DNA of 64,000 bases from Candidatus Woykebacteria bacterium (GTDB lineage Bacteria > Patescibacteriota > Microgenomatia > Woykebacterales > RBG-16-39-9b), in assembly GCA_040876345.1 (NCBI GenBank), contig JBBDPM010000006.1, forward strand, positions 456,547 through 520,546, read 5' to 3'. Made by a program: the position numbers and the translations under genes. This document shows, piece after piece, positions 1 through 64,000 of this stretch (position 1 is the first letter of the stretch; the number at the start of each line of letters is the position of its first letter). The notes beneath the pieces are model-generated. The model saw nothing but the letters and a program-made list of their open reading frames with translations. It was not told the origin of the DNA and made no database searches.

Positions 1-501
1 ATCGGCACGAAGGCCGCCAGCATACAGTATCTCCTTGGAAACAAGGGAAAGAGCCGCCTGCTGGAAGCGCTGCTCATGGCGCTCCACCTCGTTATCTACG
101 TTGTGCTGGTGCTCTATGCTCTCGGCCCGGGGCAGGCTGTGGCGTTCATCGTGGTCCATCAGGCGCTGTTTGGGCTGTACCTAGGCCTAGTCTTCGCGCC
201 TAACCACAAGGGTATGCCCCTTCTGGACGGCGATAGCCAGCTAGGCTTCCTCAGAAGCCAAGTACGGACGAGTCGAGACATCATGGCCCACCCAATCACC
301 GACTTCTGGTACGGCGGCCTCAACTACCAGATCGAGCATCACCTCTTCCCCTGGATGCCCAGAAACAAGCTGCGAGAGGCCCAAGTCATCGTCAGGGCCT
401 TTTGCGAGGAACGCTCAATCCCTTACTACGAGACGAGCGCCGCGCGGTCTCTCAAGGAGATCTACCAGTACCTACGCGATGTCAGCGCTCCGGTACGCTA
501 A
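1..501 (+). CDS. Membrane fatty-acid desaturase, C-terminal fragment (front-end type, QxxHH third His box); the frame is open from base 1, so the 5' end lies outside the window
   Basis: Frame 1 is open from position 1 and translates to ...NYQIEHHLFPWMPRN... (His box QIEHH). GC is about 62%, unlike the rest of the window. Confidence 0.6.
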   Translation: MGTKAASIQYLLGNKGKSRLLEALLMALHLVIYVVLVLYALGPGQAVAFIVVHQALFGLYLGLVFAPNHKGMPLLDGDSQLGFLRSQVRTSRDIMAHPITDFWYGGLNYQIEHHLFPWMPRNKLREAQVIVRAFCEERSIPYYETSAARSLKEIYQYLRDVSAPVR

Positions 502-680
502 GCTGCAGCCTGACTCGGAGTTGAAGAAGGGAGACCTAACAGAGATCGGCCCGCCGCGGACATGTTCCAAAGCGGGCCTCTCTCGTTCTCTCGATGTGAA
601 TACGAAAATCAGTGCAATGTGTTGACCTTAATGAAAGGTTACTTCAGTAGTAGAAGTTTCTTAGAAAAACCAAAGGTGAA

Positions 681-770
681 TGGCGGAGAGGGAGGGATTC
701 GAACCCCCGGTGACGTTGCCGCCACACTGGTTTTCAAGACCAGCACCATAATCCACTCGGTCACCTCTCC
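681..770 (-). tRNA. tRNA-Ser (anticodon UGA), long variable arm, CCA encoded
   Basis: Reverse complement reads GGAGAGGTGACCGAGTGG...CTGGTCTTGAAAACCAG...GGTTCGAATCCCTCCCTCTCCGCCA. Anticodon loop is CTTGAAA and the acceptor stem is 7 bp. Confidence 0.8.
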
Positions 771-771
771 G

Positions 772-860
772 TGGCGGAGGGTACAGGATTCGAACCTGTG
801 TGGCACTTTCGCACCAACGGTTTAGCAAACCGTCGCCTTAAACCACTCGGCCAACCCTCC
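772..860 (-). tRNA. tRNA-Ser (anticodon GCU), long variable arm, CCA encoded
   Basis: Reverse complement reads GGAGGGTTGGCCGAGTGG...ACGGTTTGCTAAACCGT...GGTTCGAATCCTGTACCCTCCGCCA. Confidence 0.8.
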
Positions 861-940
861 AAATGTGCTGGAATTGTAACAAAAAGAGCTTTTAAATTCA
901 ACGAATCAGGAAGATGTTCATTGCTACTTGCTGGGCAAAC

Positions 941-963
941 AAAAAACCCACCTTATAGGTGGG
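941..963 (-). terminator. Rho-independent terminator downstream of ssrA (minus strand)
   Basis: CCCACC / GGTGGG hairpin with a 5-nt loop, followed by a U6 run on the minus strand. Confidence 0.5.
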
Positions 964-1010
964 TATTGTTGCTTAACTTGAGGCTTCGCCTTTGGGGCGA
1001 AGCCAAAAGA

Positions 1011-1375
1011 TGGTGGAGATGCCCGGCTTTGCACCGGGGTCCGTCCAGAATAAATGGATGGGTACTACAAGCTTAGCCAGCCTTTGTGAATCCTTTAAAC
1101 CCACTGGCTGACGAGTTAAGGATTTAAAGTAGGTTATTGATGAATTCTGAATCAACCTAGGTTACCAACCTAAACTGTTCGTCTTGACTTAAGTCACACC
1201 TAAAGGGCTTCGCCAAGAGAAAGCCTCAATAGACGGTCCTATTTACGCAAACGCGTAACGGACGGCCAAATCTTTGTTGGCATTTAATATTTCTTGGAGA
1301 TTTAACGGCATCTACCAAGATTATGCCGGCTTGCACCTTACCCACATACTCTACCGTCGAAATTTAAACATCCCC
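1011..1375 (-). ncRNA. ssrA: tmRNA (SsrA), one-piece form. Predicted tag reading frame is ANKDLAVRYAFA*
   Basis: The 5' end GGGGATGTTTAAATTTCGACGG...GGTGCAAGCCGG matches the tmRNA consensus GGGG..GATTCGACGGG..AAGGTGCATGCCG. The 3' end is a T-arm-like hairpin plus CATCTCCACCA, which forms a 7-bp acceptor stem with a G3:U70 pair. Internal ORF is GCC AAC AAA GAT TTG GCC GTC CGT TAC GCG TTT GCG TAA. smpB lies immediately upstream. Confidence 0.75.
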
Positions 1376-1403
1376 ACGGAAAGATAATATGAATAACAAG
1401 TTA

Positions 1404-1874
1404 CTAATTTTTCAATTGTTTTTGTGCTTTTAACTTAGGCGCTCGTACTATTGCTTCTGCTTCCCGCTCAATATCTCTTTTTTTCAATGCCTCTCTTTTA
1501 TCTGCCTTCTTCTTGGCTCTTGCTAAAGCAACCTCTAGCTTGACTAAGTTGTGCTTAGTATACATCTTGGTAGGCACAATTGTCAAGGAAGAGGTAGTTA
1601 TTTTACCTGACAAATGATCTATCTCTTTGCGGCTGAGTAAAAGTTTCCTTTGCCTCTTTGGATCATAAGACGGATCGAAGGCGGCTTTATAAGGAGAGAT
1701 ATGGGCATTTATCAGAAAGGCCTCGCCACCTTCTATTCTCACGTAACTATCCGAAAGGGAGGCTGCCTTACTCCTCACCGACTTCACTTCTGCCCCGGAA
1801 AGTATTATTCCCGCTTCAAATTTATCGTAAATAAGGTATTCGTACCTTGATTTTTTATTGGTTACCAGTACCAT
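1404..1874 (-). CDS. smpB: SsrA-binding protein SmpB
   Basis: 156-aa protein with basic C-terminal tail; adjacent to tmRNA. Confidence 0.85.
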   Translation of the reverse strand: MVLVTNKKSRYEYLIYDKFEAGIILSGAEVKSVRSKAASLSDSYVRIEGGEAFLINAHISPYKAAFDPSYDPKRQRKLLLSRKEIDHLSGKITTSSLTIVPTKMYTKHNLVKLEVALARAKKKADKREALKKRDIEREAEAIVRAPKLKAQKQLKN

Positions 1875-3786
1875 ACTTAAACCTTTTTATAGTATTGCCT
1901 ACCCCAATAAATACTTCTCTACCTTTCTCCACGACGGCAAGTCCTTCCGCTTTTGAAAAATCCTCTGATTTGTATTGCGAAACGTAGCTACCGTCTTTTC
2001 CAATCAGCACCACCCGCCCATTATTTTTATCCAAAACAAAAAGGGTGTCGCTACCAATTTCGGTGTAAAGATAGGATTTGTTTCCAAATGGCTCATCTAG
2101 ATTGCTTACCTCAAAATCCTGCCTTTTTCCGCCCAGAAACTTCATTAAAGCGCCTTCTTCGTCAATAACCCAAATGGCCCCATCAATAGCCATCCCCGAA
2201 AGAACACCTTTATCAGAGCTGTCTTTGAAATATCTCTGCGCCGAAGCCAAGCTAGAGCCAAGATTTAAATATTTCCAAATTTCCTTTTTCCCTTTGTCTA
2301 ATAAATACAGGTTGCCCTGATAAGTGGCTGCTTCAACAATCTCTCCCCAATCTGAAGATGACCCCTGAGCCTTAACTTTAACTTTGCTATTAATATCGAT
2401 TTTTTCGATACCAGCTGCATTTTGTAAGTAAAGAGTATTTTCGGATAATGAAATCGTATTTACTTCTGCTTCGGAGACAAGATCTTCCACTGTTTTTTTG
2501 TTTTTATCCAATATGAAAATCTTTTTCCCAGTTTTATCTAATACCAAAAACTTATTCCCAGCTAAAATCAGCTTGTTTATTTTAACTTCCGACGGAAAGG
2601 AATAAACTTCATCCAAACTCACCTCACTGATTTTTTTGACGGCCATCACTAACGCGTTGAAGCGTCTATAGACTTCCTCCACCTTACCTTTATCTACCCC
2701 TAGGTTTCTAAGATCGTCAATATCCTTTTCCGCCTCTGAAATTAAATCTCTTGATCTTCCGGGGTTTATTAACGCTAAGTTTTCCACTTCGTCGAGTTTT
2801 GTCGAAACTGTTTGTAATTTTTCCTCAAACCGGGCTTTCTTTTCGGAGGCTGCTCTGTTGACTAAGGCAAAACTAACACTCGCGACTAGTAAAACTACCA
2901 TTACCACGGCTACTTGTGCTGCTCTCGCTCGGCGACGCCTAGGGACCTCCTCAATCTCACCAGGAGATCTCGCCCTCCAAGGCTCTAAAATCTTGTCTAG
3001 AAGGCTTCTGGAAGAAGCCAGAAACAGATTCTTAGCTTTATAAGCAAACGGCCCAAGTCTCGCCTTTAAAAGGCTCAGAAGCCTCCTAGCAGCCCCTAGC
3101 AACCTTCCCAGTATTGAGGCTCTTTCGCCTGCAAGCTCCATCATTTCTAAAGTCTCTTGCGCCTGCGGCCCCTCAATGTAAATTCTCAGTATTAAGGCTA
3201 CTGCTCCTGGAATTTCGCCAATTTTTTCATCAACTCCCTTAAGGGCGCCCTGAAAATCTTCGGAGACTAAAAAACTGGGGATGGATGAGATATCGACTTG
3301 GTCCAGAAAACTTTGATTAGCTAAGACTATTGTATCTTCTTTTTCAACCGCGCCTGAAGCAGCTTTATGGAATTTTAGTTCTTTAATTGTATTTCCTCTT
3401 TGAAAAAGCACTGCGGCACCTTCCACTTTAACCACATACAAAGCCTCTCCCCATAAAACTGCCCCCACAAGTTCTAGCCTAGAGGGATAGATTCTCAGTT
3501 CTTCAAGACTTTTCTTGGCAGCACTAAGTGCTTCCTCCAAAGAAGGTAGAATACTTCCCAAGGGGCTGGCAAAGTAGGTGGACTGAAAAACCTGATATAG
3601 TTTTTCTTCTATCTCAGCTCCCCTTGCCTTAAAATCCCCGTGCAAGGTTATTAGGCTAAAAAGGCTGCCCTTGAGACTTCGCAACTCTTCCTCATTGGGT
3701 ACATATTGATGGGTAAATGAAAGTTGAGACTGCAAAGTCTTACCGCTTACTTGCCCAGCTAAAGAGTAAAGTGTTTTTTCCTTCAT
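1855..3786 (-). CDS. Hypothetical membrane protein. It has an N-terminal domain, a TM segment flanked by an R-rich stretch (VPRRRRARAAQVAVVMVVLLVASVSF), a coiled coil, and C-terminal repeats that look like beta-propeller blades
   Basis: Long ORF. Repeats of the LYLLDK / LFVLDK / IFILDK type appear in the C-terminal half. Confidence 0.5.
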   Translation of the reverse strand: MKEKTLYSLAGQVSGKTLQSQLSFTHQYVPNEEELRSLKGSLFSLITLHGDFKARGAEIEEKLYQVFQSTYFASPLGSILPSLEEALSAAKKSLEELRIYPSRLELVGAVLWGEALYVVKVEGAAVLFQRGNTIKELKFHKAASGAVEKEDTIVLANQSFLDQVDISSIPSFLVSEDFQGALKGVDEKIGEIPGAVALILRIYIEGPQAQETLEMMELAGERASILGRLLGAARRLLSLLKARLGPFAYKAKNLFLASSRSLLDKILEPWRARSPGEIEEVPRRRRARAAQVAVVMVVLLVASVSFALVNRAASEKKARFEEKLQTVSTKLDEVENLALINPGRSRDLISEAEKDIDDLRNLGVDKGKVEEVYRRFNALVMAVKKISEVSLDEVYSFPSEVKINKLILAGNKFLVLDKTGKKIFILDKNKKTVEDLVSEAEVNTISLSENTLYLQNAAGIEKIDINSKVKVKAQGSSSDWGEIVEAATYQGNLYLLDKGKKEIWKYLNLGSSLASAQRYFKDSSDKGVLSGMAIDGAIWVIDEEGALMKFLGGKRQDFEVSNLDEPFGNKSYLYTEIGSDTLFVLDKNNGRVVLIGKDGSYVSQYKSEDFSKAEGLAVVEKGREVFIGVGNTIKRFKYGTGNQ

Positions 3787-3788
3787 AG

Positions 3789-4022
3789 TTACGATAATAT
3801 TAGAATTAGGACTAAAATTGCCCCTACAACTCCTGATAAAAACAACAGTTTAGAGATTAATTTAAGGAGCGGGCTTAAGCTGCTTTCAACTACAGAGCAC
3901 ATCACCTGGACTTGTCTGATAACAAGGAACGAAAAAACAGTAAAACCGATCAAAAAAATAATCACAAAGATTTTTGCTATAGAGTCCAGCGGCAAACTAC
4001 TAGCTAAGTCAAACCCACTCAT
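3789..4022 (-). CDS. Small membrane protein (2 TM)
   Basis: 77-aa hydrophobic ORF, 4-bp overlaps with neighbours in the same operon. Confidence 0.4.
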   Translation of the reverse strand: MSGFDLASSLPLDSIAKIFVIIFLIGFTVFSFLVIRQVQVMCSVVESSLSPLLKLISKLLFLSGVVGAILVLILILS

Positions 4023-4615
4023 ATTTTCCCCTTAAAATGGCTTGGTCCCTTCTTGGTAAGTAAATTTATCACCTTTTTTTGAATCTCATTTGGCTTTGCT
4101 ATTGAATCAAACTCAAAATTTGTGATTGTTCCGGCCGTCTGAATAAAAACATTCCCATAATCAAATATTAATTGGGCCACGCCTCCCCTAGTATGGGTGA
4201 CATCCTGAATATCATCTAAAGTCGTGCTGGAAATCTGTTTGTAAAAAAGATTGAAGAAATCAATATCAACTACTCTTTTAGTGGTGACTATATAAACATT
4301 AAAAAACCAAAGCAAAAATCTTTGAAAGGCGTAAGCGACGACAAAAAGATACCAAGACAGGGTGAGTACGAATTGGGTCGTCTGCGAAAGTGAAATATTT
4401 ATTGGCGAATTGTTCCCAAAAGGGATCAACTTCAGAGCTGGCGGGACTAAAATTAAGACAACTACTAAAATGGTCCACCCAACGTTTGTAAAAAAATGGG
4501 CTCTTTCAAAAACAATCACCTCTTCATCAAGGCTTTGGGTCTCAAAGTGTGGAAACTTGGTAGAGTTGGTCTGGTTCATCGGCTCTATTGTACCCGCCCG
4601 TAAAGGAAGCGTCAA
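4019..4615 (-). CDS. Membrane protein with bacterial PH (bPH_2/DUF304-like) domain
   Basis: Two TM helices followed by ...IVTTKRVVDIDF...GGVAQLIFDYGNVFIQTAG... Confidence 0.5.
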   Translation of the reverse strand: MTLPLRAGTIEPMNQTNSTKFPHFETQSLDEEVIVFERAHFFTNVGWTILVVVLILVPPALKLIPFGNNSPINISLSQTTQFVLTLSWYLFVVAYAFQRFLLWFFNVYIVTTKRVVDIDFFNLFYKQISSTTLDDIQDVTHTRGGVAQLIFDYGNVFIQTAGTITNFEFDSIAKPNEIQKKVINLLTKKGPSHFKGKI

Positions 4616-4623
4616 ACCGAAAC

Positions 4624-6372
4624 TTAACGAATAATGACATCGAAAAGGTTTGTTGTTAGACTTAAAGTTCCTGGGGAACGAAGATGGTAGATGGAATTGA
4701 AAAAGTTGCCGCTAAATGTTTTACCTGAAGGGTAATTTGAGCTTACAAACGTGACCGATGATGTATGGCCCCTGCCATCGAATCCAATTAATATGTTCGA
4801 TAAGTTTCCAACTGTTTTTACGCCTTTTTTGCCTAGCTCCGAGCCAACTCTCGAACTGCTCCAGCCGGCTGCTCCCAAACAACCATCCGTCGGTGAGAGA
4901 TACTGATTATAACCGCTGGACACTTGCGACAAGAGAGCGGCGTTGAACAAATCTACTACTTGAGCTTGTGCTAGCCAAGGGAAGTAAGAGCCACTACAAC
5001 GGGAATTACCCCAAGCTTTATGAAACCAGGGGGAAGCTTTATCGTAAGCGCCTCCAGGCCAACTACCTCGGTAGTCGCGTATAGCTTGGGCATAAGGGCG
5101 CGCTCCTCCCCAAACTTCTGCAGATGAAAGGGTGTAACCGCCGGAGGTGGATGCGTACCAAGCCGTGATCGGAGAGCCTGCGTAAGTAACCACTATTCCT
5201 TTTGTTGCGGTCACAGCATCGCACCACCTTTTATTGTAAGTGCCCGAACAATTTGCCTGGGCCCTGTTGTAAACTTGGCAGGCTTGTGTGGTACAAATCG
5301 CCCGACCAGGGTTGCTTTGCAGCCAGTTCATGGCGAAAGTTCTGGCGGCTACCGCCTGGGCTTTTAAGGCTTCCATTGGCCAGCTTCTGGGCATCTCCGC
5401 AATTCCGCGCAGATAATCGCCTTCAAAGGAAATATTTCCGTATCCCACAACATTGATTTTGCTCGGCACAGAGTATTTCCCAACCGAAACTCCTTTGTAA
5501 TAAGTCTTAAGGATGGCGGTGTGACTTTGTCCTGCCTGTGCTCTTCCGTAAGCTCCGTATTGATTCATACCAACTCGGTGAGGATAACCGTAAGAAGCAA
5601 AAGCATAAGCTGGGGAGAAACCTGGATTTGGTAGGGGGGTAGAGGCTGGCGCTTGATTTCCGATAGTCTGATTTTGTTCACTAGCGGCTAGTCTTTTGGT
5701 TATTAAATCCTTTTGCTTCTGAGTCAGATTTTTAAGACTGGCGTTAATTTGGGAGCTTCTAGTTTGCAGGTAGTTTTGCTGATTGGCCGCGGAATAGTAT
5801 TGGGAACGAATTGAGGCTAGTCTTCCGGAAATTTCATGGGCGGCCTTTTCTAGGCTTTTCTTAACTGATGCTACCTGAGATTTTGTTTTTTCCACTCTGG
5901 AGATTTCTTCATTCACAACTACTATCAAATCTTGCGATTGCCCAATTACTCTTTCTTGATAAACTGAGAGGGACGCAAAATCTGAGAATCCGCTGCTGGT
6001 GAGAAATAGCGAAAGTTGGGAATCTCCTGGTCTTTTGTAAAGAGTGCGAATTTCCTGATTGCGTACACTAGTAAGATAATCCAGAGATTTTTTCTTTTCG
6101 GCCAAATCGTTTTCTACCTTTTTCAAATCTTTCCGAACTTTAGCTACTTTTTTGTTAGCCTCATTAAGCTGCGCTTCCGTACCAAACAAATTCCCAGAAA
6201 GATAGGCGATATCCTTTTCTATTTGCGACAACTCTGTCTGAGTTTTAGAATAGTCAGATTTGTTTTTATCAATGTTTTTTTGGACATCAAGAAGCTCATC
6301 TGCCTTTGCTTGGGCGATGAATACATTGAAGGACAGAACGATGGAGAGAAAAACCAAGGCAGTTTTTTTCAT
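4624..6372 (-). CDS. Secreted coiled-coil protein with C-terminal SpoIID/LytB-like (lytic transglycosylase) domain
   Basis: Signal peptide, long coiled coil, then EALKAQAVAARTFAMNW...CTTQACQVYN...YASTSGGYT motifs typical of the SpoIID/LytB domain. Confidence 0.65.
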   Translation of the reverse strand: MKKTALVFLSIVLSFNVFIAQAKADELLDVQKNIDKNKSDYSKTQTELSQIEKDIAYLSGNLFGTEAQLNEANKKVAKVRKDLKKVENDLAEKKKSLDYLTSVRNQEIRTLYKRPGDSQLSLFLTSSGFSDFASLSVYQERVIGQSQDLIVVVNEEISRVEKTKSQVASVKKSLEKAAHEISGRLASIRSQYYSAANQQNYLQTRSSQINASLKNLTQKQKDLITKRLAASEQNQTIGNQAPASTPLPNPGFSPAYAFASYGYPHRVGMNQYGAYGRAQAGQSHTAILKTYYKGVSVGKYSVPSKINVVGYGNISFEGDYLRGIAEMPRSWPMEALKAQAVAARTFAMNWLQSNPGRAICTTQACQVYNRAQANCSGTYNKRWCDAVTATKGIVVTYAGSPITAWYASTSGGYTLSSAEVWGGARPYAQAIRDYRGSWPGGAYDKASPWFHKAWGNSRCSGSYFPWLAQAQVVDLFNAALLSQVSSGYNQYLSPTDGCLGAAGWSSSRVGSELGKKGVKTVGNLSNILIGFDGRGHTSSVTFVSSNYPSGKTFSGNFFNSIYHLRSPGTLSLTTNLFDVIIR

Positions 6373-6461
6373 CAGTTATAGGTTATAATACTAGGATTCC
6401 ATGAATATTTCAAACTTAGGTTCCAAATACCGAACGGTCAGGGAAGAAATGTAATTACTAG

Positions 6462-6728
6462 GTGGTCATTATGAATTTTATTTACACAAAACATGCTGAA
6501 GAAAAACTTCAAAGGCTAGACGTAGTTAAATTTAGTGTGACTAAGAAAAGGCTTGAGAGTGTAATAAAACGCCCAAATCGGAGTGGCAAGTCAAAAACAG
6601 GTGAAGGGATAGCAATTGGATACTTATTTGGAACCTATATTATAAGAATCGTGCATGATATAATGACAGATGACAAAATAAAAATTATTACTTTCCACGT
6701 ATCTAAGAGAGGACGATATGGAACTTAA
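6462..6728 (+). CDS. DUF4258-family protein (putative toxin of a DUF4258/DUF2283 pair)
   Basis: 88-aa basic protein; 11-bp overlap with the downstream small acidic ORF. Confidence 0.5.
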   Translation: MVIMNFIYTKHAEEKLQRLDVVKFSVTKKRLESVIKRPNRSGKSKTGEGIAIGYLFGTYIIRIVHDIMTDDKIKIITFHVSKRGRYGT

Positions 6729-6936
6729 ATATTATAAAGAGGACGATATCTTGGTAATGAAATTCTCTAATAACCCTGTCGATGATTCCTTTGAGGTTGA
6801 TGACAATGCTGTATTGGAGGTCAGTAAAGATAACGAGCCGGTCACATTGGAGGTTCTACACGCCTCAAAATTCTTCAACTCGATTAATAAAGTGCTGCCA
6901 AAAGAGGTAAAAGAAGAATTCTTCACCCCAGTCTAG
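6718..6936 (+). CDS. DUF2283-family protein (putative antitoxin partner)
   Basis: 72-aa acidic protein, MELKYYKEDDILVMKFSN...; classic partner of DUF4258. Confidence 0.5.
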   Translation: MELKYYKEDDILVMKFSNNPVDDSFEVDDNAVLEVSKDNEPVTLEVLHASKFFNSINKVLPKEVKEEFFTPV

Positions 6937-7025
6937 ATTTTGCACCTCCAACTAACCTCTAAGATCTAATTTCTCGCTGACCGGTCTCTTGTCTCTGGTT
7001 ACTTGTTACTTGTCCCTAAACATGT

Positions 7026-7055
7026 TTGACAACCCGAAGCCAAACCGAGTACGAT
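7026..7055 (+). promoter_or_regulatory. Sigma70-like promoter for the pilin operon (TTGACA-N18-TACGAT)
   Basis: Perfect -35 hexamer, 18-nt spacer, TACGAT -10, 18 nt before the ATG at 7074. Confidence 0.4.
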
Positions 7056-7073
7056 TAATTAGCAATACTGTCC

Positions 7074-8084
7074 ATGAAAAAAACGACCTTATTTTTTTTA
7101 GCGCTACTAACATTTCTATTATGCTTTAATTTTTATACTCCATCTACCTTTGCAGCTAATTTAAGCTGTAGTGTCTTACCAAATACTATAGCTGCAAACG
7201 GAGTGGCCACAGCTCAGCTCACAATAACAGAGACGGGCCATAGTCTTACTGCATGGTTCATGTTAGCTAAAAAACTACCAAATGGTGGTGAGTATTTATT
7301 GGGAGCGCAACAAATTAGTCAATCCTTCGATGGTCATAACTCAACTGGAACCAAAACAATTGGGCCGTTTGATAATGGCCAGGCTGGAGACTATGTAATT
7401 TATATTGGGTCTAGCAGAGAAGCCGTTGAATCTAGAAATTCTTCCGGTTGTACATTTGATGTTTCCCCAGGGCCTCCACCACCCACTGGGGTTCAGTGCG
7501 TAAATTTTGTCTCAATACAGCCACCAGAAGAGGAGATAACATCCGGATCAAATATTATTTTGAAATACACCAGAGGTCAGTCTTCAACAACCGCTGATTA
7601 TAAAGTTGACATTTATAATAGTGATAGTGTATTAACCCGAACCGTCGACAGATTAACAGACTCCGGAAGTCTTTGGTCAGCCAATGTTGGCTCACTCCAA
7701 GGTCCAGAGGAAGTTTATTCTGCCAAATTATACTATATAAAAGTGTCACCACCCCACCTTTGTAATTCAACGAACATTTCCATTCTTGATGAAAGAGCAG
7801 CCGGGCAATTTCCAGAGGGAGATGATCAGACTTCTGCTTTACCTAGCCGAGTAGAAAAAATTGTGAACTATTTAATTACGTTTGGAATTGGAATTGCTGG
7901 TGGAGTGGCGTTTTTGATGCTAGTGTACGGTGGATTTAAATTTATATTCAGCCTTGGAAATCCAGAGAATGTTCAACAAGGCAGAGAGGTGATAACGGCT
8001 GCTATAATTGGCTTGATTGTAGTTGTATTTTCTGTTTTTCTTCTAAAATTGATTGGGATTAGTATTCTTGGTTTGCCAATATGA
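7074..8084 (+). CDS. Secreted protein with C-terminal TrbC/VirB2-like pilin domain
   Basis: Signal peptide, Pro-rich linker (PGPPPPTG), and a C-terminal pair of hydrophobic helices (…GGFKFIFSLGNPENVQQGREVITAAIIGLIVVV…) that share the motif of the downstream pilin paralogs. Confidence 0.6.
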   Translation: MKKTTLFFLALLTFLLCFNFYTPSTFAANLSCSVLPNTIAANGVATAQLTITETGHSLTAWFMLAKKLPNGGEYLLGAQQISQSFDGHNSTGTKTIGPFDNGQAGDYVIYIGSSREAVESRNSSGCTFDVSPGPPPPTGVQCVNFVSIQPPEEEITSGSNIILKYTRGQSSTTADYKVDIYNSDSVLTRTVDRLTDSGSLWSANVGSLQGPEEVYSAKLYYIKVSPPHLCNSTNISILDERAAGQFPEGDDQTSALPSRVEKIVNYLITFGIGIAGGVAFLMLVYGGFKFIFSLGNPENVQQGREVITAAIIGLIVVVFSVFLLKLIGISILGLPI

Positions 8085-8989
8085 AATATATTAAGTACTT
8101 TTTTTTATTTCTTTTCTTTAACTTAGTTTTTGCATCTTTTGCTTTTGCAGCAATCCCAGAGGGCTGCGAAAACAGGGACTTTAATGGTGATGGTGAAGTT
8201 ACCGTTAGCGATCAGACTATAGTACTTGCCAAGGTAGGTGTAAGATTAGGTAACCCCAGTTATGAACCTAGATTTGATTTGAATAACGACGGTGTGATTA
8301 GTCAAAGTGATGTAGATCTTGTATCACAATGCTTACCAGTTGCTGATAGCCCAAGCAACAGTGGGTCCTCTACACCTAATATTTTTAACCAGATTATTGA
8401 TCCTCTCCAAGGCCGATTTAACAGTCTTGGGCAGATTGCAAGTATGATTTTACCCTATGTTTTTGTGCTTGGCGGGATGATTTCTCTTCTTTTCATCATC
8501 TGGGGCGGCTTTAGATACATGACCGCTCAGGGAGACCCGAAAGCAATCGCATCTGCTCGCGGGACAATTGTTTCTGCTGTGATTGGTCTAGTCCTTCTCG
8601 CCTCTGTATTTGCAATTATGAAAATTCTCGAGATTGTCTTCAGAATAAAAGTTTTGGCATCTGCTTCCATAGTTTACGCTGCGCAAGGGGTAGATATTGG
8701 GTGTGAGTTTAAACTTGGCGACAGATGTGTAAGAGCAGTTTTTCCGACCCTGGGAACTCTTTTGACTAGTGTAATTACTTTTGCTCTTGCAGCAGCCGGC
8801 CTAGTATTTTTTGCTATGCTTTTGTGGGGCGGGATGCGCTACATGTTATCCAGAGGCGATGATAAAATAATTGTTGAGTCCAGGCAAACACTCACCAATG
8901 CGGTAATTGGCCTCTTGATAGTAATCTCCTCATTCGCGATAATTAAACTTGTATCAATTGCAACTAGCGCTAATATTTTAGTTTTTTAA
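8081..8989 (+). CDS. Dockerin-repeat protein fused to two tandem TrbC/VirB2-like pilin domains
   Basis: Signal peptide; DFNGDGEVTVSD...DLNNDGVISQSD (dockerin-type Ca-binding repeats); two copies of hydrophobic helix, GG(F/M)RYM(T/L)..GD(P/D)K, then I..A(V/I)IGL(V/L). Confidence 0.6.
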   Translation: MKYIKYFFLFLFFNLVFASFAFAAIPEGCENRDFNGDGEVTVSDQTIVLAKVGVRLGNPSYEPRFDLNNDGVISQSDVDLVSQCLPVADSPSNSGSSTPNIFNQIIDPLQGRFNSLGQIASMILPYVFVLGGMISLLFIIWGGFRYMTAQGDPKAIASARGTIVSAVIGLVLLASVFAIMKILEIVFRIKVLASASIVYAAQGVDIGCEFKLGDRCVRAVFPTLGTLLTSVITFALAAAGLVFFAMLLWGGMRYMLSRGDDKIIVESRQTLTNAVIGLLIVISSFAIIKLVSIATSANILVF

Positions 8990-8993
8990 GTTT

Positions 8994-9386
8994 ATGAACC
9001 GACTCAAAAATCTCTCCTCCATTATTGGTCTTGCGACTCTATTTGCTCTAACTTCAACTTCTATTAAAGCTCAAGAAGATCCACCTGTTATTGATACAAT
9101 TACACCACCAGCCGGATTTCCCTTGGATTTAAACACCATTATCAAGAGTTCCGTGGCTCTTGCGCTTGCGATCGCTGGTTTAATTTTCTTTGTAATGTTA
9201 GTTGTCGGCGGATTTCGTTACCTAACTGCCGGTGGGGATGAAAAGGCAGCCCAAGAGGCAAGGAAAGCCCTAACAAATGCAGCCGTCGGCCTTGTTATAA
9301 TCGTAGCATCATTCTTAATAGCTCAGCTGTTATTCGCCGTCTTTGGCCTCTCCCCATTAGTAAACGTGGCCAATCCAACAAGTTGA
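8994..9386 (+). CDS. TrbC/VirB2-like pilin paralog
   Basis: Signal peptide (…TSIKAQE), VVGGFRYLTAGGDEKAAQEARKALTNAAVGLVIIV motif. Confidence 0.6.
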   Translation: MNRLKNLSSIIGLATLFALTSTSIKAQEDPPVIDTITPPAGFPLDLNTIIKSSVALALAIAGLIFFVMLVVGGFRYLTAGGDEKAAQEARKALTNAAVGLVIIVASFLIAQLLFAVFGLSPLVNVANPTS

Positions 9387-9393
9387 GGATTAA

Positions 9394-9729
9394 ATGGAAG
9401 ATTTAGGCACTCCTGGATTCTTTTTTTCAATACCAAACTTATTACCATTTAGGGATTTTAGTGAGCTTTTCAACGCCTTATTATCAATCGCTTTTTTTGT
9501 TGCCGGCCTTGCCTTTTTAGTTAACTTGATAGTGGTAGGCATTCAGTGGATGTCATCTGGCGGAGACCCCAAGGCACTAGATAGTGCAAGGCGCCGAATT
9601 GCAAACTCCTTCATAGGACTGGTCATCGTTGTGGCTGCTTTTGCAACCGCCTTAATTGTCGAGCAGGTGCTTGGGATTAAAATCGTCAGTGGGTTTTGTA
9701 TTCCAACACCAGGGGGGCAATGTTCATAG
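9394..9729 (+). CDS. TrbC/VirB2-like pilin paralog (no obvious cleavable signal peptide)
   Basis: VVGIQWMSSGGDPKALDSARRRIANSFIGLVIVV motif. Confidence 0.5.
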   Translation: MEDLGTPGFFFSIPNLLPFRDFSELFNALLSIAFFVAGLAFLVNLIVVGIQWMSSGGDPKALDSARRRIANSFIGLVIVVAAFATALIVEQVLGIKIVSGFCIPTPGGQCS

Positions 9730-9766
9730 AGTTTGAATTACATTCTTTAAATTTCTGAATTAGTTC

Positions 9767-9796
9767 TTGCCAAATCATTTTTAACATGCATATAAT
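9767..9796 (+). promoter_or_regulatory. Sigma70-like promoter (TTGCCA-N18-TATAAT)
   Basis: Consensus -10 and near-consensus -35, upstream of the pilin gene at 9833. Confidence 0.4.
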
Positions 9797-9832
9797 CTAG
9801 TAGTTAAAGGGAGGTGAAACTGCTCAATTATT

Positions 9833-10222
9833 ATGCGTAAACTAGCTACTTTACTAGCAACAGGAAGTACTTTTTTAACACTAGCGGGCCCAGCATTTGC
9901 ACAGGCAAATATCACGGGTTTTGACTCAAGTATAGTTCCATTCCCAAACCTAGGAAAGCTTTTAAGCAACATTTTGGCCCTTCTTTTCTTTTTTGCGGCC
10001 TTACTTGCTTTTCTTTTCATCATTATCGGTGGTATTCAGTGGATTACAGCTGGTGGTGATAAAGCAGCTGCTCAAGCTGCTCGGGACCGAATTACCGCTG
10101 CGGTTGTGGGGCTCTTAATTGTGGTCGCCGCTTTTGCGATAACCTTAATACTTTCGACAGTACTAGGAATTAATCTCTTTGATTATCGCTTCCCAACTGC
10201 ACCACAAACTGCCGGTACTTAA
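9833..10222 (+). CDS. TrbC/VirB2-like pilin paralog
   Basis: Signal peptide (…AGPAFAQAN), IIGGIQWITAGGDKAAAQAARDRITAAVVGLLIVV motif. Confidence 0.6.
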   Translation: MRKLATLLATGSTFLTLAGPAFAQANITGFDSSIVPFPNLGKLLSNILALLFFFAALLAFLFIIIGGIQWITAGGDKAAAQAARDRITAAVVGLLIVVAAFAITLILSTVLGINLFDYRFPTAPQTAGT

Positions 10223-11481
10223 AAGCTGGAAATAAAGCCTGCAAATCCGCCCGATCCTGTGAGAATAGTCAGATACCAAAGCGGGACGGCAAGGTGCGAG
10301 AGCAGTGGGTAATAAAAAACGAAAAGAAGAACCACCGAAGCAGCAAACCCAATCAAGAGAAATTCCCTTTTTTCAAAATTTTCCTCGATAAATTTGGTAA
10401 CTAATAAAATTCCAAACGGAATAGCCGAGAGTAAGTAATAGGAAAAGTTGTAGCGTGGGACAAAAAACCAAGGCAACCAAAAAGTAAGGAAAGCCCCAAT
10501 CAAAAAGGTCTTCTCACTTGTTACTAAGCTCCTAGTGCGGTGAAAGACTAAATCCTTCGCTCCCTTCAGAATGAGCACAATACTTCCCCAAAAGAGAGCT
10601 GGATTAAACATAAAAAATATGGCCTGGACGCTGCCGTACTCTTGTCTACCAATGTACGAGTACAAGGGGTTTAGAAGCCACGTCATGGGGGTTAGGTGAA
10701 AAACTAAATTGTTGATTTCTTGCTTTTGCTCCACTTTTTCAAAAACCCCACCAGTGTGATAATCAAACATTTTTGCGTGAAGGTTAATTAGATCGGGAAG
10801 ACTGTGGTTAAGTAAATAGAAACTGTATGATCCTAGATAGACGACTCCCACGATTAAAAATAGCAGCCCAAGCTTCGGTAAGGACTTTAAAGGTGTAGCC
10901 CTTTTTTTCCAAAGGTAAAAGCAACTTCCAAATGCTAGCAAAAAAAGACCATTCCATTTTGAGGCGATTGATAAACCGAAGAAGATGCCCGCCAACCCTA
11001 AGTATCTAGCCTTTTCTTCCTTGAAAAAGCTCCAAAAGAAAAGAGTAGCCGCCAAGGAAAAAGTGGCTACATAAATTTCTGGGACGGCTACTCTTGAGTT
11101 AACAAACCAAGAAAACTCAAAGGTGAGGAAAAGAGCAGAAAGCGTTGGAATTAAGCGCCCACCGAACATTTTCTTGGCGAGAAGATAAATAAAGATAACC
11201 CCCAAACTACCGACTAAAACTTCCGGAATTCGCCAACCCCAAGGATTATCTCCGAAAATCTTTATTCCGGCTGCCATGAAAAGCTTGGCTAGGGGCGGAT
11301 GTTCAAAATTTGCCTCAAAATTCCCAGCGAGGAAGGAGCGCGCTGTCGGTATGTAATAGGCTCCTTCATCAAAGTAAACATCAGACGGGGAAGTTAACCT
11401 TAAAAATTTGATAGCTAGGTTAGCGATAAAAAGAGTAACAAGAACATTAATCTCTGACCTAAAAAACTTTCTCATAGGCAA
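10219..11481 (-). CDS. Polytopic GT-C glycosyltransferase, GT39/PMT_2 (ArnT/PMT-like)
   Basis: YFDEGAYY (DE motif), HPPLAKL, GWRIPEVLVGSLGVIFIYLLAKK; about 11 TM segments. Confidence 0.6.
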   Translation of the reverse strand: MPMRKFFRSEINVLVTLFIANLAIKFLRLTSPSDVYFDEGAYYIPTARSFLAGNFEANFEHPPLAKLFMAAGIKIFGDNPWGWRIPEVLVGSLGVIFIYLLAKKMFGGRLIPTLSALFLTFEFSWFVNSRVAVPEIYVATFSLAATLFFWSFFKEEKARYLGLAGIFFGLSIASKWNGLFLLAFGSCFYLWKKRATPLKSLPKLGLLFLIVGVVYLGSYSFYLLNHSLPDLINLHAKMFDYHTGGVFEKVEQKQEINNLVFHLTPMTWLLNPLYSYIGRQEYGSVQAIFFMFNPALFWGSIVLILKGAKDLVFHRTRSLVTSEKTFLIGAFLTFWLPWFFVPRYNFSYYLLSAIPFGILLVTKFIEENFEKREFLLIGFAASVVLLFVFYYPLLSHLAVPLWYLTILTGSGGFAGFISSF

Positions 11482-11556
11482 TTTGATTTTAACACAGGTT
11501 TAACTGAGTCAGACTCAGTTTGACTTTAGTAACTTACCCGTGTTAATTTGTAAAAA

Positions 11557-11973
11557 ATGGGCCGACTTAAAAATCTTTTCACCACAGCTACTCTCTTTAT
11601 CACCGTTTTGTTAGCACCAAAAACTGTACTTGCTCAGATTGGAAACAAAGTCAGCGATGATCCCGGATACACCCCTCTTAAGGACCTGGAGGTGGTTTTT
11701 GCAAATGCGTTGAATGTAATATCCATCTTAGCTGGGTTTGCGGTACTTTTGATGATCGTGATTGGAGCGTTTCGTTATATGGTGGCTCAAGGAGATCCAA
11801 AGGCAGTAACCGCCGCTCGAAGCCAAATTACTTGGGCGATCGGCGGGCTCTTCTTCATAATTGCTGGCTGGCTAGTGATACTTTTTGTTTCCCAATTTAC
11901 TGGTCTTAACCTGACCAACTTCTGTGTTGACCTACCAACCGATGATTTAACTTGCTCAATTCAAAGGCCTTAA
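11557..11973 (+). CDS. TrbC/VirB2-like pilin paralog
   Basis: Signal peptide (…VLAQIG), IGAFRYMVAQGDPKAVTAARSQITWAIGGLFFII motif. Confidence 0.6.
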   Translation: MGRLKNLFTTATLFITVLLAPKTVLAQIGNKVSDDPGYTPLKDLEVVFANALNVISILAGFAVLLMIVIGAFRYMVAQGDPKAVTAARSQITWAIGGLFFIIAGWLVILFVSQFTGLNLTNFCVDLPTDDLTCSIQRP

Positions 11974-12608
11974 CGTAGCGATCCTTTTGCAACATAGTTA
12001 ATATTCAGCGTAGCAAGATCTGCTACATCCTGTTGGGCAAACCAACCATTGGCTCTACCTTTGTAAGTAGCGAGCGGTGCTTTTTCCACAAAGACAAAGA
12101 ATTGGTCGGTTCCTGCATCGTAACTTATTCTATATCCTGATCCAACCAGAGGGAGTTTACTTCTCACATTATTCATTGCTGAGTATAGGTTAGTCTGACT
12201 TGTACCTTTGCTTTTTGTAGTTGCGTTCCACATGAAAAGAGTTTTTGATTCGTACTTAACTTTAAACTCATATTTAGCTCCTGGCTTTAAATTTGACTGC
12301 AGGCTAAAAGTGGCCTTTGTACCAGCTAAATCAAGCCCCAGAGTGAATTTCACGGCCGGTTTTGACTCTATGGAAACCTCTTTTCCGGCAATACTGGAGT
12401 CAAAATTAACCGTTATTTGCGGGGTTACACTAATTCCAGTCTGATCCACTAAAGGCTCAACACTGACAACTTTAGGCAGTTCTTCTTGGGTTTTTCCTCT
12501 GCCGGTAGGGACCTCCTTTGGCTTTGGCACCAATAAAATGCCAATTATTACAAGCCCCAGGGAAAATCCAAAGGCGGTGAGAATTATTATTCTTTTCGTC
12601 TTGTCCAT
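11970..12608 (-). CDS. Membrane-anchored hypothetical protein with Ig-like beta-rich ectodomain
   Basis: N-terminal TM; beta-rich Ser/Thr/Lys sequence; the three minus-strand genes 11970-14951 overlap by 4 bp at 13608-13611 and are separated by 1 nt at 12609. Confidence 0.45.
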   Translation of the reverse strand: MDKTKRIIILTAFGFSLGLVIIGILLVPKPKEVPTGRGKTQEELPKVVSVEPLVDQTGISVTPQITVNFDSSIAGKEVSIESKPAVKFTLGLDLAGTKATFSLQSNLKPGAKYEFKVKYESKTLFMWNATTKSKGTSQTNLYSAMNNVRSKLPLVGSGYRISYDAGTDQFFVFVEKAPLATYKGRANGWFAQQDVADLATLNINYVAKGSLR

Positions 12609-12609
12609 A

Positions 12610-13611
12610 TTAGTTCTCCTTTAAATATTTGCTGGATACAGCGTTGACCACTACTACAACCTCCACTTCTTGCTTATTGATAGTAGCACTTCCGGAAAGC
12701 TTCCAAAAGGGAAGCAGAAGGCCAGTCTCATCATCAATTAAATATACAAGTTCAATATCATTAAAGACTACATTGCTTGCCGCGCTCAAGCTCCCGCCGT
12801 TGTAGCCTCCTGGTAAAATTACCCTACCTTGCCCTGCCCTCAATCTATTTTCTATTCCTCCCAGATTAATTAAAGGGTAGGTGCCGATATTTTCCGTGTC
12901 TATTGCAACTTGCATATAAGAAAACTTAACAACCTCGCCACTCCTGGAGAGACTCGCTGATACCAAGGGGTTTAGCCCGCTATTATATATTTTGCGATCT
13001 GAAAAATTACAAGTGAGGTTTGTTAAGAATTGGTCGGCAGTTTTTGGATCATCAATAAAATCCAGCTCCAAGCCATATTCTTTCAGAGCTAGGGTTTCCT
13101 CATGCAAAAGATCTTTTTCTAGATTTAACTTTTTCAAGAAATTCTGAGCGGTCTGGGTAGCTTCGTCTAAAGTATTTATTAGCCTTTGACTTTTTGGTTT
13201 GCTGATTTTTAAATAGCTAAAGGCTCCTGTGCTAATATTGTAGTTTACAATACCATTTTTATCCTGAATCTTCCCAAACAAATCCCCACCAGTATCTTTC
13301 GATGTCTGTAATTTTCCATCAATCTTAAATACTTTTGCTAAAAATTTAGCTTTTTCAACGCTCCCCTTGGATTCTTTAACCAAAGCCACTTTAGAGCTGC
13401 CTTCCAGTTTCTTGCCGGAAATCTCTAAAGAAAAATCTTGCCTAAACCCCTCACCCACTGCTTGCGTAGGGGGCAGTTTTCCAAAGATAATTCTCGAGTT
13501 TTCCCGCAATTGATTGATAAAACTAAGCCCAATTAACACCGTCACAAACACGGAGACAAAAACGGTGATATCCAAAAAGTATTTCCTAAAAGTATCTAGT
13601 GTAAAGTTCAT
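12610..13611 (-). CDS. Membrane-anchored hypothetical protein (candidate VirB8-like T4SS component)
   Basis: Single N-terminal TM with a large extracytoplasmic domain; context only. Confidence 0.4.
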   Translation of the reverse strand: MNFTLDTFRKYFLDITVFVSVFVTVLIGLSFINQLRENSRIIFGKLPPTQAVGEGFRQDFSLEISGKKLEGSSKVALVKESKGSVEKAKFLAKVFKIDGKLQTSKDTGGDLFGKIQDKNGIVNYNISTGAFSYLKISKPKSQRLINTLDEATQTAQNFLKKLNLEKDLLHEETLALKEYGLELDFIDDPKTADQFLTNLTCNFSDRKIYNSGLNPLVSASLSRSGEVVKFSYMQVAIDTENIGTYPLINLGGIENRLRAGQGRVILPGGYNGGSLSAASNVVFNDIELVYLIDDETGLLLPFWKLSGSATINKQEVEVVVVVNAVSSKYLKEN

Positions 13612-14951
13612 TGTATTACTCCGCTTGCTCCTTCCTTACAATAATACGGGTAGCGTCCTCCCCTTACCTCCACTGGCAAGAAAGGTTCAGGACTTATCCG
13701 CACTCCTGTGGAATCAAAAACTTCGTAATGCACATGGGGAGCTGATGATGTGCCTGTATGATCCTCTGTAGCTATTGGCTGGCCGACACTAACCTGCGTT
13801 CCACGCTCGACTAAAATTGAACTATCCGCTAGGTGTCCGAAACGGACTGTGTATTGATCACCTTTTATATCAACATAATTACCGTAACCCCCAGGATCAG
13901 AGCCTATCAAATCAAGTTTTCCTGAGATAGTCGAACGGACTACATCCCCTGTGCGTATCCCGTTTGCCCAATTTGCAATAGCTTTATCGGATTGAATATC
14001 TACTCCCTGATGACGGTGATCTGACCTCTGCTCTAAGTAGCGTCCTGTGATTGTTCCCTCTACTGGGCAACGGCCGGCTGGGCTTGCCACATCTCCTACA
14101 GTCTCATCTTTTTTGTTTAGGTAAAATTGGTAAACATTTTCACAATAGGTTACACCCCTATCTTCACAAGCGCCAAGATAATGTCGGGCTGCCTCGTAAA
14201 CCTCAGCCTGCTCCCAGTCTTGAGTGGAATCGTTATAATCATATGTTGAGAAGTTTCCGCTAGAGCACTCTTCTGCATGATCTCTTGGAGTAGTATCGCA
14301 TTTAATTTTCCAGGCAGCCGCATAAACTGAGTCTGCTACATTGCAAATGTTTGAGGTGCGACTCTGCCCAGTGGCAATATTTATTGCAGTTTTATATCGC
14401 TCAAAAGTGCTTGGCAAAAACTGCATCGGGCCCCGTGCCCCCGCATCAGACTGCGCACAACCTGGTATTTCTCCATCTGGATTACTGTATAAAATTACAC
14501 TTGCTTCGGACAAAACCATAGCATCACCTAAATTCTCAGAAAGCCCTATTCCGTTCAAAACACCTGCCGGGACTTTGGCCCAAGAAGCTGCTTGCAGAAT
14601 TATATTTTCTAACTCCACTGAGCAATCATTGTGCTGCCCATCACCATCGAAATCATCCGGACTAATAAACGCTTGGCAGTAATTATCCTTTAATCCTAGA
14701 CCCGAACCCACCGGGGCTGCCACAGCCGTCCCACCTCCACCACCAATAATTCCAATGGCTACTAGAATAACAACTATAAAAATTACTATAAATAAAACTG
14801 CGGCGATTGCTGGAGCTGCCGCCCGCAGAGCCGCACTTGCCCCTAGCCTTGCCGCACCGGCTCCCCTCAGATTCATACCAGTTTGAGCAAGGTCGAGTGC
14901 ACTTTGAACGGGACTTTTTGATTTTTTTTGTGATTCTTCTTCCGCGGGCAT
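13608..14951 (-). CDS. Bifunctional cell-wall hydrolase: lytic transglycosylase (SLT) plus M23 metallopeptidase, membrane-anchored (VirB1-like)
   Basis: TM (…VLFIVIFIVVILVAIGIIGGGGG); SLT motif AGARGPMQFLPSTFERY; M23 motifs HQGVDIQS … HVHYEV. Confidence 0.65.
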   Translation of the reverse strand: MPAEEESQKKSKSPVQSALDLAQTGMNLRGAGAARLGASAALRAAAPAIAAVLFIVIFIVVILVAIGIIGGGGGTAVAAPVGSGLGLKDNYCQAFISPDDFDGDGQHNDCSVELENIILQAASWAKVPAGVLNGIGLSENLGDAMVLSEASVILYSNPDGEIPGCAQSDAGARGPMQFLPSTFERYKTAINIATGQSRTSNICNVADSVYAAAWKIKCDTTPRDHAEECSSGNFSTYDYNDSTQDWEQAEVYEAARHYLGACEDRGVTYCENVYQFYLNKKDETVGDVASPAGRCPVEGTITGRYLEQRSDHRHQGVDIQSDKAIANWANGIRTGDVVRSTISGKLDLIGSDPGGYGNYVDIKGDQYTVRFGHLADSSILVERGTQVSVGQPIATEDHTGTSSAPHVHYEVFDSTGVRISPEPFLPVEVRGGRYPYYCKEGASGVIQ

Positions 14952-15011
14952 TTATCTATAATTCTATCCATTAACAAACTCAAACACAACTGTCTTAAAC
15001 ACGTGTTTTCG

Positions 15012-15039
15012 TTGACAATCGTACATTCTTAGATATAAG
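15012..15039 (+). promoter_or_regulatory. Sigma70-like promoter (TTGACA-N16-TATAAG) ending 10 nt before the ATG at 15050
   Basis: Consensus -35; 16-nt spacer; predicted leader of 0-4 nt. Confidence 0.45.
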
Positions 15040-15049
15040 ATTAAATCAA

Positions 15050-16885
15050 ATGTGCCTGCCCAGGAAATTTAAAATCTTTCTTCTTGTTACAACTCTCAGC
15101 CTTTTTCTAATCAGTACTCTGACTCCAGCCTTTGCATCTCACGATAAAACCCAAGGCGCACAACAATCCCAAAACACAATCGAGCCAATTCCAACTCCGA
15201 ACCCGGACGCCCCGCAAATTCAACCGATACCAAAACCAACCGCTGATCCCAAAATCCGTCAGGCTTTAGGCTGGGAAGATTTAAATCCAATTAGTTGGCC
15301 TGGAGCAGTCTATGACTTTCTTCGTGGGGCAACCGCCAAGGCAGTAAAAGGCGCTTTTTATGCCAGTCAAGATGCGGGATTTGAACAAATCAATAATTGT
15401 TCGGGGGCTGAATTAGTTGATAGCCAACGTCTTAATAACAACGATCCAGAGGACACTTGTATCGAGAAAAAAATAAACCGCGCTGCAATGGGAGTTAGTA
15501 ATTTAAGCGAAGTGCCGAACCCAGGATTACTTGACTACCTAGGTTATGTAGGGTCTCAATCTTTAACATTACCTGTTCCCATCAATTCAACTCAATACTT
15601 CGCCTCTATTAATCCTTTTAAAGAAGCTCGTGCTGCAGCAGGGGCTGAAGAGCTAGCAAACAACAATATACTACTAAGTATTTGGCGAACGTCCAGGAAT
15701 ATTGCTTTTGCTCTCTCAGCAGCGGTTTTAATGGTTGTTGGTTTTATGATCATGTTCCGTTGGAAGCTAGACCCACGCACCACAGTTACAATTCAAAATT
15801 CACTACCTAGAGTAGTGGTGGCCTTGATTCTCATAACTTTTAGCTTCGCGATCGCTGGTCTTATGATTGATTTTACGAGATTGATCACTGAGGTTGTAAC
15901 CTCACTTGTCGCAGTGCCGGGTGAGGCTCTTTTAGGCTTGTCTGCCATTGGTTTGCTAGTACTTGCAGGTGGAAGCCTTAGCCTTGCCACCGGTGGTCTA
16001 TTCGCGTTGTTTATTCTACTTCTTGGTTTAATTTTGTCCATCATGATTCTAATCGTGTTTATTGTGCTGATCTTTAAACTGCTCATGCGCTATATAACTT
16101 TTCTAATTCTCACTATTTTTGCGCCGTTCTTTTTCTTAGCCGGCGCTTTGCCAGGAGGTGAGGGGATTATTTTTAACTGGTTCAAGCGCCAAACAGCCGC
16201 CCTTTTGGCGGTACCGTTTACCGCTCTTTTTGTGAATCTTTCATTCGCAATCGGTTTTTCTGGTTTCACCGGGCAAGGAGATTTGAATTTTCCCTCTCCC
16301 TGGCCAGTTGTGGGTGGTTTCGCTAACACTGCAGTTGGGTTTGCCGTTCTTGGCCCCTTGATAGGAATTGGCTTATTCTTTTTCGCTACAAAAGTTCCGG
16401 ACATTGTTGATGAGGTCTTTGGAATCAAAGAGCTTGGGGCTAGAAAAGGAATCGGTCCTGGAATAATAGTTGGTGCGCCTATTGGCGGTCTCCAAGCTGC
16501 GGGTAATATATCAAGGGGTGTTGAAGGTGTGCAACGTGGTGTTAAGGTTGGGAAAGATGTGGCTGGGAATTTATCCAGAAGAGGGTGGGGGCCAGAACAA
16601 ACTCAAACTGAAGGCGGTAATGTGAGCATTAGTAACCAGCCAACTCCTGGTCCAGCCGCTAGAACAGCAAGGCAGTTAGCCAGGACAATTTTGCGGCCTT
16701 TTGCTCCAAAAGATATGAGTGGTAGAAAGCCCTGGCAGAATATTTCCATGTCGGAAGCAGATTTTGCAGAACGCCAGAGGAGAATACAAGAACAAATTAA
16801 GGCGGCTGCTGCGAGAGGCCGTCGTGGAGGCGGTCCGCCTCCAACCGAAGATCAAGACGAAAGAGGCCCCCTAGAAACACCCTAG
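15050..16885 (+). CDS. Polytopic membrane protein, VirB6/TrbL-like
   Basis: Signal peptide, extracytoplasmic domain of about 170 aa, at least 6 TM helices, Gly/Pro/Arg-rich hydrophilic C-terminus. Confidence 0.5.
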   Translation: MCLPRKFKIFLLVTTLSLFLISTLTPAFASHDKTQGAQQSQNTIEPIPTPNPDAPQIQPIPKPTADPKIRQALGWEDLNPISWPGAVYDFLRGATAKAVKGAFYASQDAGFEQINNCSGAELVDSQRLNNNDPEDTCIEKKINRAAMGVSNLSEVPNPGLLDYLGYVGSQSLTLPVPINSTQYFASINPFKEARAAAGAEELANNNILLSIWRTSRNIAFALSAAVLMVVGFMIMFRWKLDPRTTVTIQNSLPRVVVALILITFSFAIAGLMIDFTRLITEVVTSLVAVPGEALLGLSAIGLLVLAGGSLSLATGGLFALFILLLGLILSIMILIVFIVLIFKLLMRYITFLILTIFAPFFFLAGALPGGEGIIFNWFKRQTAALLAVPFTALFVNLSFAIGFSGFTGQGDLNFPSPWPVVGGFANTAVGFAVLGPLIGIGLFFFATKVPDIVDEVFGIKELGARKGIGPGIIVGAPIGGLQAAGNISRGVEGVQRGVKVGKDVAGNLSRRGWGPEQTQTEGGNVSISNQPTPGPAARTARQLARTILRPFAPKDMSGRKPWQNISMSEADFAERQRRIQEQIKAAAARGRRGGGPPPTEDQDERGPLETP

Positions 16886-16937
16886 AATAAGAGAGAGGGC
16901 TGATCCGATACGATGCGGAAACAGCCCCCAATGCCTG

Positions 16938-19706
16938 TTAGGCAGCCTTGTCAGCTATGAACTTATAGAACTCCTCCTTTTCCAGTCGGGGGATGGTCCA
17001 TTTCCCGAAGTCCTCCCTGACTAATGTGTCGAAGCGCTCCTCGAGCACCTTCTCGGTCACCGTCTCCTCTTGATCGAATACTAGTGACCAATCGATCTCG
17101 GTCATTTTCGCTTCGCCAAACCTCTCCCTCAGCCCCAGGACCTTACCCTTGGACCATTCCACGGAGATCTCCGTGAGCGCGTCGAGCACCAGGAACAGAG
17201 GCATCCCGCCCTTGATCTCTGACTGGGCCGACTTAATGAGGTTTTCGATGTCGCGCAGGTAATGCGGTGTGCGTGTCCAGGAGCGTGCCCAGAACACCTG
17301 GAGGTCGATCTTCCCACACCGCCAGGCAAAGTCGTACGGGCGCTCCATGCTTTGTTGCATTTTGTGCTCGACTTCGGGGTCACCGGCCCTGTTGTACCGA
17401 ACCCCATACTGGCATTCGATCGCTACGTGGGCCGCATCTGGGAAAGTGAACCCACGCACACCCCTCTTCACCCTGGACTTGAAGACCATGTACAGGCTGA
17501 GGATGTCGTCGCAATGAGCGTGAAGCTCATCCAGTTCGTCGGCCATCGCCCAGATCACCTCAGGGGAGAGATCCTCAATCAGGCGCATGATCTTGGGCCA
17601 GACGAAGATCTCGCGGTTCTTCACAGCGCGTCGGAACACCCTGCGCAGACGCCGAAGGATCGGGCCCTTGGGCTGGTTGTTGAAGATCCGTTCCAGGACC
17701 TCCGTTTGGTGGAAGAACGTAACCTCGCGCCCACTCTTACGCGCTAGGTAGGCACTGCTGTCCTCGTCCTCCCCTGCTTCGCGGTCGAGTATGTTTTCTG
17801 GTACCACCTCCTTAACGATGGTGAACTTCGGGGTTCCATCCTCATTCTGGATGACACTAGCAACCCGGACGTATAGTTCGTTCATGATAGTGTCCGAATG
17901 GAGTCCCTTTTGGTTCTTGCCGATGTCCCGCGGGGCGATGAAGAAGAGTTCCTCCTGCTCGAGGATCTGCAACTCACCCCGTGAGTAGTTTCGCACCAGC
18001 CTAGTCTTCTCATGAAGATCTTTGCTGGTGATGATAGCACCCTCCCTAGCCGACACAATGGCACCGCGAATCATTGCGGCACCCTTGCAAACATCCTCAC
18101 GGCGACCGCCAAAGAGGCTGTAGTAAGTGCTGATCGTGTCCATCGGCGTTTCAGAGGCGTAGTTGGCAGTCGAGCGCATCATCGTGCGCCGGCGGTTCAT
18201 AGAACTCCGCCAAGCCCGCTTCTGTTCACTTGTCGCGTTCTCTGGAACTTCCCCCGGGTGTGGGTAGCGTTTGTTTAGCTCCCACCATACCCAGAAGTCG
18301 CCCCAGGTCTGCCGACTCTGACGCCCGCCCCAGTCTTCCCTCAATGCGGCAGCTACGTCTCTGGTGTCATACTCACCACCACCGTACTTCCAGACGCCGT
18401 TCCGGCTCATCCGGAAGTGGCCGTTGAAGCCGATGAGGTCGCGAATCTCCTCATAAGTCGGGTAGTCGATTAGGGAGTCGCTGACGTCCATCTTCTTGTA
18501 CCCAACCGCCCGAGGAGGACGAACTATCCAGCGGATTGAGTCCAAAGCTCGGAACCGTGCCCAAGCCCTGTCCCAGTTCGTCACTGAGCAAGTTACGTCA
18601 GCGTTCGGGCTGAACTGGTCGTACACCATGTCAAACCGGCGGGGATCCTCGACCCTCTCATCGATAAAGTCAGGGCCCCTGTCCGGTCCCCACCAGTCCA
18701 GGTGCTTCTCCAACTCGTCCATCACTTCGCCGTTTTCTGGATCCCTGCCCAGCTTGCGGCTAAGATTCTGGACTATGTGTGCCCGAAGCTTAAGCTTCCA
18801 GTCGTAGCGGCGCTGCCCGTCAAAGAACGCCCTGTCGGCGACGAGGCTCACGAAGTGAAGGAACTCGAAGTCGTTTAGGGCGCCGATTGTGACAACACGC
18901 TCCTTGGTGTTGATGTCGTAGACCGTGAGCCGATCGTACAGCTCACGGATTCCACCACGGGCTGCTCGGCGGACTGCTCGAGGAGCCTTCTCCAGACCAC
19001 CATAAGGCAGAAGCTTGTCGGGGATCACCCAGTTGGGGTTTTCCCTCTGGAACTTCCGCATCCAGTTACGCAGGAGGTGCTTGAACACGCGGGGCGTCTT
19101 GTTGAACACCTCGCGCTCTTGAGTCTCCCTCTCCTGGTGCGTGTCGTCCACCCACCAAAGAGTTTCGAACACGATGTCCTCGTTGGCAAGCAAGATCGAC
19201 CACTCGTGCTCGTTAGGCTCTTTATTAACGACAGTGGCGACGACCTCGAAGTCGACTCCCTCAACCTCCTTATCCTTCGGGGGAAGGTTGAGAGAAATTC
19301 TGCCGTCGGTGAAAACCCGGACCCTCACCCGTTTCTTGGTTTTTTTGCCTGCCTCCTCTACCGGCTTACCGTCCCCACCAATTATGAGGTCTCCCTCCCC
19401 GTCCTTCTTGTATACTTTTTCGGTTATTGCAACCCGCCGGTAGAAGTATCTCTTGAAGGCGGTGACCGGGACTAGGGTGCGGATGATTGTGTACCGCACA
19501 TCTTGGAAGTTGAAGTTGCGATGGTCCGCCTGCTTGGTACCGAGAATGCCCCAAAGCGCAGTGTCTATGGTCGCTACGAAACCGATCTGACCGTTAACGA
19601 TCTCATCAGTGCTAAACCAGCGCTTTTGCTCGGTCCAGCGCACTATACCGAACTCGTTTTCCTCCTGTTCACCGTTTTCGCCTTCCGGTTCTTCGCCGTC
19701 TAGCAT
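16938..19706 (-). CDS. Large orphan protein (922 aa) of unknown function in a GC-rich island
   Basis: Single uninterrupted ORF with an AAGGAGGT RBS 8 nt upstream of the ATG. GC is about 60% against a 40% background. The protein is Trp/Arg/Asp/Glu-rich and has no recognisable catalytic motif (no Walker A, GDD, YxDD or HUH motif seen). Reverse-strand ORFs in this span are GC-induced artefacts. Confidence 0.55.
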   Translation of the reverse strand: MLDGEEPEGENGEQEENEFGIVRWTEQKRWFSTDEIVNGQIGFVATIDTALWGILGTKQADHRNFNFQDVRYTIIRTLVPVTAFKRYFYRRVAITEKVYKKDGEGDLIIGGDGKPVEEAGKKTKKRVRVRVFTDGRISLNLPPKDKEVEGVDFEVVATVVNKEPNEHEWSILLANEDIVFETLWWVDDTHQERETQEREVFNKTPRVFKHLLRNWMRKFQRENPNWVIPDKLLPYGGLEKAPRAVRRAARGGIRELYDRLTVYDINTKERVVTIGALNDFEFLHFVSLVADRAFFDGQRRYDWKLKLRAHIVQNLSRKLGRDPENGEVMDELEKHLDWWGPDRGPDFIDERVEDPRRFDMVYDQFSPNADVTCSVTNWDRAWARFRALDSIRWIVRPPRAVGYKKMDVSDSLIDYPTYEEIRDLIGFNGHFRMSRNGVWKYGGGEYDTRDVAAALREDWGGRQSRQTWGDFWVWWELNKRYPHPGEVPENATSEQKRAWRSSMNRRRTMMRSTANYASETPMDTISTYYSLFGGRREDVCKGAAMIRGAIVSAREGAIITSKDLHEKTRLVRNYSRGELQILEQEELFFIAPRDIGKNQKGLHSDTIMNELYVRVASVIQNEDGTPKFTIVKEVVPENILDREAGEDEDSSAYLARKSGREVTFFHQTEVLERIFNNQPKGPILRRLRRVFRRAVKNREIFVWPKIMRLIEDLSPEVIWAMADELDELHAHCDDILSLYMVFKSRVKRGVRGFTFPDAAHVAIECQYGVRYNRAGDPEVEHKMQQSMERPYDFAWRCGKIDLQVFWARSWTRTPHYLRDIENLIKSAQSEIKGGMPLFLVLDALTEISVEWSKGKVLGLRERFGEAKMTEIDWSLVFDQEETVTEKVLEERFDTLVREDFGKWTIPRLEKEEFYKFIADKAA

Positions 19707-20532
19707 CGTGTAAACCTCCTTGGGTTGCTAAACCCCTCAGGCAAGAGCGCTAGCGCAACAAGACTGAGAGGACGCTGTCCAGCATACGTTCGTGAGGGTT
19801 GAAAACCCCTGAGCGGTAATACCGCTTTGGAGCCTATTCCCTGTATCACTTGGTGTATGCTAGAGCAGCAGCAACACCAAGGGGAGTTTGAATGTTAGTT
19901 CTTGGATTTAGGATCTAGGATTTTAACTTAAATCCAACATCCTGAATCTAATATCCAAAATCCCCCTGGCGTTACCCCGCTGTCTAGCGGAAACCAAGGA
20001 AGTCTTTTTGTTCGTTTTACTTAATTTTTGGCGAATCGTAATGTTATAGGTTTCCAATTCGCCTTATATTCGCTTGTTAAGGTACTCACCATCGCAAGTT
20101 TCAACTTACGAAAATGGGCTCTGACTAACGACCTTTCGTTAACCAGAGCCCACCTTCGGGGACATATGCAAAAACTCACCATGGAGGTGGCTCTGGTATA
20201 ATTAATTTCTTAATTCTAAGTTCTGCTTCGTTCATTGTTCTTAATTAACTACTTATTACTAATAACTAAGTTGCTAGTTTAGCACAAATCAGCTTCAATG
20301 TCAATCCTATAGGATCCTCGGTGATTAAATTCATTCGCTTCGCTCAAGTAATTTAGGTACTCTTGGGTTCTGCGGGCGGGCGTAGATTCTAGGTTTCTAT
20401 TCGTGTACTTTACGATACAGTATGAGTCGGTTGATTTCGAATCTACTATCGACCATAATATACCCTACAGTTTAATCAAAGGTATTTTTCGGCGAAGAAT
20501 TCTCGAAGCCAGCTGAAGGTTAATCAAACAAT

Positions 20533-21162
20533 ATGCAGCAGCATCCTGTCCCGCAGAACATAACCGGGTTTGAATTTAAGCTTATCGGCTTTTTGACGAT
20601 TAAGCAATTTGCTTACCTTGCGGTTGCTGGAATTTTTAGCTTCGTCTTTTTTATTTCCCCAATACCTGTTCTAGTTAAGATCATTGTTATTTCTCCAATT
20701 GCTCTCTTTGGTGCTGCCCTTGCCTTTGTGCCGGTAAACGGCCTGCCTTTTGAAAAGTGGCTAGTTGTTTTTATAAGCTCAATTTACTCTCCTTCAAGGA
20801 GGGTCTGGCACAAAGGCCTTAAGGAAATAAGTTTTCTGGCTCCGTCCTTTTCACGCTATCTAAAAAGACCCCCTGGACCAGCGCCAAAAGTGTTGCCCGA
20901 CAAATCTCGCCTGGAAAGCTTTTTAACCCAGATGCGGGGAAGGGGTGATAAAGCCGCCGTTGACAGAATAGAGGAGCAGCGGATTTCCCAAATAGACTTT
21001 AGTGCGACCGTGCCCCACTTCAGTGAAATTGATAATGAAGGTGAGTTAGAACCAACTTATAGCAAGGGGTCTGCGGGAAACAAACTGCCTGATATTTATG
21101 ACTATCCAGAAGCGCAAATAAATCCGGTCTCTACGAGCAGTGAGGTACAAAAAGATGAATAG
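20533..21162 (+). CDS. Small membrane protein with N-terminal TM hairpin (VirB3/PrgI-like candidate)
   Basis: Two or three TM helices in the first 90 aa, hydrophilic tail; located upstream of the VirB4-like gene. Confidence 0.4.
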   Translation: MQQHPVPQNITGFEFKLIGFLTIKQFAYLAVAGIFSFVFFISPIPVLVKIIVISPIALFGAALAFVPVNGLPFEKWLVVFISSIYSPSRRVWHKGLKEISFLAPSFSRYLKRPPGPAPKVLPDKSRLESFLTQMRGRGDKAAVDRIEEQRISQIDFSATVPHFSEIDNEGELEPTYSKGSAGNKLPDIYDYPEAQINPVSTSSEVQKDE

Positions 21163-22750
21163 TAATACTGAAGCTGAGGTCAAATTTACATACCCGGGTA
21201 AGAATCTCGCCCATCGTTTTAGACCGACTGAATCTATCCGCCAAATAATTGAGCCTTTGATAAAAAGGGCCCACCCCTTTGCTTCTCAAGTGAACTTTCA
21301 TCCAGTAGCCACACTGAACCTGCCGGATAAAAACGTCTACGTCCGGCCCATTCGCAACTTGCAACCAAGACATATATCACCTCTGCCTCTTCAAGGTCCT
21401 TTTGCCTTACCAATAAGGGGGGAGAGGACTTTCGAGCTCTCCGCGGACCTTCAAGACCAAATCCAAAAGCGGGTTGGTGTGGTAATGAGCCCTTACGAAG
21501 TCGACCCCAAAACGCGACCGGTACCGCCCGGACTTACGCCGCAGCCAGAACCCAACCCACCAATTCAAGTAAACAAACCGCAACAGAGTGTTCCTGTATC
21601 AGCGCCTATTCTATCCACCCAAACTCAAGTGGCTGTAGCGCCGCCAACTCAAGTTACAAGCTTTCAGACTAATCACCTACCAACTACACCCTCAACCCCA
21701 GTTGCCACCCAGGCGCCGCTTCCTAGAGTGCTGTCACCAACATCTCAGGTTAGTCAAGTACCGGTGGTCCAAATACCCCAAACCATTACTACTCCGCAAG
21801 CCCCACGTGCCCAGACTATTCAAACTAGCCAACCACCTCTAGCTCCAGTGCCTGTTCAAAAACCGATTGCTTTTTCACCAACTAATCAGGCCCTGATTGA
21901 TGATGTTGCCAAACTAAAGGAGGAACTTCTTAAAGAGTCCATTACAACCAATGTTACTCAAGAGAGGATCGGTGAACTTTCAAATAAATACCAATCTCAA
22001 ATTGTCAATTTAATTAACCAAAACAACTACCTGATTTCCGAAATTAACAATTTTAAAGCGAAGCTCACCGATGAATCTAGAAAAAGGCAGGCCTCAGAAA
22101 ATCAACTGTCAGTAGTTACCTCCCAATTAAAAAATGAGGTTGAAAAGCTCAAGATTGAGCGCGACGGACTTCTTGGTAAATTGAAAACGTCTGAGACCCA
22201 GTTTAGAAACTACCACGAAGCCCAGGAAAAAAATCTTCCCACTAAAATTGAGCTTACCCAGCTAAACGCCAAGATTGCGGAGTTGGAAAGGGAAAAATCA
22301 GAATCAGAAACAAAAGCAATTAAGCTCAAGAGCTTAGTTAATGAACTCCAAGAAAAAGGTGCCCAAAAACACTCTCAACTAAAAGAGATGGTGATGCCCA
22401 CACTGTCTTTTGGTAAATCTCAATATGATGCGCCTGTCAGAGTGATACAACCTACTCAAGCAATTGGTAAAATGGCTCCCGCCCTAACCACAATACCAAA
22501 CGTTGTGAGCGGCATAATCAAAGACCGAAACGGTCTTCTACTAACTGATGTGGTGGTAGTGGTAAAGGACGCTTCAGGGAATCCGGTTAGAGCTCTAAAA
22601 TCTAATAAAATTGGTCAGTTTGCGATATCGACTCCGCTGCCCGAGGGGACTTACACAATGGAACTCGAAAGAGAAGAGAACGAATTCGACGTGGTTCAAA
22701 TAAAGCTGGGGGGGAAAATAGTACCCCCAATTGAGATAAGAGCCCGCTAG
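21155..22750 (+). CDS. Pro/Gln/Thr-rich, coiled-coil protein with C-terminal carboxypeptidase-regulatory-like (transthyretin-fold) domain
   Basis: GAGGT RBS 8 nt before ATG 21155; low-complexity P/Q/T region; heptad coiled coil; C-terminal sequence GIIKDRNGLLLTDVVVVVKDASGNPV…. Confidence 0.5.
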   Translation: MNSNTEAEVKFTYPGKNLAHRFRPTESIRQIIEPLIKRAHPFASQVNFHPVATLNLPDKNVYVRPIRNLQPRHISPLPLQGPFALPIRGERTFELSADLQDQIQKRVGVVMSPYEVDPKTRPVPPGLTPQPEPNPPIQVNKPQQSVPVSAPILSTQTQVAVAPPTQVTSFQTNHLPTTPSTPVATQAPLPRVLSPTSQVSQVPVVQIPQTITTPQAPRAQTIQTSQPPLAPVPVQKPIAFSPTNQALIDDVAKLKEELLKESITTNVTQERIGELSNKYQSQIVNLINQNNYLISEINNFKAKLTDESRKRQASENQLSVVTSQLKNEVEKLKIERDGLLGKLKTSETQFRNYHEAQEKNLPTKIELTQLNAKIAELEREKSESETKAIKLKSLVNELQEKGAQKHSQLKEMVMPTLSFGKSQYDAPVRVIQPTQAIGKMAPALTTIPNVVSGIIKDRNGLLLTDVVVVVKDASGNPVRALKSNKIGQFAISTPLPEGTYTMELEREENEFDVVQIKLGGKIVPPIEIRAR

Positions 22751-22752
22751 CT

Positions 22753-23484
22753 ATGGCTACGAGTAAAAAGATCTATACAACACAGGAACATTTAGATGTC
22801 GATGACATTAGGGACTCTCTCGTGGTGCTAAAAAATGGCGAGGCTGTCGCCATGATTCAAACTAGCGCCATCAATTTTGACCTTCTTTCTGAAAGAGAGC
22901 AGGACGCCATGATCTTTGCTTATGCCGCCCTACTAAACTCGCTTACATTTCCAATCCAAATTTTAGTGAGATCAAAGCGTCTGGACATTTCTAATTATCT
23001 TGATAATCTAGCTCTAGCCCGGCGCCAAGTTAAAAACCCCCTTTTAGCTGGGCAAATTGACAAATACGCTTTCTTTATACGAGATCTAGTTTCCCAAAAC
23101 CAAGTGCTAGATAAAAGATTTTACATAGTGGTACCCTACCTTGCAATTAGCCTGGCCCAACTAAAAACCGCTGGACTAGATTTACTAGGCAAAAAGGCCC
23201 CACCCACCAACAAATGGGTGACCCTAGAAAAGGCTAAGGTAAATCTAGAGCCTAAAATCGCTCACATTACTAAGCAGTTAAACCGAATCGGGATTAAAGC
23301 TAAAGCCCTTAACACTGAGGAGCTAGTTGAGCTTTTCTATGATCTTTACAATCCAGAGATGGTCGGTGAGCAAAAGGCAGCCCTATCTCCTGAGGAGTAC
23401 ACCACGCCAATAGTTGAGCCGGCTGTGAGCCCAGTAATTGAAGAGGGTGGGCAAAATCAAAATGTAGTCAGGGAGCAACCATGA
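22753..23484 (+). CDS. VirB4/TraE N-terminal-domain-like protein (possible split VirB4)
   Basis: LVVLKNGEAVAMIQTSAINFDLLSEREQDAMIFAYAALLNSLTFPIQILV resembles the N-terminus of Gram-positive VirB4 ATPases; ATGA overlap with the next ORF. Confidence 0.45.
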   Translation: MATSKKIYTTQEHLDVDDIRDSLVVLKNGEAVAMIQTSAINFDLLSEREQDAMIFAYAALLNSLTFPIQILVRSKRLDISNYLDNLALARRQVKNPLLAGQIDKYAFFIRDLVSQNQVLDKRFYIVVPYLAISLAQLKTAGLDLLGKKAPPTNKWVTLEKAKVNLEPKIAHITKQLNRIGIKAKALNTEELVELFYDLYNPEMVGEQKAALSPEEYTTPIVEPAVSPVIEEGGQNQNVVREQP

Positions 23485-25376
23485 GTATCAATCCTTTCAA
23501 AAAAAAGGCAGTTATAGATCCCCAAGAAACCGAGCTCGCTCAGACTCGCGCTAAAGTCACTCAAGTGCTTGGTAGGGGGATGACCGACGTAAAAGATGTT
23601 ATTGCCCCCTCTGCAATAGAGGTGGACTTCGACTATATAAAAATTGGCGAGACTTACTTCCGCACGTTATTTGTGGTTGGCTACCCAAGATTTGTCGGCG
23701 CTAATTGGCTCTCTCCCATAATTAACTTTGACCACACCTTAGATATTTCCTTTTTCTACTACCCCGTCGAGTCTAAAGGGATTTTGGATGATCTTAGGAG
23801 AAAAATAGCGGAGATGGAAGCAACTCTTGAATCAGATCTTGAAGCCGGTAGAGTCCTTGACCCCGGAGTAAGAATTGCTCTCGAGGATGCTCAAGCTCTC
23901 CAGGAGCAGCTTACGGCTGGCGTCGAGAGGTTTTTTCAATTCTCGTTTTACATTACTATCCCCGCTTTTTCCTTGGAGGAGCTCTCATCAGTGACAAAAC
24001 AAGTTGAGTCAACTCTTGGATCTCTTCTGGTAATTTCGAAACACGCCACTCTGCAGCAGGAAAGGGCCTTTCAATCAGTACTACCAACCTTCACCGACAA
24101 ACTCTTGGTTACTAGGAATATGGACACCACTTCACTGGCCACAACCTTTCCTTTTACTTCAAGTGAGCTAACTGCCAACAAGGGAATTCTTTACGGGATA
24201 AACGAGCACAACGGTTCCCTAGTAATCTTTGATCGCTTTAGCCTGGAGAATGCAAACAGTGTTGTCTTTGCAAAAAGTGGGGCTGGAAAAAGCTACTTAG
24301 TTAAGCTTGAGGTGCTTCGCCAACTTATGTTTGGGACTGAGGCGATTGTAATTGATCCTGAGGACGAATATATAGCCCTGGCTAATGCGATCGGTGGAGA
24401 AGTTATAAAATTTAAGGCGGCCGAGCAAGTTAAAATTAATCCTTTTGATCTTTCCGGAATCTATCAAGAAGGGGAGAACGAGCTGGGTCTAAAAATCCTT
24501 ACTCTACACTCTTTATTTAGAGTCATGATGGGAACCCTCACACCGACTGAGGACGCTCTCCTTGATAGGGCGCTGGTCGCTACTTACAAATTGAAGGGCA
24601 TCACGCCAGATCCCGCAACCCAAACTAAAGAACCACCGGTGATGGAGGACCTTTACAATGTTTTGCTAAACATGGGGGAGCCTGAAGCCAAAAATATGGC
24701 TGCCAGACTTGAGAAATTTATAAGAGGATCACTGTCTGGTATATTCGACCAACAAAGCACTATAAATATAAAGAACACCTTCACCGTTTTTTCTATACGA
24801 GACATGGAGGATGAACTACGACCAATCGCTATGTTTATTATCCTCGATTTTATCTGGACGCGGATTAAAAAGGAGCTGAAAAGGCGGATATTAGTTGTTG
24901 ACGAGGCTTGGTATCTGATGAAACATCAAGACTCGGCAGCCTTTCTTTATTCAATCGCTAAAAGAGCCCGAAAATATTTTCTGGGACTAACCTCAATAAC
25001 TCAAGACGTTGAGGATTTTCTTGGAAGCGACTACGGTAAGGCAATTGTCACCAACTCTTCGTTACAATTTTTGCTTAAACAATCAACTGCTTCAATCGAT
25101 AAGCTTGCTGAAGTGTTTTACCTTTCGGAGGGGGAGAAAAACCTTCTCCTTTCCTCAGAAATAGGGGAGGGTCTTTTCTTTGCCGGCCAAAATCACGTTG
25201 CGATTCGAATTCAAGCCGCGCCTCATGAACACGTTCTAATTACCTCAAACCCCGAAGAATTAAACCGAAACGAGGCTCTTGCAGCTGCACAACAGAATGC
25301 TTCTCAAAACCCCACTACAACGCAGGTGGCCGCTCAAGATCAAAAAACCAACCCTTACCCAGAAAACCCAGTCTAG
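23481..25376 (+). CDS. VirB4/TraE-like conjugation ATPase
   Basis: Walker A AKSGAGKSY, Walker B ILVVDEAWYLM; 631 aa, similar in size to pIP501 TraE-type VirB4. Confidence 0.75.
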   Translation: MSINPFKKKAVIDPQETELAQTRAKVTQVLGRGMTDVKDVIAPSAIEVDFDYIKIGETYFRTLFVVGYPRFVGANWLSPIINFDHTLDISFFYYPVESKGILDDLRRKIAEMEATLESDLEAGRVLDPGVRIALEDAQALQEQLTAGVERFFQFSFYITIPAFSLEELSSVTKQVESTLGSLLVISKHATLQQERAFQSVLPTFTDKLLVTRNMDTTSLATTFPFTSSELTANKGILYGINEHNGSLVIFDRFSLENANSVVFAKSGAGKSYLVKLEVLRQLMFGTEAIVIDPEDEYIALANAIGGEVIKFKAAEQVKINPFDLSGIYQEGENELGLKILTLHSLFRVMMGTLTPTEDALLDRALVATYKLKGITPDPATQTKEPPVMEDLYNVLLNMGEPEAKNMAARLEKFIRGSLSGIFDQQSTINIKNTFTVFSIRDMEDELRPIAMFIILDFIWTRIKKELKRRILVVDEAWYLMKHQDSAAFLYSIAKRARKYFLGLTSITQDVEDFLGSDYGKAIVTNSSLQFLLKQSTASIDKLAEVFYLSEGEKNLLLSSEIGEGLFFAGQNHVAIRIQAAPHEHVLITSNPEELNRNEALAAAQQNASQNPTTTQVAAQDQKTNPYPENPV

Positions 25377-25379
25377 ACT

Positions 25380-26486
25380 CTAGCGCTTGACTTCAGACAC
25401 GCCCCCATCCTTGACTGAATAAATCTTGGCTCTCTCCAAAACTTTATTGGGGAAAAATTCCTTAGAGGTAGCCGTGATAATACTCTGCTGACGATAGACT
25501 ACTTCTAAGATATGTTCCCGATTGTTTTTATCAAATTCGCTCAGAATGTCGTCTAAAAGTAGGGTGGGTTTCTCGCCCCGGACTTTTTCGATGTAATTAG
25601 TCTCCACCAATTTCAGAGCGAGAGTGGCAATACGCTGCTCGCCACGAGATCCAAAAGTCCCAATATCTTCTTCCAAAATTTCATTGTCCTTGAAAATCTC
25701 CAGCAACACTCGGAAATCATCCCGGTGGGGCCCAAAACTAGTTAATCCTCTTTCAACATCAATCTTTTTTCTCTTAGCTAGATTCTGGGCGAAAAAATCC
25801 CCTATTTCTTCATCTTTAACCACTGCTTCAGCGAAAGGGCGATAATTTATTCTAATCTCGGATCCAGAGAGTCCCCGCCCAATTTTTTTCAATAAGTTGT
25901 TGGCGTAATGATAGAAAGAGATCCGTGCTTTCCAGACTAAGTTTCCAGAATCTACTAACTGCCTGTCCCAAACGCTAAAGTCTTGGGGGAATCCCTCTCT
26001 TTCAAGCCAAAGCAACTTATTCCTTCGTTTCATTACTTGACCAAACCTGGCTAGGTGGTAAAGATAGGTTTTATCTGTCACCGATAAAACTTGATCTAAA
26101 AAACGCCGCCGCCTATCTGGCGGCCCTGAAACAACCTCGATGCTCTCCGGAGAAAACAAAACGATTGGGAACAGCCCAATTATGCGCTGCTTTTTGTTTT
26201 CATTGTTGTCCAAAAAAACTCTCTTGCCCTCTCTCGTGACGATAGTTTTTATCTTGTGGGGCCCAACCGTTCCCGCTAAAAGGGCGTGCTCGGATCCCCA
26301 GTTGATCAACTCTAAATCTTTACCAGCTCGAAATGACTTAGTGGTTGAGAGAAGATGGACTGCCTCGATAATGTTAGTTTTGCCTTGCGCGTTATCGCCC
26401 ACGAACAAATTTATCTTATCGCCGAAGGAGATTTTTAGATTTTTAAAGTTTCTAAAATCGGAAATTTCTAGATTCTCAATCCACAT
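25380..26486 (-). CDS. recF: DNA replication and repair protein RecF
   Basis: N-terminal …NFKNLKISFGDKINLFVGDNAQGKTNIIEAV… (Walker A); synteny recF-dnaN-dnaA. Confidence 0.85.
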   Translation of the reverse strand: MWIENLEISDFRNFKNLKISFGDKINLFVGDNAQGKTNIIEAVHLLSTTKSFRAGKDLELINWGSEHALLAGTVGPHKIKTIVTREGKRVFLDNNENKKQRIIGLFPIVLFSPESIEVVSGPPDRRRRFLDQVLSVTDKTYLYHLARFGQVMKRRNKLLWLEREGFPQDFSVWDRQLVDSGNLVWKARISFYHYANNLLKKIGRGLSGSEIRINYRPFAEAVVKDEEIGDFFAQNLAKRKKIDVERGLTSFGPHRDDFRVLLEIFKDNEILEEDIGTFGSRGEQRIATLALKLVETNYIEKVRGEKPTLLLDDILSEFDKNNREHILEVVYRQQSIITATSKEFFPNKVLERAKIYSVKDGGVSEVKR

Positions 26487-27593
26487 TTACGTTTGGGTGC
26501 GGACCGGCATAACTATGTAAATAAACGACTCATCCTCGGGAGATTTTATTTGGGCTGGATTTGTGGGTCCGGCAAATCTAATCTCTACTGACTCTCCTGG
26601 TATACTTGTTAGCCCCTCAGATAAATAGCGGCTATTAAAAGCTATTTGAATTTCTTGCCCCTCTATTTTATTTGCAGCTAGTTCGACCGAGCCCTCTCCA
26701 ACCTGACCTGATGATGCTAGAAGCTTAACTTCTCCTTCTCCACTGACATTCATGCGCAAAACGTTTCCCAAGTCCCGGGCGAATGTATTAACTGTTTTAA
26801 TCCCATTCAATAATTCCTCCTTGTTTATCACCATCGTGGTAACAAACGACTTTGGTATTACTGAATCAACATTGGGAAATTCTCCTGCTAAAAGCTTAGT
26901 GTAATAGTCAATGTGGCCGGCTGAAAAAACAACTAAATTGTCTTCGCTAGATATATTTATTTTTAGGCTCTCCTCCTCGAGGCCCCCAATAATTCTCTCT
27001 GCTTCAACAAGAGCTCGGGCCGGAATTATCACCTCATCTAGCTTCATTTTCTTAAGTTCTTTACTAGCTAACCTATAACCGTCCGTTGCTACCAGTAGGG
27101 TTTTCTCCCCGTCCTGTTTAACCAGAACACCAGTTAGTACCGGTCTGCCTTCATCTTGGCTGGCCGCAATACTTACTGCCTTGGCCGCCCTTAGAAAATC
27201 TTCCTTAACAACGCTGCTTGCTTTAGCGTCCATAACTCTGGGTGGCTCCGGGAACTCTTTAGCCGATATAGTCGGTATTTTGGCCTCCGTCTTGCCGGAT
27301 TTAATCTCGGCTGTCTCTTGGACCACTGCAATTGTGATACTCTCATCTATTAAAGTGCTGATGAACTCGAGTAGAGTTCTTGCCGGCACAGTTATTTCTC
27401 CTTCGGTCACCACTTTTGCTGGAGCCCAGGTTTTAATTGTGGTATCTAAGTTTGTTCCAATTAAAGTTACCCCGCCTTCCTGGGTTTTTAGAAGTACGTT
27501 TCCTAAAACCGGTGTAGTTGGACGTGCCGAGATTGCCTTTGCGGCGATACCGACATTTTTGAGGAATGTTTCTTTACTAATTTCTATCCGCAT
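26487..27593 (-). CDS. dnaN: DNA polymerase III beta sliding clamp
   Basis: 368 aa, MRIEISKETFLKNVGIAAKAIS…; synteny. Confidence 0.85.
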   Translation of the reverse strand: MRIEISKETFLKNVGIAAKAISARPTTPVLGNVLLKTQEGGVTLIGTNLDTTIKTWAPAKVVTEGEITVPARTLLEFISTLIDESITIAVVQETAEIKSGKTEAKIPTISAKEFPEPPRVMDAKASSVVKEDFLRAAKAVSIAASQDEGRPVLTGVLVKQDGEKTLLVATDGYRLASKELKKMKLDEVIIPARALVEAERIIGGLEEESLKINISSEDNLVVFSAGHIDYYTKLLAGEFPNVDSVIPKSFVTTMVINKEELLNGIKTVNTFARDLGNVLRMNVSGEGEVKLLASSGQVGEGSVELAANKIEGQEIQIAFNSRYLSEGLTSIPGESVEIRFAGPTNPAQIKSPEDESFIYIVMPVRTQT

Positions 27594-27704
27594 AGGCTTT
27601 CTTATTAGCTGTTTATATTTAAATTAGTAGTATTAGACAGTGTGAATTTGTTAATATTACACTAGCTCCAGCCTAAAATCCAGAAGAACTAGTGTTGAAA
27701 ATGG

Positions 27705-27724
27705 TGTGGACAGAATGTGGAAAA
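27705..27724. promoter_or_regulatory. DnaA-box-like motifs (TGTGGACAG, TGTGGAAAA) in the dnaA-dnaN intergenic region; candidate oriC
   Basis: Two 7-8/9 matches to TGTGGATAA, 2 nt apart, with a third (TGTGAAAAC) at 27745-27753. Confidence 0.35.
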
Positions 27725-27741
27725 CCACCACAAAACGAAGC

Positions 27742-29112
27742 CTATGTGAAAACCCTGCTTCTGATTTCCCCAACAATTTCACATGTTTTAGGAGAAGTCG
27801 CCAGGCTAGCTAAAATCTTATTCACAGAATATATCACGCTAGTATGATCAGCTTTGTTTAAAACCTCAGCAATATTTACAAGGCTTAGTTTTAAATCAGT
27901 GCGTAATATATACATTGCTATTTGGCGGGGAAATACAAGATTACGCTTTCGGCTCTGACCATTTAAGTCTTGGACGGAGAGTAGGAAATGCTTGGCCACC
28001 TCATTTAACACAAGTTTGGGGTCCGCTTTTTTTAGTCGCTCTCTGTTTGTTAGATCAATCACCTCGCTAAGCAGTGCCTGTGAGATTGGGCGGCTCGTTA
28101 CTCTGGAGTATGTGAAAAGTCTAACTAGGCCTCCCTCCACGTCTCTAATACTTCCAGGAAAAGCTTCGGCGAGAGTTCTAATAATTGCCTGGGACAAGCT
28201 TAAGTTTTGGGCTTTGGACTTATGGGCAACAACCGCCTCCCGCAATTCTAACTCTGGAGACCCGATGTCCGCAACCATTCCACTTTGAAATCGCCCTTTA
28301 AGACGCTCGTCCACTCTCTTAAGAACAACAGGCGGTCGGTCACTAGCCAAAACGATTTGTTTTCCGGTAGCAAAAAGGGAGTTAAATGTATGAAAAAGTT
28401 CTTCTTGAGTGGCCTCCCGGCCGGATAAGAATTGGACATCATCAATTAGCAACACATCCACGCCGCGGAATTTTTTTCTAAAATTAACCGTAGTTTTAGC
28501 CTGAATTGAGGCGACAAGTTCGTTGGTAAAATCTTCACACGTGCAGTAGAGAGTTTTTAGATTATTGTTTTGGTAAAGCTTTTCCTGGGCGATTGCTTGG
28601 ATGAGGTGAGTTTTTCCGACGCCCGCCCCTCCATAAACAAAAAACGGGTTTGGGCTGTTTCCGCCTCCGACAATTGCTCTCGCCACGGCGTAGGCAAGCT
28701 CATTACTTTTTCCAACAACAAAATTATCAAAACTGAAATTTGGGTTAAGACGAGCCTTAGTTAGGGCCTCTTCGAGTACGTCTTTTTCCGTGTTTGGAAA
28801 AAGTGGCGCGTGTTGGTATCTGTCGATAGGAGCCGTTCTTCTTCTAACAACCTCCTGTTTGATCATAGGGTTCACGGTAAAAGCTATATCAACTGTTCTA
28901 CCGGCCACCTGTTCTATAATTGCTTTTATCTGCGCTTGGTAGCGCGACTCTAACCAGTTTTTAACGTAAGGGGAGTTACACCCAATCTCTAGGATATTTT
29001 CATCCCAAGAATTTATCGCTGTTTTTCCTTTAAACCAAGTTTGAAAATTGGCAGAAGATAAGTTTAATTGTAACTGCGCAAGCGCGGATTCCCACAAAGT
29101 ACTGTTATCCAT
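27742..29112 (-). CDS. dnaA: Chromosomal replication initiator DnaA
   Basis: AAA+ Walker A GGAGVGKTHL, Walker B LLIDDVQF, C-terminal helix-turn-helix. Confidence 0.9.
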   Translation of the reverse strand: MDNSTLWESALAQLQLNLSSANFQTWFKGKTAINSWDENILEIGCNSPYVKNWLESRYQAQIKAIIEQVAGRTVDIAFTVNPMIKQEVVRRRTAPIDRYQHAPLFPNTEKDVLEEALTKARLNPNFSFDNFVVGKSNELAYAVARAIVGGGNSPNPFFVYGGAGVGKTHLIQAIAQEKLYQNNNLKTLYCTCEDFTNELVASIQAKTTVNFRKKFRGVDVLLIDDVQFLSGREATQEELFHTFNSLFATGKQIVLASDRPPVVLKRVDERLKGRFQSGMVADIGSPELELREAVVAHKSKAQNLSLSQAIIRTLAEAFPGSIRDVEGGLVRLFTYSRVTSRPISQALLSEVIDLTNRERLKKADPKLVLNEVAKHFLLSVQDLNGQSRKRNLVFPRQIAMYILRTDLKLSLVNIAEVLNKADHTSVIYSVNKILASLATSPKTCEIVGEIRSRVFT

Positions 29113-29224
29113 AATGTTCTTAAATTATTAGGGGTAGGGGGATTATATTATTGGGGTAGGGGTTCTTTGGTCAAGAAGGACGTTCTACTACTCTTCTGCA
29201 TCATTGATCTAAAAGATGCCAGTA

Positions 29225-29253
29225 TAAAGAAATTTGACATGAAAACTGCACTT
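29225..29253 (+). promoter_or_regulatory. Sigma70-like promoter of rpmH (TTGACA-N17-TATACT), 10 nt before the ATG
   Basis: Perfect -35, 17-nt spacer; predicts a near-leaderless rpmH transcript. Confidence 0.5.
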
Positions 29254-29263
29254 CTCTATACTA

Positions 29264-29410
29264 CCCGATACTATGCCAAAAAGAACATATCAGCCAAAAA
29301 AGGTAAAAAGAAAAAGGAAACACGGGTTCCTTTCTCGTATGAGTAAAAAGATAAGCCAAAGAGTAATAAAAAGAAGAAGAGCTAAAGGTAGAAAAAAAAT
29401 TTCAGTCTAA
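29264..29410 (+). CDS. rpmH: 50S ribosomal protein L34
   Basis: [45 protein letters not shown] (hand-translated; too short for the ORF track); rpmH-rnpA-yidC-jag synteny. Confidence 0.8.
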
Positions 29411-29748
29411 TGCTCTCAGCAAAGCACCGCCTGAATTTAAGTAAAAATCGTTTCAGGACAGCTGATAAAAGCTTCAGTTCATCCTTTTTTAAGTTACTTA
29501 TTAAAAAAGGAGCCGGCGAAGGCCCAAAAATAGGCTTCATTGTGAGTGGAAAAATTGGCAAAGCGGTCACCAGAAATAGGGTAAAGAGGCTGCTCTCGGA
29601 AATACTGGCAAAAAGGATCGAGGCTATCCCAAAGGACTTGTCGTTAATTTTTATTGCATTTCCGGCTTCAAAGGACAAGTCTTATGAGGAATTGGAAGCT
29701 GAAACAGAAAAGATTTTAAACAAGCTATCTAATTTGTCAGAAGAGTAA
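29410..29748 (+). CDS. rnpA: RNase P protein component
   Basis: 112-aa basic protein; ATG overlaps the rpmH stop (TAATG). Confidence 0.8.
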   Translation: MLSAKHRLNLSKNRFRTADKSFSSSFFKLLIKKGAGEGPKIGFIVSGKIGKAVTRNRVKRLLSEILAKRIEAIPKDLSLIFIAFPASKDKSYEELEAETEKILNKLSNLSEE

Positions 29749-29753
29749 TAGTT

Positions 29754-30479
29754 ATGGATTTTTTAGTTAACATTTTAATTAACCTGAATAACTTGACCGG
29801 AAGCTTGGGTCTAACCCTGATTATAATCGGTATCTTAAGCCGAATTATTTTTTACCCCGCGACTGTAAGTAGTATAAGACAATCTAAGAAAATGGCCGAT
29901 CTTCGGCCGAAGCTTGAGGAAATAAAAAAAAGGCACGGTAGTGACAAGAAAAAATTAGCCGAAGAGCAGGCTAGACTTTACCGTGAGTCTGGAATCAGTG
30001 CCCTTGGTTGTTTAGCGCCAATAGTCCAGTTAGTAGTGGCTTTAGTTTTGTTCCAGGTTTTACTCAGGCTTTTAAAGACTGGTGTTGAGACCGATTTTCT
30101 TATTTGGGATCTAGCTAAACCAGATTCTTACGCGGTTGCAAATATTCCTTTCAAGCTGCCGGGAGTTTTGGTAATTTTGACGGCTGTAGCCACGTTTATC
30201 CAATCAAAAATGAGTTTACCCGAGCCAGTTCATGAGTACAAATCAGATTCTCCCAAGGAGAAAAAGGAAAAGGAAGGTTTTGCAGAGGCGATGGCGGCGA
30301 GTCAAGGGCAGATGGTTTATCTTTTTCCGTTTTTGATCCTCTTTACAGGAACACTTTGGCCCTCGGGGCTAGCTTTATACTGGATTGTTAGTACAATCTT
30401 GGGTATAATCCAGCAGTATTATATTGCTGGTTGGGGGAGCCTAAAACCATGGATACAAAAATTACCGCTAAAAACTTAA
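29754..30479 (+). CDS. yidC: Membrane protein insertase YidC (short form)
   Basis: 241 aa, 5 TM, conserved C-terminal sequence ALYWIVSTILGIIQQY. Confidence 0.75.
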   Translation: MDFLVNILINLNNLTGSLGLTLIIIGILSRIIFYPATVSSIRQSKKMADLRPKLEEIKKRHGSDKKKLAEEQARLYRESGISALGCLAPIVQLVVALVLFQVLLRLLKTGVETDFLIWDLAKPDSYAVANIPFKLPGVLVILTAVATFIQSKMSLPEPVHEYKSDSPKEKKEKEGFAEAMAASQGQMVYLFPFLILFTGTLWPSGLALYWIVSTILGIIQQYYIAGWGSLKPWIQKLPLKT

Positions 30480-30940
30480 AAATCGCTAAAGAGACAACCG
30501 AAGAGTTACTTAAACTATTAAATATCGAGGCTGGTGTAAAAGCAGAGAGCCTTGAGTCTTCCATCAGCATTGATATATCCGGCGAGGATCTGGGACTGCT
30601 TATTGGGCACCAGGGTGACAATTTAGAGGCTCTTCAGCTGGTTTTGGGTCTTATTGTTAATAACAAGAAGAACGGCCCAGCAGACTGGACACCGGTAAGT
30701 GTTGACGTGGGTGGTTGGCGAGAAGAAAAATCCCAAGCGCTAAAGAGCATGATAGAAAATATTGCTGCCGAGATTGAGAAAGAAGGTGGAGAGAGGGCCC
30801 TGCCTCCGATGCCAGCTTCTCAAAGACGTATGGCCCACTTAATTTTAGCTGATTTCCCAGGATTGATTTCTGAATCGGATGGAGAAGAGCCAAACCGCAG
30901 AGTTATCATAAAAAAGGGTAGTAAAGAAAATGGAGGCTAG
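30431..30940 (+). CDS. jag: Jag/KhpB-like RNA-binding protein (KH + R3H)
   Basis: …LIGHQGDNLEALQLVL… and …RRMAHLILADFPGL…; follows yidC. Confidence 0.65.
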   Translation: MGEPKTMDTKITAKNLKIAKETTEELLKLLNIEAGVKAESLESSISIDISGEDLGLLIGHQGDNLEALQLVLGLIVNNKKNGPADWTPVSVDVGGWREEKSQALKSMIENIAAEIEKEGGERALPPMPASQRRMAHLILADFPGLISESDGEEPNRRVIIKKGSKENGG

Positions 30941-31379
30941 TAAACTCCCTATTACGTTCACCATCTACACTGATGGAGGCTCACGAGGCAACCCCGGCCC
31001 AGCAGCTAGTGCATGCGTAGTCAAGGATTCTGCGGGAAAAGTGCGGGTTATAAGCGGGAAATATCTGGGAAGAGCCACTAATAATTATGCCGAGTATCAA
31101 GGGGTTGTCCTGGCTTATGAGGAGCTTGCTAAAATGCCCAGTATTGATACAACCACGTTAATTATTAAATTCAATTTAGATTCAAAATTAGTAGTAAATC
31201 AGCTCAATGGGTTATTTAAGATTAAAGACCCAGCTATTAGAGAGGCCGTGGTAAAAATTAAGGGCCTGGAAAATATGTTCTCGCAGGTCTCATACACATA
31301 TATACCCAGAGAGAAAAATACGTTCGCTGATAGAATTGTCAACGAAACGCTAGACCAGTCAACCAAGTTTAAGAGCTGA
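30930..31379 (+). CDS. rnhA: Ribonuclease HI
   Basis: YTDGGSRGNPGPAA…NNYAEYQGVV motif set. Confidence 0.75.
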   Translation: MEASKLPITFTIYTDGGSRGNPGPAASACVVKDSAGKVRVISGKYLGRATNNYAEYQGVVLAYEELAKMPSIDTTTLIIKFNLDSKLVVNQLNGLFKIKDPAIREAVVKIKGLENMFSQVSYTYIPREKNTFADRIVNETLDQSTKFKS

Positions 31380-31456
31380 AAGTACTCAAGGCGGGCTTCA
31401 ATGCTGACCCTTGTAATTTGGCAAAGTGTTGAATTAAAATCGAGCAGAATAAAAAT

Positions 31457-33127
31457 ATGAGCACTTCTGCCCAAGATAGAATCTTTCCATTCAAATTTAC
31501 TAATAGTCAAACTAAAACTGCTTTAGTGGCCGGTGGGGCAGGTATAGTTGGCTCTAACATCTGCGAGAGTTTATTGTCCCTAGGGTTTTCGGTAATTTGT
31601 ATTGATAACCTGACTTCCGGGGAAAAAAGTAATGTCGAAAGCCTAGTGAACTCCCCGAATTTTTCATTCGTTAAGGCTGATATTAATTCCCCCAGTTTTA
31701 TTCTCCCCGAAGAAGTAAAAGTAGATGTTATTTTCCATGCCGCCGGCCTTGAAGAGTTTTCAATAAACAAAAACCTCTCTTTAGAGACACTATTGGTTAA
31801 CTCTTTAGGAACCAGGGTACTTTTAGAAATTGCAAAAGTAAAAAAAGCAAAATTTATCTTTGTTTCTACAGCGGAGCTTTATAGCGGTGCTTTTTCCTCC
31901 ACATCTCTGAAGTACTATTTTGGAAAAAATCCTCAAGATGAGTCAACCTTTACTCACAATGAAGCAAAACGCTTTGCAGAAGCTTTAGTTTTCGAATACT
32001 TCAAACAATACAATTTAGACGCTTTAATTGTGAGAATAAAAGACGTTTATGGTCCAAAGATGAACCTGCAAGCTGAAGGGGTAGTTAATAAGCTTATAAA
32101 AGAGACGATTGAAGAAAGAAAACTAACCATTGCGGGTGATGGGCTAAAGACAATTAACCCCACGTTTATCTCAGACGTGACAAGAGGAATAATTAAGGCA
32201 ACCCAGGAGGGGTCTTCAGGAGAAATATATAATCTTGTTAGCCCTGAGAAAATCACTGTTGCCAATTTTGCTCAGACTCTGAATCAGGTAGTAGGGGGAC
32301 TACAGATTTTTTACAAAAAAGGCCTTGAGGATATGGAGATACCTTACCACCAGCTTGATTTGAGTACAACCATCGAAAAGCTGGGTTGGAGACCGATCGT
32401 TAATTTAGCCGATGGAGTCTACGAAACTTTAAACTATTTTACAAAAAAAGCGGCTCCGGAGCAGAAGAAGGCCCCGATACCCATTTTCTCCCCCGCGGAG
32501 GCAGTATCAAAAAAAGCGGAAAAACCCAGAATAGCCTCATCCCTCCACCGCCACTTAAGATTAATAATCTTTATTAGTTCTTTAGCGCTTATCTTAATTA
32601 CAGTGGTGTACCCAGGCTCCGCTCTACTTATTAATACTTTCCAGGGAAATTCGAATTTTGAGAAGTCCATTGATGGCCTTGAGGCCGATGATATAGCGTC
32701 TAGTAAAACTCAAGCTGAAAAATCGGAAAAATATTATCAGAAGGCCTCACAAAACTTAAATAATTTGAAGTGGCTGTTACAAATTTTTATTGAAAGGGAG
32801 AAACTTTCTGCCTTATCTGATTTTTATTTCGGCGGGGAAAAAATTTCCGCCTCTGAAGTTTCAGCTGCCCAGGCTCTAACTACCTTGAGCCAAGAAGGAT
32901 CGAAAGAGGAAATAATTAGTGAAGCAGACTTAAATAAGTTCCTTTTAGATATAAAAGCCCTAGCGCAGGAAGCCGAGATTAAACTTGAAATGGGCTCAAC
33001 CAAGCTGGACTCTATCGAAACTAGTAAACTCCCAAATTCCCTTTTGGATGATGCGTCAAAGTTTAGGGAAGGCAAAAGCATTTTGGAAGATATTATTAAG
33101 CAGCTTTTAAACTCGACAAACACTTGA
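31457..33127 (+). CDS. NAD-dependent epimerase/dehydratase (SDR-e) fused to a C-terminal TM segment and coiled-coil extension
   Basis: Rossmann GGAGIVGSNICESLL; catalytic YSGAF…K region; then RLIIFISSLALILITVV TM helix and a 180-aa coiled coil. Confidence 0.6.
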   Translation: MSTSAQDRIFPFKFTNSQTKTALVAGGAGIVGSNICESLLSLGFSVICIDNLTSGEKSNVESLVNSPNFSFVKADINSPSFILPEEVKVDVIFHAAGLEEFSINKNLSLETLLVNSLGTRVLLEIAKVKKAKFIFVSTAELYSGAFSSTSLKYYFGKNPQDESTFTHNEAKRFAEALVFEYFKQYNLDALIVRIKDVYGPKMNLQAEGVVNKLIKETIEERKLTIAGDGLKTINPTFISDVTRGIIKATQEGSSGEIYNLVSPEKITVANFAQTLNQVVGGLQIFYKKGLEDMEIPYHQLDLSTTIEKLGWRPIVNLADGVYETLNYFTKKAAPEQKKAPIPIFSPAEAVSKKAEKPRIASSLHRHLRLIIFISSLALILITVVYPGSALLINTFQGNSNFEKSIDGLEADDIASSKTQAEKSEKYYQKASQNLNNLKWLLQIFIEREKLSALSDFYFGGEKISASEVSAAQALTTLSQEGSKEEIISEADLNKFLLDIKALAQEAEIKLEMGSTKLDSIETSKLPNSLLDDASKFREGKSILEDIIKQLLNSTNT

Positions 33128-33152
33128 GCAGCGTGCTATACTTAATTCAACT

Positions 33153-33530
33153 ATGACGGATAAGGTCATAAAGCAGTTTGAAGAGCAATTTGGTAAGGAG
33201 TGGCGGTGTGTTTGTAAAGCTTTGTTCAGAAAGGGAAATTTAGAAATTTTATCAGAGTCTGATAATTCTTTACTTGCCCATTACCGATGTCCAAGTTGTG
33301 GGAGGGAACAAATGTTAGCAGCTGCAATTAGTGATTCGGAAGAAATAGAAGAAAGAGGTATAAAAAGAGGGGAGTTTATAAAACTTCCGAAAACTACAAT
33401 AACCTCAGACGACGTTTTGGATATAAAGTTGGCAGTCCAAAGAATGAAGGCTAATACGATCAAATCTTTAGCAGCCTCAAAGAGGAAATCGGTAGTTACT
33501 GTCTCTAAAATCCCTTCCTCCAAAAATTAG
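33153..33530 (+). CDS. Hypothetical zinc-ribbon protein
   Basis: CxC…CPSC pairs (WRCVCKALF … RCPSCGRE). Confidence 0.4.
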   Translation: MTDKVIKQFEEQFGKEWRCVCKALFRKGNLEILSESDNSLLAHYRCPSCGREQMLAAAISDSEEIEERGIKRGEFIKLPKTTITSDDVLDIKLAVQRMKANTIKSLAASKRKSVVTVSKIPSSKN

Positions 33531-33630
33531 ATATCCGGATGGATGTGAGTGTCTACTCGAATAGATTCTAGTTTTTAATTCGAGAAAGTTAAAGTACTTA
33601 CCTTGACTAGGCCAGTATAATAGTTAATCT

Positions 33631-34335
33631 ATGGAAAAAACCGTTCTCAAAGCAGAAGTAAGAAAAATCTTAGGAAAAAAAGTTAAAAGAATCAGAAAAG
33701 AAGGCACGCTTCCGGCAAACCTTTTTGGCAAAGGTATAAAGTCAAAATCCCTACAAGTTACTGAAAAGGATTTTCGCGAGGTTTTTAAACAGGTTGGGGA
33801 GACCGGTGTTGTAACGGTTAAAGTAGAAGGGGAGGATTACCCAGCCCTTATTCATAATATACAACTTCAACCCAAGACAGATGCAATTTTGCATGCCGAT
33901 TTTCACAAAGTCAATTTGAAAGAAAAAATTACTACCCATGTACCGGTGAGTTTGGAAGGAGAGTCCCCAGCCGAAAAAACTGGTGTTGGGCTTCTACTTC
34001 AGACCATAAGTGAGGTAGAGGTTGAGTCTTTGCCAGCTGATATTCCGCACGAGATTAAAGTGGATGTTTCTAAACTCGAAGAAGTAGGCCAGTCCATCCA
34101 CGTGAAAGATCTTAAAGTAGCTAAAGATAAAGTTGAAATCAAGAACGATCCAGAAGCCACTGTCATTACAGTCCAAACTGCTGAAATGAAAGAGGAACCC
34201 GTAGAAGAAACTCCCGCCCCAGAGGAAGTAGAAGCTACCGCCGAAAAGGGTGAAAAGGAAGAAGCAGAAGGCTCCCAGGCTGGTGGAGAAAAACCCTCCC
34301 AAGAATCCTCAGAAGAAAAACCCCAAGAATCTTAA
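33631..34335 (+). CDS. rplY: 50S ribosomal protein L25 / general stress protein Ctc with long acidic tail
   Basis: N-terminal …VRKILGKKVKRIRKEGTLPANLFGKG…; C-terminal Glu/Lys-rich extension. Confidence 0.75.
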   Translation: MEKTVLKAEVRKILGKKVKRIRKEGTLPANLFGKGIKSKSLQVTEKDFREVFKQVGETGVVTVKVEGEDYPALIHNIQLQPKTDAILHADFHKVNLKEKITTHVPVSLEGESPAEKTGVGLLLQTISEVEVESLPADIPHEIKVDVSKLEEVGQSIHVKDLKVAKDKVEIKNDPEATVITVQTAEMKEEPVEETPAPEEVEATAEKGEKEEAEGSQAGGEKPSQESSEEKPQES

Positions 34336-34442
34336 AGTTATTACGTCTGTAGGAAGGTAATATTATGAAGGAAACCGAGGACTTTAGCCTTCGTAGTTGT
34401 TCATACCCTGAGTAATGCGCAAAAGATGGACCCGCCAGAAAT

Positions 34443-36293
34443 ATGTATTACTGGTACAATATCTCTATGTATCAAGATGGAACAACCCACCGCGAAGGGC
34501 GCATTAATCGTGAAATTCATAAACTGTTTTGGCAAGCAAATTTTCAAGATAAAAATAGACTAATCTTGACCTACTTAACTCGTATACCCGCAGTTGCTGC
34601 CTACAATGTTTTTATTCCCTTAGTTAGCGCATACGGGATCCAAGCCATAATAGATAAAAGGTTAGATCAGGTTAATCATTACGCCTTACTGGTTATACTG
34701 TTATCCATTTTTTACTGTCTATGCTGGTCTATAGGTGGTATAGCTATAAGTAAACAAGCTATTAAGGGTTCTAAATACATTCAAAATAGAATATTCGCAA
34801 ACTTTTTGGCCAAGGATTACGACTTTTATACCAACGCCTACTTTGGCTCGTTAGGAGCCCAGGCCGCCCGTATACGAGATGCATTTAACATGTACGGTGA
34901 GATAGTAACATTGGCTCTACCCAAGCAGATCACTATTGTTGTTGCAGGAGTAGCAATTATCGCCTTTCAATCGCTCGCACTGGCAGTGGCGACGGTAGTG
35001 GCGATGCTATTTGTGTTGAGTTACACCGTGCTGACCAGCTCATGGCGGCTGCAATTCAGACGCAAAACAAGCGAGGCTAGCAGTGAAGTGGCTGGTAGTA
35101 TCGGCGACTCATTAACGCATGGCCCAACTGTAAAAAGCTTTGCCATGGAAGATTATGAAATGCAACGTCTGCAAAAGCCGCTTGCTCGTTGGGCAAAAGA
35201 ACAGTACAGAACCTGGGTCACTTTTGTGCCGGCCGATACTGGGCGGATGCTGTTAGCAGCCATCACTACCGCCGTTCTATTAATTTATTCGTCAAGATTG
35301 TACCAGCAAGGCGCAATATCTATAACTATAGTCATTTTAATTCAGCTATACGTCATTAGGCTCGTAGCCAGCACTCTTGATATAGCAGAGATGATAAAGC
35401 GCTATGAAGAAGCAATGGGCAACGCCTATGAGCCTGTTAAAACCATGGGCATACTTGTAAATATTAAAGATCCTGAAAGCCCCAAAAAATTGGCGCAAAG
35501 CACCACACATACATTAGAGTTGCAAGAAGTTTCGTACCAATACCCAGAGGCGGCAAAGTCACAATATGCAGTAAGTAACTTCTCGCAAAAGATTAAGCCA
35601 GGCGAAAAAGTCGGTCTTGTTGGTTATTCCGGAAGTGGCAAGACTACTCTCACGAAGTTGCTACTGCGCTTTATGGATGTGACAACAGGTAAGATTATTA
35701 TTGATGGCTTGGATATTAAGGAGATAGGGCAAAAAGATTTGCGTAACGTGATCTCTTATGTGCCACAAGAGCCTTTACTGTTTCACCGCTCTATCGCCGA
35801 AAATATTGCTTATGCCAACCCCAATGCACCCAAAAGTATCGTTATCAAAGCCGCCAAAATGGCCTATGTAGATGAATTTGCAGAAGAGTTACCAAAAGGT
35901 TACGACACGCTTGTGGGAGAAAGAGGTGTAAAGCTCTCCGGTGGGCAGCGCCAACGGGTAGCCATAGCCCGTGCATTACTAAAAGACAGCCCAATACTAG
36001 TTTTAGATGAAGCTACTAGTGCTTTAGATAGTAAGAGTGAAAAATATATACAGGACGGCCTGCGCCAGCTAATGAAAAACCGAACCTCGTTAGTAATTGC
36101 CCATCGACTCAGTACTATCCAACGAATGGATAGAATAGTAGTTATGGACAAGGGTCGTGTTGTGCAAAATGGTACACACCAACAATTGCTTGAAGAAGAG
36201 AATGGAATTTACTCCAAGTTGTGGAGTCATCAAAGCGGTGGCTACATAGGTGTTGTATCTAGCTTCGCATCAGAAGAAAGTGAAGCTTTATAA
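34443..36293 (+). CDS. ABC transporter, fused permease/ATPase (exporter type)
   Basis: 6 TM; Walker A GYSGSGKTT, signature LSGGQRQRVAIARAL, Walker B ILVLDEATSALD. Confidence 0.8.
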   Translation: MYYWYNISMYQDGTTHREGRINREIHKLFWQANFQDKNRLILTYLTRIPAVAAYNVFIPLVSAYGIQAIIDKRLDQVNHYALLVILLSIFYCLCWSIGGIAISKQAIKGSKYIQNRIFANFLAKDYDFYTNAYFGSLGAQAARIRDAFNMYGEIVTLALPKQITIVVAGVAIIAFQSLALAVATVVAMLFVLSYTVLTSSWRLQFRRKTSEASSEVAGSIGDSLTHGPTVKSFAMEDYEMQRLQKPLARWAKEQYRTWVTFVPADTGRMLLAAITTAVLLIYSSRLYQQGAISITIVILIQLYVIRLVASTLDIAEMIKRYEEAMGNAYEPVKTMGILVNIKDPESPKKLAQSTTHTLELQEVSYQYPEAAKSQYAVSNFSQKIKPGEKVGLVGYSGSGKTTLTKLLLRFMDVTTGKIIIDGLDIKEIGQKDLRNVISYVPQEPLLFHRSIAENIAYANPNAPKSIVIKAAKMAYVDEFAEELPKGYDTLVGERGVKLSGGQRQRVAIARALLKDSPILVLDEATSALDSKSEKYIQDGLRQLMKNRTSLVIAHRLSTIQRMDRIVVMDKGRVVQNGTHQQLLEEENGIYSKLWSHQSGGYIGVVSSFASEESEAL

Positions 36294-36460
36294 CACCAAA
36301 CTGACATAGATGCCCTAAATATTGATACCAAAAAGATTCACGATGACCTTCAGCTCACAAGCATAAGTAAGTAGGCTAATCAGGCTACCAACTACTTCAT
36401 CAGAACCAAGATCAAAACGTTTTTCGTGTCGGGCCAGTCCCCATTGCATTTCTTGGGATT

Positions 36461-36489
36461 TTGACAAACCTCTTACTGTTTAGTAAAAT
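36461..36489 (+). promoter_or_regulatory. Sigma70-like promoter of vapB (TTGACA-N17-TAAAAT), 11 nt before the ATG
   Basis: Consensus -35; predicts a leaderless vapBC transcript. Confidence 0.45.
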
Positions 36490-36500
36490 GTAAGACAATT

Positions 36501-36731
36501 ATGCCGCAAACAAAGATTAGCGATAAATACCAAGTAGTTATTCCAAAGGAGATAAGGAAAAAAGTTGGTTTAAAAGAAGGCCAAAGTCTTAACGTTTACG
36601 CGGCTGGAGACAAAATTGTACTTTCCCCTCAAAAAATTTGGCCAGATGGTTATATTGGTAGCCAGGAGGACATCTGGAAGGACGTAGATGTAGCTAAATA
36701 TCTTGCCGCCGAGAGAGATTCATGGCAGTGA
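36501..36731 (+). CDS. AbrB/MazE-fold antitoxin (VapB-like)
   Basis: SpoVT/AbrB-type swapped-hairpin sequence …YQVVIPKEIRKKVGLKEGQSLNVYAAGDKIVLSPQ…. Confidence 0.6.
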   Translation: MPQTKISDKYQVVIPKEIRKKVGLKEGQSLNVYAAGDKIVLSPQKIWPDGYIGSQEDIWKDVDVAKYLAAERDSWQ

Positions 36732-37165
36732 CAAGTGGTTTAGTCAGTGTGTTTTCTTCCCATAAGATAATTTTTATCGATACAAATGTTTTTATCTATG
36801 CTTTAGAGGATAATCCAAATTTCCCCGCAGCAAAAGAAATATTTCGCTTAATTAAAGAAAAACACAAGGAAACTTATACATCAGTAATTAGTCTACTTGA
36901 AGCTTCAGTTAAACTTTTTGACTTAGGACAAAAGGAAAAGATCGAAGAATATCTGAATTTTATTAGTGGTCATGGTCTAATACAAATTTTAGATATAAAT
37001 AAATCGGTATCTATAAAAGCAGCCGAGATCCGATCAAAATATCGATTTAAGACCCCAGATTCGATACAGTTAGCAGCTGCAATTCTTGCCAGAGCCACCC
37101 TTTTTATTACTGCAGACAGAGATTTTGTAAAGAAGGCCGAAAATTTAGAAATATTAGTTATTTAG
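36722..37165 (+). CDS. PIN-domain ribonuclease toxin (VapC-like)
   Basis: IFIDTNVFIYALED… (first acidic PIN residue), conserved D later; overlaps the antitoxin by 10 bp. Confidence 0.65.
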   Translation: MAVTSGLVSVFSSHKIIFIDTNVFIYALEDNPNFPAAKEIFRLIKEKHKETYTSVISLLEASVKLFDLGQKEKIEEYLNFISGHGLIQILDINKSVSIKAAEIRSKYRFKTPDSIQLAAAILARATLFITADRDFVKKAENLEILVI

Positions 37166-39296
37166 TTGGCCAGACAGCTACTATCAAATCTTCTTTTTCT
37201 TCGATCATTTTTGCTTCCTTCATCTTTTGCCAAAGATCCTCAGTGATAAACGGCATATATGGATGTAGGAGTTTTAGCGAAGTTAATAATACGTGCTCAA
37301 GAATTGGTTGGGCTTCTTCGCGGCGATTCTTTGAATCCTCGATATATTTATCCGCAAAATCGTGCCATATGAAGTTATAAAGGACTTCTGCGGCAATTCC
37401 AAAGTGATAACTTTCAATTCCTCGTGTGACGGAGTTAACAACCTCATCCAACTCTCTTAATATCCATTGGTCTTCTTTGGTTTGCCTTGGGTTTTCTTTG
37501 ACTTTTTCTGGCTTAGTATCGATTACATACCGACCTATGTTCCATAGTTTGTTGGAAAAGTTACGCATCCCTTTGATTTTGTGCTCGCCCACATTCGCGT
37601 CATTTCCCGCTCCAGTTCCAAAAACAAGAGCCATGCGGACGGCGTCCGCCCCATATTTTTCCGCAACTTCTAAAGGATCAATTACGTTATCTTTACTTTT
37701 ACTCATCTTTTGCCCTTTCTCGTCTCTTACTAAGCCATGCAGGTAGACTGTCTCAAAAGGAATTTTACCGGTTGCATAAATCCCAAGCATTATCATCCGA
37801 GCAACCCAGAAGAAAAGTATGTCATAGCCTGTTTCCATCACAGTGGTGGGGTAAAAGCGTTTGAAATCCGAGTCATCTGTTTGCCCCCAACCAAGGGTGG
37901 TGTATGGCCACTGTCCTGAAGAGAACCAGGTATCTAGTGTGTCTGGATCTTGTTTCCAAGCCTCCCCAGGTGGGTGTTCACTACCAACATAGACTTCGTC
38001 TCCTCGATACCAAACAGGAATTTGGTGTCCCCACCAAAGTTGGCGGCTTATACACCAATCGTGAATGTTTTCCATCCAGTTGAAGTAAATCTTTTCAAAA
38101 CGAGTCGGAGTGATTTTTATTTTCTTCGATCTAACAGCGGCGATTGCATCTTTTGCCAAGTTTTTTCCTGATTTTCCAGTTTTGTTCACGGCCACGAACC
38201 ACTGTTTTGAAACTTGGGGTTCAACAACCGTGCCGCAGCGTTCACAAATACCGACACTAGTCTTGTAACGCTCTGTTTTTTCCAATAAATTAAGTTCTTC
38301 CAGGCGAGCGATTATTTGCTTGCGGGAAGCGTATTTATCCAAACCAGAATAATCCCCGGCCTCTTTGGTCATCTTGTCATCCAAACCGATAACTTGGATT
38401 GAAGGCAACTTGTGTCTTTCACCGATTTCGTAGTCGTTAGGATCGTGGGCGGGAGTGATTTTAACCGCACCACTACCAAAGCTAGGGTCGACATAAGAGT
38501 CTTCTATAATTGGAATCTCCCGTTTCATCAGAGGTAAAACTACCGTTTTTCGAACCAAATTTTTATAACGTTTATCCTTCGGGTTTACCGCTACGGCGGT
38601 ATCTCCAAGCATAGTTTCGGGACGCTGAGTCGCAACAATTATCTGATCGGTGGAGTTTTTGATCGGATATTTCAGGAACCACAAGTTAGATTCTTTATCT
38701 TTGTGGTTGACCTCGAGGTCAGATAATACTGTGGCACACCTTGGGCACCAGTTGATCATTCTGGTACCACGGTAGATTAAACCATCCTCATAGAGCGTCT
38801 TAAAAGTTTTATATACGGCCTTTGAAATTTCTGGGTCTAGGGTAAATTTTTCTCTCGTCCAATCCAAGGAAAAACCCATGGCGCGAAGTTGCTCGTACAT
38901 TTGCTTTTTATTTTCTTGGGTAAATGCGTAAGTTTGTTTGAAAAATTCTTCACGTCCAAGGTCGTGTCGGCTCTTACCCTTTTTTTCTAACTTTCGCTCG
39001 TAAACTACCTGGGTTAAAATTCCAGCGTGATCGGCTCCAGGAAGCCAGAGGGTGGGGTCGCCCCTCATTCGGTGGAACCGAATCATAATGTCCTCAAGTA
39101 CGTACATGGCGTGTCCAATGTGAAGCCGGCCATTTGCATTTGGCGGAGGCAGGATTATAGTGAAAGGTTTTTTACCCCCTTTTTTTGGGGCAAAGGCGCC
39201 TTTCTTTTCCCAGAGCTCGTAAAGGGGTTTCTCGACATTTTTATGGTTGTATATCGGTTCCATATTATTGCTCATGAGGTTAATACATTTCGCCAA
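37158..39296 (-). CDS. valS: Valyl-tRNA synthetase (compact form)
   Basis: PPPNANGRLHIGHA (HIGH), DWCISRQLWWGHQIP, KMSKS; 712 aa, so lacks the long C-terminal coiled coil. Confidence 0.75.
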   Translation of the reverse strand: MAKCINLMSNNMEPIYNHKNVEKPLYELWEKKGAFAPKKGGKKPFTIILPPPNANGRLHIGHAMYVLEDIMIRFHRMRGDPTLWLPGADHAGILTQVVYERKLEKKGKSRHDLGREEFFKQTYAFTQENKKQMYEQLRAMGFSLDWTREKFTLDPEISKAVYKTFKTLYEDGLIYRGTRMINWCPRCATVLSDLEVNHKDKESNLWFLKYPIKNSTDQIIVATQRPETMLGDTAVAVNPKDKRYKNLVRKTVVLPLMKREIPIIEDSYVDPSFGSGAVKITPAHDPNDYEIGERHKLPSIQVIGLDDKMTKEAGDYSGLDKYASRKQIIARLEELNLLEKTERYKTSVGICERCGTVVEPQVSKQWFVAVNKTGKSGKNLAKDAIAAVRSKKIKITPTRFEKIYFNWMENIHDWCISRQLWWGHQIPVWYRGDEVYVGSEHPPGEAWKQDPDTLDTWFSSGQWPYTTLGWGQTDDSDFKRFYPTTVMETGYDILFFWVARMIMLGIYATGKIPFETVYLHGLVRDEKGQKMSKSKDNVIDPLEVAEKYGADAVRMALVFGTGAGNDANVGEHKIKGMRNFSNKLWNIGRYVIDTKPEKVKENPRQTKEDQWILRELDEVVNSVTRGIESYHFGIAAEVLYNFIWHDFADKYIEDSKNRREEAQPILEHVLLTSLKLLHPYMPFITEDLWQKMKEAKMIEEKEDLIVAVWPTK

Positions 39297-39342
39297 TTAT
39301 ATACAGCGACTGTCTTGCTTGCAACGATCCCTTAGGGATAAA

Positions 39343-39972
39343 ATGGAGAAGATGAACCAAATTGAGGAATTGCCCAACCTCGATATTTTAGCCGAGGATA
39401 ATATTCGAACTCTCCATCTACCAAAAAACCGCCTCGTGAAACCTCTGGCCGTAACATTTGTGGGTATTCCTGCCGCCGGTAAGACAAGTCTTACTAATAC
39501 TCTAGCCCAAGCCCTTCCCCTTGCAGTTTTATCCGAAGAGGAGATGCTCAAGTTTCTCGCCCCACGCCTAACTTTTTTTGAAAGAGGGGAAGAGCGAATT
39601 TTGAGTCTGGCAACCAAAACAATGGAGGCTCTTATAGCGAGAGGAATAAGTTGTATATTTGATCACAATGTTAAAAAGAAAGCATACCGAGATTATATTA
39701 GGAAAGTAGTCGAAAAAGCCGCTGGTGCATCTGTCCTAGTCTATGTAGATATACCAAAAGAGGTAGCTTATAAGCAGCTTAGCGCCGCTAACTATCAAGT
39801 GAGTCGGGGTGATAAAAAAGGAGTTATTATGAACAAAGATCTTTTTGAATACGAAGTAGCCTCGACGGAAATCCCAACAACAGATGAACACCCTTTTGTC
39901 TATCAGCCCAAAAACGCAGCAAGTCTAAACAGTTTGATAGGCCAAATCTCTAAATTTGGAGGAATGGCTTAA
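39343..39972 (+). CDS. P-loop NTPase/kinase-like protein (zeta-toxin/AAA_33-like)
   Basis: Walker A GIPAAGKTS. I chose the MEKMNQ… start because the ORF-track start at 39247 overlaps the valS 5' end. Confidence 0.45.
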   Translation: MEKMNQIEELPNLDILAEDNIRTLHLPKNRLVKPLAVTFVGIPAAGKTSLTNTLAQALPLAVLSEEEMLKFLAPRLTFFERGEERILSLATKTMEALIARGISCIFDHNVKKKAYRDYIRKVVEKAAGASVLVYVDIPKEVAYKQLSAANYQVSRGDKKGVIMNKDLFEYEVASTEIPTTDEHPFVYQPKNAASLNSLIGQISKFGGMA

Positions 39973-40952
39973 ATCAGTATTCCAGGATCTGCCTTTACTT
40001 TATCCCAGCGGACGTTCTTAAAGTTAAAATAAGCAGCCGAAGCAATCATGGCGGCGTTGTCTACAGAGAGTTTTGGGTCTCCCGCTGTAATTTTTCCGGA
40101 AAATTTTTCCGCTGCCTTTTTCCTAAGCAGGTTATTAGCAGCGACCCCACCACCTAAGAGGATCTCGGAAACTTCGAACTTTTTGGCCACCTTCAAGGTT
40201 TTTATAAGAAGGGAATCAACAATTGCTTCTTGGATACTAGCGGAAAAATCAGCAACTTCCTGATGCGACTTTGGTTTGTTCTTATTAACTAAGTTAACCA
40301 CGGCAGTTTTTAGACCTGAGAAAGAAAAGTCAAAGTCGGTTGAGTCAGACAGTGGTCTTGGAAGGTTGAATTTGGTTGGGTCGCCACTTTCGGCTGCTTT
40401 TTGAATCGCAGGACCACCAGGGTATCCAAGACCCAAAAGCCTTGCGGTTTTGTCAAAGGCCTCCCCTGCAGCATCATCCCTTGTACCACCAAGCCACTTA
40501 AATTTTCCGTGGCCTTCCATAAGAACTAGCTCTGTGTGACCACCACTAACAATCAAAGCAATATTGGGAAAGGAAGGTTGCTGCTCGCCGAGCCAATTGG
40601 AGTAGATGTGGCCGATGAGGTGATTTACTGGTACTAAGGGTTTGTTCCATACATACGCGAGCGTTTTAGCAGTTTCCACCCCAATTAATAAAGATCCTAT
40701 TAGGCCGGGCCCGTAGGTGACAGCGATGGCGTCAATATTGTGATGGGTTAATCGTGATGAGTGAAACGCTTCTTCAAGAGTCGGTACCATCGCTTTTACT
40801 TGTTCCCTTGCGGCAATCTCTGGGATTATTCCGCCAGTTTTAGCGTGAATTGGTAAGGAAGAGGCAATAACGTTCACTAAGATTTTAGTGCCGTCTTCAA
40901 CAATAGCCGCCGAAGTCTCATCACAAGACGTTTCGATTCCTAAAATTCGCAT
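39969..40952 (-). CDS. tsaD: tRNA N6-adenosine threonylcarbamoyltransferase TsaD
   Basis: MRILGIETSCDETSAAIV… Kae1/TsaD N-terminus. Start set at this Met rather than the upstream ORF-track start. Confidence 0.8.
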   Translation of the reverse strand: MRILGIETSCDETSAAIVEDGTKILVNVIASSLPIHAKTGGIIPEIAAREQVKAMVPTLEEAFHSSRLTHHNIDAIAVTYGPGLIGSLLIGVETAKTLAYVWNKPLVPVNHLIGHIYSNWLGEQQPSFPNIALIVSGGHTELVLMEGHGKFKWLGGTRDDAAGEAFDKTARLLGLGYPGGPAIQKAAESGDPTKFNLPRPLSDSTDFDFSFSGLKTAVVNLVNKNKPKSHQEVADFSASIQEAIVDSLLIKTLKVAKKFEVSEILLGGGVAANNLLRKKAAEKFSGKITAGDPKLSVDNAAMIASAAYFNFKNVRWDKVKADPGILI

Positions 40953-41026
40953 GGTGTCTAAGGGAATTATACACAAAATTGAGATTAGAGACCGAGGTAG
41001 GAGTAAATTACCTATCCTATAGCAAC

Positions 41027-41055
41027 TTGACAACACTAATTGGATGTTGTACAAT
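41027..41055 (+). promoter_or_regulatory. Strong sigma70-like promoter (TTGACA-N17-TACAAT) reading into the GC-rich mini-island
   Basis: Perfect -35, 17-nt spacer, 5/6 -10; no + strand housekeeping gene lies downstream. Confidence 0.5.
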
Positions 41056-41182
41056 ACGCGTTATCTTGAAGGAGGAGGTCGCGCGTGAGACAGCGCAACA
41101 AGGACCCGGCCTAAGGGCTCAAATTGGGCTCCTGAAACAAGCTCTCGAGGGTCGAGATCTGTAACCGAAAAAGGAGGCCGTT

Positions 41183-41317
41183 ATGGACCGGCGCGACACA
41201 GGCTCCCGTAAAGGCAAGTTCAGCTCCAAGCCCTTCGCCACGCTCTCACCGGACGACGCGATCAGCGCGGCCAGCCGCGGCGACCAGTACGGCGCTGTCG
41301 ACGACGACACCTGCTGA
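41183..41317 (+). CDS. Small GC-rich ORF (44 aa) with strong Shine-Dalgarno (AAAAAGGAGG-N5-ATG)
   Basis: Hand translation MDRRDTGSRKGKFSSKPFATLSPDDAISAASRGDQYGAVDDDTC*. Preceded by a 9-codon uORF (GTG at 41075, MRQRNKDPA*) with RBS GAAGGAGGAGG. Confidence 0.3.
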   Translation: MDRRDTGSRKGKFSSKPFATLSPDDAISAASRGDQYGAVDDDTC

Positions 41318-41385
41318 TCGACGCGGCCTACGGATCTTTGACGGCGAATCCGTAGGTTAGGATCCATCAACCATCGAAGCCGTCA

Positions 41386-41455
41386 CTCGCCCGCCCTCAC
41401 CGATTTGGGCATATTCATGTTGATATGTTCACAGGTGGGGGCGGGCGTTACTCTT
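41386..41455. terminator. Long GC hairpin (CGCCCGCCCTCAC…GTGGGGGCGGGCG) plus T-run; probably a bidirectional terminator
   Basis: 13-bp imperfect inverted repeat with a loop of about 35 nt, then TTACTCTTTTT; it abuts the stop of the minus-strand NYN gene. Confidence 0.4.
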
Positions 41456-41456
41456 T

Positions 41457-42008
41457 TTAGAGTTGTTCTGGACCAAAATTGAGTTTCTTAGGAGATTGCC
41501 TTTCTTTCGCGGGGAATACATACCTTTCGTAGTTCTCATCCATATCCACAAATTCATCAACTTCCGCAAGTAACTTTGCCGAAGTACTTTTTCCAAAAGC
41601 AACGGCTTCCACTCGGTGACCTTGGTTTCTAAGATATTCTACAAGCGGAACATAGTCCCCATCGCCTGAAACTAGTATTAAAACGTCAAGGCGTGGAGCA
41701 AGACGAATCATATCCAGCGCAATTCCCACATCCCAATCACCTTTTTTTACGCCTCCGGGAAATATTTGTACTTCTTTTGATTTCACTTCGAAACCGGCTT
41801 TTTCTAAAGCGTCAAAAAATGATTGCTCTTCCGGCATAGAAGCTTTTATTACATAGGCAATAGCTCTAATTAATTGTCTGCCGGCAACTGCGGTATCTAA
41901 AATATTGCTGAAGTTGACCCTTTTCCCGTACAAATTCTTGGCAGAGTAATACATATTTTGAACATCAACAAAAACGCCTACTCTCTGATTTGGATTTTTC
42001 TTTAACAT
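41457..42008 (-). CDS. NYN/LabA-like domain protein
   Basis: VGVFVDVQNMYYSAKN…LILVSGDGDYVPLVEYLRNQGHRV. Confidence 0.7.
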   Translation of the reverse strand: MLKKNPNQRVGVFVDVQNMYYSAKNLYGKRVNFSNILDTAVAGRQLIRAIAYVIKASMPEEQSFFDALEKAGFEVKSKEVQIFPGGVKKGDWDVGIALDMIRLAPRLDVLILVSGDGDYVPLVEYLRNQGHRVEAVAFGKSTSAKLLAEVDEFVDMDENYERYVFPAKERQSPKKLNFGPEQL

Positions 42009-42042
42009 ATGAATATGATAACATTAATGGGCAAAATTACCT

Positions 42043-42927
42043 ATGAAAAAAATTACTAAGGCGATAATTCCGGCAGCAGGTTATGGCACTAGGTTCTTGC
42101 CAGTGACCAAAGCAATGCCCAAAGAAATGCTCCCAATTGTGGACAAACCAATCATCCAATACGTAGTTGAAGAGGCAGTGGCTTCTGGCATCGAAGACGT
42201 CATTATTGTTACGGGTGGTAACAAAAGAGCCATTGAGGATCATTTTGACCGCTCCCAAGAACTGGAAGAATGGCTTCGGGATGCGGGCAAAAAAGATAAG
42301 TTAGAAGAGATAATAAAAATTGCTCACATGGCCAACTTTATCTATGTTCGCCAGAAGGGCCCTTATGGCAACGCCACTCCGGTGCTTTCAGCCAAGAATT
42401 TAGTTGAAGGGGAACCTTTTGCAGTGCTTTGGGGAGACGAGTTTATTTATTCGCAGCCACCACGCCTCAAACAACTCCTTGATACTTTTGAAAAATACCA
42501 AGCCAGTGTCATAAGCGGAGTGAAAATTGAGAAAAAGGAGGATCTTGCCAAATACGGTATCGCTGATCTTGAACATGTTGAAGGCAACGTTTACAAAATA
42601 AAGAAAATCATTGAAAAACCAGATCCTGATAAGGCACCATCAGACGTTGCCACCCACGGAGCCTATGTTTTTACCCCTTCAATTTTTGAGCATCTGGAGA
42701 CGCTTGTGCCGGGTAAAGGTGGAGAGCTTTGGCTACCGGAAGCAATTGACTCTCTTATCCAGAAAGAGCCTGTCTACACGGTTATCATTGAAGGTGGGCG
42801 CTACTACGATATTGGAAACAAGCTTGGTTTTATCGAAGCTAATATTGAGTTTGCCCTGAAGAACGATGAGCTCAAGAATGATTTGAGGCTCTTTCTCAAA
42901 AAGCTTGCTGAAAACTCCCCATCTTAA
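42043..42927 (+). CDS. galU: UTP--glucose-1-phosphate uridylyltransferase
   Basis: KAIIPAAGYGTRFLPVTKAMPKEMLPIVDKPIIQY. Confidence 0.85.
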   Translation: MKKITKAIIPAAGYGTRFLPVTKAMPKEMLPIVDKPIIQYVVEEAVASGIEDVIIVTGGNKRAIEDHFDRSQELEEWLRDAGKKDKLEEIIKIAHMANFIYVRQKGPYGNATPVLSAKNLVEGEPFAVLWGDEFIYSQPPRLKQLLDTFEKYQASVISGVKIEKKEDLAKYGIADLEHVEGNVYKIKKIIEKPDPDKAPSDVATHGAYVFTPSIFEHLETLVPGKGGELWLPEAIDSLIQKEPVYTVIIEGGRYYDIGNKLGFIEANIEFALKNDELKNDLRLFLKKLAENSPS

Positions 42928-42945
42928 TACAATGTACTTGCTGCC

Positions 42946-44307
42946 ATGACGAAAAAAAGAATTATCCTTTTTGGCATTTTATTCATCGCCGTCGAAATTA
43001 TAGTTGGGTTGGTAATTATTCTTGCTGATCAAGGAGCCTTCACGAAAAAAGAAGAAAATACCCACCTTTCCTACGTGGGTCTCTGGGAGCCTGCGATAAT
43101 TAATCCCTTAATAGAAGAGTATCAAAGAGACAATCCTAAAGTCTCTATAGAGTACGAAGAAAAAGACCCTAAGCGCTACTTTGAGACTCTAAGAAACTCG
43201 CTTGCCTCGGACGCTCCCCCCGACATTTTTTGGTGGCATTCTGGTTGGGGCCCGATGTTAAAAAATGATCTAGCCCTACTCACCGAGTCTGTTTTAGCAG
43301 CCTTCGATTTTGAAAAAACTTATTACCCGGTTACTAAACTCGATGCAAAAATTGGCGGTGGTTATCGTGGGATTCCCTTGGAATTTGATGGGTTAGCTCT
43401 TATCTACAATAAAGATCTGTTAAAGGCCAAGAAACTCTCCAACCCGCCAAAAACTTGGACGGATTTGCAAAGAACTTACGTCCCTGCTCTAAGCAGAGTC
43501 GATGAGAATAAAACCATAATTTCTTCAGCAATTGCTTTGGGAACTGCAAATAACATCGCAAATTTCTCCGAAATTATGGGACTCCTCTTTCTACAAAATG
43601 GGGTAATCTTTGCAAAAGATGGAAAGATAAACATTGATAAAAGTCTAGCTCTAAATGGGGATAATTTAGGTGATAAGGCAGCTGAGTTTTATATAGCTTT
43701 TACAAAAAATCCCAAGGTGTGGGATACTGCGCAGCCTGACTCCATCCGCGCTTTTGCACGTGGCAAGGTAGCAATGATTTTTCTGCCCGTTCATAAGTTG
43801 CCTACTCTACAGTCTCAGATTAAAGCAGCTGGCGGAAAAGTGAAATTTGGCGTGGCAAGAGTCCCGCAACCGCCAAATGTTGTGCCGATCTCCTGGGCTA
43901 GCTACTGGCTTTCCGGAGTTTCGGCTAAAAGTAAGAATCAACTTGAGGCGTGGAAGTTTATTAAATTTCTAGGAGAGAGGGAAAATTTGAAGAAAATTTT
44001 TCAGGAAGAAGCGAAAATAAGAAAAATAGGCAGACCTTACCCTAGGATTGATATGGCCAGAGAATTGAGAAGCGACCCGCTTTTAGGTGCTTATGTCTCT
44101 GACGCCCCCTTTGCAAAAAGTTGGTATCTACACCCAGATACTTTTGATGGAGCACTAAATGATAAAATAGTTGAAAAATTAAAGGAACTAGTCGATACAA
44201 TGCTACGGGGAAGCGGTTCAACCCCCTCCAGTCTTAAGAAATTTTCAGACGCGGCTGTTAGCATAATAGCCCAATACGGTGGTCTTGGAGGAATAACGGA
44301 AAGATGA
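42946..44307 (+). CDS. Extracellular solute-binding protein (ABC, family 1-like), membrane-anchored
   Basis: N-terminal TM anchor and size/composition typical of family 1 SBPs. Confidence 0.6.
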   Translation: MTKKRIILFGILFIAVEIIVGLVIILADQGAFTKKEENTHLSYVGLWEPAIINPLIEEYQRDNPKVSIEYEEKDPKRYFETLRNSLASDAPPDIFWWHSGWGPMLKNDLALLTESVLAAFDFEKTYYPVTKLDAKIGGGYRGIPLEFDGLALIYNKDLLKAKKLSNPPKTWTDLQRTYVPALSRVDENKTIISSAIALGTANNIANFSEIMGLLFLQNGVIFAKDGKINIDKSLALNGDNLGDKAAEFYIAFTKNPKVWDTAQPDSIRAFARGKVAMIFLPVHKLPTLQSQIKAAGGKVKFGVARVPQPPNVVPISWASYWLSGVSAKSKNQLEAWKFIKFLGERENLKKIFQEEAKIRKIGRPYPRIDMARELRSDPLLGAYVSDAPFAKSWYLHPDTFDGALNDKIVEKLKELVDTMLRGSGSTPSSLKKFSDAAVSIIAQYGGLGGITER

Positions 44308-44332
44308 AAAATTCGGTTGGTACAACCACCCC

Positions 44333-44360
44333 TTGACAAACTGCAATCCTCCGGTATAAT
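44333..44360 (+). promoter_or_regulatory. Consensus sigma70 promoter of groES-groEL (TTGACA-N16-TATAAT)
   Basis: Perfect hexamers; 106-nt leader with GGAGG RBS before groES. Confidence 0.55.
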
Positions 44361-44361
44361 T

Positions 44362-44388
44362 TTAGCGGACTTACAGTCCGAGTGCGAG
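44362..44388 (+). promoter_or_regulatory. Degenerate CIRCE-like element (TTAGCGGAC-N9-GAGTGCGAG)
   Basis: 13/18 match to TTAGCACTC-N9-GAGTGCTAA, placed right after the -10 as CIRCE usually is; the arms are not fully complementary. Confidence 0.25.
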
Positions 44389-44466
44389 TTTTAATTCGCA
44401 CCACCACTTAAGATTTCTGCCAACATTAAAATTTAAGAAACGTTAAGTATCTAATACGGAGGTAAT

Positions 44467-44766
44467 ATGGTAAAAACCAAAGTTAATATTAAACCACTTT
44501 CAGGTTACGCTCTAATAGAGCCACGAGAGGCGGAGGAAGTAACTGCTTCGGGTATTGTCCTTCCCGATACTGCTCAAGAAAAGCCAGCTCAAGGAAAAGT
44601 TTTGGCAGTTGGTGCCTCAACTTACGATCATGGTCGGGAAATAAAACCAGAGTTTAAGGTTGGAGACTTGGTTTTGTACAAAAAATGGGGCGGAGACGAG
44701 ATTAAAACTGAAGGCAAAGAGTTTAAATTAGTAAAATTTGAAGATGTAATGGCTATTATAGATTAA
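44467..44766 (+). CDS. groES: Co-chaperonin GroES
   Basis: 99 aa, IKPLSGYALIEP… mobile loop. Confidence 0.9.
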   Translation: MVKTKVNIKPLSGYALIEPREAEEVTASGIVLPDTAQEKPAQGKVLAVGASTYDHGREIKPEFKVGDLVLYKKWGGDEIKTEGKEFKLVKFEDVMAIID

Positions 44767-46404
<1,638 letters not shown>

Positions 46405-46443
46405 AGTTAGTTAATTAGCAATTAAAGGTTAGTAAAATTGGAA

Positions 46444-46471
46444 AGGGCCGATAAGGCCCTTCTCCTTTTTT
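46444..46471 (+). terminator. Rho-independent terminator after groEL
   Basis: AGGGCC-gataa-GGCCCT hairpin then TTCTCCTTTTTT. Confidence 0.6.
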
Positions 46472-46501
46472 CTGGATAAACAATTTGCTATAATTAACTG
46501 A

Positions 46502-47137
46502 ATGGAACAGAACGCACCGCCTCTCCAACCCACTAAAGCTAGTTCTACACCAAGTAAAAAACCAGTTCTGATAACAGCAGCAACCTTCATGGTAGTAATT
46601 ATTTTGGCGGTTTTTGGTGTTTACAATTGGCAGCAAGGCGTGGTGGAAGAAGTTAAAGGTGAAAAAGAATCCTTGGAATCTAAAGTAGCGTCGCAGAGTG
46701 CCGGTCTCACCGCGCTTAAAAAGGAAAGCGTAGAGCTTAAATCTAAAGTAAACTTCCTGGAGGGAAAATTAAAAGAAGCCACCGCTAGTGCAAATTTTGA
46801 AGTTGGTGAATTGACACTATCTATAAAGAAAACTAGTAGGTCCAATTACACTGGCGATGTTACACCCGACACAAATACGGTAAGTGTTGAAATAAGTGCC
46901 GTGAACGACACTGAACAAACATTATTCATTTCCAAATCAAGCTTTAAATTAAAAGACGACGCTAATCGTAGTTACCTAGTTGGTATTACCCCGCCTGGCT
47001 ATAGTGAATTGCAAGATCAACAAGTGCAACCTGGAGAGACAATTGTAGCTTACGTTGCTTTTGATGACGTTCCCAAGAACAAGACTTCCCTCACCCTTTT
47101 CTACAATTCAAAGACCTTCAGAATTACTGCAAAGTAA
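46502..47137 (+). CDS. Membrane-anchored protein with coiled coil and C-terminal DUF4352-like beta domain
   Basis: TM, heptad region, …SISAVNDTEQTLFISKSSFKLKDDANRSYL…. Confidence 0.5.
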   Translation: MEQNAPPLQPTKASSTPSKKPVLITAATFMVVIILAVFGVYNWQQGVVEEVKGEKESLESKVASQSAGLTALKKESVELKSKVNFLEGKLKEATASANFEVGELTLSIKKTSRSNYTGDVTPDTNTVSVEISAVNDTEQTLFISKSSFKLKDDANRSYLVGITPPGYSELQDQQVQPGETIVAYVAFDDVPKNKTSLTLFYNSKTFRITAK

Positions 47138-47207
47138 AGATAGCTTTTAGCTATTGCCAAAGGTAAAATTTAGTGTATAATTTTCTCACTGCTCCTTTTA
47201 AAATTAA

Positions 47208-47918
47208 ATGGCTAGGGCAAAGAAAACAGAAGTCAAAAAAGTAGGGTCTGCAACCAAAGCGCAAGGGTCAACCACCGCTAGGATCACACCCAGTAAAAGA
47301 AAACCTTTCAACCTCCAAGAACTTTCCAAAAACTTAAAGGAAAGGTTTCAACAGCACCAAGTCTTGTACTCAGTTTTAGCTACACTGTTAATAATTATTA
47401 TTTTACTTGGCGGCACTTTTTTCTGGAAAAAGGATCTTTTTCTGGCTGGATCAGTAAACGGCAAATTTATTACTAGCGTAGAATTTTACAACCGCCTTAT
47501 CAAAGCTTCAGGCACAGATGCTTTCGATTCAATAATTCAAGAAACGCTTATAAAACAAGAGGCAAAGAAGGCAGGCCACGCAGCTACGCAAGAGGAAATT
47601 GACGCTGAGATTTCTAAGATAGAAAAGCGGGTTGGCGGAAGGGAAGAGCTAGAAAAATTACTTGCCGGCAGTAACATGAATGTTGACGGTCTAAGAGAGC
47701 AGCTTGTGACTCAAGTTTTGGTCGAAAAAATCTTGGAAAAAGACATTCAGGTTTCTGACGCGGAAGTAGATAAATATATTAAGGAAAATAAAGATAGCGC
47801 AAAAGGTTTAAGCAAGGAAGAAGTAAAGGAGCAACTGCGCTCCCAAAAGCTAAATGAAAAATTCCCCTCTTGGTACGAAGAGATCAAAAAGAACGCTTCA
47901 ATTCAGAAATATTTTTGA
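47208..47918 (+). CDS. SurA N-terminal-domain chaperone-like protein (no PPIase domain), membrane-anchored
   Basis: TM then …NGKFITSVEFYNRLIKASG…QEEIDAEISKIEKRVGG…. Confidence 0.5.
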   Translation: MARAKKTEVKKVGSATKAQGSTTARITPSKRKPFNLQELSKNLKERFQQHQVLYSVLATLLIIIILLGGTFFWKKDLFLAGSVNGKFITSVEFYNRLIKASGTDAFDSIIQETLIKQEAKKAGHAATQEEIDAEISKIEKRVGGREELEKLLAGSNMNVDGLREQLVTQVLVEKILEKDIQVSDAEVDKYIKENKDSAKGLSKEEVKEQLRSQKLNEKFPSWYEEIKKNASIQKYF

Positions 47919-47951
47919 TAAGCCTTTCCTCAAAAACTTAAAATCAACTTC

Positions 47952-48587
47952 ATGACACGCGCGATCATCTTTGATTTAGATGGGGTCTTAGTTAATACCG
48001 AGCCACTTTGGTACGAGGCTTTTGAGAAAGTTTCCAGGGAATTTGGGTTTGAGTATTCAGAGGAACTTCATCGATTAAGTCTAGGGCGCTCCGATCACGC
48101 TTTGAGGTTGACTATTAAGATGGGGATTTCGGAAAAACACCCAGAGTTTTTGGAAAGAATTAGGGAAGTATTCAAGAGTCTTTTTGAAAAAAGAGCAAAA
48201 CTAATGCCAGGAGTTGTGGATCTGCTCCCAAAACTGAAAGATAAATACAAACTTGCTATTGCTACCTCAGCGTATAAGCCGCGGCTAGATTATAATCTAG
48301 AAAAATTTCCCGAGTTAAAAAAGTTTTTTGACGCTTTTGTGTCTGGTGACCTGGTAGAAAAAAGTAAACCAGCACCAGATATTTTTCTGTTGGCAGCAGG
48401 TAAACTTGGAGTAGATTCTAAAGAATGTTTAGTGATAGAAGATGCAGAGTCTGGAGTGGCGGCTGCTAAAAAAGCAGGGATGAAAGTTATTGGGGTTGCT
48501 CCGAAACATATGTTTTACCAAGATTTGTCAAAAGCAGATAAAATTGTGATCTCTCTTTCTGATATTCGCCTCACTGACTTAAAATAA
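47952..48587 (+). CDS. HAD-superfamily hydrolase (beta-phosphoglucomutase-like)
   Basis: Motif I IIFDLDGVLVNTE; motif III K; motif IV EDAESGVAAAKKAG. Confidence 0.75.
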   Translation: MTRAIIFDLDGVLVNTEPLWYEAFEKVSREFGFEYSEELHRLSLGRSDHALRLTIKMGISEKHPEFLERIREVFKSLFEKRAKLMPGVVDLLPKLKDKYKLAIATSAYKPRLDYNLEKFPELKKFFDAFVSGDLVEKSKPAPDIFLLAAGKLGVDSKECLVIEDAESGVAAAKKAGMKVIGVAPKHMFYQDLSKADKIVISLSDIRLTDLK

Positions 48588-48790
48588 TTCCCTCAAGCCA
48601 AAATTGACTATAAGACGTATAATTGATCTAGTTTGCGTGAAAAGCTGACAAACTACGCTGGAAGAAAGCGGGAGGTCGCGCATGAACTAGCACCTAATAA
48701 TAAGAATAAATTTGCGGAAAGGAGGCCGTATCGGAGTCCAGCAACCAACGATCGGTAAGTAACAAAAGTTCATCCGAGGAGGTTTTTTCC

Positions 48791-49627
48791 ATGGCACTTG
48801 ACTTATCCGCTGTCGGTAAGGAACTACCGCCAGCCACCTACGAGTACACTGATCGAGACGTCATTCTTTATGCCCTCGGCGTCGGCGCAACGGCTCGGGA
48901 TCTGGCGTTCGTTTACGAAAGGGGTGGCCTTCTGGCGTTGCCAACGTTCGGAGTCGTTCCGGCGTTTTCGGCGCTGACGTCGTTGGGTACGGTGCTGGAG
49001 TTCAACCCGCTATCACTGCTTCATGGTGAACAGCGCATCGAACTGCACGGGCAGATCCCGACTAGTGGGGTTCTGACTACGCAAGGCAGAATCACCGGCA
49101 TTTACGACAAGAGGAGAGGCGCTTTGGTGGTGATCGATGCCGACACGAAAGACGCAGAAGGTAGGACACTGGTCACGAATAGGTTCGGCGCGTTCATCCT
49201 TGGCGAGGGCGGTTTCGGGGGAGTGCGCGATCCGAACGCCTCAAAGCAACACGTCCTACCGACTCGTCCGCCTGACTACACGATGGCGTACAAGACTTCA
49301 CAGAACCAGGCAGTACTCTACCGACTCTCCGGCGACCTTAACCCCTTGCACATCGACCCAGGGTTCGCGAAGCTCGCGGGGTTCGAGCGGCCGATTCTGC
49401 ATGGCCTCTGCACCTTCGGTCACGTGGGGTGCGCCGTGCTGCATGCCTGCTGCGGCGGAGACCCATCGCGACTCAAGATCCTTGAAGCGCGTTTCTCCGG
49501 CGAGGTTTACCCGGGCGAGACGATCATTACGGACATCTGGCAGGATGGTTCGACAGCGATTTTGCAAGCGCGAACGGAGGAGCGTGACAAAGTCGTTATT
49601 TCGAACGCCGCCGCGACGATCGCCTAA
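48791..49627 (+). CDS. MaoC-like (R)-specific enoyl-CoA hydratase/dehydratase, double hot-dog (GC-rich)
   Basis: YRLSGDLNPLHIDPGFAKLAGFERPILHG hydratase-2 motif; about 62% GC; GAGGAGG RBS. Confidence 0.7.
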   Translation: MALDLSAVGKELPPATYEYTDRDVILYALGVGATARDLAFVYERGGLLALPTFGVVPAFSALTSLGTVLEFNPLSLLHGEQRIELHGQIPTSGVLTTQGRITGIYDKRRGALVVIDADTKDAEGRTLVTNRFGAFILGEGGFGGVRDPNASKQHVLPTRPPDYTMAYKTSQNQAVLYRLSGDLNPLHIDPGFAKLAGFERPILHGLCTFGHVGCAVLHACCGGDPSRLKILEARFSGEVYPGETIITDIWQDGSTAILQARTEERDKVVISNAAATIA

Positions 49628-49754
49628 TGCTGTTCACAAAATCCCACGGGGATTACCAGAGTCACAGACTCTTGAAAAAGGAGGTGATCGGCTGAATAGC
49701 ACATAACAGTACCAAACGACTCGAGCGAGACTAGCATGAATAGGAGGCTCACCA

Positions 49755-50645
49755 ATGAACTTACTTCAGGGAAAAGTCGCCATTGTCACAGGGTCAGGTG
49801 GCGGTCTCGGTGAGCAGTACGCGCTCGCATTGGCAGGAGCTGGTGCGAGGGTGGTGGTGAACGATCCCGGCTCTGGCAGGGACGGTATAGGTGGTACCAT
49901 CACGATGGCCGACACAGTCGTGAAGAAGATAAGAGACGTCGGTGGCGAAGCTGCAGCGAACTACGATTCTGTTGCCACCATGGGAGGCGCCGAGGCCATC
50001 TTCAGCACGGCCATGGACGCCTACGGCCAGGTCGACATCCTGGTGAACAACGCCGGGATCCTCCGCGATGCGGCCTTCCACAACATGACTGAGGAAGAGT
50101 GGGACGCCGTGATAGCGGTCCACTTGAAGGGGACCTTCTGCATCACTCGCCTCGTCTTTCCTCACATGCGTGAGCGAGGGAGCGGAGTGGTCATCGGCAT
50201 CTCCTCACCCACCGGTCTCACCGGTAACTTCGGCCAGGCGAACTACGGCGCTGCCAAGGGGGGAGTCTGGGGACTCATGAATTGCCTGGCTAGGGAGGGC
50301 TATCGTAGAGGGGAGGTGGATCCCTTCGCACGCGTTTTCACTGTGGTGCCGGTGGCATTCACTCGCATGACGGCCGATCTGCCCCAGTTCAGTAGTGAGG
50401 AGGCAAAGGCCCAAACCGACCCCAAGTTCGTGGCGCCGCTGGTTGTCTACCTTGCCAGCGATTTGTCGGCAGGTATGACTGACAAGACCTTCAGCGTCAT
50501 GGGCAGCCGAATCCGGGAGATGAGGATGGTCTCCAGCCACGGCGCGACGAAGGAAGATGACGGAGGCCTCTGGAGTGCACAGGAGATCTCCAGACGAATG
50601 AGCGAGATCTTGCTCGCAGATAAAGAGGCCGCGAGCGCTGGATAA
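49755..50645 (+). CDS. SDR-family oxidoreductase (HSD17B4 / 3-hydroxyacyl-CoA dehydrogenase-like) (GC-rich)
   Basis: TGSGGGLGEQYALALAGAGARVVVND, NNAGILRD, Y…K (YGAAK). Confidence 0.8.
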   Translation: MNLLQGKVAIVTGSGGGLGEQYALALAGAGARVVVNDPGSGRDGIGGTITMADTVVKKIRDVGGEAAANYDSVATMGGAEAIFSTAMDAYGQVDILVNNAGILRDAAFHNMTEEEWDAVIAVHLKGTFCITRLVFPHMRERGSGVVIGISSPTGLTGNFGQANYGAAKGGVWGLMNCLAREGYRRGEVDPFARVFTVVPVAFTRMTADLPQFSSEEAKAQTDPKFVAPLVVYLASDLSAGMTDKTFSVMGSRIREMRMVSSHGATKEDDGGLWSAQEISRRMSEILLADKEAASAG

Positions 50646-50679
50646 CACGGAAGACAGGGGGGGGTAGCAAATCTGCTCA

Positions 50680-50712
50680 ACGCAAGGGCGAGACCACAAG
50701 TCCGCCCTTGTT
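50680..50712 (+). terminator. Hairpin (AAGGGCG…CGCCCTT) plus partial T-run closing the GC-rich island
   Basis: 7-bp GC stem, 12-nt loop, followed by GTTCCCCTTTG. Confidence 0.35.
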
Positions 50713-50717
50713 CCCCT

Positions 50718-50746
50718 TTGACAAACCTAAATTAAAGATTTACAAT
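50718..50746 (+). promoter_or_regulatory. Sigma70-like promoter (TTGACA-N17-TACAAT), 9 nt before ATG 50756
   Basis: Same architecture as the promoter at 41027. Confidence 0.45.
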
Positions 50747-50755
50747 TTCCTTGAT

Positions 50756-51085
50756 ATGAAATTTAACCATGCACAATTTATTAACTCAATAACTGGTGTT
50801 TCGACTGCGGCAGGTGTGCTTTTACTTATGTATAAAAGATACGATTTAGCCGCCCTCGCCTTTACTTTGCTCTCAGCCGGTGCTGCCGGTGTCCTTTGGG
50901 AGAGATACACAAGTCGATCCGGCCACCCTTTAAGTTTAAAGGCGTTAACAACAAAGCGATTACCGGAAAGGAATGGTGAAATTGACTTTGCTCTAACTCA
51001 CTTGCCTTACCCCACACTCGCAGCTATTAGTTTTTTTCTAGCCAAGAGAAAGGCCAGGAGTAATCATGACCTCCAAGCCCTCTAA
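50756..51085 (+). CDS. Small membrane protein
   Basis: Two TM helices. Start set at the Met after the promoter, not the 50708 start of the ORF track. Confidence 0.4.
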   Translation: MKFNHAQFINSITGVSTAAGVLLLMYKRYDLAALAFTLLSAGAAGVLWERYTSRSGHPLSLKALTTKRLPERNGEIDFALTHLPYPTLAAISFFLAKRKARSNHDLQAL

Positions 51086-51662
51086 AAAAAGAGAGCCCAC
51101 CAAGGTGCAGAAAAGACTTATCTTAGTGCATGGCTGGGAAGGAAGCCCAGAACATGGTTGGTTTCCTTGGCTTAAGGTGGAGATGGAAAAAAGAGGTTGG
51201 GAAGTGCTTGCCCCAGCAATGCCAAACACAAATGAGCCAAAAATTTACGAGTGGCTCCCCTATCTTAAACAAGTTGCTGGAGAGGTGGATGAAAGAACTT
51301 TTATGGTGGGGCATTCTCTCGGATGCATCACGATACTCAGGCTACTAGAGAATATTCCGGAAGGACAAAAAATTGGCGGCTCTGTCTTAGTAGCTGGTTT
51401 TGATAACCCACTAAAAAATAAGGAACTTGGAAACTTTTTTGAAGCCCCGATAAATTGGGTGAAGATTAAGGAAAATTGTAAAAAGTTTGTATCTATTCAT
51501 TCAGTTGACGATCCGTACGTTCCAATTGAGAACAGCATAAGCTATGAGCGTAATCTTTCCGCAAAAACGTTAAAACTTTCCGGTTGGCGCCATTTTAGCG
51601 GGGATGAAGGCACCACTTCTGTACCCCCTGTCCTCGAAGAGCTTCTTAGCATTTCAGCGTAA
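51066..51662 (+). CDS. Alpha/beta serine hydrolase (YdeN/RBBP9-like)
   Basis: ILVHGWEGSPEHGWF…; nucleophile elbow GHSLGC. Confidence 0.6.
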   Translation: MTSKPSKKREPTKVQKRLILVHGWEGSPEHGWFPWLKVEMEKRGWEVLAPAMPNTNEPKIYEWLPYLKQVAGEVDERTFMVGHSLGCITILRLLENIPEGQKIGGSVLVAGFDNPLKNKELGNFFEAPINWVKIKENCKKFVSIHSVDDPYVPIENSISYERNLSAKTLKLSGWRHFSGDEGTTSVPPVLEELLSISA

Positions 51663-51703
51663 GTTTTTAAAATTTTCACGATCTTGTGTTAAACTAAGCC
51701 TTC

Positions 51704-52237
51704 ATGGCTAATAAATTAGAAGAAGAGGATTTAATAGAAGAAGCAAGACAAGGTAATGTTTCTTCCTTTCAGACCTTATACATGAGGTATCTTGACCCAA
51801 TCTACCGCTATTTCTTTTTTCAAACGAAAGATAAGTTTTTAGCCGAAGACCTAGCCCAGGAAGTTTTTATTAGGGTCTACCGATCAATTGGTAGTTACAA
51901 TAAGGAGAAAGGCAGCTTCACAAGCTGGCTATATCGTATTGCCCATAATTTACTAGTTGACTATTATCGGGGTAAAAAGACTCTTTCCTTGAAGGAAGGA
52001 ATCGAGGCCTCATATTCTGAGGATTGGCTTGAGAAACTTGACCGAGATGAAAAACTCCAAAAAGTAAAAGAAGCTTTAACTCTTCTGCCTTCCGATTATC
52101 ATGAAGTTGTGGTTTTACGTTTCTTCGAAGACTTAAGTGTGGAGGAAGTGGCCGAGATTGTGGGTAAGAGTGAAGAAAACGTACGTGTAATTCAGCATCG
52201 GGCTATACGTAAATTAAAAGAAGTAATCATATTATGA
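51704..52237 (+). CDS. RNA polymerase ECF-type sigma factor
   Basis: Sigma-70 region 2 (…FIRVYRSIGSY…WLYRIAHNLLVDYYR) and region 4 (…VVVLRFFEDLSVEEVAEIVGKSEENVRVIQHRAIRKL). Confidence 0.8.
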   Translation: MANKLEEEDLIEEARQGNVSSFQTLYMRYLDPIYRYFFFQTKDKFLAEDLAQEVFIRVYRSIGSYNKEKGSFTSWLYRIAHNLLVDYYRGKKTLSLKEGIEASYSEDWLEKLDRDEKLQKVKEALTLLPSDYHEVVVLRFFEDLSVEEVAEIVGKSEENVRVIQHRAIRKLKEVIIL

Positions 52238-52920
52238 ATGATACAGAATTTATTGAGAAATTAAGAAAAATAGCTAAGATTGAACATACTGGCGCCCAAA
52301 AAGAAATTTTGTGGGGCCGGCTTTACCAATATCTAAAGACTACTAAAGTAGGTGGAGGGCTCTGGTACTTTAGTTTCCGGATTACTTATTTAGTTGCCTT
52401 AGTATTGGTAGTTCTTGCAGCATCCACCGGAATTAGTTTCGCTTCTCAAAGTTCTTTACCAGGGGAACCACTGTACTCCGTCAAACGCTTCAGTGAAGAA
52501 GCCAGGGTCTTTGTAATATTTGGGGAAAAAGCTAAGAAAAAGGAAAGAATTAAGCTTACCACCGAGCGTGTAGGTGAGGTGCAAGAACTTATCTCAAAGG
52601 ATCCTGAAAAAGCCGAAGGGTTACTAAGTGAGTACGAAGCGCAGATGGAAAACTACAAGAAGGAGTTTGCAGAAGATCCTGAACTTTCCGAAAGTCTAAA
52701 TTCGACAATTATGGTGAATAAAGACGTCTTTGTTAAAGTGGTGGAAACTGCTCCGGACCAGATAAAAATCCGCATCAGAGTGCTGATTGATGAACCTGAG
52801 GGACAAGATACAACTGAATCTGGTGGTGAGGTTGAGGGGCAGCAAACAACTAAAAAGAAACCCGAGGTCAAATCAACTGAGATTTTGGATGAGCCTTCAT
52901 CAACTGAGACAAATCGTTAG
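52234..52920 (+). CDS. Putative anti-sigma factor (single-pass membrane protein with DUF5667-like ectodomain)
   Basis: 4-bp overlap with the sigma gene; 45-aa cytoplasmic N-terminus, one TM, acidic ectodomain. Confidence 0.45.
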   Translation: MNDTEFIEKLRKIAKIEHTGAQKEILWGRLYQYLKTTKVGGGLWYFSFRITYLVALVLVVLAASTGISFASQSSLPGEPLYSVKRFSEEARVFVIFGEKAKKKERIKLTTERVGEVQELISKDPEKAEGLLSEYEAQMENYKKEFAEDPELSESLNSTIMVNKDVFVKVVETAPDQIKIRIRVLIDEPEGQDTTESGGEVEGQQTTKKKPEVKSTEILDEPSSTETNR

Positions 52921-53423
52921 TGGTATCGTTTTTCACCAGCTTTAATCTCAACGTCTAATGTATTTTCTTCTGGTGAAATGGGGCAGCGAAAGTTTTCATT
53001 GTAGGCACAATAAGGGTTGTAGGCGTAGTTGAAGTCGATATCCAACTTCCCGTTTTCCTCCTCAGCTTCAACAAACCGACCATCATGATAAGTATCAGTA
53101 CCGTTCGTTGTATCTCTAAAAGGAACAAATAGATGGCCACTATCAGTACTTTGGTAAATATTTAAAGCGACTTCTCTACCTTGTACGCTAAAACTAACCT
53201 TACCATAACGTTTATAGGGCTGAATATCGCCCACACTAGTTTTAATGTTAATAATTTCTTCAGAGGGATTTTTCGAGAGGTTTCCGGAAACCTGATAATT
53301 TGAATCCTCAGGATAATAATTTAGGCCTTTGAACTGGGCTTTTTGCTCTTGATTAAGAGGAGACTCATCTTTAGTACCGAAAAGTTCATCCTTCTCTTTT
53401 CTAAAATCTGAGAGATCGCTCAT
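52917..53423 (-). CDS. DUF1684-domain protein
   Basis: …FRDTTNGTDTYHDGRFV… and …NPYCAYNENFRCP… motifs. Confidence 0.55.
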   Translation of the reverse strand: MSDLSDFRKEKDELFGTKDESPLNQEQKAQFKGLNYYPEDSNYQVSGNLSKNPSEEIINIKTSVGDIQPYKRYGKVSFSVQGREVALNIYQSTDSGHLFVPFRDTTNGTDTYHDGRFVEAEEENGKLDIDFNYAYNPYCAYNENFRCPISPEENTLDVEIKAGEKRYH

Positions 53424-53479
53424 AAATTAATTTTAGCAAAGAAAAAAAGTACAGTCCAGTAAAATAAAAAACCACAAAA

Positions 53480-55141
53480 TTGACACGTCCAAAAAGAACT
53501 GCTAATCTTGAATTACAGATGGAGCCTCAAACTGCCCAACCCCAAGCTCCCCAAAAAGCCGAGAACAAAAAAGTATTACTATTGTTATTAGCTTTATTGG
53601 GATTATTAGTAATTGGGTTTCTAGGATACCTTATTTTCGCAAGGCAAAGTGAAAAAGAGCCCACCTCAAGAGTGGTGACTGGACTTTCTAGAGATTCAAT
53701 AGTAATTGGCCAAAGAAGCGCTGTTACTGGTGTATTTCCCGATTCGGCCCCAGAATTCTACAGTGTTGTTTTCAACAATCATATTTTTGAAGGCCTTGGT
53801 AGAATTGTAGACGGTGAGCCAAAACCGGCTCTTGCCACAAGCTGGACAAACCAAGATAAGAACACTTGGCGGTTTATGATTAGAAAAGGAGTAAAATTTC
53901 ACAACGGTAATACCTTAACCGCAGATGATGTTAAATTTAGCATTGACGAAGCTCTCAAAAACAATTGGCCCAACGCTTTTAACTTAGGTACCGTAAAATC
54001 TGTCACGGTCGTTGATGATTTCACAGTTGATATAAAGACAAATGGACCAGATCCTGTCCTTCTTAACCGGCTTGTTTACGCTTTTGTAGTTTCCGAGAAA
54101 CAATTCAAGGAGAAGGGTGATAAACCTGCAGTTGGCACAGGCCCCTATAAATTCGTGGGCCTTAATAAAAGTGAAGCTATCCTTGAGTCTAATGGAGATT
54201 ATTACTTAGGCCAGCCAAAGATAAAGAAAGTAACCTGGAAGTTTTTGCCAAATGCTTCAACCGACGAAAAGTTAGTAGAGGCAGTGAAGAATGGCGAGGT
54301 GGATATTATAGCTATAAGAGGTAAAAACCTGGGGAACGCTGTTGGCAGTGGATATCAAGTGAAAACCTTGGCAGATCCATTCATCACCTTCCTTTGGTTA
54401 GATACTGCAAGAGACAAAAGCCCTTACATCAGTAAAAGCCCAAGCCCCCTTAAAAACAAATTGGTTCGTGAGGCGATGTACAAAGTGGTGGATATAAACA
54501 GGATAATCGAAAGCTCGGAGATTGCGGGAGTAGCCGCCTCGCAATTTGTTACTGAAGATATTTTTGGTTACAATCCGGACGTTAAAAGGCCCGAACCAAA
54601 TGTAGAAGAAGCTAAGAATCTTATGAAACAAGCAGGTTTACCAGATGGTTTTAGCTTGACCGTTGATCTTGAAGACGCGGCAGAGCCTGTTTTTGAGCCA
54701 ATAATAAAGGAGCTTGCGAAAATAAATGTTAAGGTTAAGCTGAATCCAATTAGTTTTGATGATCTAGGTAAAAAAGTATTCGAGACTAAAGACACTTCAG
54801 CCTTTATTTTGGAGTATGGAGCGGAAACGTTTGACGCAGGAGAAATATTCTTAAACGTGTTACATACCCCCGGAGGTGGTTTTGGCGGTGATAATTTTCT
54901 CAAGTTTAACAATCTAGAGATTGATAAATTAGCGGAGGAAATTGCCACAACTTTTGAGTCGAGATCAAGAAGAGAAAAACTGCAAGAGACAACAAAGAAA
55001 GCGGTGGTAGAGCTCCCGATGATCCCGCTTTTCAGCACAAAGTTTACTTATATTTTCCGTGACAATTTTGATTGGACTCCCACTTCCTTTGGAGCAATTT
55101 ACGTTAATGAAATTTCCGGAAGAGAAATTGTTACAGAGTAG
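53480..55141 (+). CDS. ABC transporter substrate-binding protein, family 5 (peptide/nickel type), membrane-anchored
   Basis: N-terminal TM; size and motifs (…LATSWTNQDKNTWRFMIRKGVKFHNG…) of SBP_bac_5. Confidence 0.7.
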   Translation: MTRPKRTANLELQMEPQTAQPQAPQKAENKKVLLLLLALLGLLVIGFLGYLIFARQSEKEPTSRVVTGLSRDSIVIGQRSAVTGVFPDSAPEFYSVVFNNHIFEGLGRIVDGEPKPALATSWTNQDKNTWRFMIRKGVKFHNGNTLTADDVKFSIDEALKNNWPNAFNLGTVKSVTVVDDFTVDIKTNGPDPVLLNRLVYAFVVSEKQFKEKGDKPAVGTGPYKFVGLNKSEAILESNGDYYLGQPKIKKVTWKFLPNASTDEKLVEAVKNGEVDIIAIRGKNLGNAVGSGYQVKTLADPFITFLWLDTARDKSPYISKSPSPLKNKLVREAMYKVVDINRIIESSEIAGVAASQFVTEDIFGYNPDVKRPEPNVEEAKNLMKQAGLPDGFSLTVDLEDAAEPVFEPIIKELAKINVKVKLNPISFDDLGKKVFETKDTSAFILEYGAETFDAGEIFLNVLHTPGGGFGGDNFLKFNNLEIDKLAEEIATTFESRSRREKLQETTKKAVVELPMIPLFSTKFTYIFRDNFDWTPTSFGAIYVNEISGREIVTE

Positions 55142-55184
55142 CCTATTCTGAATTCCTCATTTCTTTGTGCTAAACTTAGTTTAA

Positions 55185-56663
55185 TTGATGCTCCAATTGC
55201 CTAAGTTTGTACTCAAATCACTACGGGTTAAGTTCGCCTTGGTATTACTTATTATCTTGTTTTTGGTTTTTTCTGTTTCCTCTGGAGTGTTAATTTACAG
55301 AAGCCTAGTGGCTGAGAGAGCTAATCTAATTGATCAAGCAAGAGCTTTTGCTAAATTAAGTGCGAAACCAATTGGCAACACCTATTCCCTCTATTACGAT
55401 TCGGGGTATTTAAAGTTTAAAGGGTTAATCGGCGAAACCTTATCGTTAAATACAGATATTGAAAAAATAGAGATAATTTCAGTAACCGGTGATATTTTAT
55501 TTGATTCCAAGGACTTAAAAACTGGTAAGAGAGCTGAAATTTGGAAGACTGAAGATAAAAATATTTTAGATAAGGTAGCCGCAAATGTAGGTAGCGAGGT
55601 TCCACTACGCACAAAAACTTCTACTCCCAACCAATTAATCGAACCTTACATTGAAGATTTCGGAGCGCATCCGTTCTCAATAAGATATTTTTTGTCCTAC
55701 GATTCTATCTCCCAAAATGTTCTCTATACTATATTAACTACTCTTCTACTAAGCTCGATCTTTTTTATTGGTTCCATTATTCTAATAGTTTTGGTGGTTA
55801 ACAGGACAATTTTGAACCCAATCGAGATGGTTATTAAGGGCGCTAAAAAAATAAGTTCTGGTGATTTATCCCACGCTATAAAAGTTAACACTAATGATGA
55901 GGTTGAGGATCTTGCAGTTGCGGTAAACCAAATGGCTCAAACACTGAAGAAGAACATTGAGGATTTAAAGGAATTGGATAGACTTAAAGATGAATTTGTG
56001 TTTCTTGCATCCCATAACCTTCGGACTCCATTAACAATAATTAAAGGTTACGTTAGCTCTTTACTGGAGGAGACGTCTCTTGTAAAGGCAGATCGAGATA
56101 AAATTAGCAAAATCTCAGACAGTACTCGTCAACTTGAATCAATGGCGGAGACACTTCTGAGTTTGGTTTCTTTAGAGAAGGGACAGGAGGTTTTGAAAAA
56201 AACACAAGTAGATTTGGGTAAACTTCTCGAAGAAATTGCGGGTAAATTTGGTAAAGAAACAGCCAAGAAAAAGATAAGTTTTATATTTGAACTACCTTCT
56301 GATCCTGTCCCACAGGTGGCAGTCGAAAAAAACCGAATCACCCAGGCGTTTGCGAGCCTAATCGATAACGCTATTAAGTTTAATAAGGAAGGAGGTAAGG
56401 TAACTGTAAGGATTGAAAAAAGGGAGAAAGAGCTTGTCGTTTCTGTAAAAGATGAAGGAATTGGAATACTCGAGAAAGAGAAGGACAAAGTTTTCAAAAA
56501 GTTTCATAGAGCGACTGATGTTCTAACTTATAATTATGGAGGAATTGGTCTTGGTCTTTACTTGACTAAGCTAATTACCGAGGCCCACGGTGGGCGAATT
56601 TGGTTTGATTCCAAGGTTGGAGAAGGCTCCAGTTTCTATATAAGCCTTCCCCTTAGTTCTTAG
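55185..56663 (+). CDS. Sensor histidine kinase (2 TM, HAMP, HisKA, HATPase_c)
   Basis: H-box FLASHNLRTPL; N, G1 and G2 boxes (…NAIKFN…DEGIGI…GGIGLGL). Confidence 0.8.
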   Translation: MMLQLPKFVLKSLRVKFALVLLIILFLVFSVSSGVLIYRSLVAERANLIDQARAFAKLSAKPIGNTYSLYYDSGYLKFKGLIGETLSLNTDIEKIEIISVTGDILFDSKDLKTGKRAEIWKTEDKNILDKVAANVGSEVPLRTKTSTPNQLIEPYIEDFGAHPFSIRYFLSYDSISQNVLYTILTTLLLSSIFFIGSIILIVLVVNRTILNPIEMVIKGAKKISSGDLSHAIKVNTNDEVEDLAVAVNQMAQTLKKNIEDLKELDRLKDEFVFLASHNLRTPLTIIKGYVSSLLEETSLVKADRDKISKISDSTRQLESMAETLLSLVSLEKGQEVLKKTQVDLGKLLEEIAGKFGKETAKKKISFIFELPSDPVPQVAVEKNRITQAFASLIDNAIKFNKEGGKVTVRIEKREKELVVSVKDEGIGILEKEKDKVFKKFHRATDVLTYNYGGIGLGLYLTKLITEAHGGRIWFDSKVGEGSSFYISLPLSS

Positions 56664-57381
56664 GTACGTAAGTTAAGGGGTTCACCACCTTACCTTCGTT
56701 ATAAACCTCAAGGTGAAGGTGGGCTCCAGTCGCGAAACCAGTGGCCCCAACCAAGCCGATAACAGTCTCATTTGTTACCTTACTACCCTTTTTAACCAAA
56801 ATTTTTGATAAATGAGCGTATCGGGAAGAAAAGCCTGCTTTGTGCTTTATTACCACACTGTATCCATACCCACCGTCCCAGCTTGCTAGTGTTACTTCTC
56901 CAGAAGCAATTGGTTTTACCCTTGATCCGTACGGATTAGGAATATCGATTGCTGGGTGGACATACCAAAAACCTTGAGATATAGCGCCTTTGACAGGGCG
57001 TTGAAATATTGGGGCTTCAGACGCAACTACAGAGGCGCGAAATGAATTTTGGCTTTGGATCTCAGCCGCAGATTTGGTTGCTACTGAGATAGGTAAAATC
57101 GGTAATACTTGAAATGCCGAAAAACCAAGTACGAAAAATCCAAAGATATACTCTCCTAAGAGCTTATGTACTTTTTTTAAATATTTTTTAGACCAATGGA
57201 ATAATTCCCCACCGGAAATAAAAGCATCCGCAACAATTAATCTGGAATCAAACCCAGTCTTACGGATACGGTGAGGTGAGATATAAATTCGGCTAAAGTG
57301 TCTATTGAATTGTCCATTACGCTGGGGCAGAGAGCGTCCCTCGATAAGATCGGGATGTCTCTGGTTTAACATAACCCCCAC
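56653..57381 (-). CDS. M23-family metallopeptidase, membrane-anchored
   Basis: HPAIDI (HxxxD) … HLHLEV (HxH); N-terminal TM. Confidence 0.7.
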   Translation of the reverse strand: MGVMLNQRHPDLIEGRSLPQRNGQFNRHFSRIYISPHRIRKTGFDSRLIVADAFISGGELFHWSKKYLKKVHKLLGEYIFGFFVLGFSAFQVLPILPISVATKSAAEIQSQNSFRASVVASEAPIFQRPVKGAISQGFWYVHPAIDIPNPYGSRVKPIASGEVTLASWDGGYGYSVVIKHKAGFSSRYAHLSKILVKKGSKVTNETVIGLVGATGFATGAHLHLEVYNEGKVVNPLTYVPKN

Positions 57382-57474
57382 CGAAGCTTTAGCGAAGGTG
57401 GGGAATCAAAAAATCTCCCACTACTTTGGGAGACAAATGTATTTTATCAGACTATGAGACAAATGTCAAATTTT

Positions 57475-57548
57475 TGGAGGCGCGGAGGGGATTCGAACCC
57501 CTGTGATAGGTTTTGCAGACCCATGTCTAGCCACTCGACCACCGCGCC
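57475..57548 (-). tRNA. tRNA-Cys (anticodon GCA), CCA encoded
   Basis: Reverse complement reads GGCGCGGTGGTCGAGTGGCTAGACATGGGTCTGCAAAACCTATCACAGGGGTTCGAATCCCCTCCGCGCCTCCA. Anticodon loop is CTGCAAA; a G13:A22 mismatch is typical of tRNA-Cys. Confidence 0.75.
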
Positions 57549-57679
57549 AGCGAAAATGAATCTAGATTATAACATAACTTTCAGCGGTAAATGTAGGCTG
57601 CTAGCCCGCAAGTGTAATCTTGAATGGATGTATGTTATTACTTGCCCAAATTGGATGGGATCTATAATTGAGTTCAGAT

Positions 57680-58810
57680 CTAGAGCTTTTTAGCAAACTG
57701 GGAGGCGATCCAGCCGGATTTTGCGGAGGAGAGCTCTATCTGATACCAATAGTTTTTCTCAGAAAGCAGCTCGTAAATCTCTCCCGGATTTATTTTTTGA
57801 ATAATCGAAAAACTTGTTCCTGGACCGGCTCTTACATTTAGGAAGGCGTTTGGAGTATCAAGAATGGTGACTTTTTTTGATGAGCTTTTGGCCGAAGTAG
57901 ATTTCGAAATATTGCTCCAAACTTTTAAAGCTGGAGAGCTTAACTTGCCAGGGTCAGTTCCTAAATACCCTACTTTAACTTCCTTTTTCTTTTCCCATCC
58001 GTTCTCTAAAGTGTAGGTTTTACCACTGATGTCGATAAGCAGATCAAACTTTTCTGGAACGTCCTTACTAGTTTTTTGAAAATGCCAAATGCCTTCTGCC
58101 CATGTCTGTGCATCGCCGCTGAGATCTGAGTTTGATGTTGATAGATCAAATAAAGTAAAGTTCTTATTTTCGTCTGCCTTCTTGACCTGTTGTGGGTATG
58201 GGTCTAGTGCTAGCGATACCCAGGCGACTAATCCGTAGCCCTCCTCAATGTTTATCCCTAACCCTCTTGTTAAATATCCTTTTTTCGACACAGTAAGAGT
58301 ATAAATCCCAGAGTCGGCTATCTGTGATAGAGGTGAGTTACCAAGTGTTTTTCCGTTCAAGGAAATTTCAGCATCTCCTGGTGAGGTCACGATAGATATC
58401 CCCCCACCTTCCCGCAAACCCAAAATCTCTCCGGCGGAAAACTTTTCGGTAGGACCAAATTCATAGTTTACGATAGTAATCGCGCCGGGGTTCAAATCAA
58501 CCTTTTGGCTAAACTCGGCGGCTTTGACCTCCTCGTTAGCTAAATTATCTCCTAAGGTGGCAACATTGGCTTTCATGCTTAAACTGTATCCTCCCACCTT
58601 CAAATTCTTCTGTTGGAGTGGGGTTTTGCCAATTAAATTACCACCCAGAAAGACTTCGGCTTCATAGTTAGATTCAATTTTAAGGAATCCTTGTGGCGGT
58701 TTAAGAGCCGGTAATAAATATTGGTAAGCGATAAAGCCAAGAGCTAAGAGCAATATTAAACTTAGAAGTTGCAAAAATTTCCCCATGCTAGAAGAGAAAG
58801 AATAACACAA
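57680..58810 (-). CDS. Membrane-anchored protein with PEGA-like domains and a C-terminal bacterial SH3 (SH3_3) domain
   Basis: TM; …YEAEVFLGGNLIGKTPL… and …AEISLNGKTLGNSPL… (PEGA); …LNVRAGPGTSFSIIQKINPGEIYELLSEKNYWYQIEL… (SH3b). Confidence 0.55.
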   Translation of the reverse strand: MCYSFSSSMGKFLQLLSLILLLALGFIAYQYLLPALKPPQGFLKIESNYEAEVFLGGNLIGKTPLQQKNLKVGGYSLSMKANVATLGDNLANEEVKAAEFSQKVDLNPGAITIVNYEFGPTEKFSAGEILGLREGGGISIVTSPGDAEISLNGKTLGNSPLSQIADSGIYTLTVSKKGYLTRGLGINIEEGYGLVAWVSLALDPYPQQVKKADENKNFTLFDLSTSNSDLSGDAQTWAEGIWHFQKTSKDVPEKFDLLIDISGKTYTLENGWEKKKEVKVGYLGTDPGKLSSPALKVWSNISKSTSAKSSSKKVTILDTPNAFLNVRAGPGTSFSIIQKINPGEIYELLSEKNYWYQIELSSAKSGWIASQFAKKL

Positions 58811-58869
58811 GAGTCTGACTACGTAAACTCACCTTGTTAAAATTATTCAAAGCTGATAGATTTTAGTTA

Positions 58870-59406
58870 ATGCTCAAGATCTCTGCTCTAAAACTTGTAG
58901 ATAGGTTAATCGCTCCGATAGTGTTGGTTTTTGGTACCAAGTATATTGCCGTTTTAGCGATAAATTTGGTCTTCGATTTTCACTGGGACATGGGATTTTC
59001 CTCTCAGCAGGTATTTTCATTGCCGTTTATCAATTATTCAAATGCGGCCGACTTAGTATTTACAAACACCCTCTCGTCGTTTCTTATGGTGATAGTTTTA
59101 GCACTGGGTTTTACCTTCATTCTTTTGAGATTTCAAAATTTTACCAAAAATCGAGTAAAACCTAAAGTGGCTTCAAGGTTGAGCAAAAAGAGTATGGAAT
59201 ATCTTCTTATCGACGAGGAAGAAGCGTTTCACCAAGTGCTCGCTTGGTATGTTTTATCTTGGGTTGTCTTTCTGTTGGTCCTAGGCGAGTTTTTGGCTAG
59301 TAGCGTAAGCCCTATTGTGCTTAGCTTTAGCTTAACAGTAGTTTTTGTTCTGACGGTTTTGAGTACTATAGAAGCTCATAAAAGCCTTTACGAAGGCACC
59401 AAATAA
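58870..59406 (+). CDS. Hypothetical polytopic membrane protein
   Basis: 178 aa, 4 hydrophobic helices. Confidence 0.35.
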   Translation: MLKISALKLVDRLIAPIVLVFGTKYIAVLAINLVFDFHWDMGFSSQQVFSLPFINYSNAADLVFTNTLSSFLMVIVLALGFTFILLRFQNFTKNRVKPKVASRLSKKSMEYLLIDEEEAFHQVLAWYVLSWVVFLLVLGEFLASSVSPIVLSFSLTVVFVLTVLSTIEAHKSLYEGTK

Positions 59407-60308
59407 ATAATAATAAATACTGAAGAAAGCCACAGGATAATAGTTGCTAGTAAAGGAAAATCCGTAACTAAAACTTTCTCTGGTGACTCTCCTTTACCCT
59501 CAAAAATTAAATAAAGATAGCGCAAAATTCCATAAACCACCAAGGGAATTGTGGCCATGAGCCATTTTGGAGATGCCAAAGTTTGGGGCAAAAAGGAAAT
59601 AATAAATTCTTTGCTGTGCGTCTCTAACTCATTAAAGGTAAAAATACTGTAAGTTATTAGAGTCGCCGTACCCATCATAAAAGTGACCCCATCTAGAAAT
59701 TTTGTTGGGTAGTAATAAAGAGTTTCGCGGTGTTTTGCTGCAAGTTTGTGGGTTAGGATAGTTAACTCCGCTCTTCTTTTTCCGGAAGCAAGGAGCAAGG
59801 AAAGCATTATCGTGGTCAGAATCAACCAGGAGGATAGAGGAACCCCGATTATAAAAGAGCCAGCAAATACTCTGAGCATAAATCCAAGGGCAATCGTGGT
59901 TATATCCAAAAGGATAATAAATTTCAGTAAGAAGTTATAGGTGAGTTGAAGAATAATAAACACTAGCGCAATGGTAAAAAGGTAAGTTGATAGCTGGAAG
60001 CTAGTGTAAAGGCCTGCTATTGTCAAAAACAAAGAAATTACCAAAGCTAAGTTTTTGTCAATTTTACCCTGAGCAATTGGCCGCAGTCTCTTGTACAGGT
60101 GAGCTTTATCCCGCTCGATATCAAAGACGTCATTAACTAGGTACATTGATGAGGAGAGGATGTTGAAAATCCAGAATGATGCAAAAACAGGTAGCAGAAA
60201 AGATTCTTGAAAAAATTTACCTGAAAAAAGTATTGCGGCAAATACAGCTAAATTTTTTAACCATTGCAGAGGGCGCAGGCTTATCAGTACCGATTTAAAG
60301 CTAATCAT
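59388..60308 (-). CDS. UbiA-family polyprenyl-phosphate glycosyl/prenyltransferase (decaprenyl-phosphate phosphoribosyltransferase-like)
   Basis: RPLQWLKN…; NDVFDIERDKAH (NDxxDxxxD). Confidence 0.65.
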   Translation of the reverse strand: MISFKSVLISLRPLQWLKNLAVFAAILFSGKFFQESFLLPVFASFWIFNILSSSMYLVNDVFDIERDKAHLYKRLRPIAQGKIDKNLALVISLFLTIAGLYTSFQLSTYLFTIALVFIILQLTYNFLLKFIILLDITTIALGFMLRVFAGSFIIGVPLSSWLILTTIMLSLLLASGKRRAELTILTHKLAAKHRETLYYYPTKFLDGVTFMMGTATLITYSIFTFNELETHSKEFIISFLPQTLASPKWLMATIPLVVYGILRYLYLIFEGKGESPEKVLVTDFPLLATIILWLSSVFIIIYLVPS

Positions 60309-61404
60309 TAGATTTTACCCCAAATTTTCTGGCAACAGCGGCTATTGTTAGAAGAGCTGCTAAAAGAATTGCAAAAATCATTACAATGGCGAAGAATTTA
60401 CCGCGGCTATCTAAACTGATTGCGAAAATCGCAAATAGAGCGGTTAAAAAATAATAAAAAATAGCTATTTTAGGTATGCTCCATCCTAAGGCAATCAGAT
60501 GGTGGTGTAAATGCTCTTTGTCTCCCCAAACTGGAATTTTGCCAGATAAGACTCTTCTCCCAACCGTCCAGGCACCGTCCACTAAAGGTACTGCTAGTAC
60601 AATTGCGGCTATGGCAAGCTTCCCACCGGCTAAAATAGATAAAACCGCAATCATAAAACCAGCTAAGCTTGCACCGCTATAGCCGGGCATAATTTTTTGC
60701 GGGAAAAAGCTCCAGGGAAGGAACCCCAGGTATGAGCCAGCGGTTGCAAAAGCCAAAATTGCCAGCGGTACTTGGGATGGATCTGAAGATAAATAACTTA
60801 TCGATACGAATCCTAAAGTTACGCTGGCAATCGCGGCAATTCCGGAAATTTGCCCGTCAACGCCGGAAGACCAGTTCAAGGCGTTCATGAGCCAAGCTAT
60901 CCACAAAAACGCAAAAAGATCAGCAAATAGAACGATTGAATGAGGCCCCCCAAAGGGGTAACCCTGAGGCAGGGTGAAATGCAGAATTATTTCATCAAAA
61001 CGAATTTGCCCCCCAAATGGATTTGTAATCCAATTTATACCAACTCCGAAGGCAACTACTGCTAAAGCCGCCAAAAAATTACTTAAGAGTCTTACGTAAG
61101 GGTTGATGTCATATTTATCATCTAGCAAACCGACAACCACTACTATCAAAGCACCTAAGAAGACCCCAATTATATGTTTAGTTATGAGAGTTGGTTCCAA
61201 AAAAACGAAAAAAAGATAGGTTAAAAGTATTGCGGCAAATATTGCTAGTCCACCCCCCCTGGGAAGGGGCTTTTTGTGTAAGATAGCTGGATGCGGCCTT
61301 GTTGGGTAGTCTATTATTTTGAAAGCCTGGGAGAGCTTAATTACAAGAGGAGTTATTAAAACTGAGAGTAAAAAACTAACACCAACTACCCACAAAGTAA
61401 TCAT
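60301..61404 (-). CDS. GT4 polyprenyl-phosphate N-acetylhexosamine-1-phosphate transferase (WecA/MraY-like)
   Basis: …GLLDDKYDINPYVRL… and polytopic topology. Confidence 0.7.
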   Translation of the reverse strand: MITLWVVGVSFLLSVLITPLVIKLSQAFKIIDYPTRPHPAILHKKPLPRGGGLAIFAAILLTYLFFVFLEPTLITKHIIGVFLGALIVVVVGLLDDKYDINPYVRLLSNFLAALAVVAFGVGINWITNPFGGQIRFDEIILHFTLPQGYPFGGPHSIVLFADLFAFLWIAWLMNALNWSSGVDGQISGIAAIASVTLGFVSISYLSSDPSQVPLAILAFATAGSYLGFLPWSFFPQKIMPGYSGASLAGFMIAVLSILAGGKLAIAAIVLAVPLVDGAWTVGRRVLSGKIPVWGDKEHLHHHLIALGWSIPKIAIFYYFLTALFAIFAISLDSRGKFFAIVMIFAILLAALLTIAAVARKFGVKSND

Positions 61405-61412
61405 AACGCGCC

Positions 61413-61760
61413 TTAAGTAGCAATAAGTAAGATTCTAAGGAGGGAATAGCTTATCACTGCTCCGGAAAACAGGGTTGCCCAAGTAATTATTTGGGTAAGA
61501 ACTGGGGATTTAAGCAGTTTTGCAATAAATTGGTTTATTAGAAAGATCAAAATTAAAAGGGAGGGGATAATAAAAAGCCACCTTGGCTCGGCTAACCTTT
61601 CAACCCCCCACACCTTTGAATACCACAGTGGGACTTGAGGCGGGAGTTTCTCAAGATGGGACCAGACTAAATAACTGGAAGCAATAATTATTATTAAAGA
61701 TACAAAAGTTGCAGGGGCATTAATCGGGCGTAGAATCTTTAGAAAGTTCATAAATTGCAT
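61413..61760 (-). CDS. Small membrane protein
   Basis: 3 TM helices. The start is uncertain because this gene overlaps the 3' end of the upstream GT39-like gene. Confidence 0.3.
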   Translation of the reverse strand: MQFMNFLKILRPINAPATFVSLIIIIASSYLVWSHLEKLPPQVPLWYSKVWGVERLAEPRWLFIIPSLLILIFLINQFIAKLLKSPVLTQIITWATLFSGAVISYSLLRILLIAT

Positions 61761-63249
61761 AATCTTCTGAAATGGCAAAGAGATTATAACTTCTCTTAAC
61801 AAACCTGTCCAATTCAGGGAATGGTGGAGATCCTAAGGTATCTAAAATTATATATTTTGGCTTGCTTCGTTCTAGGTCGTTGACCACCCTATCCTTAGCA
61901 GTACTACTGCCTGATACATGAAAGGCCGTTATATATCTTGAAGCTGGGTCAAGCCCTGATAGGAAGTATATTGAAGGTTGGTTTGCCCAAAGGTAAATTT
62001 TTTCATTGGCTGACTCTAGGTTTTTGCATTCAGGTTGATCTCCTTTGGCACATCGTGTAAATAGAGATGCCACAGCGTAGTTTCTACTTGTGTTTGCATC
62101 GAAATTATTTTGAAATTCTTCCACGGAGATTCGGTTAGTGGCTAAGTTAAAAAAGTTGGGGTAGTAGGCTAGGACGTTTACATTGGGTTTAAATCCGAGA
62201 AGGGCACTTAAAATCAAAACAATACCGATAATAGAGAAACCAAATTTCCTGAATCTTACATCAGTGAGAGCTTTAGCTAGTATTATAGAAAAAGGGGCTG
62301 CTGCCTGTATTAAATAATGAAAATAGGGTCTTCCTCCAAAAACAGCCCCGTAGTAACTGAATGCTAGCCACAAAACTGAAATTTCTACAGCACCTGGCAC
62401 ACTAGCAGCCCTCTTTTTAGAGAGAAAAAACCTCCAAAAGTAATAAAGAACAATTGCAATCACGGGCAAGAATTTTAGTACTAAAAGGCCGTTTGGAATA
62501 ATAAATTCATTACCATAATTTGTATATGATGCGTTAAAGAAGAAAGCGGAATTTATGTAGGAAGAAAGAGTACCCCTTGAAGCAAAGTACACTAAAGTAA
62601 GAGCAAAGGGAATTGCAAAGCCCACTATCAATTTAAATAAGTTTACAAGCGTTGGCAGAGCCCCATTTTTACGTACGAAGAGAAAAACGAAAACAAAAAA
62701 AGCCGCAAAATCAAAAATTGCTGGAAACTTCAGAAGAAGAGCCAAGGAAAAAAATATTCCCGAGATAAGAAAGTGGTTTCTTAAACCGAAAAGTAAAGCA
62801 AGACAAGCGGGAAGGATAATTAGAATCTCGCTGTTAACGATATTTCCTTCAGTCAGTGGAGTAGTAGTTAAGGCGGCTAGTATTATCAAACCGAAAAACG
62901 CAGTTTTTTTGTCGAAGAGTTCTTTTACCAACAAATAAAAACATACCAATGTTGGGATCATCCATATACCTAACAGAAACTTAAATGACCAAACCATATC
63001 ACCGAAAAGCTTAGTAGACCAGGCTGCCAAGTAATAAATTCCAGGGGTTTTATGATCGAAAATTTCAGCGTAAAGCAAGCCACCCCGATTAATTTTTTGC
63101 CCAATCACCAAATAAATTGCCTCGTCTCCATACCAGAGAGGCTCAAGTAAAGAGGGAATACGGAGTATGAAAACAATAAGAACAATTAAAATAAGAAGTC
63201 TTTGGGAAGAGGCGAACTGTTCTATTTTACCTAAGTAATTTTTCACCAT
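61720..63249 (-). CDS. GT-C glycosyltransferase, GT39/GT83-like (ArnT/PMT_2 family)
   Basis: …LWYGDEAIYLVIGQKI… (DE motif), …FDHKTPG…; about 12 TM. Confidence 0.6.
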   Translation of the reverse strand: MVKNYLGKIEQFASSQRLLILIVLIVFILRIPSLLEPLWYGDEAIYLVIGQKINRGGLLYAEIFDHKTPGIYYLAAWSTKLFGDMVWSFKFLLGIWMIPTLVCFYLLVKELFDKKTAFFGLIILAALTTTPLTEGNIVNSEILIILPACLALLFGLRNHFLISGIFFSLALLLKFPAIFDFAAFFVFVFLFVRKNGALPTLVNLFKLIVGFAIPFALTLVYFASRGTLSSYINSAFFFNASYTNYGNEFIIPNGLLVLKFLPVIAIVLYYFWRFFLSKKRAASVPGAVEISVLWLAFSYYGAVFGGRPYFHYLIQAAAPFSIILAKALTDVRFRKFGFSIIGIVLILSALLGFKPNVNVLAYYPNFFNLATNRISVEEFQNNFDANTSRNYAVASLFTRCAKGDQPECKNLESANEKIYLWANQPSIYFLSGLDPASRYITAFHVSGSSTAKDRVVNDLERSKPKYIILDTLGSPPFPELDRFVKRSYNLFAISEDYAIYELSKDSTPD

Positions 63250-63314
63250 TCAAGCAGTACCAAAATTTTAACTCAGAGTTCGATTTAATTCAATGAGTCT
63301 TAGATGTAGCACTT

Positions 63315-64000
63315 TTACTTTTTACTTATCTTCTCCGTAACTTGATAATCAAGCCTCTTGCCCAATATGAGTCTTGTGTGGGCATCCATTCCGGGGAGGG
63401 CACCAAAGAGGAGACCAGTTAAAGGTAAAAGAATATACTGAAGAATGGTGAAAGGCAGGAAACTTTTCTTGAAGTATTCTGGTCTTGGAGGTCGAAGGAG
63501 CCAATCAACCACAATTACACAAACAATAAAAATTGCACAGACTGTTAATATAAACCCGGAAATTCTGGGTAAATAAAAGCCCAGAGCAGTAAATCGAAAA
63601 GCGGGATTGATCAAAGGTGGGATACTTGCCCCCAGTGTTAAGAGCCACCAGTTTGCCGGCCAAAGAAGATGCTGCTCCAAGGCCCTTGCAAATCTAAAAA
63701 AGAAATTAATCTTTGATATTTCGGCTCTTCTCTTCCAAAACTCCCTAATTGCGTAACCAATATCAGTTACTCCCCAGGCCCAACGCCGGTTTTGTTTGTA
63801 CTGGGCTTGAAGAGATTTCCAGTAAGAAGACCCTTCGGCAGCGTCAGCAAATAGTGGTAAAAATATAGAGTCGAGGCTCACCGAACCTTTATGGAGGAAG
63901 AAGGCTTTAAAAAATAGATGCCAATCCTCAGCTACAACATCAGCGTCCCAGAAATTAGTTTCTTCCAAAAGATTCCAGGAAAGTGAGTAGGTGGAATAGT
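63315..64000 (-). CDS. GT2-family processive glycosyltransferase, C-terminal part (gene continues past the window end; the track start is TTG)
   Basis: QNRRWAWG (Q[QR]xRW motif) followed by TM helices; the frame stays open to position 64000. Confidence 0.55.
   Translation of the reverse strand, partial: YSTYSLSWNLLEETNFWDADVVAEDWHLFFKAFFLHKGSVSLDSIFLPLFADAAEGSSYWKSLQAQYKQNRRWAWGVTDIGYAIREFWKRRAEISKINFFFRFARALEQHLLWPANWWLLTLGASIPPLINPAFRFTALGFYLPRISGFILTVCAIFIVCVIVVDWLLRPPRPEYFKKSFLPFTILQYILLPLTGLLFGALPGMDAHTRLILGKRLDYQVTEKISKK

Follow-up and report, generated by a model that had tools for sequence, protein, structure and literature searches.

A type IV secretion gene cluster with six VirB2-like pilin genes next to dnaA in Candidatus Woykebacteria

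The question raised by this locus is whether a cluster of type IV secretion system (T4SS) genes that carries six pilin genes belongs to a conjugative element or serves the cell that houses it. The 18 kb stretch lies inside a 64 kb window (the whole stretch of DNA analysed here) of a Candidatus Woykebacteria MAG, class Microgenomatia, where the cluster abuts recF-dnaN-dnaA. The gene set comprises VirB4, a separate TrsD-like protein, a PrgI/VirB3-like protein, a polytopic protein of predicted VirB6 fold, an SLT-like/M23 hydrolase and six VirB2-like pilin genes (Table 1). An earlier note on this DNA had proposed a Gram-positive-type T4SS with a VirB2/TrbC-like pilin array, and this proposal was borne out, as PF18895 was matched by 6/6 of the pilin ORFs and VirB4 scored above its cut-off. 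With a probability of roughly 0.78, we read the locus as a chromosomal, vertically inherited T4SS typical of Patescibacteria (CPR), with a role in host contact or exchange and not in conjugation. Because the T4SS that Patescibacteria carry beside the replication origin was already described in 2023-2025, the locus adds one more member to a known kind of system.

Table 1. Genes of the T4SS locus, in window coordinates
Gene product	Position (strand)	Length	Features and matches
Pilin 1	7074..8084 (+)	336 aa	Signal peptide, ~230 aa ectodomain, C-terminal VirB2-like two-helix module; PF18895 37.6 bits
Pilin 2	8081..8989 (+)	302 aa	Signal peptide, dockerin-like domain, two tandem modules (four TM helices); PF18895 in two stretches
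Pilin 3	8994..9386 (+)	130 aa	PF18895 49.8 bits; L081 ortholog 66% identical
Pilin 4	9394..9729 (+)	111 aa	No signal-peptide-like N-terminus; PF18895 31.6 bits; L081 ortholog 69% identical
Pilin 5	9833..10222 (+)	129 aa	PF18895 29.5 bits; L081 ortholog 76% identical
GT-C glycosyltransferase, PMT_2/PMT type	10219..11481 (-)		Inside pilin array; PMT_2 76.1 bits, PMT 61.7 bits
Pilin 6	11557..11973 (+)	138 aa	PF18895 33.5 bits; L081 ortholog 63% identical
Bitopic protein	11970..12608 (-)	212 aa	N-terminal TM segment, Big_5 Ig-like ectodomain (36.2 bits)
Bitopic protein	12610..13611 (-)	333 aa	N-terminal TM segment
VirB1-like cell-wall hydrolase	13608..14951 (-)	447 aa	N-terminal TM anchor, SLT-like lytic transglycosylase region, M23 endopeptidase
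VirB6-like polytopic channel subunit	15050..16885 (+)	611 aa	AlphaFold/Foldseek basis
Orphan protein	16938..19706 (-)	922 aa	Between VirB6-like and VirB3-like genes; no TM segment or signal peptide
PrgI/VirB3-like protein	20533..21162 (+)	209 aa	TM hairpin; PF12666 PrgI 46.7 bits
Conserved protein	21140..22750 (+)	536 aa	Pro/Gln-rich region, coiled coil, C-terminal beta-sandwich (CarboxypepD_reg-like); no TM segment
TrsD-like protein	22753..23484 (+)	243 aa	VirB4 N-terminal domain equivalent as separate gene
VirB4 ATPase	23481..25376 (+)	631 aa	MPF-FATA-like

Components of the secretion apparatus

The VirB4-like ATPase, already recognised in the earlier note by its Walker motifs, has a readable Walker A (GAGKS) and Walker B (VVDEAW) and scored 392.9 bits against NF045971 (CD1110 family, cut-off 325), with profile positions 176-734 of 752 aligned and the first ~175 positions missing. 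P-loop_TraG and AAA_10 (Pfam) were matched as well, as was the solved VirB4 C-terminal domain (PDB 4ag5, E 1.1e-51), and the protein is 60-85% identical to the VirB4 of 80 Patescibacteria loci. An ATPase of FtsK/SpoIIIE type is ruled out by these scores. The TrsD-like protein matches NCBIfam TrsD (E 2.2e-10, below cut-off) and the N-termini of VirB4 profiles (VirB4_plasma positions 103-233, CD1110 positions 13-86); TrsD is found in 79/80 loci, with orthologs that carry PF26593 TraC-like. Both the ATPase and TrsD match NF045975 (Mycoplasma ICE VirB4) below cut-off.

The small TM-hairpin protein described earlier as VirB3-like falls in the PrgI family, with a TM region at residues 17-73 and counterparts in 66/80 related loci. 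The adjoining 536-aa protein (CarboxypepD_reg E 3.6e-05, below cut-off) was matched in 76/80. In many other lineages (L012, L016, L019, L022, L026, L029 and further loci) a single ORF combines PrgI and the 536-aa protein; the window and its nearest relatives keep two ORFs, which share 1-23 nt or, in L010, adjoin without overlap.

A VirB6/TrbL-like protein had been suggested for the 611-aa polytopic product. Besides its signal peptide, the protein has an ectodomain of ~185 aa, six or more TM helices and a hydrophilic tail. As it has no Pfam or NCBIfam match, this likeness is invisible by sequence, and none of its 176 homologues is annotated. When its AlphaFold model (pLDDT 72, TM core >90) was searched with Foldseek against 350,542 PDB chains, ranks 1-8 all went to R388 TrwI/VirB6 (best E 2.3e-3 at probability 1.00), with TM-scores on the target of 0.48-0.51 and modest E-values; in its predicted structure the protein matches the VirB6 fold, in agreement with the earlier suggestion. 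In many related loci the gene immediately precedes PrgI, and VirB6 has scarcely been detected in Microgenomatia (PMC12102498). The 922-aa orphan gene has a GC3 of 0.72 versus ~0.4 in its neighbours and belongs to a tiny, very fast-diverging family; its product is a candidate substrate or specificity factor.

The hydrolase, proposed earlier as an SLT plus M23 membrane enzyme, kept its solid Peptidase_M23 match (51.1 bits) and its TM segment, and the SLT match fell just short of its cut-off (19.5 vs 21.3 bits). Patescibacteria VirB1 homologues bearing M23 are on record (PMC12102498). The Big_5 gene is a conserved neighbour of the hydrolase, with a 215-aa Big_5 gene in the equivalent place in the related locus L081. 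The 333-aa bitopic protein, which had no match in Pfam, NCBIfam, PDB or PHROGs and has a 324-aa gene in the equivalent place in L083, is possibly a VirB8-like assembly factor; no VirB8-like component was otherwise identified in the locus. Every ORF that the earlier note had listed is in place, and three genes of the locus (TrsD-like, 536-aa and 922-aa) had been overlooked in it.

The pilin array

The six plus-strand pilin ORFs (7074-11973) hold seven copies of one two-helix module. That they share a C-terminal module had been seen before, and PF18895 T4SS_pilin was found above its gathering score in all six (E 1.3e-15 to 7.9e-07), ORF 8081-8989 having two modules. Pairwise identity among the seven is 21-45% (mean 33%), and when the 64 kb were searched in every frame with a module profile, none beyond these seven turned up. 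Judged by sequence and hydropathy, 5/6 have a signal-peptide-like N-terminus, the exception being ORF 9394-9729, which agrees with the earlier statement that most do. When 114 pilin ORFs were scanned (six of the window and 108 from related loci), the other T4SS pilin family considered, TrbC/VirB2 PF04956, was matched by 15 (best E 3e-11), and pilin 5 gave a sub-threshold, near-full-length match (E 0.0037). No sequence match was found between the pilin modules and solved VirB2 or TraA pilins.

The first two pilins stand apart in architecture. The ectodomain of pilin 1 has no family match and is alignable only locally with that of its L081 ortholog, the modules being 79% identical; a long first pilin recurs in related arrays. 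A sigma-70-like site lies just upstream (7026-7055), such sites not being enriched over chance in the region. Pilin 2 matches Dockerin_1 (29.2 bits) and, twice, the module profile. A two-module pilin occupies array position 2 in three Woykebacteria genomes (the window; L081, 480 aa; L083, 201 aa), and among 108 pilin ORFs located up to 10 kb from virB4 in the other related loci none has this form. The PMT gene sits between pilins 5 and 6 also in L081/L082, is absent from L083, and encodes a candidate enzyme for glycosylation of the pilin ectodomains.

The earlier note had called an array of this size unusual, which does not hold, since a survey of Patescibacteria counts 441 arrays of 2-11 divergent VirB2-like pilins, most of them from Microgenomatia and Saccharimonadia (PMC12102498), and six pilin genes are described for S. 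epibionticum (PMC10633639). Its further suggestion of antigenic diversification would make the array a set of antigenic or phase-variation cassettes, with interchangeable paralogs under diversifying selection, as proposed for Anaplasma/Bartonella VirB2. The low identity among the paralogs and the variation of array size among genomes agree with this idea, raised also in the published survey (PMC12102498). However, the window pilins pair one to one, by position, with orthologs in L081, at 46-76% identity versus 28-50% to non-orthologous L081 pilins, and the long first pilin and the two-module pilin keep their array positions in three genomes. Moreover, there was no sign of repeats or recombination cassettes, nor of silent module copies elsewhere in the window, and the pilin genes of S. 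epibionticum are individually essential (6/6; PMC10633639), a pattern that redundant variants would not be expected to show. The six paralogs are old and each conserved, and they most likely have distinct structural roles: some could be major and others minor subunits, one a covalent two-module subunit, and others again subunits for the tip or for adhesion. As old paralogs with one-to-one orthologs in a relative disfavour ongoing antigenic variation of the modules, it is unlikely that the pilins are interchangeable antigenic variants, and the cassette explanation as a whole seems to us very improbable. Free variation is confined to the N-terminal ectodomains and linkers, so that adhesive diversification may still concern those parts.

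Conservation, mobility and role

Across 80 Patescibacteria loci from several lineages, the core order is PrgI, 536-aa protein, TrsD and VirB4, followed by dnaN, dnaA and yidC, with each gene present in 54-80 of the 80; recF, which precedes dnaN here, is found in only 15/80. The VirB6-like gene occurs in 38/80 and pilin genes in 27/80. Synteny over the whole locus with L081/L082 and L083 includes SpoIID, the pilin order, PMT (not L083), Big_5 and the hydrolase. Between the window and L003, identity is higher for VirB4 (85%) and TrsD (77%) than for dnaA (57%) and dnaN (50%), which fits a core cellular function.

Neither a relaxase nor a VirD4/T4CP was found by profile scans among the main ORFs across the 64 kb window, nor in precomputed Pfam lists that reach 10 kb past each window end, a search that covered ~84 kb of the 586 kb contig; no integrase or repeat boundary was found within the same ~84 kb. 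Over this span, the earlier observation of no recognisable relaxase or VirD4 stands, and with it the view that the locus is probably not a self-transmissible element; a coupling protein may be encoded elsewhere in the genome. The locus could nonetheless be the part of a conjugative or integrative element that forms mating pairs, either active with a relaxase and coupling protein elsewhere or a decaying remnant: the best curated ATPase model is a 'conjugal transfer ATPase' family from ICEs of Gram-positive bacteria, pilins 1 and 2 weakly resemble the Mycoplasma ICE pilin-like protein (NF045849, below cut-off), and many Patescibacteria have VirD4-like genes far from virB4 (PMC12102498). We consider this quite unlikely, in view of the lack of mobility genes and boundaries in the ~84 kb covered, the core order kept beside dnaN-dnaA in most of the 80 loci, the conservation of VirB4/TrsD beyond that of dnaA/dnaN, and a survey with only 109 relaxases, rarely near virB4 (PMC12102498). 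Besides, all locus genes are intact, which together with the VirB4/TrsD conservation argues against a remnant.

The absence of relaxase and T4CP would also fit a ComB- or Ced-like importer of DNA or nucleotides from the host or environment, offsetting missing nucleotide biosynthesis. ComB of Helicobacter is a T4SS-derived uptake system. Ced of Sulfolobales is mentioned as another such precedent (PMC12102498), and 'uptake of various molecules' has been speculated on in a review (PMC12857230). The ATPase does match CedB, weakly (E 1.9e-13, far below cut-off), but this represents generic VirB4/HerA similarity (50 bits, against 393 for the CD1110 family), and the locus has no recognisable DNA-binding or nuclease component. 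Moreover, competence of S. epibionticum needs type IV pili and ComEC, and comEC deletion is viable whereas the T4SS is essential (PMC12857230), so its essential role is not ComEC-dependent DNA uptake. An importer is, on balance, unlikely.

A T4SS for host contact or exchange is favoured because in S. epibionticum the equivalent cluster (SEML1_0006-0019), which has the same parts, is essential for epibiotic growth, as are all six of its pilins (Wang et al. 2023, PMC10633639). By analogy with VirB-type systems, Sec/YidC would insert the pilins into the membrane and signal peptidase would process them; VirB4, docked on VirB3 and VirB6, would pull them out and feed them into a filament or conduit growing from the VirB6 platform, while the hydrolase would open the wall for its passage and pilins 1 and 2 would turn their N-terminal ectodomains outward. 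By analogy with S. epibionticum, the apparatus may then serve contact or exchange with the host bacterium (protein delivery or uptake) and not conjugation.

Comparison with known systems

The Mycoplasma ICE (Mbov_0395 pilin-like, Mbov_0397 VirB4) also belongs to a wall-less/monoderm lineage and has a small two-helix pilin-like protein beside VirB4, but this element is mobile and has just one pilin-like gene, and the window matches to its models are all below curated cut-offs. With VirB/D4 systems of the MPF-T type (A. tumefaciens VirB, R388 Trw) the locus shares pilins with a signal peptide, two-helix hairpin and short polar loop, the predicted VirB6 fold, and VirB1-, VirB3- and VirB4-type functions; it differs in its monoderm envelope and in having no VirB5, VirB7, VirB9, VirB10, VirB11 or VirD4, and its pilins resemble VirB2 only marginally. 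Several divergent tandem VirB2-like genes in or beside a T4SS locus occur also in Anaplasma phagocytophilum and Bartonella (PMC12102498), where they are read as antigenic variation in animal pathogens, whereas the window paralogs keep their positions and some have large ectodomains or two modules.

MPF-FATA systems (pCF10 Prg/Pcf, CTn2 CD1110, pGO1 Trs) are closer in their CD1110-family VirB4, TrsD and PrgI homologues, two-domain wall hydrolase and lack of an outer-membrane core. The window order VirB6-like, PrgI, VirB4 mirrors prgH-prgI-prgJ of pCF10. These systems have a relaxase, a coupling protein and plasmid or ICE carriage, none of which applies to the locus; they rely on surface adhesins and have no VirB2-type pilins, of which the window has six genes.

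The closest counterparts are Ca. Southlakia epibionticum ML1 and the Patescibacteria clade, whose system has been reviewed as a new T4SS type (PMC12857230). S. epibionticum belongs to Saccharimonadia, and its cluster has been studied by experiment, whereas the Woykebacteria locus and the T4SS of Microgenomatia are known from genes alone. Its hydrolase is a lysozyme and it has an NTF2-like VirB8 candidate, of which none was recognised here; the window has a two-module dockerin pilin, a PMT within its array, two genes for what is elsewhere PrgI with a C-terminal extension, and a large unannotated protein from a tiny family with raised third-position G+C. A Patescibacteria VirB4 clade, TrsD, PrgI, an M23-bearing VirB1, no relaxase and proximity to dnaA have been described for this group (Quinonero-Coronel et al. 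2025, PMC12102498), and the window shares with it and with S. epibionticum a monoderm-type VirB4 with a separate TrsD-like gene directly upstream, PrgI/VirB3, a VirB6-like polytopic protein, a cell-wall hydrolase, six PF18895 pilins, one or two unannotated ~1000 aa proteins within the cluster, and a place beside dnaA/dnaN with neither relaxase nor T4CP close by.

Secretion machinery and its chromosomal setting

The P-loop ATPase of the locus, which the earlier note had read as VirB4-like, was classed as VirB4. It passed the NCBI curated model NF045971 for CD1110-family conjugal transfer ATPases (392.9 bits; cut-off 325), matched the solved C-terminal domain of Thermoanaerobacter VirB4 with an E-value of 1e-51, and its Walker motifs (GAGKS and VVDEAW) are readable in the translation. 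The FtsK_SpoIIIE and T4SS-DNA_transf families were absent from its matches, which disposes of the FtsK-like identity named as the alternative. A VirB4 scan of species-representative genomes yielded 80 related loci with VirB4 identities of 60–85%; many of the record titles were generic or evidently wrong, and the informative ones named Woykebacteria, Curtissbacteria, WWE3, Levyibacteria and other Patescibacteria. Many of the metagenome-assembled records (L003, L004, L008, L012 and others) are titled 'uncultured Gammaproteobacteria' or 'Nanoarchaeia', which looks like mislabelling.

Since the ATPase aligned only to positions 176–734 of the 752 in NF045971, omitting the start of the profile, and the preceding 243-aa TrsD-like protein also matched N-terminal parts of VirB4 profiles, VirB4 is effectively encoded here in two pieces; a separate TrsD beside virB4 has already been described for the Patescibacteria lineage (PMC12102498). 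The TrsD-like gene is present in 79 of the 80 loci, with orthologs matching PF26593, and a profile of this family found nothing in the PDB. Upstream of it, PrgI and the 536-aa coiled-coil/beta-sandwich protein occur as one ORF in many lineages, the 536-aa protein being the counterpart of the C-terminal part of the fused product; in the window and its nearest relatives the two ORFs are separate, either overlapping by 1–23 nt or abutting (L010). Based on the topology of VirB3, the 536-aa protein is probably cytoplasmic. Single-sequence searches with it, and with the 333-aa protein encoded beside the pilin array, gave no meaningful PDB match.

Features of the type IV secretion locus and of related loci (coordinates with an L-number belong to loci from other genomes)
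Feature	Coordinates	Strand	Remarks
Pilins 1 to 6	7074-8084, 8081-8989, 8994-9386, 9394-9729, 9833-10222, 11557-11973	+	
PMT_2-type glycosyltransferase	10219-11481	-	By the pilin array
Bitopic Big_5 protein	11970-12608	-	
Bitopic 333-aa protein	12610-13611	-	Family-less
Membrane-anchored hydrolase	13608-14951	-	M23 clear
Polytopic 611-aa protein	15050-16885	+	VirB6 fold by predicted model
922-aa orphan ORF	16938-19706	-	In a G+C-rich patch
PrgI/VirB3 protein	20533-21162	+	PF12666, 46.7 bits (cut-off 27)
536-aa coiled-coil protein	21140-22750	+	No TM segment
243-aa TrsD-like protein	22753-23484	+	NCBIfam TrsD, E 2.2e-10, below curated cut-off
P-loop ATPase, VirB4	23481-25376	+	
922-aa-family homologues	L002:3-1739, L003:3057-6560, L004:1818-4649, L005:1840-5412, L008:2028-4922, L010:2838-5696, L012:4359-7559	- (all)	
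Curtissbacteria-type large ORFs	L016:2388-5699, L017:1596-4997, L019:1937-5863, L021:2250-5942	- (all)	1100-1300 aa; same slot, VirB6-like gene to PrgI
PrgI and 536-aa counterpart in one ORF	L012:7859-9244, L016:7249-8856, L019:7514-9064, L022:7471-9264		

The 611-aa protein had been called VirB6/TrbL-like, an assignment that stood on fold, topology and gene position but not on sequence family. Neither PF04610 (TrbL/VirB6) nor PrgH matched the window protein in the Pfam and NCBIfam searches, a profile of its family found nothing among PDB sequences, all of its 176 database relatives lack annotation, and one of 36 relatives matched a TrbL/VirB6 or PrgH family (E 0.013). By hydropathy, the protein has six or more TM helices in addition to a signal peptide and an ectodomain. 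An AlphaFold model built on 61 homologues reached pLDDT values above 90 in the TM core, and when it was compared by Foldseek with 350,542 PDB chains, ranks 1–8 were all TrwI/VirB6 of the R388 type IV secretion system (T4SS), with a probability of 1.00, a best E-value of 2.3e-3 and a TM-score on target of ~0.5. Moreover, in many of the related loci the gene is the immediate upstream neighbour of PrgI. As fold matches, topology and gene position come together, they support a putative VirB6 role for this protein. In Microgenomatia, profile searches have detected VirB6 rarely or not at all, 'suggesting extreme sequence divergence' (PMC12102498); here it appears recognizable by its fold. One homologue of the 611-aa protein, P0039 (796 aa), carries a precomputed TrbC/VirB2 domain (PF04956) and may be a VirB6-pilin fusion.

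Gene order around these components is conserved. A block of PrgI, 536-aa, TrsD and VirB4 genes is followed by dnaN, dnaA and yidC, each gene being found in 54–80 of the 80 loci; the VirB6-like gene occurs in 38 and pilin genes in 27. In the window, recF (present in 15 of the 80) lies between VirB4 and dnaN, and the recF, dnaN, dnaA series begins 4 bp past the end of virB4. Two longer loci, found via the VirB6-like protein, show the full arrangement from SpoIID on, and in one of them the PMT gene occupies the corresponding position within the array of pilin genes. Relative to the closest relative, VirB4 and TrsD are 85% and 77% identical, compared with 57% for dnaA and 50% for dnaN. Because synteny is conserved and VirB4 and TrsD are more conserved than dnaA and dnaN, we infer that the T4SS locus is a core chromosomal system and not an island.

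A conjugative element, whether an ICE or a plasmid, is an unlikely reading, as neither a relaxase with a coupling protein nor mobile-element borders appeared in the ~84 kb formed by the window and 10 kb past each end, and the flanks consist of housekeeping genes in conserved order. Within that span, the main ORFs scanned in the window and the precomputed Pfam lists of the two flanks contained no relaxase, coupling protein or integrase, in agreement with the earlier note, which had recognized no relaxase or VirD4 and had suggested that the system may not be self-transmissible.

Two adjacent tRNA-Ser genes, a tmRNA gene (tag ANKDLAVRYAFA) and smpB lie together at 681-1874 on the minus strand, and another Woykebacteria genome (L083) has retained the neighbourhood that runs from smpB through SpoIID to the pilin array.

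Pilin array and adjacent genes

Every gene that the earlier note had listed was recovered on the ORF map, the six proposed pilin ORFs included, and each of these six scored above the gathering threshold of PF18895 in the Pfam scan. The repeated motif described for them was likewise visible in the module alignment, as a hydrophobic helix, GG(F/I)x(Y/W)...GDxK...AR...(I)GL, and a second hydrophobic helix. A module profile detected seven modules in the six genes, pilin 2 being matched twice, with identities of 21–45% between module pairs; no further copies turned up when the profile was run over all frames of the 64 kb. Translations and hydropathy revealed a signal-peptide-like N-terminus in five of the six, and a signal peptide plus two hydrophobic helices with a short polar loop, which is the architecture of VirB2/TrbC, was found in the window pilins by hydropathy and alignment.

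Among the window pilins, only pilin 5 matched PF04956 (TrbC/VirB2), over nearly its full length and below threshold (17.9 bits; cut-off 27.9; E 0.0037). When these six were scanned together with 108 pilin ORFs from related loci, 109 of the 114 matched PF18895 and 15 also matched PF04956 at E<0.01 (best 3.2e-11). This overlap would tie the PF18895-type pilin family to VirB2 at the level of sequence, the window's own best match being sub-threshold. Among PDB sequences no solved pilin was matched, and the seven-module profile found only a designed protein (E 0.067).

Three Woykebacteria genomes keep a two-module pilin as the second of the array; it measures 302, 480 and 201 aa in them, and its N-terminal and linker inserts vary. 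In other lineages, none of the 108 pilin ORFs that lie near virB4 has two modules. The hairpins of VirB2 and TraA have both ends outside; if each hairpin of the window pilin does too, a tandem of hairpins would be topologically consistent. The covalent two-module form is a conserved trait of this clade, and it constitutes a testable detail.

For each of the six pilins, the closest genome (L081) has a one-to-one ortholog at the corresponding position, at 46–76% identity, compared with 28–50% for the non-orthologous pilins of the same genome. By this pattern, the paralogs are older than these species and each of them is constrained. Variation is concentrated in the ectodomains and linkers: in pilin 1 the module is 79% identical to that of its ortholog and the ectodomain is barely alignable. 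Distinct structural roles would fit the paralogs better than antigenic variation, and such ancient, individually conserved pilins point to a heteromeric filament.

Four minus-strand genes lie within or beside the array (see table). In the hydrolase, the match to the SLT domain (PF01464) fell just below threshold (19.5 bits; cut-off 21.3; E 7e-4). A PHROGs scan of seven locus proteins produced just two weak, uninformative matches. Directly upstream of the array, at 6462-6936 (plus strand), are two small overlapping ORFs of 88 aa (family-less) and 72 aa (DUF2283) in a toxin-antitoxin-like layout, a pair that the source record also annotates. Another PMT_2 glycosyltransferase (61720-63249) is encoded among GT4, UbiA and GT2 genes at 59388-63968 (minus strand); these make up an envelope-glycosylation cluster of their own, apart from the PMT gene embedded in the array.

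The orphan gene between the VirB6-like and PrgI genes

No TM segment, signal peptide, or Pfam, NCBIfam or PHROGs family was found in the 922-aa protein, which has an identical counterpart in a Candidatus Woykebacteria MAG (source record GCA_040881185.1, contig JBBEDR010000006.1). By a local profile, the large ORFs that occupy this slot on the minus strand in L003, L004, L005, L008, L010 and L012 are its homologues, and together they form an orphan family of ~900–1200 aa, located inside the T4SS locus and without a detectable fold relative. Among 1.84 billion cluster representatives, searched exhaustively with a profile, just 25 relatives were found, and a further large search that started from 23 aligned family sequences gave no more than the three proteins of an earlier one. 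Nine further members and ten same-slot large ORFs from related loci contained no credible Pfam domain, with a single sub-threshold match to DUF4028 (E 0.005). The possibility that the gene encodes a divergent relaxase or coupling protein was rejected, as it shows no P-loop and no family or fold match.

The protein is only 27% identical to its L003 homologue, over 194 residues, while VirB4 is 85% identical. Its gene has a GC3 of 0.72, uniform along its length, compared with 0.29–0.47 in the remaining genes of the T4SS locus and the housekeeping genes that were examined in the window, and GC3 also exceeded that of the neighbours in all seven homologues examined (eight genomes including the window). 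A recent single horizontal transfer is an unlikely cause, as homologues with 16–40% identity share the excess, and a single old transfer is unlikely as well, since amelioration would have been expected long ago. Elsewhere in the window, a MaoC-type dehydratase (48791-49627) and a short-chain dehydrogenase (49755-50645), both on the plus strand, have GC3 values of 0.68 and 0.72 against ~0.4 for the genome, and this pair was probably acquired recently from a donor with high G+C.

The Curtissbacteria-type ORFs that occupy the same slot have no GC3 excess and showed no homology to the Woykebacteria-type ORFs by hhalign (probability 0.3%); in WWE3-type loci the slot is empty. As the large gene found there in Curtissbacteria-type loci is another, non-homologous one, the slot has the look of a cargo position with variable content. 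The 827 bp at 19707-20532, between the divergent 922-aa gene and PrgI, contain no convincing ORF. In this gap an Rfam scan gave only sub-threshold miRNA-model noise, a repeat search detected a single imperfect inverted repeat of 23 nt (20109-20158), and G+C is low (0.36–0.38) at ~20000-20450. Promoter and terminator scans of the region were not above shuffled expectation.

For the 922-aa gene we can only offer hypotheses: a substrate or specificity factor that evolves by recombination and GC-biased conversion, or alleles that are replaced repeatedly. In its full form, the first would make the product a translocated substrate or host-specificity factor of the T4SS, diversified in an arms race with the host through frequent recombination or allele replacement and GC-biased gene conversion, and we give it roughly one chance in seven. 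In its favor are the confinement of so tiny a family, so far, to a single slot of Woykebacteria-type loci, flanked by the VirB6-like and VirB3-like genes, a divergence far faster than that of the machinery, the lack of any signal peptide, TM segment or known fold, and the raised GC3 in eight of eight genomes. A hypervariable orphan gene with anomalous codon composition amid the machinery makes a concrete substrate candidate.

Comparison with described systems

The core of the earlier reading, a T4SS with a VirB2/TrbC-like pilin array, is supported by family matches and synteny. In their survey, Quinonero-Coronel et al. (2025) described a distinct Patescibacteria VirB4 clade related to MPF-FATA, with TrsD next to virB4, PrgI, VirB1 homologues with M23 domains, near-absent relaxases and dnaA/dnaN nearby (PMC12102498). 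The window shares with these systems a monoderm MPF-FATA-related VirB4, TrsD by virB4, PrgI/VirB3 near virB4, a PF18895 pilin array, a position near dnaA/dnaN and, over the ~84 kb, no associated relaxase or coupling protein, its VirB4 being placed in the clade by family score and identity to the 80 loci. The same survey reported 441 arrays of 2–11 VirB2-like pilin genes, with a mean identity of 25% and most abundant in Microgenomatia and Saccharimonadia (PMC12102498), so the array is not the unusual feature that it had been taken for.

The corresponding cluster of the Saccharibacterium S. epibionticum ML1 (SEML1_0006-0019) was found by Tn-seq to be essential for growth on the host (Wang et al. 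2023; PMC10633639), and it is only in this strain that the requirement of this T4SS for epibiotic growth has been shown. It encodes a lysozyme, a 1113-aa protein of unknown function, VirB4, a 293-aa protein, PrgI, a 998-aa protein, an NTF2-like protein, a VirB6-like protein and six PF18895 pilins, without a relaxase or coupling protein (PMC10633639).

The kind of T4SS found here is thus already known, and the window is a textbook instance of it. To our knowledge, the Patescibacteria T4SS is the only one known to be essential to its bearer and the only monoderm one with VirB2-like pilins; it is currently among the most interesting secretion systems. To this class the window adds nothing categorical, and it provides a clean, fully syntenic Microgenomatia example with testable details, among which the architecture of the pilins and the orphan gene offer leads of modest weight.

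Follow-up and report, generated by a model that had tools for sequence, protein, structure and literature searches.

A type-I dockerin and two tandem T4SS pilin modules in one protein of a Woykebacteria pilin operon

Results

Organization of the locus

The window, that is the whole 64-kb stretch of DNA that was analysed, is part of a 586-kb contig from a MAG of Candidatus Woykebacteria (Patescibacteria), a very small bacterium that depends on a host. Its T4SS cluster is chromosomal and monoderm-type and adjoins recF-dnaN-dnaA (Table 1). The second of the five genes in the pilin operon begins with ATG, contains no internal stops and encodes a single chain in which a signal peptide precedes a type-I dockerin and two T4SS_pilin (PF18895) modules. 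The protein is already held in public databases, auto-annotated merely as 'dockerin type I domain-containing protein'.

Table 1 Features of the pilin operon and neighbouring T4SS genes (nucleotide positions in the window; a slash marks a predicted cleavage point).
Feature	Position	Strand	Basis
Sigma-70-like promoter match TTGACA-18-TACGAT, upstream of pilin operon	7026..7055	+	Consensus match only; site count in region not above shuffle expectation
Operon position 1: pilin of 336 aa, with signal peptide and a single PF18895 module at its C-terminus	7074..8084	+	PF18895, 37.6 bits
Operon position 2: dockerin and tandem pilin protein, 302 aa	8081..8989	+	
Signal peptide, aa 1-23, predicted cleavage AFA/A	8081..8149	+	Read from sequence; helix 2-20 in model
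Cys-flanked type-I dockerin, aa 29-84 (C29...C84)	8165..8332	+	Profile, PDB sequence match, Foldseek
Ca loops of dockerin, aa 33-44 and aa 66-77	8177-8212, 8276-8311	+	
Ser/Pro-rich flexible tether, aa 85-108	8333..8404	+	pLDDT 53-73; low-complexity composition
Pilin module 1, aa 109-192; helices 116-148 and 153-187; loop GGFRYMTAQGDPKA	8405..8656	+	
Inter-module linker, aa 193-212, with signal-peptidase-like V198-Y199-A200 (nt 8672-8680)	8657..8716	+	pLDDT 46-59
Pilin module 2, aa 213-302; helices 224-256 and 261-295; loop GGMRYMLSRGDDKI	8717..8986	+	
Operon position 3: 130-aa single pilin, own signal peptide (IKA/QED)	8994..9386	+	PF18895, 49.8 bits
Operon position 4: 111-aa single pilin without signal peptide, C-terminal Cys pair	9394..9729	+	Pfam
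Operon position 5: 129-aa single pilin	9833..10222	+	PF18895, 29.5 bits; sub-threshold TrbC/VirB2 PF04956, E 0.0037
PMT-family (GT-C) glycosyltransferase inside pilin array	10219..11481	-	PMT_2, PMT
Sixth PF18895 pilin, 138 aa	11557..11973	+	33.5 bits
Membrane-anchored M23 peptidase with weak SLT match, VirB1-type cell-wall hydrolase	13608..14951	-	Pfam; conserved in L006-L008
611-aa polytopic membrane protein	15050..16885	+	No Pfam match; many hydrophobic segments
PrgI family (VirB3-like) T4SS component	20533..21162	+	PF12666, 46.7 bits
VirB4-like T4SS ATPase	23481..25376	+	P-loop_TraG 90.8 bits, AAA_10, DUF87

The stop codon of the position-1 gene overlaps the start of the dockerin-pilin gene (ATGA), and the two genes are translationally coupled. 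The head of the position-1 pilin comprises two ~100-aa Cys-bounded β-sandwich domains with FnIII/Ig-like matches in a low-confidence model (pLDDT 54); its only homologue was this very gene with the start called further downstream. The PMT glycosyltransferase recurs at the equal position in locus L006, and L005 has there a 416-aa minus-strand gene with no Pfam match on record. The 611-aa membrane protein is a candidate VirB6 analogue; a 570-611-aa gene occupies its position in L006-L008, and L003 differs. No relaxase or coupling protein was found among the scanned window ORFs, and a tblastn search of 72,556 plasmids with one of the window pilins returned no match.

The gene order smpB...SpoIID, head-pilin, tandem pilin, small pilins, ... 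M23 hydrolase is kept in L001, L006, L007 and L008, and the 5.7-kb contig of L005 shows the pilin order only. PrgI is on record in L003 and L008; the remaining compared loci end before that point. The tandem pilin is invariably found at position 2, except that in L003 a single-module dockerin-pilin is there instead. The differing gene lengths of L001 and L002 were considered as strain variation; the DNA of the two loci is 100% identical and the difference is therefore one of gene calls only.

Multi-gene PF18895 arrays with a VirB4/PrgI-type monoderm T4SS near dnaA are also known from other Patescibacteria, for example Southlakia epibionticum SEML1_0006-0019 (survey in PMC12102498). Arrays of 2-11 pilin genes near dnaA are widespread (PMC12102498). 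In Southlakia epibionticum the pilin arrays are essential for epibiotic growth, and a protein with a dockerin domain is essential as well (PMC10633639). The published arrays consist of separate single-module pilin genes, whereas here two modules (elsewhere three) are fused at a fixed array position and carry exchangeable heads. The surveyed literature on Patescibacterial T4SS arrays makes no mention of fused modules or of exchangeable or dockerin heads.

The dockerin domain

The signal peptide, MKYIKYFFLFLFFNLVFASFAFA followed by AIPEG, combines, by inspection, a basic n-region with a hydrophobic core and carries an A-F-A site. The AlphaFold2 model of the 302-aa protein (mean pLDDT 79) contains four long helices, arranged as two hairpins, and the dockerin, which is modelled with confidence (pLDDT 81-92). 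The dockerin repeats, DFNGDGEVTVSD and DLNNDGVISQSD, form Ca loops with the residue pattern D1, N/D3, D/N5, D/E12, each followed by a helix in the model (residues 42-49 and 75-82). Of the parts that had been predicted from the sequence, the dockerin was borne out by profile, sequence match and predicted fold and the two pilin modules by profile; the two Ca-binding loops are 12 residues each and lie 33 aa apart.

A failure of the repeats to reach dockerin or EF-hand profile thresholds, named beforehand as grounds for abandoning the dockerin assignment, did not occur for the Dockerin_1 model PF00404, which scored 29.2 bits (curated cutoff 22.9) with an E value of 1e-6 over profile positions 3-54 of 57; the EF-hand models remained under their cutoffs on the 302-aa protein. 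A phmmer search of PDB sequences retrieved true dockerins, with E values of 1.6e-7 for 2y3n_B and 1e-6 for Ruminococcus bromii Amy12 (9qfa_A). Superposition of the predicted dockerin on solved dockerins by Foldseek gave a probability of 1.00 and rmsd values of 0.8-1.2 Å over 42-54 residues. Profile, resemblance to solved dockerin sequences and predicted fold all identify the domain as a genuine dockerin, and both the profile search and the structure prediction suggested at the outset support this identity.

The query dockerin shares the duplicated F-hand, the D-x-N-x-D-G-x5-D loops and the two-helix fold with the type-I dockerins of cellulosomes and amylosomes (2y3n_B of Bacteroides cellulosolvens Cel48 and Amy12, 9qfa_A). 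Whereas those dockerins lie at the end of a secreted enzyme, the query dockerin forms the N-terminus of a membrane or pilus subunit. Pfam detects no catalytic domain in the protein, and with its dockerin joined to pilin modules it is unlike a cellulosomal secreted catalytic subunit. The Cys pair that flanks the domain may be a disulfide version of the dockerin 'intramolecular clasp', as the title of PMC3821032 names it. In an exhaustive search of representatives, the nearest relatives of the dockerin segment were mainly multi-dockerin repeat proteins without assigned function.

The tandem pilin core

PF18895 matches the query over two stretches (aa 109-192 and aa 213-302) with 57.7 bits against a Pfam cutoff of 26.6. 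Family-specific HMMs tell the two modules apart, as module 1 scores 126 bits with the module-1 HMM and 80 bits with the module-2 HMM, and module 2 scores 127 and 78 bits with the module-2 and module-1 HMMs, respectively. The window pilin closest to module 2 is the one at operon position 3, where the module-2 score exceeds the module-1 score by 26 bits. Since L003 encodes a dockerin with one module and then a separate small pilin, it was considered as a split version of the tandem gene. This was rejected; the 100-aa pilin of L003 has no signal peptide and is not module-2-like (70.8 bits with the module-1 HMM, 64.4 bits with the module-2 HMM).

Two or three pilin modules occur in 53 of the 54 closest homologue clusters (two in 49, three in 4), and the region ahead of module 1 varies across the homologue clusters from 10 to 295 aa. 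Named members of the family are mostly Woykebacteria or Patescibacteria, with one labelled Nanoarchaeia. A tandem-pilin polypeptide had been called atypical; this holds against published T4SS biology but fails within the lineage, where the tandem pilin is the conserved occupant of operon position 2.

With its signal peptide, hydrophobic helical hairpin and basic inter-helix loop, the query is built as TrbC/VirB2 pilins are. Arg and Lys are conserved in the inter-helix loops (GG-x-R-Y...GD-x-K...AR). The TrbC/VirB2 model PF04956 does not match the query at E<=1, and matches 4 of 23 array paralogues (best E 1.6e-6), which argues for a superfamily link and not for membership of the query in TrbC/VirB2. 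The classical pilins VirB2, TrbC and TraA (PF04956; T-pilus, F-pilus) have in common with the query the signal peptide, the U-shaped hairpin, the basic loop and the linkage to VirB3/VirB4. The query departs from them in having two hairpins per chain and a folded head, and its polymerisation is only putative. A direct link of the helical modules to solved VirB2 or TraA was sought by a PDB profile search, which returned only de novo designs and GPCR helices judged to be spurious, and Foldseek comparison of the helical part with solved pilins gave nothing significant.

The pilin-like conjugal transfer proteins of the Mbov_0395 family in Mycoplasma ICEs (NF045849) are likewise small two-helix, monoderm-T4SS pilin-likes. 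The query scores 28.3 bits with this model over two stretches, under the cutoff of 40, and the family proteins, unlike the query, have a single module and no head domain.

Exchangeable heads and recurrent dockerin-pilin fusions

Across the position-2 orthologues the tandem core is constant and the N-terminal heads differ (none, Cys-rich, β-rich or dockerin). Fusions of a dockerin to a pilin numbered nine, of which four were tandem and five single, and the single-module ones apparently belong to more than one pilin class, as judged from motifs read by eye. Cys flanks are present in all 11 dockerins of pilin fusions compared with 19% of the nearest dockerin relatives. Because the dockerin is one of several interchangeable heads, the fusion stems from domain shuffling and is not a one-off; because most orthologues have no dockerin, docking would not be core to the operon position. 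The position-1 head gave no phmmer matches among all collected homologue proteins and the unannotated proteins of the window, and shared head ancestry was not seen.

Search for a cohesin

The cohesin model PF00963 found no match in the 64 Pfam-scanned ORFs of the window (all of at least 111 aa), and a rescan of unannotated window neighbours at E<=10 again yielded none. Neither a cohesin nor a scaffoldin was thus found near the dockerin gene within the 64 kb. The head of the position-1 pilin, considered as a cohesin next door, looks more like FnIII/Ig pairs in its single-sequence model, a poor one (pLDDT 54). Many non-cellulosomal dockerins are not known to have a partner.

Discussion

We favour, with moderate confidence, the view that the protein is the position-2 subunit of a VirB2-like pilin array of a monoderm-type T4SS and displays a dockerin for Ca-dependent docking or adhesion on the surface or on a filament. 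All of the evidence is computational. The dockerin-pilin would be exported by Sec and its signal peptide cut after AFA, and the four helices would insert as two pilin hairpins with their basic GG-x-R-Y...GD-x-K loops in the cytoplasm, or in the lumen of a pilus. With the basic loops on the cytoplasmic side, the parts outside the cell would be the C-terminus, the dockerin, clasped by its Cys pair, binding Ca2+ and held on a Ser/Pro tether of ~25 residues, and the linker of ~35 residues between the modules, which has a Cys pair of its own (C208 in the linker, with its partner C217 just within module 2). The Cys pairs and the Ca site are consistent with an extracytoplasmic location. A positive-inside count from the sequence did not clearly tell the loops apart from the linker. 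The solved T-pilus has both ends of VirB2 facing outward and the basic loop between the helices facing the lumen (preprint 10.1101/2022.09.25.509369), which would place the head and the linker on the filament exterior. No PF18895 filament has been visualised, structurally solved or shown to polymerise in the literature searched. The tandem core would then serve as a constant scaffold and the N-terminal head as an exchangeable cassette. The dockerin in that cassette may tether a partner on a host cell or a protein of the cell's own making, by way of a cohesin-like domain or another; cohesin-mediated docking of partners onto the pilus may be advanced as a hypothesis.

A variant compatible with surface display is that the chain is a polyprotein. 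Signal peptidase I would cut the linker at an [AVTS]-[YHF]-A motif (VYA/AQG, aa 198-200) to give a dockerin-bearing pilin and a plain pilin in a fixed 1:1 ratio, the linker being the retained signal peptide of a downstream pilin gene that became fused. A permissive A-x-A pattern is uninformative, since 53% of shuffled linkers match it, and the specific motif was tested instead; it occurs in 47 of 57 inter-module linkers, whereas shuffling the linkers gave 9.1 +/- 2.7 (at most 19 in 1000 shuffles). The motif is followed by Q or A, stands 0-5 residues before a conserved x-D-I-G, and A201 is at least 90% conserved. Moreover, single pilins of the same arrays have N-terminal signal peptides that likewise terminate in P-x-[YF]-A/Q, module 2 resembles the position-3 pilin class, which has signal peptides, and the homologue P0012 has an extra ~130-aa Cys-bounded domain directly after the motif, where a mature N-terminal head would sit. 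However, the hydrophobic stretch ahead of the motif is short (about 8-10 residues) and in the model lies ~13 residues past the predicted end of helix 2 on the outer side, a non-canonical geometry for signal peptidase I. The motif is absent in P0018, P0051 and P0053, and P0046 has only a loose match inside helix 2. Several array pilins insert without a signal peptide, so that cleavage is not needed for insertion. The linker motif points to a signal peptide that has been retained, and perhaps to a cut that yields two pilins, and its conservation lends sequence support to the inter-module processing raised in the original prediction; we nonetheless regard cleavage as possible but rather unlikely.

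A second alternative, about which we are similarly doubtful, retains the fold and dispenses with the cohesin. The dockerin would be a compact Ca2+-stabilised module that binds glycans or stiffens the head, with no cohesin partner in the system. The outcome of the window search agrees with this, as do the closest relatives, mostly repeat proteins of no assigned function. The authors of the S. epibionticum study speculate that a dockerin-containing protein targets host-cell glycans (Cell 2023, PMC10633639), and the dockerin repeats of Omnitrophota giant proteins have likewise been read as attachment modules. Against it, the similarity of the query domain to functional dockerins of cellulosomes and amylosomes is roughly that among these dockerins themselves, 2y3n_B being from a cohesin complex structure, and the cohesin search covered 64 kb of the 586-kb contig. 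SEML1_0315 of S. epibionticum and the dockerin-type giant proteins of Omnitrophota are predicted surface proteins with dockerins from nanobacteria that are episymbiotic or predatory, and roles in host or prey attachment have been proposed for them; unlike the query, they are not pilin fusions and do not lie in a T4SS pilin operon.

It is somewhat less likely still that the PF18895 modules stay in the membrane and never polymerise, merely anchoring the dockerin and other heads on cells that perhaps have no other anchoring systems. Large extracellular domains stand at the N-terminus of many PF18895 proteins and would be bulky if each subunit of a densely packed pilus had one, monoderm T4SSs are normally without a pilus (PMC12102498), and the modules have no structural match to solved pilins. 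However, the VirB2-type signature is kept (hairpin, conserved basic loop, co-location with VirB4 and VirB3), and the TrbC/VirB2 matches of array paralogues speak against the anchor reading. The multi-paralogue arrays are also strongly conserved, and essential in S. epibionticum (PMC10633639), beyond what a passive anchor would need.

A frameshift or misassembly joining two or three separate genes, which the original prediction had named as its possible undoing, is extremely improbable and was rejected, for although L003 at first looks like the split version, 6 assembled contigs carry a gene for exactly this protein, the window equals L002 at 100% over 18.3 kb, the GC content is uniform and the multi-module architecture is common to 53 homologue clusters.

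Returning to the display of a dockerin by the pilin array, a more far-reaching and considerably more speculative form, which we think improbable as a whole, would make the T4SS pilin array in Patescibacteria of this lineage a modular display scaffold, a 'cellulosome logic' on a pilus. Covalently paired pilins, possibly released by signal peptidase, would accept plug-in heads; the disulfide-clasped dockerin would capture a cohesin-type partner, borne either by the host cell or by cargo that is secreted, and swapped heads would programme attachment or cargo loading.

In the one system tested, the epibiotic lifestyle of Patescibacteria depends on the T4SS pilin arrays. Three features are new with respect to the surveyed literature. 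A covalent pilin dimer occupies a fixed array position, the N-terminal heads are interchangeable and include a bona fide dockerin, and a conserved signal-peptidase-like site lies between the modules. The dockerin, a small soluble domain, is usable as bait for a partner, and the linker motif predicts a specific neo-N-terminus. Head swapping is a candidate determinant of host range. If the display reading is true, cohesin-dockerin-type docking, or an orphan use of the dockerin fold, would extend to the filament of a secretion system.

Domain architecture of the tandem pilin

The open reading frame comprises 302 uninterrupted codons from an ATG start. It overlaps the upstream stop codon in an ATGA (8081-8084), and 4 nt separate its own stop from the start of the next gene. 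The N-terminus, MKYIKYFFLFLFFNLVFASFAFA followed by AIPEG, can be read as a Sec signal peptide with its n-, h- and c-regions. Two 12-residue loops (aa 33-44 and 66-77) are covered by the Pfam Dockerin_1 model (PF00404, aa 33-83) with 29.2 bits versus the curated cutoff of 22.9, while EF-hand models score well under their own cutoffs. A phmmer comparison with all PDB sequences returned dockerins only, led by the cellulosomal Cel48 dockerin crystallised with cohesin (2y3n_B, E 1.6e-7) and the Ruminococcus bromii Amy12 dockerin (E 1e-6). The T4SS_pilin model PF18895 matches twice, at 57.7 bits in total.

In the AlphaFold2 model, computed from an alignment of 41 family members (mean pLDDT 79), the signal helix is followed by a dockerin of two helices, modelled with confidence (pLDDT 81-92). 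A flexible Ser/Pro tether leads from there to four long helices (116-148, 153-187, 224-256 and 261-295). These four form two hairpins with a low-confidence linker between them. Superposition of the modelled dockerin on solved dockerins using Foldseek resulted in rmsd values of 0.8-1.2 Å with probability 1.00. Profile and predicted fold thus both uphold the dockerin assignment of the original prediction.

A conserved double pilin with a variable head

Modules were counted with an HMM made from the protein's own two modules; of the 54 closest homologue clusters, 49 contain two and four contain three. Because 53 of 54 clusters are multi-module and the stretch preceding module 1 spans 10 to 295 aa, the tandem pilins form, judged by sequence, a conserved family whose N-terminal heads vary; within this lineage a tandem pilin is not atypical, as the original prediction had it. 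The members with three modules per chain are P0026, P0028, P0045 and P0049.

Synteny was examined in five further loci from other genomes (L003 and L005-L008), four of them long. L003 and L006-L008 follow the window order: smpB, a ~640-aa gene and a SpoIID-like gene on the minus strand, upstream of the pilin operon, then a head-bearing pilin, the position-2 gene and three or four small pilins. Downstream are a hydrolase, large proteins and PrgI where the locus extends far enough. L005, a 5.7-kb contig, holds pilin genes only, in the same order. Position 2 is a tandem pilin in L005-L008. Its head is a β-rich domain followed by a dockerin in L005 (P0009) and a short Cys-containing segment in L006 (P0004), and is missing in L007 (P0016) and L008 (P0046); in L003 position 2 is a dockerin with a single module (P0173). 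PF18895 matches all 23 small pilins of the compared loci and the classical TrbC/VirB2 model matches four (best E 1.6e-6), a sequence link between the array and the VirB2 superfamily. The 302-aa protein itself has no Pfam match to PF04956. Small pilins with a short N-tail before helix 1 in place of a signal peptide occur in the window (9394-9729), L006 (11189-11509) and L003 (10586-10888 and 11063-11401). Some small pilins end in a C-terminal Cys pair, for example FCIPTPGGQCS.

A signal-peptide-like linker between the modules

The linkers follow the pattern K-I-x-I-F-G-x(3-8)-P-[AVT]-[YHF]-A, then Q or A, then x-D-I-G-C. The signal-peptidase-like [AVTS][YHF]A, usually 0-5 residues ahead of x-D-I-G, is present in 47 of 57 linkers versus 9.1 ± 2.7 expected from composition-matched shuffles (maximum 19 in 1000). 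The copy in this protein is V198-Y199-A200 (8672-8680), and homologous linkers occur in P0002-P0054. The motif matches the end of the N-terminal signal peptides of single pilins in the arrays, which close with the same P-x-[YF]-A/Q (slash, end of the peptide), as in the window gene starting at 9833 (PAFA/Q) and a 113-aa pilin of L003 (PVYA/Q). By module HMMs, module 2 is nearest to the position-3 pilin class, in which signal peptides are present; the window gene at 8994 and the L003 113-aa pilin score ~26 bits higher with the module-2 HMM than with the module-1 HMM. The simplest history would be that a downstream pilin gene was joined on with its signal peptide included. Between the modules of P0012, directly after the linker motif, lies a ~130-aa Cys-bounded domain (aa ~255-390).

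Conservation of the motif among linkers suggests that it is still in use, and is most simply explained if signal peptidase cuts the tandem protein there into two pilins. However, the hydrophobic stretch of the linker is short and lies past the predicted helix end, one subgroup of the family lacks the motif, and some pilins of these arrays have no signal peptide altogether; such cleavage is considered rather unlikely. The core of the encoded protein is a conserved covalent double pilin.

A frameshift joining separate genes is ruled out by the multi-module clusters together with the identical protein on six assembled contigs, among them the 586-kb contig of MAG GCA_040881185.1, which is the window's own record. 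NCBI lists the identical protein as 'dockerin type I domain-containing protein [Candidatus Woykebacteria bacterium]'. Along 18.3 kb the window is matched at 100% identity by a Logan assembly, and GC content is even throughout the pilin array.

The surrounding T4SS gene cluster

Features of the T4SS cluster and its surroundings (window positions)
Feature	Position	Strand	Remark
Two adjacent tRNA-Ser genes (tga, gct), tmRNA (tag ANKDLAVRYAFA), smpB	681-1874		flank the cluster
PF18895 gene	7074-8084		position 1
PF18895 gene	8081-8989	+	position 2, tandem pilin
PF18895 gene	8994-9386
PF18895 gene	9394-9729
PF18895 gene	9833-10222
PMT-family (GT-C) glycosyltransferase	10219-11481	-	inside pilin array
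PF18895 gene	11557-11973
Big_5 protein			in cluster
M23 peptidase, weak SLT match			in cluster; VirB1-type hydrolase
611-aa polytopic protein			in cluster
922-aa protein	16938-19706	-	highly charged; no Pfam match
PrgI-family (VirB3-like) protein			in cluster
243-aa protein	22753-23484		no Pfam match; directly upstream of VirB4-like gene, overlapping
VirB4-like ATPase			in cluster
Second PMT_2 gene	61720-63249	-	far end of window

Pfam identifies six PF18895 genes in the window. Since the PrgI-like and VirB4-like genes abut recF, dnaN, dnaA, rnpA and yidC, which directly follow the T4SS genes (20533-29112), the cluster lies at the replication origin, as reported for many Patescibacteria. Neither a relaxase nor a coupling protein was detected by Pfam among the 64 window ORFs scanned. 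The cluster matches the published Patescibacterial T4SS, a relative of the monoderm MPF-FATA class that usually has no relaxase, often lies beside dnaA and has its divergent VirB2-like pilin genes in arrays of 2-11 (PMC12102498). The pilin array of Southlakia epibionticum is essential (PMC10633639; PMC12857230).

The 922-aa protein appears cytoplasmic and is an uncharacterised conserved partner of the cluster, with a counterpart of 903-1111 aa at the same position in L003 and L006-L008. The 243-aa protein could be the TrsD-like protein, which is reported to be the T4SS component found most abundantly in Patescibacteria (PMC12102498). The PMT-family gene inside the array hints at O-glycosylation of the pilins or the Ser/Pro-rich tethers; it has the same place in L006, where L005 carries an unannotated 416-aa gene.

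Recurrence of dockerin-pilin fusions

Paired dockerin loops occur in tandem-family members P0001, P0002, P0009 and P0018. An exhaustive search with aa 24-112 against 1.84 billion representatives yielded 871 dockerin relatives, and the best 150 include five more with a C-terminal PF18895 (P0094, P0117, P0135, P0173 and P0197). Because P0135 and P0117 contain the 'C..G.C.TALG.IP' motif of position-1 pilins, the dockerin appears, by eye, to have been joined to pilins of at least two classes. Cysteines bracket all 11 dockerins of the nine fusion proteins, a few residues ahead of loop 1 and 7-12 residues past loop 2; the same arrangement is seen in 90 of 476 dockerins (19%) of the nearest relatives. 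This Cys pair may be a disulfide-based form of what the title of PMC3821032 calls the 'intramolecular clasp' of dockerins. The closest stand-alone relative of the dockerin, P0062 (149 aa, metagenomic), combines at least three dockerin-type loops with a single C-terminal transmembrane helix and is another way to anchor dockerins to the membrane.

Predicted topology and possible pilus geometry

With the signal peptide cleaved and four membrane helices, the dockerin, the linker with C208/C217 and the C-terminus would lie outside, and the conserved basic loops GGFRYMTAQGDPKA..AR and GGMRYMLSRGDDK..SR on the cytoplasmic side. The oxidisable Cys pairs and the Ca site fit an extracytoplasmic location. 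T-pilus VirB2 is U-shaped, with both termini on the outward face and its basic inter-helix loop in the lumen (preprint 10.1101/2022.09.25.509369). If PF18895 modules pack similarly, both the N-terminal head and the ~35-residue connection of neighbouring subunits would be on the filament exterior, which would make a head-bearing, covalently linked pair of pilins sterically conceivable.

Possible partners and biological role

The domain observation of the original prediction stands, and its interpretation is supported in part. Pfam detected no cohesin among the 64 ORFs scanned in the 64-kb window. The head of the translationally coupled position-1 pilin, examined as a candidate partner, comprises two ~100-aa Cys-bounded β-rich domains. 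Its poor model (pLDDT 54) looks like FnIII/Ig sandwiches in tandem, and the top 50 structure matches include no cohesin. A search of 5.8 billion proteins gave no relatives except the same gene with a later start, which suggests that heads evolve very fast. No paper in the literature searched combines 'dockerin' and 'VirB2'; where other ultrasmall host-dependent bacteria carry dockerins on surface proteins, these have been interpreted as serving attachment (PMC10633639).

The T4SS system, both domain families and the identical sequence are already public; the literature searched contains no description of the tandem architecture, head swapping, dockerin-pilin recurrence or linker motif. The protein is the subunit encoded at position 2 in the pilin array of a Patescibacterial T4SS, and its head in this genome is an exchangeable, Cys-clasped type-I dockerin. 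Its most likely function, with moderate confidence, is to display a Ca-dependent docking module on the cell surface or on a pilus; the protein may first be cut into two pilins.

Follow-up and report, generated by a model that had tools for sequence, protein, structure and literature searches.

A GC-rich gene in the T4SS locus of a Woykebacteria-like bacterium is probably a resident accessory gene with a structured leader

The window analysed here is a stretch of 64,000 nucleotides from Candidatus Woykebacteria bacterium (GCA_040876345.1 JBBDPM010000006.1:456547-520546), which carries tmRNA, tRNAs, GroEL, LeuRS and dnaA-dnaN-recF beside the genes of a type IV secretion system (T4SS). The T4SS locus is chromosomal and oriC-proximal. 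As the first-pass annotation described, it contains a single minus-strand ORF of 922 aa (16938..19706), referred to below as gene X. On one side of X lies a gene on the plus strand (15050..16885) that is convergent with it, encodes a 611-aa polytopic membrane protein and has a host-like GC3 of 0.37; 52 bp separate its stop codon from that of X. On the other side, and divergent from X, lies the plus-strand gene for PrgI (20533..21162; Pfam PF12666, E 4.9e-12), the first gene of a PrgI / 536-aa / TrsD-like / VirB4 operon. X had been placed in a slot between VirB6-like and VirB3-like genes; the VirB3-like assignment is borne out by PF12666, whereas the other gene has no Pfam match and is VirB6-like by its conserved position and its topology of nine predicted TM segments.

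The locus resembles the chromosomal, MPF-FATA-like T4SS of Patescibacteria as described in the accessible text of PMC12102498. The window likewise has VirB4, a TrsD/TraC-like N-terminal homolog and PrgI/VirB3, together with a divergent VirB6-like protein, an M23/SLT hydrolase and arrays of VirB2-like pilins, and it likewise places these genes near dnaA and lacks a relaxase. The same text (Quinonero-Coronel et al. 2025) makes no mention of an opposite-strand gene between VirB6 and PrgI, of a GC anomaly or of a leader, and its component profiles, as far as that text gives them, do not match X, nor do those of Pfam and NCBIfam. A literature search found no description of the gene.

Protein X is predicted to be soluble, with an acidic N-terminus and a C-terminal -KAA, and is rich in Trp, Arg, Asp and Glu as first noted (R 9.9%, E 9.5%, D 7.2%, W 3.1%). 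A Kyte-Doolittle hydropathy scan found no hydrophobic segment, and hence none that is signal-like or TM. No relevant match came from Pfam, NCBIfam or PHROGs, the sole hit in Pfam, PHROGs, NCBIfam and PADLOC being a weak PHROG of unknown function (E 0.002), and Pfam gave no relevant match for 14 relatives. Sequence searches of the PDB with the single protein and with a profile returned 0 matches at E <= 10, and a fold comparison returned no PDB fold. The earlier statements that X has no P-loop and no HUH motif hold, in that it has no Walker A motif, no HUH profile match in Pfam or NCBIfam, and no PDB match by sequence or fold. The proposal of a defence gene was not sustained, as 0 PADLOC families matched at E <= 1. 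The long ORFs nested in the reverse frames were rejected as genes because their positions vary among orthologs, in agreement with their first description as artefacts.

The base composition of this region is sharply set off from its surroundings. In 200-nt windows, GC rises from 0.41-0.49 to 0.53-0.605 over about 16.8-19.9 kb and then falls to 0.36-0.42. The abrupt step reported after the VirB6-like stop codon is therefore real, and the region is GC-rich, but the ORF has a measured GC of 0.567 rather than the 'about 60%' first given. The shift lies mainly at synonymous sites, because GC1, GC2 and GC3 of X are 0.590, 0.388 and 0.723. The remaining 54 ORFs of the window have a mean GC3 of 0.382 (sd 0.043, max 0.469), which X exceeds by 8.0 sd, and the tetranucleotide distance of the ORF (0.535 vs a median of 0.202) is the largest among 2.8-kb stretches of the window; the claim of a composition atypical for the host is thus upheld by a highly significant shift. 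The rise in GC is limited to the X transcription unit. Two further GC-rich islands are present in the same window, at 76-501 and at 48.75-50.7 kb.

Abrupt steps at both ends of the GC-rich region had raised the possibility of a chimeric junction made in assembly or binning. However, an independent Logan assembly of SRR27977661 reproduces 14,769 bp, spanning both junctions, with 0 mismatches. A protein identical to X is encoded on 6 contigs, the longest of which (586 kb) belongs to a Ca. Woykebacteria MAG whose protein is 100% identical to X, and the same architecture recurs in 12 other genomes. An artefact is refuted for practical purposes, and we give it a negligible chance.

X was also described as an orphan, and this no longer applies. 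An exhaustive search of 1.84 billion representatives found 18 relatives; the exhaustive search was required, since a word-indexed search with the X profile added nothing new. Sixteen of the 18 align best to locus-encoded X proteins, and the other 2 are suspected repeat matches. No homolog was found among these representatives outside Patescibacteria T4SS loci, and X lies within a T4SS locus in every genome examined. The X family is thus small, restricted to Patescibacteria and of unknown fold. Its members occupy one slot, from the VirB6-like gene to PrgI, in 13 related loci with low-GC flanks throughout. Gene order is the same in L002, L083, L085, L087, L088 and L090, and the slot ORFs of L005, L006, L007, L010, L012 and L014 were linked to X by iterative HMM and hhalign. 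Elsewhere the slot is either empty (less than 400 bp from the VirB6-like gene to PrgI in at least 11 other Microgenomates-type loci, all from more distant lineages) or holds large ORFs, in Curtissbacteria-type and other loci, for which hhalign detected no relation to X except in the case of L014. Most of 80 VirB4-anchored loci lack X or carry unrelated ORFs in its place, so that X does not co-occur with VirB4 throughout the clade; it is an accessory gene, not a core one.

The GC-rich composition is shared across the family. In 13/13 loci, the GC3 of X lies above that of the flanking T4SS genes, not only above their mean but above their highest value, and the mean difference between X and its flanks is +0.20 (Wilcoxon p = 2.4e-4, with the caveat that the 13 loci are kin to each other, so that neither this statistic nor the covariation statistics given below are fully independent). 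As a trait of the whole family, the shift is useless for dating an insertion.

These results bear directly on the idea that X is a foreign gene from a donor of about 58-60% GC, recently acquired and still unameliorated within the T4SS locus. Such an origin would fit the GC3 z of 8, a tetranucleotide usage more extreme than anywhere else in the window, and a codon usage almost the same as that of the MaoC/SDR island, a bona fide foreign segment of the same genome which X nearly equals in third-position composition and codon preferences. That island has its best named relatives in Dehalococcoidia, Chloroflexi and Binatota, at about 60-71% identity, which argues that this genome does take up GC-rich DNA. 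X shares with classical islands of horizontal transfer, of which the MaoC/SDR segment is a genuine example in this window, its strong composition contrast and sharp borders. Unlike them, it is syntenic and GC-enriched in the related genomes examined, and it has neither mobility hallmarks nor a donor lineage. Around X there are no meaningful flanking direct or inverted repeats (short chance matches only), no nearby tRNA and no recombinase or mobility gene domain, arguing against the earlier label of a recently transferred element. The absence of any homolog outside Patescibacteria T4SS loci, and a leader, uORF and promoter common to the orthologs (see below), argue in the same direction. The recent insertion into the secretion locus that was first suggested is not supported, because homologs keep the same VirB6-like/PrgI slot in low-GC relatives, one of the findings that the first-pass annotation had itself named as telling against its idea, and the empty sites are confined to more distant lineages. 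Recent acquisition is largely refuted by synteny and we consider it very unlikely.

Gene X is probably a resident, lineage-specific accessory gene of a chromosomal, oriC-proximal T4SS locus in Woykebacteria-like Patescibacteria, given its demonstrated synteny, its family-wide GC3 excess, the absence of a match to known domains or folds, and a conserved structured leader whose alternative helices covary. On the same reading, and with the same moderate confidence, its GC-rich codon usage is a maintained family trait and not a mark of recent transfer. Some continuing force must then keep X GC-rich; for example, selection could act on the mRNA or on the speed of its translation, or GC-biased conversion could operate in connection with allele exchange. 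An account based on mRNA stability is weakly supported, because the excess of RNA structure in the coding region is modest (mean z -1.2). The family shows that a single gene can keep an atypical GC content stably through deep divergence, a warning that not every GC step should be taken for recent horizontal transfer, and X lends itself to testing for selection or biased conversion at the synonymous sites of reduced genomes.

The divergence of X bears on the part that allele exchange may have played. Orthologs are 15-55% identical. Relative to L002, the window has 80% identity in VirB4 and 39% in X; relative to L005, it has 84-85% in VirB4, 64% in PrgI and 43% in the VirB6-like protein, and X cannot be aligned by BLAST. 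X evolves much faster than the machine genes, and discordantly with its flanks: its subfamilies A, B and C, about 25% identical to one another, cut across the similarities of VirB6 and VirB4. Recurrent replacement of X alleles among Patescibacteria by homologous recombination that uses the conserved flanks, with the GC excess due to gBGC or to a GC-richer pool of donors inside the phylum, would account for this discordance, in particular for L005, which has the nearest VirB4 but an X of another subfamily, and for the restriction of the GC rise to the X transcription unit. The likeness of X codon usage to the foreign island makes a foreign reservoir of X alleles possible, and T4SS loci that are GC-rich overall do exist (L057, L059 and L061, GC about 0.56). 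However, the GC-rich loci sampled do not carry X, and the pilins, the VirB6-like gene and the 536-aa gene are hypervariable and yet not GC-enriched. No recent swap is documented, because the divergence of the subfamilies is ancient. The effects of gBGC in bacteria, for example those described by Lassalle et al. in 2015, are reportedly far smaller as a rule than a GC3 difference of +0.2 to +0.3, the size of the excess seen in X. Recurrent replacement is accordingly given only an outside chance.

The region upstream of X contains a series of features, all on the minus strand, that suggest control at the RNA level. The one promoter-like site on the X strand between PrgI and X is sigma-70-like (20276..20304; TTGACA-17-TAAACT, TG-extended). 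It is followed by a uORF of 19 codons, MNEAELRIKKLIIPEPPPW* (20176..20235), encoding a putative leader peptide rich in Lys, Ile and Leu, and then by a terminator-like hairpin in the predicted fold, GGTGGGCTCTGG...loop...TCAGAGCCCA with a T-run (20105..20160). Between this hairpin and the leader core lies a conserved block, CCTTAACAaGCGAATAtAAGGCGAAT-hairpin-ATTCGCC, with an A/C-rich linker AACGAACAAAAAGAC (20005..20104). The core itself (19707..20004) has a predicted MFE of -138 kcal/mol, with z = -9.8 against dinucleotide shuffles; the values in 12 other loci run from -4.7 to -10.6. It begins with an anti-SD segment (20004-19992), continues with the 5' arm of helix P2 (19974-19962) and a variable hairpin (19961-19885), and then presents an arm, CCCCTTGGTGTTG (19884-19872), with two alternative pairing partners, the P2 5' arm and the 3' arm of P3, ACACCAAG (19856-19849). 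Further hairpins precede the Shine-Dalgarno sequence AAGGAGGT (19714..19721), which pairs with the anti-SD in the predicted fold. The strong RBS first attributed to X is present, but at 7 nt from the ATG and not 8.

The putative promoter, the uORF and the leader are conserved along with the orthologs. A uORF of 17-19 codons occupies the same place, followed by a G+C-rich hairpin and T-tract, in 9/10 loci examined; the hairpin is also found in L087, L088 and L090. The putative leader peptides are rich in Lys, Ile and Leu but have no clear tandem run of one codon. The 5' arm of the terminator is also complementary to CCAGAGCCACC at the end of the uORF, a putative antiterminator. This pairing is of 6-9 bp in irregular register, with duplex energies of -7 to -17 kcal/mol, and by eye its two sides co-vary between clades (CCAGAGCC/GGCTCTGG vs CCTCAGAAG/CTTCTGAGG). 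For helix P2 the paired share is 93.5% and 5/12 pairs are compensatory, and for the alternative helix P3 the values are 75% and 6/12, the percentages being biased by the choice of helix blocks through per-sequence duplex predictions. The covariation score was reached by 0/500 shuffles and is far above slid controls. These comparisons used anchored blocks, as MAFFT alignment of whole leaders was misregistered. The leader is a candidate new cis-regulatory RNA: a scan of Rfam 15 returned nothing at gathering score, its only match with E < 1 being a chance miRNA. The 17-mer CCCCTTGGTGTTGCTGC does occur in metagenomes, but among the matches listed (at least 80) none has the extended motif or an X homolog, and they are therefore attributed to chance.

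The long inverted repeats just upstream of X, together with invariant Tyr, Arg and Glu residues in the protein, could also be read as an oriT next to a novel DNA-processing enzyme, an analogue of the missing relaxase. Against this, no relaxase (MOB) profile or fold, HUH and Rep_trans included, matches X in Pfam, NCBIfam and the PDB. G-U pairs in the sense-strand helices would become C-A mismatches on the other strand, arguing for structure at the level of RNA rather than DNA, and the SD/anti-SD pairing and the uORF-linked terminator with its U-tract are likewise features of RNA control. A relaxase analogue is in our judgment highly improbable.

The following model accommodates these features for X as a resident gene. 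X would form its own transcription unit between the convergent VirB6-like gene and the divergent PrgI-VirB4 operon, coding for a soluble protein of about 900-1200 aa with an unrecognised fold. Transcripts from the single promoter would begin with the short Lys/Ile/Leu-rich leader ORF, whose 3' end may pair with the 5' arm of the intrinsic terminator and so provide attenuation. Transcripts that read through would carry the leader of about 300 nt, in which the anti-SD could sequester AAGGAGG and impose translational control, with the shared segment perhaps switching between its two partners. With attenuation and SD sequestration combined, synthesis of X would await a specific signal.

Precedents exist for each layer, in the leader-peptide attenuators of the trp, his, leu and ilv operons and in the SD-sequestering leaders of the ermC type, RNA thermometers and riboswitch expression platforms. 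As in these, a short uORF lies directly upstream of a terminator, the 5' arm of which has a putative second partner in the uORF, a helix is predicted to occlude the SD, and one segment has two exclusive, conserved partners. The leader of X differs in belonging to no Rfam family, in showing no obvious single-codon run, in placing two layers in series over about 530 nt, and in controlling a T4SS-locus protein instead of a biosynthetic operon.

The T4SS of Patescibacteria is reported to be essential for epibiotic growth in Saccharimonadia, and to operate without a relaxase; the accessible text of PMC12102498 names no substrate for it. X is a concrete candidate for what this T4SS handles, as a hypervariable, presumably soluble and tightly repressed product encoded within the locus, and the leader could help to show when the system comes into use. 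The first suggestion of a cargo or effector keeps its place as the most plausible functional class: tentatively, and at somewhat less than even odds, the T4SS uses X as a cargo, an effector or some other factor of host interaction. Familiar T4SS effectors include the bacteria-killing X-Tfe of Xanthomonas, the Dot/Icm effectors of Legionella and the Bep proteins of Bartonella. X is like them in being, by prediction, soluble, without a signal-like or TM segment in the hydropathy scan, T4SS-linked, lineage-restricted, fast-evolving and patchy in distribution. It differs in having no XVIPCD, BID or other known translocation domain and no recognised toxin domain. To our knowledge, no translocation signal has been defined for these Patescibacteria T4SS. 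Within the window, no immunity gene is adjacent to X.

A more speculative proposal joins the composition of X to its place in the locus. Its GC-rich codons might be an adaptation to a foreign translation system, if X DNA or mRNA passes through the relaxase-less T4SS into a GC-richer host cell and is expressed there, much as the T-DNA genes of Agrobacterium are tuned to the recipient. This would account for X alone, among the genes of the locus, keeping host-unlike codons in every lineage. In a milder version, the GC-rich body would stabilise a stored X mRNA that stays translationally silent until host contact, when the leader turns it on. We regard this proposal as a very long shot.

X might instead be a non-secreted, cytoplasmic part of the machine, that is a structural, coupling or regulatory subunit, for example a substitute for the T4CP that is missing nearby. 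Its position in the locus is fixed, and Pfam and NCBIfam reveal no T4CP or relaxase gene in the T4SS locus, an absence also reported in the accessible text of PMC12102498. Nevertheless, many loci retain VirB4, TrsD, PrgI and VirB6 but lack X or have something else in its place, X has no NTPase motif or TM segment and evolves much faster than the machine genes, and multi-layer repression would be unusual for a stoichiometric subunit. Profiles in Pfam, NCBIfam and PHROGs for known T4SS components (VirB/Prg/Trs/Tra, T4CP) do not match it. A machine part is therefore unlikely, though it is helped by the conserved central core of the protein, which has about 10 invariant residues (R198, P205, W338, E419, R422, G460, G461, R506, G556 and Y574). 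This core suggests an enzyme or a fixed binding interface, and is not specific to effectors. The C-terminal -AA is found in 7/13 members of the family, which is no more than a hint of a translocation signal.

Base composition changes sharply around X, the GC-rich gene of the type IV secretion (T4SS) locus in the window. GC content is about 0.37-0.48 overall and 0.57-0.58 at 17-19 kb; in 200-nt windows the climb starts at about 16.8 kb, values of 0.53-0.605 persist over the X ORF and the first 180-280 nt or so upstream, and a drop to 0.36-0.42 comes past 19.9 kb. The first-pass annotation had described both this step and a 922-aa ORF on the minus strand (16938-19706), and both were recovered. 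Its figure of about 60% GC was right in that the region is GC-rich, with a local 200-nt maximum of 0.605, but is too high for the ORF itself (0.567). The shift is mainly synonymous, since GC1, GC2 and GC3 are 0.590, 0.388 and 0.723. It is also significant, a point that had been left for checking: GC3 lies at z = 8.0 relative to the 54 other window ORFs (0.382 +/- 0.043, maximum 0.469), and no 2.8-kb stretch of the window deviates more in tetranucleotide frequency than the X ORF. As had been claimed, X has its own ribosome-binding site, a Shine-Dalgarno sequence (SD; AAGGAGGT) 7 nt 5' of the ATG, and its protein is rich in Arg, Glu, Asp and Trp and has no P-loop (Walker A motif); it also has no hydrophobic segment.

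Two readings raised at first pass, a chimeric assembly junction and a recently transferred gene, can be set aside. An independent Logan assembly (SRR27977661) is identical to window positions 10938-25706 over 14,769 bp, with 0 mismatches, and spans both composition boundaries of the X island; the identical X protein is found on 6 contigs. The chimeric junction is rejected on these grounds. Recent insertion is rejected because related loci carry a family member in the same slot, between the VirB6-like and PrgI (VirB3-like) genes, and because a search for bounding repeats, a tRNA or a recombinase of the island found none. X does not classify as a recent genomic island, nor does it belong to the PADLOC defence proteins. 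The label "orphan" was also mistaken, given the relatives in the same slot and 18 phmmer matches.

The family was traced through 80 loci gathered with VirB4 as anchor. Woykebacteria-like loci have one ORF of 890-1190 aa in the same place and orientation as X, and iterative HMM searches and hhalign linked X to the slot ORFs of six related loci (L005, L006, L007, L010, L012 and L014). Searched exhaustively with phmmer, 1.84 billion representatives yielded the 18 matches to X and no more; 16 of them were aligned, every one with a locus-encoded X protein as best partner, and two multi-stretch matches (P0014 and P0018) were left out as suspected repeats. In all readable contexts (L002, L083, L085, L087, L088 and L090) the order is dnaA-dnaN-recF, then VirB4, a TraC-like gene, a gene for a 5xx-7xx-aa protein, PrgI and X diverging across about 0.8-1 kb, and the VirB6-like gene convergent with X. 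At least 11 more distant loci have VirB6-like and PrgI genes adjacent and the slot empty. Large opposite-strand ORFs (590-1310 aa) with no detectable relation to X fill the slot in Curtissbacteria-type loci and others (L018, L019, L021, L023 (Curtissbacteria-type), L024, L027, L069, L078 and L079); a Pfam scan of five of these (L018, L021, L024, L027 and L079) gave no significant match, and their slots show no GC excess. The VirB6-like/PrgI interval behaves as a "cargo slot" of variable content in the Microgenomates T4SS. Three loci have a small extra minus-strand ORF of 165-269 aa, absent from the window, between the slot gene and the VirB6-like gene (L010, 1377-1898; L014, 3846-4343; L024, 3403-4212), a candidate that could encode a partner or an immunity protein.

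X evolves much faster than its neighbours and out of step with them. Compared with L005, the window has 84-85% identity in VirB4, 64% in PrgI and 43% in the VirB6-like protein, and X cannot be aligned by BLAST; against L002, the figures are 80% for VirB4 and 39% (over 603 aa) for X. There are three subfamilies: A (window, L001, L002, L083), B (L006, L010, L085) and C (L005, L007, L012). An alignment of eight sequences shows about ten invariant residues (R198, P205, W338, E419, R422, G460, G461, R506, G556 and Y574), and conservation as far as L014 is strongest in residues 406-619. In L003, whose VirB4 is 81% identical, the X-like ORF (31-1266, minus strand) ends after 411 aa near the contig start and may be a pseudogene or short form. 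The C-terminus is -AA (KAA, RAA, MAA, LAA or VAA) in seven of 13 full-length members, drawn from each of the three subfamilies (window 16938-16946, and L005, L006, L007, L010, L088 and L090), and in 0 of 56 other window ORFs; this tail could be degron-like or export-related. The tmRNA tag of the window genome ends in YAFA.

The GC excess is a trait of the whole family. In 13 of 13 loci, X has a higher GC3 than the flanking T4SS genes, whether these are taken by their mean or by their maximum, with an excess of +0.12 to +0.32 (mean +0.20; Wilcoxon p = 2.4e-4). Because X orthologs share only 15-55% amino-acid identity, synonymous sites are saturated, and active maintenance of the excess must follow. 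Such GC-rich codon usage, kept over deep divergence, is the unusual property of X. All codon families are affected, uniformly over the gene length, and the coding region is slightly more structured than shuffles (mean z -1.2). The pattern is not that of highly expressed host genes, since GroEL has a GC3 of 0.37. Elsewhere in the locus, hypervariable genes lack this GC richness; the pilin-array genes, for instance, have a GC3 of only 0.29-0.42. Three causes are candidates: selection on the mRNA or on how fast it is decoded, GC-biased conversion linked to the exchange of alleles, or a reservoir not yet sampled.

Classical horizontal transfer looks different. A second GC-rich stretch (48750-50700, plus strand; GC about 0.59-0.60, GC3 0.68-0.72) encodes a MaoC/MFE-2 hydratase (48791-49627) and an SDR protein (49755-50645), and the best non-self relatives of the hydratase are about 71% identical, the named ones being from Dehalococcoidia, Chloroflexi and Binatota. 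This stretch (48.8-50.6 kb), lying in a CPR genome that is fatty-acid-poor, is a classical HGT island, and X does not behave in this way. Third-position A/C/G/T usage is nearly equal in the two (0.12/0.38/0.34/0.16 in X vs 0.13/0.38/0.32/0.17). A third GC-rich piece at the window edge (76-501, plus strand; GC 0.589, GC3 0.76) encodes the C-terminal portion of a fatty-acid desaturase (PF00487) and adjoins two tRNA-Ser genes and the tmRNA; it may be another foreign lipid-metabolism gene.

The region upstream of X (19707-20304, minus strand), which extends past the span noted at first pass and is conserved over about 530-600 nt from promoter through SD-sequestering leader, is a candidate new cis-regulatory RNA with equivalents in L001-L003, L005-L007, L010, L012, L083, L087, L088 and L090. 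The 311 nt 5' of the ATG fold at -138 kcal/mol, vs -88 +/- 5 for dinucleotide shuffles (z = -9.8); for the matching 300 nt, z is -4.7 to -10.6 in 12 other loci (mononucleotide shuffles) and -3.4 to -4.4 in L014. On the minus strand, the common architecture begins with a predicted sigma-70-like promoter (20304-20276; near-consensus in L003 and L090) and a Lys/Ile/Leu-rich uORF (20235-20176; MNEAELRIKKLIIPEPPPW and stop; 17-19 codons across loci). A G+C-rich hairpin with a T-tract follows (20158-20109), and its 5' arm is also complementary to the uORF end; judged by eye, both change together from clade to clade (CCAGAGCC/GGCTCTGG vs CCUCAGAAG/CUUCUGAGG). Beyond a conserved hairpin block and a linker rich in A and C lies an anti-SD segment (20004-19992), which is paired with the SD region. 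Helix P2 then joins 19974-19962 to 19884-19872, and its hairpin cap, 29-94 nt long depending on the locus, is present in 10 of 10 loci examined. The 3' arm of P2 can instead pair with 19856-19849 to form helix P3. L003 has a shorter version of the leader, with the segment shared by P2 and P3 leading straight into an SD-like CAAGGAGG.

In anchored blocks from nine loci, P2 is 93.5% paired with compensatory changes at 5 of 12 pairs, P3 is 75% paired with compensatory changes at 6 of 12, and the anti-SD/SD helix has a well-paired core. None of 500 shuffles reached the covariation scores of 0.33 and 0.26, which exceed most slid controls two- to five-fold; these pairing and covariation figures come from related sequences and from blocks picked via per-sequence duplex predictions. 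No Rfam family matches the leader, and among 82 loci its core motif occurs only upstream of X, one likely chance match aside. These comparisons establish the anatomy, conservation and covariation of the leader. Sense-strand G-U pairs, SD occlusion and the U-tract terminator point to action at the RNA level, and the whole resembles a leader-peptide attenuator and an SD-sequestering switch in series.

Transcription would start at the single promoter and mostly terminate after the uORF. When ribosomes are absent from the uORF 3' end, for example stalled at upstream Lys/Ile/Leu codons, an antiterminator would form and allow read-through; the long leader would then sequester the SD until it is released by a P2/P3-type rearrangement. 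With both termination and SD sequestration, X would be made only under a particular condition. Of the readings raised at first pass, cargo or effector stays plausible, whereas recent insert and chimera are rejected. Our tentative preference, held with rather less than even confidence, is that X is a conditionally deployed T4SS cargo, effector or host-interaction factor, which fits better than a core subunit because X is apparently soluble, accessory, hypervariable, locus-embedded and, on the proposed mechanism, tightly repressed. X has the T4SS linkage expected of an effector gene and a protein predicted to be soluble; the defining feature of that class is translocation. A non-secreted adaptor or regulator seems unlikely. 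X does not classify with known T4SS components or with relaxases, and a novel DNA-processing enzyme is less likely still, indeed very improbable.

The locus type itself is already known (PMC12102498); the abstract, impact statement and section 13 of that paper make no mention of gene X, the family GC anomaly or the leader, and a full-text literature search found no description of them. The window locus has the published Patescibacteria architecture, which is MPF-FATA-like, near dnaA and without a relaxase (PMC12102498); its T4SS genes adjoin recF-dnaN-dnaA. It encodes five T4SS_pilin proteins, a PMT_2 glycosyltransferase, an M23/SLT hydrolase, a 9-TM VirB6-like protein, PrgI, a 536-aa protein, a TrsD/TraC-like protein and VirB4. 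The TrsD/TraC-like N-terminal homolog (22753-23484, plus strand; 243 aa) and the VirB4 ATPase (23481-25376, plus strand; 631 aa) overlap, so that VirB4 appears as two ORFs; this layout is not a frameshift and is reported to be typical of Patescibacteria. A Candidatus Woykebacteria MAG encodes, on a 586-kb contig, a hypothetical protein with 100% identity to the X protein, and the window is chromosomal, since it contains a tmRNA, tRNAs, GroEL and LeuRS. The five divergent VirB2-like pilin genes form an array on the plus strand (7074-10222 and 11557-11973), one of them (8081-8989) also having a dockerin-type domain. The intergenic region (about 29113-29753) between dnaA (27742-29112, minus strand) and yidC (29754-30479, plus strand) coincides with the cumulative GC skew minimum and is likely oriC.
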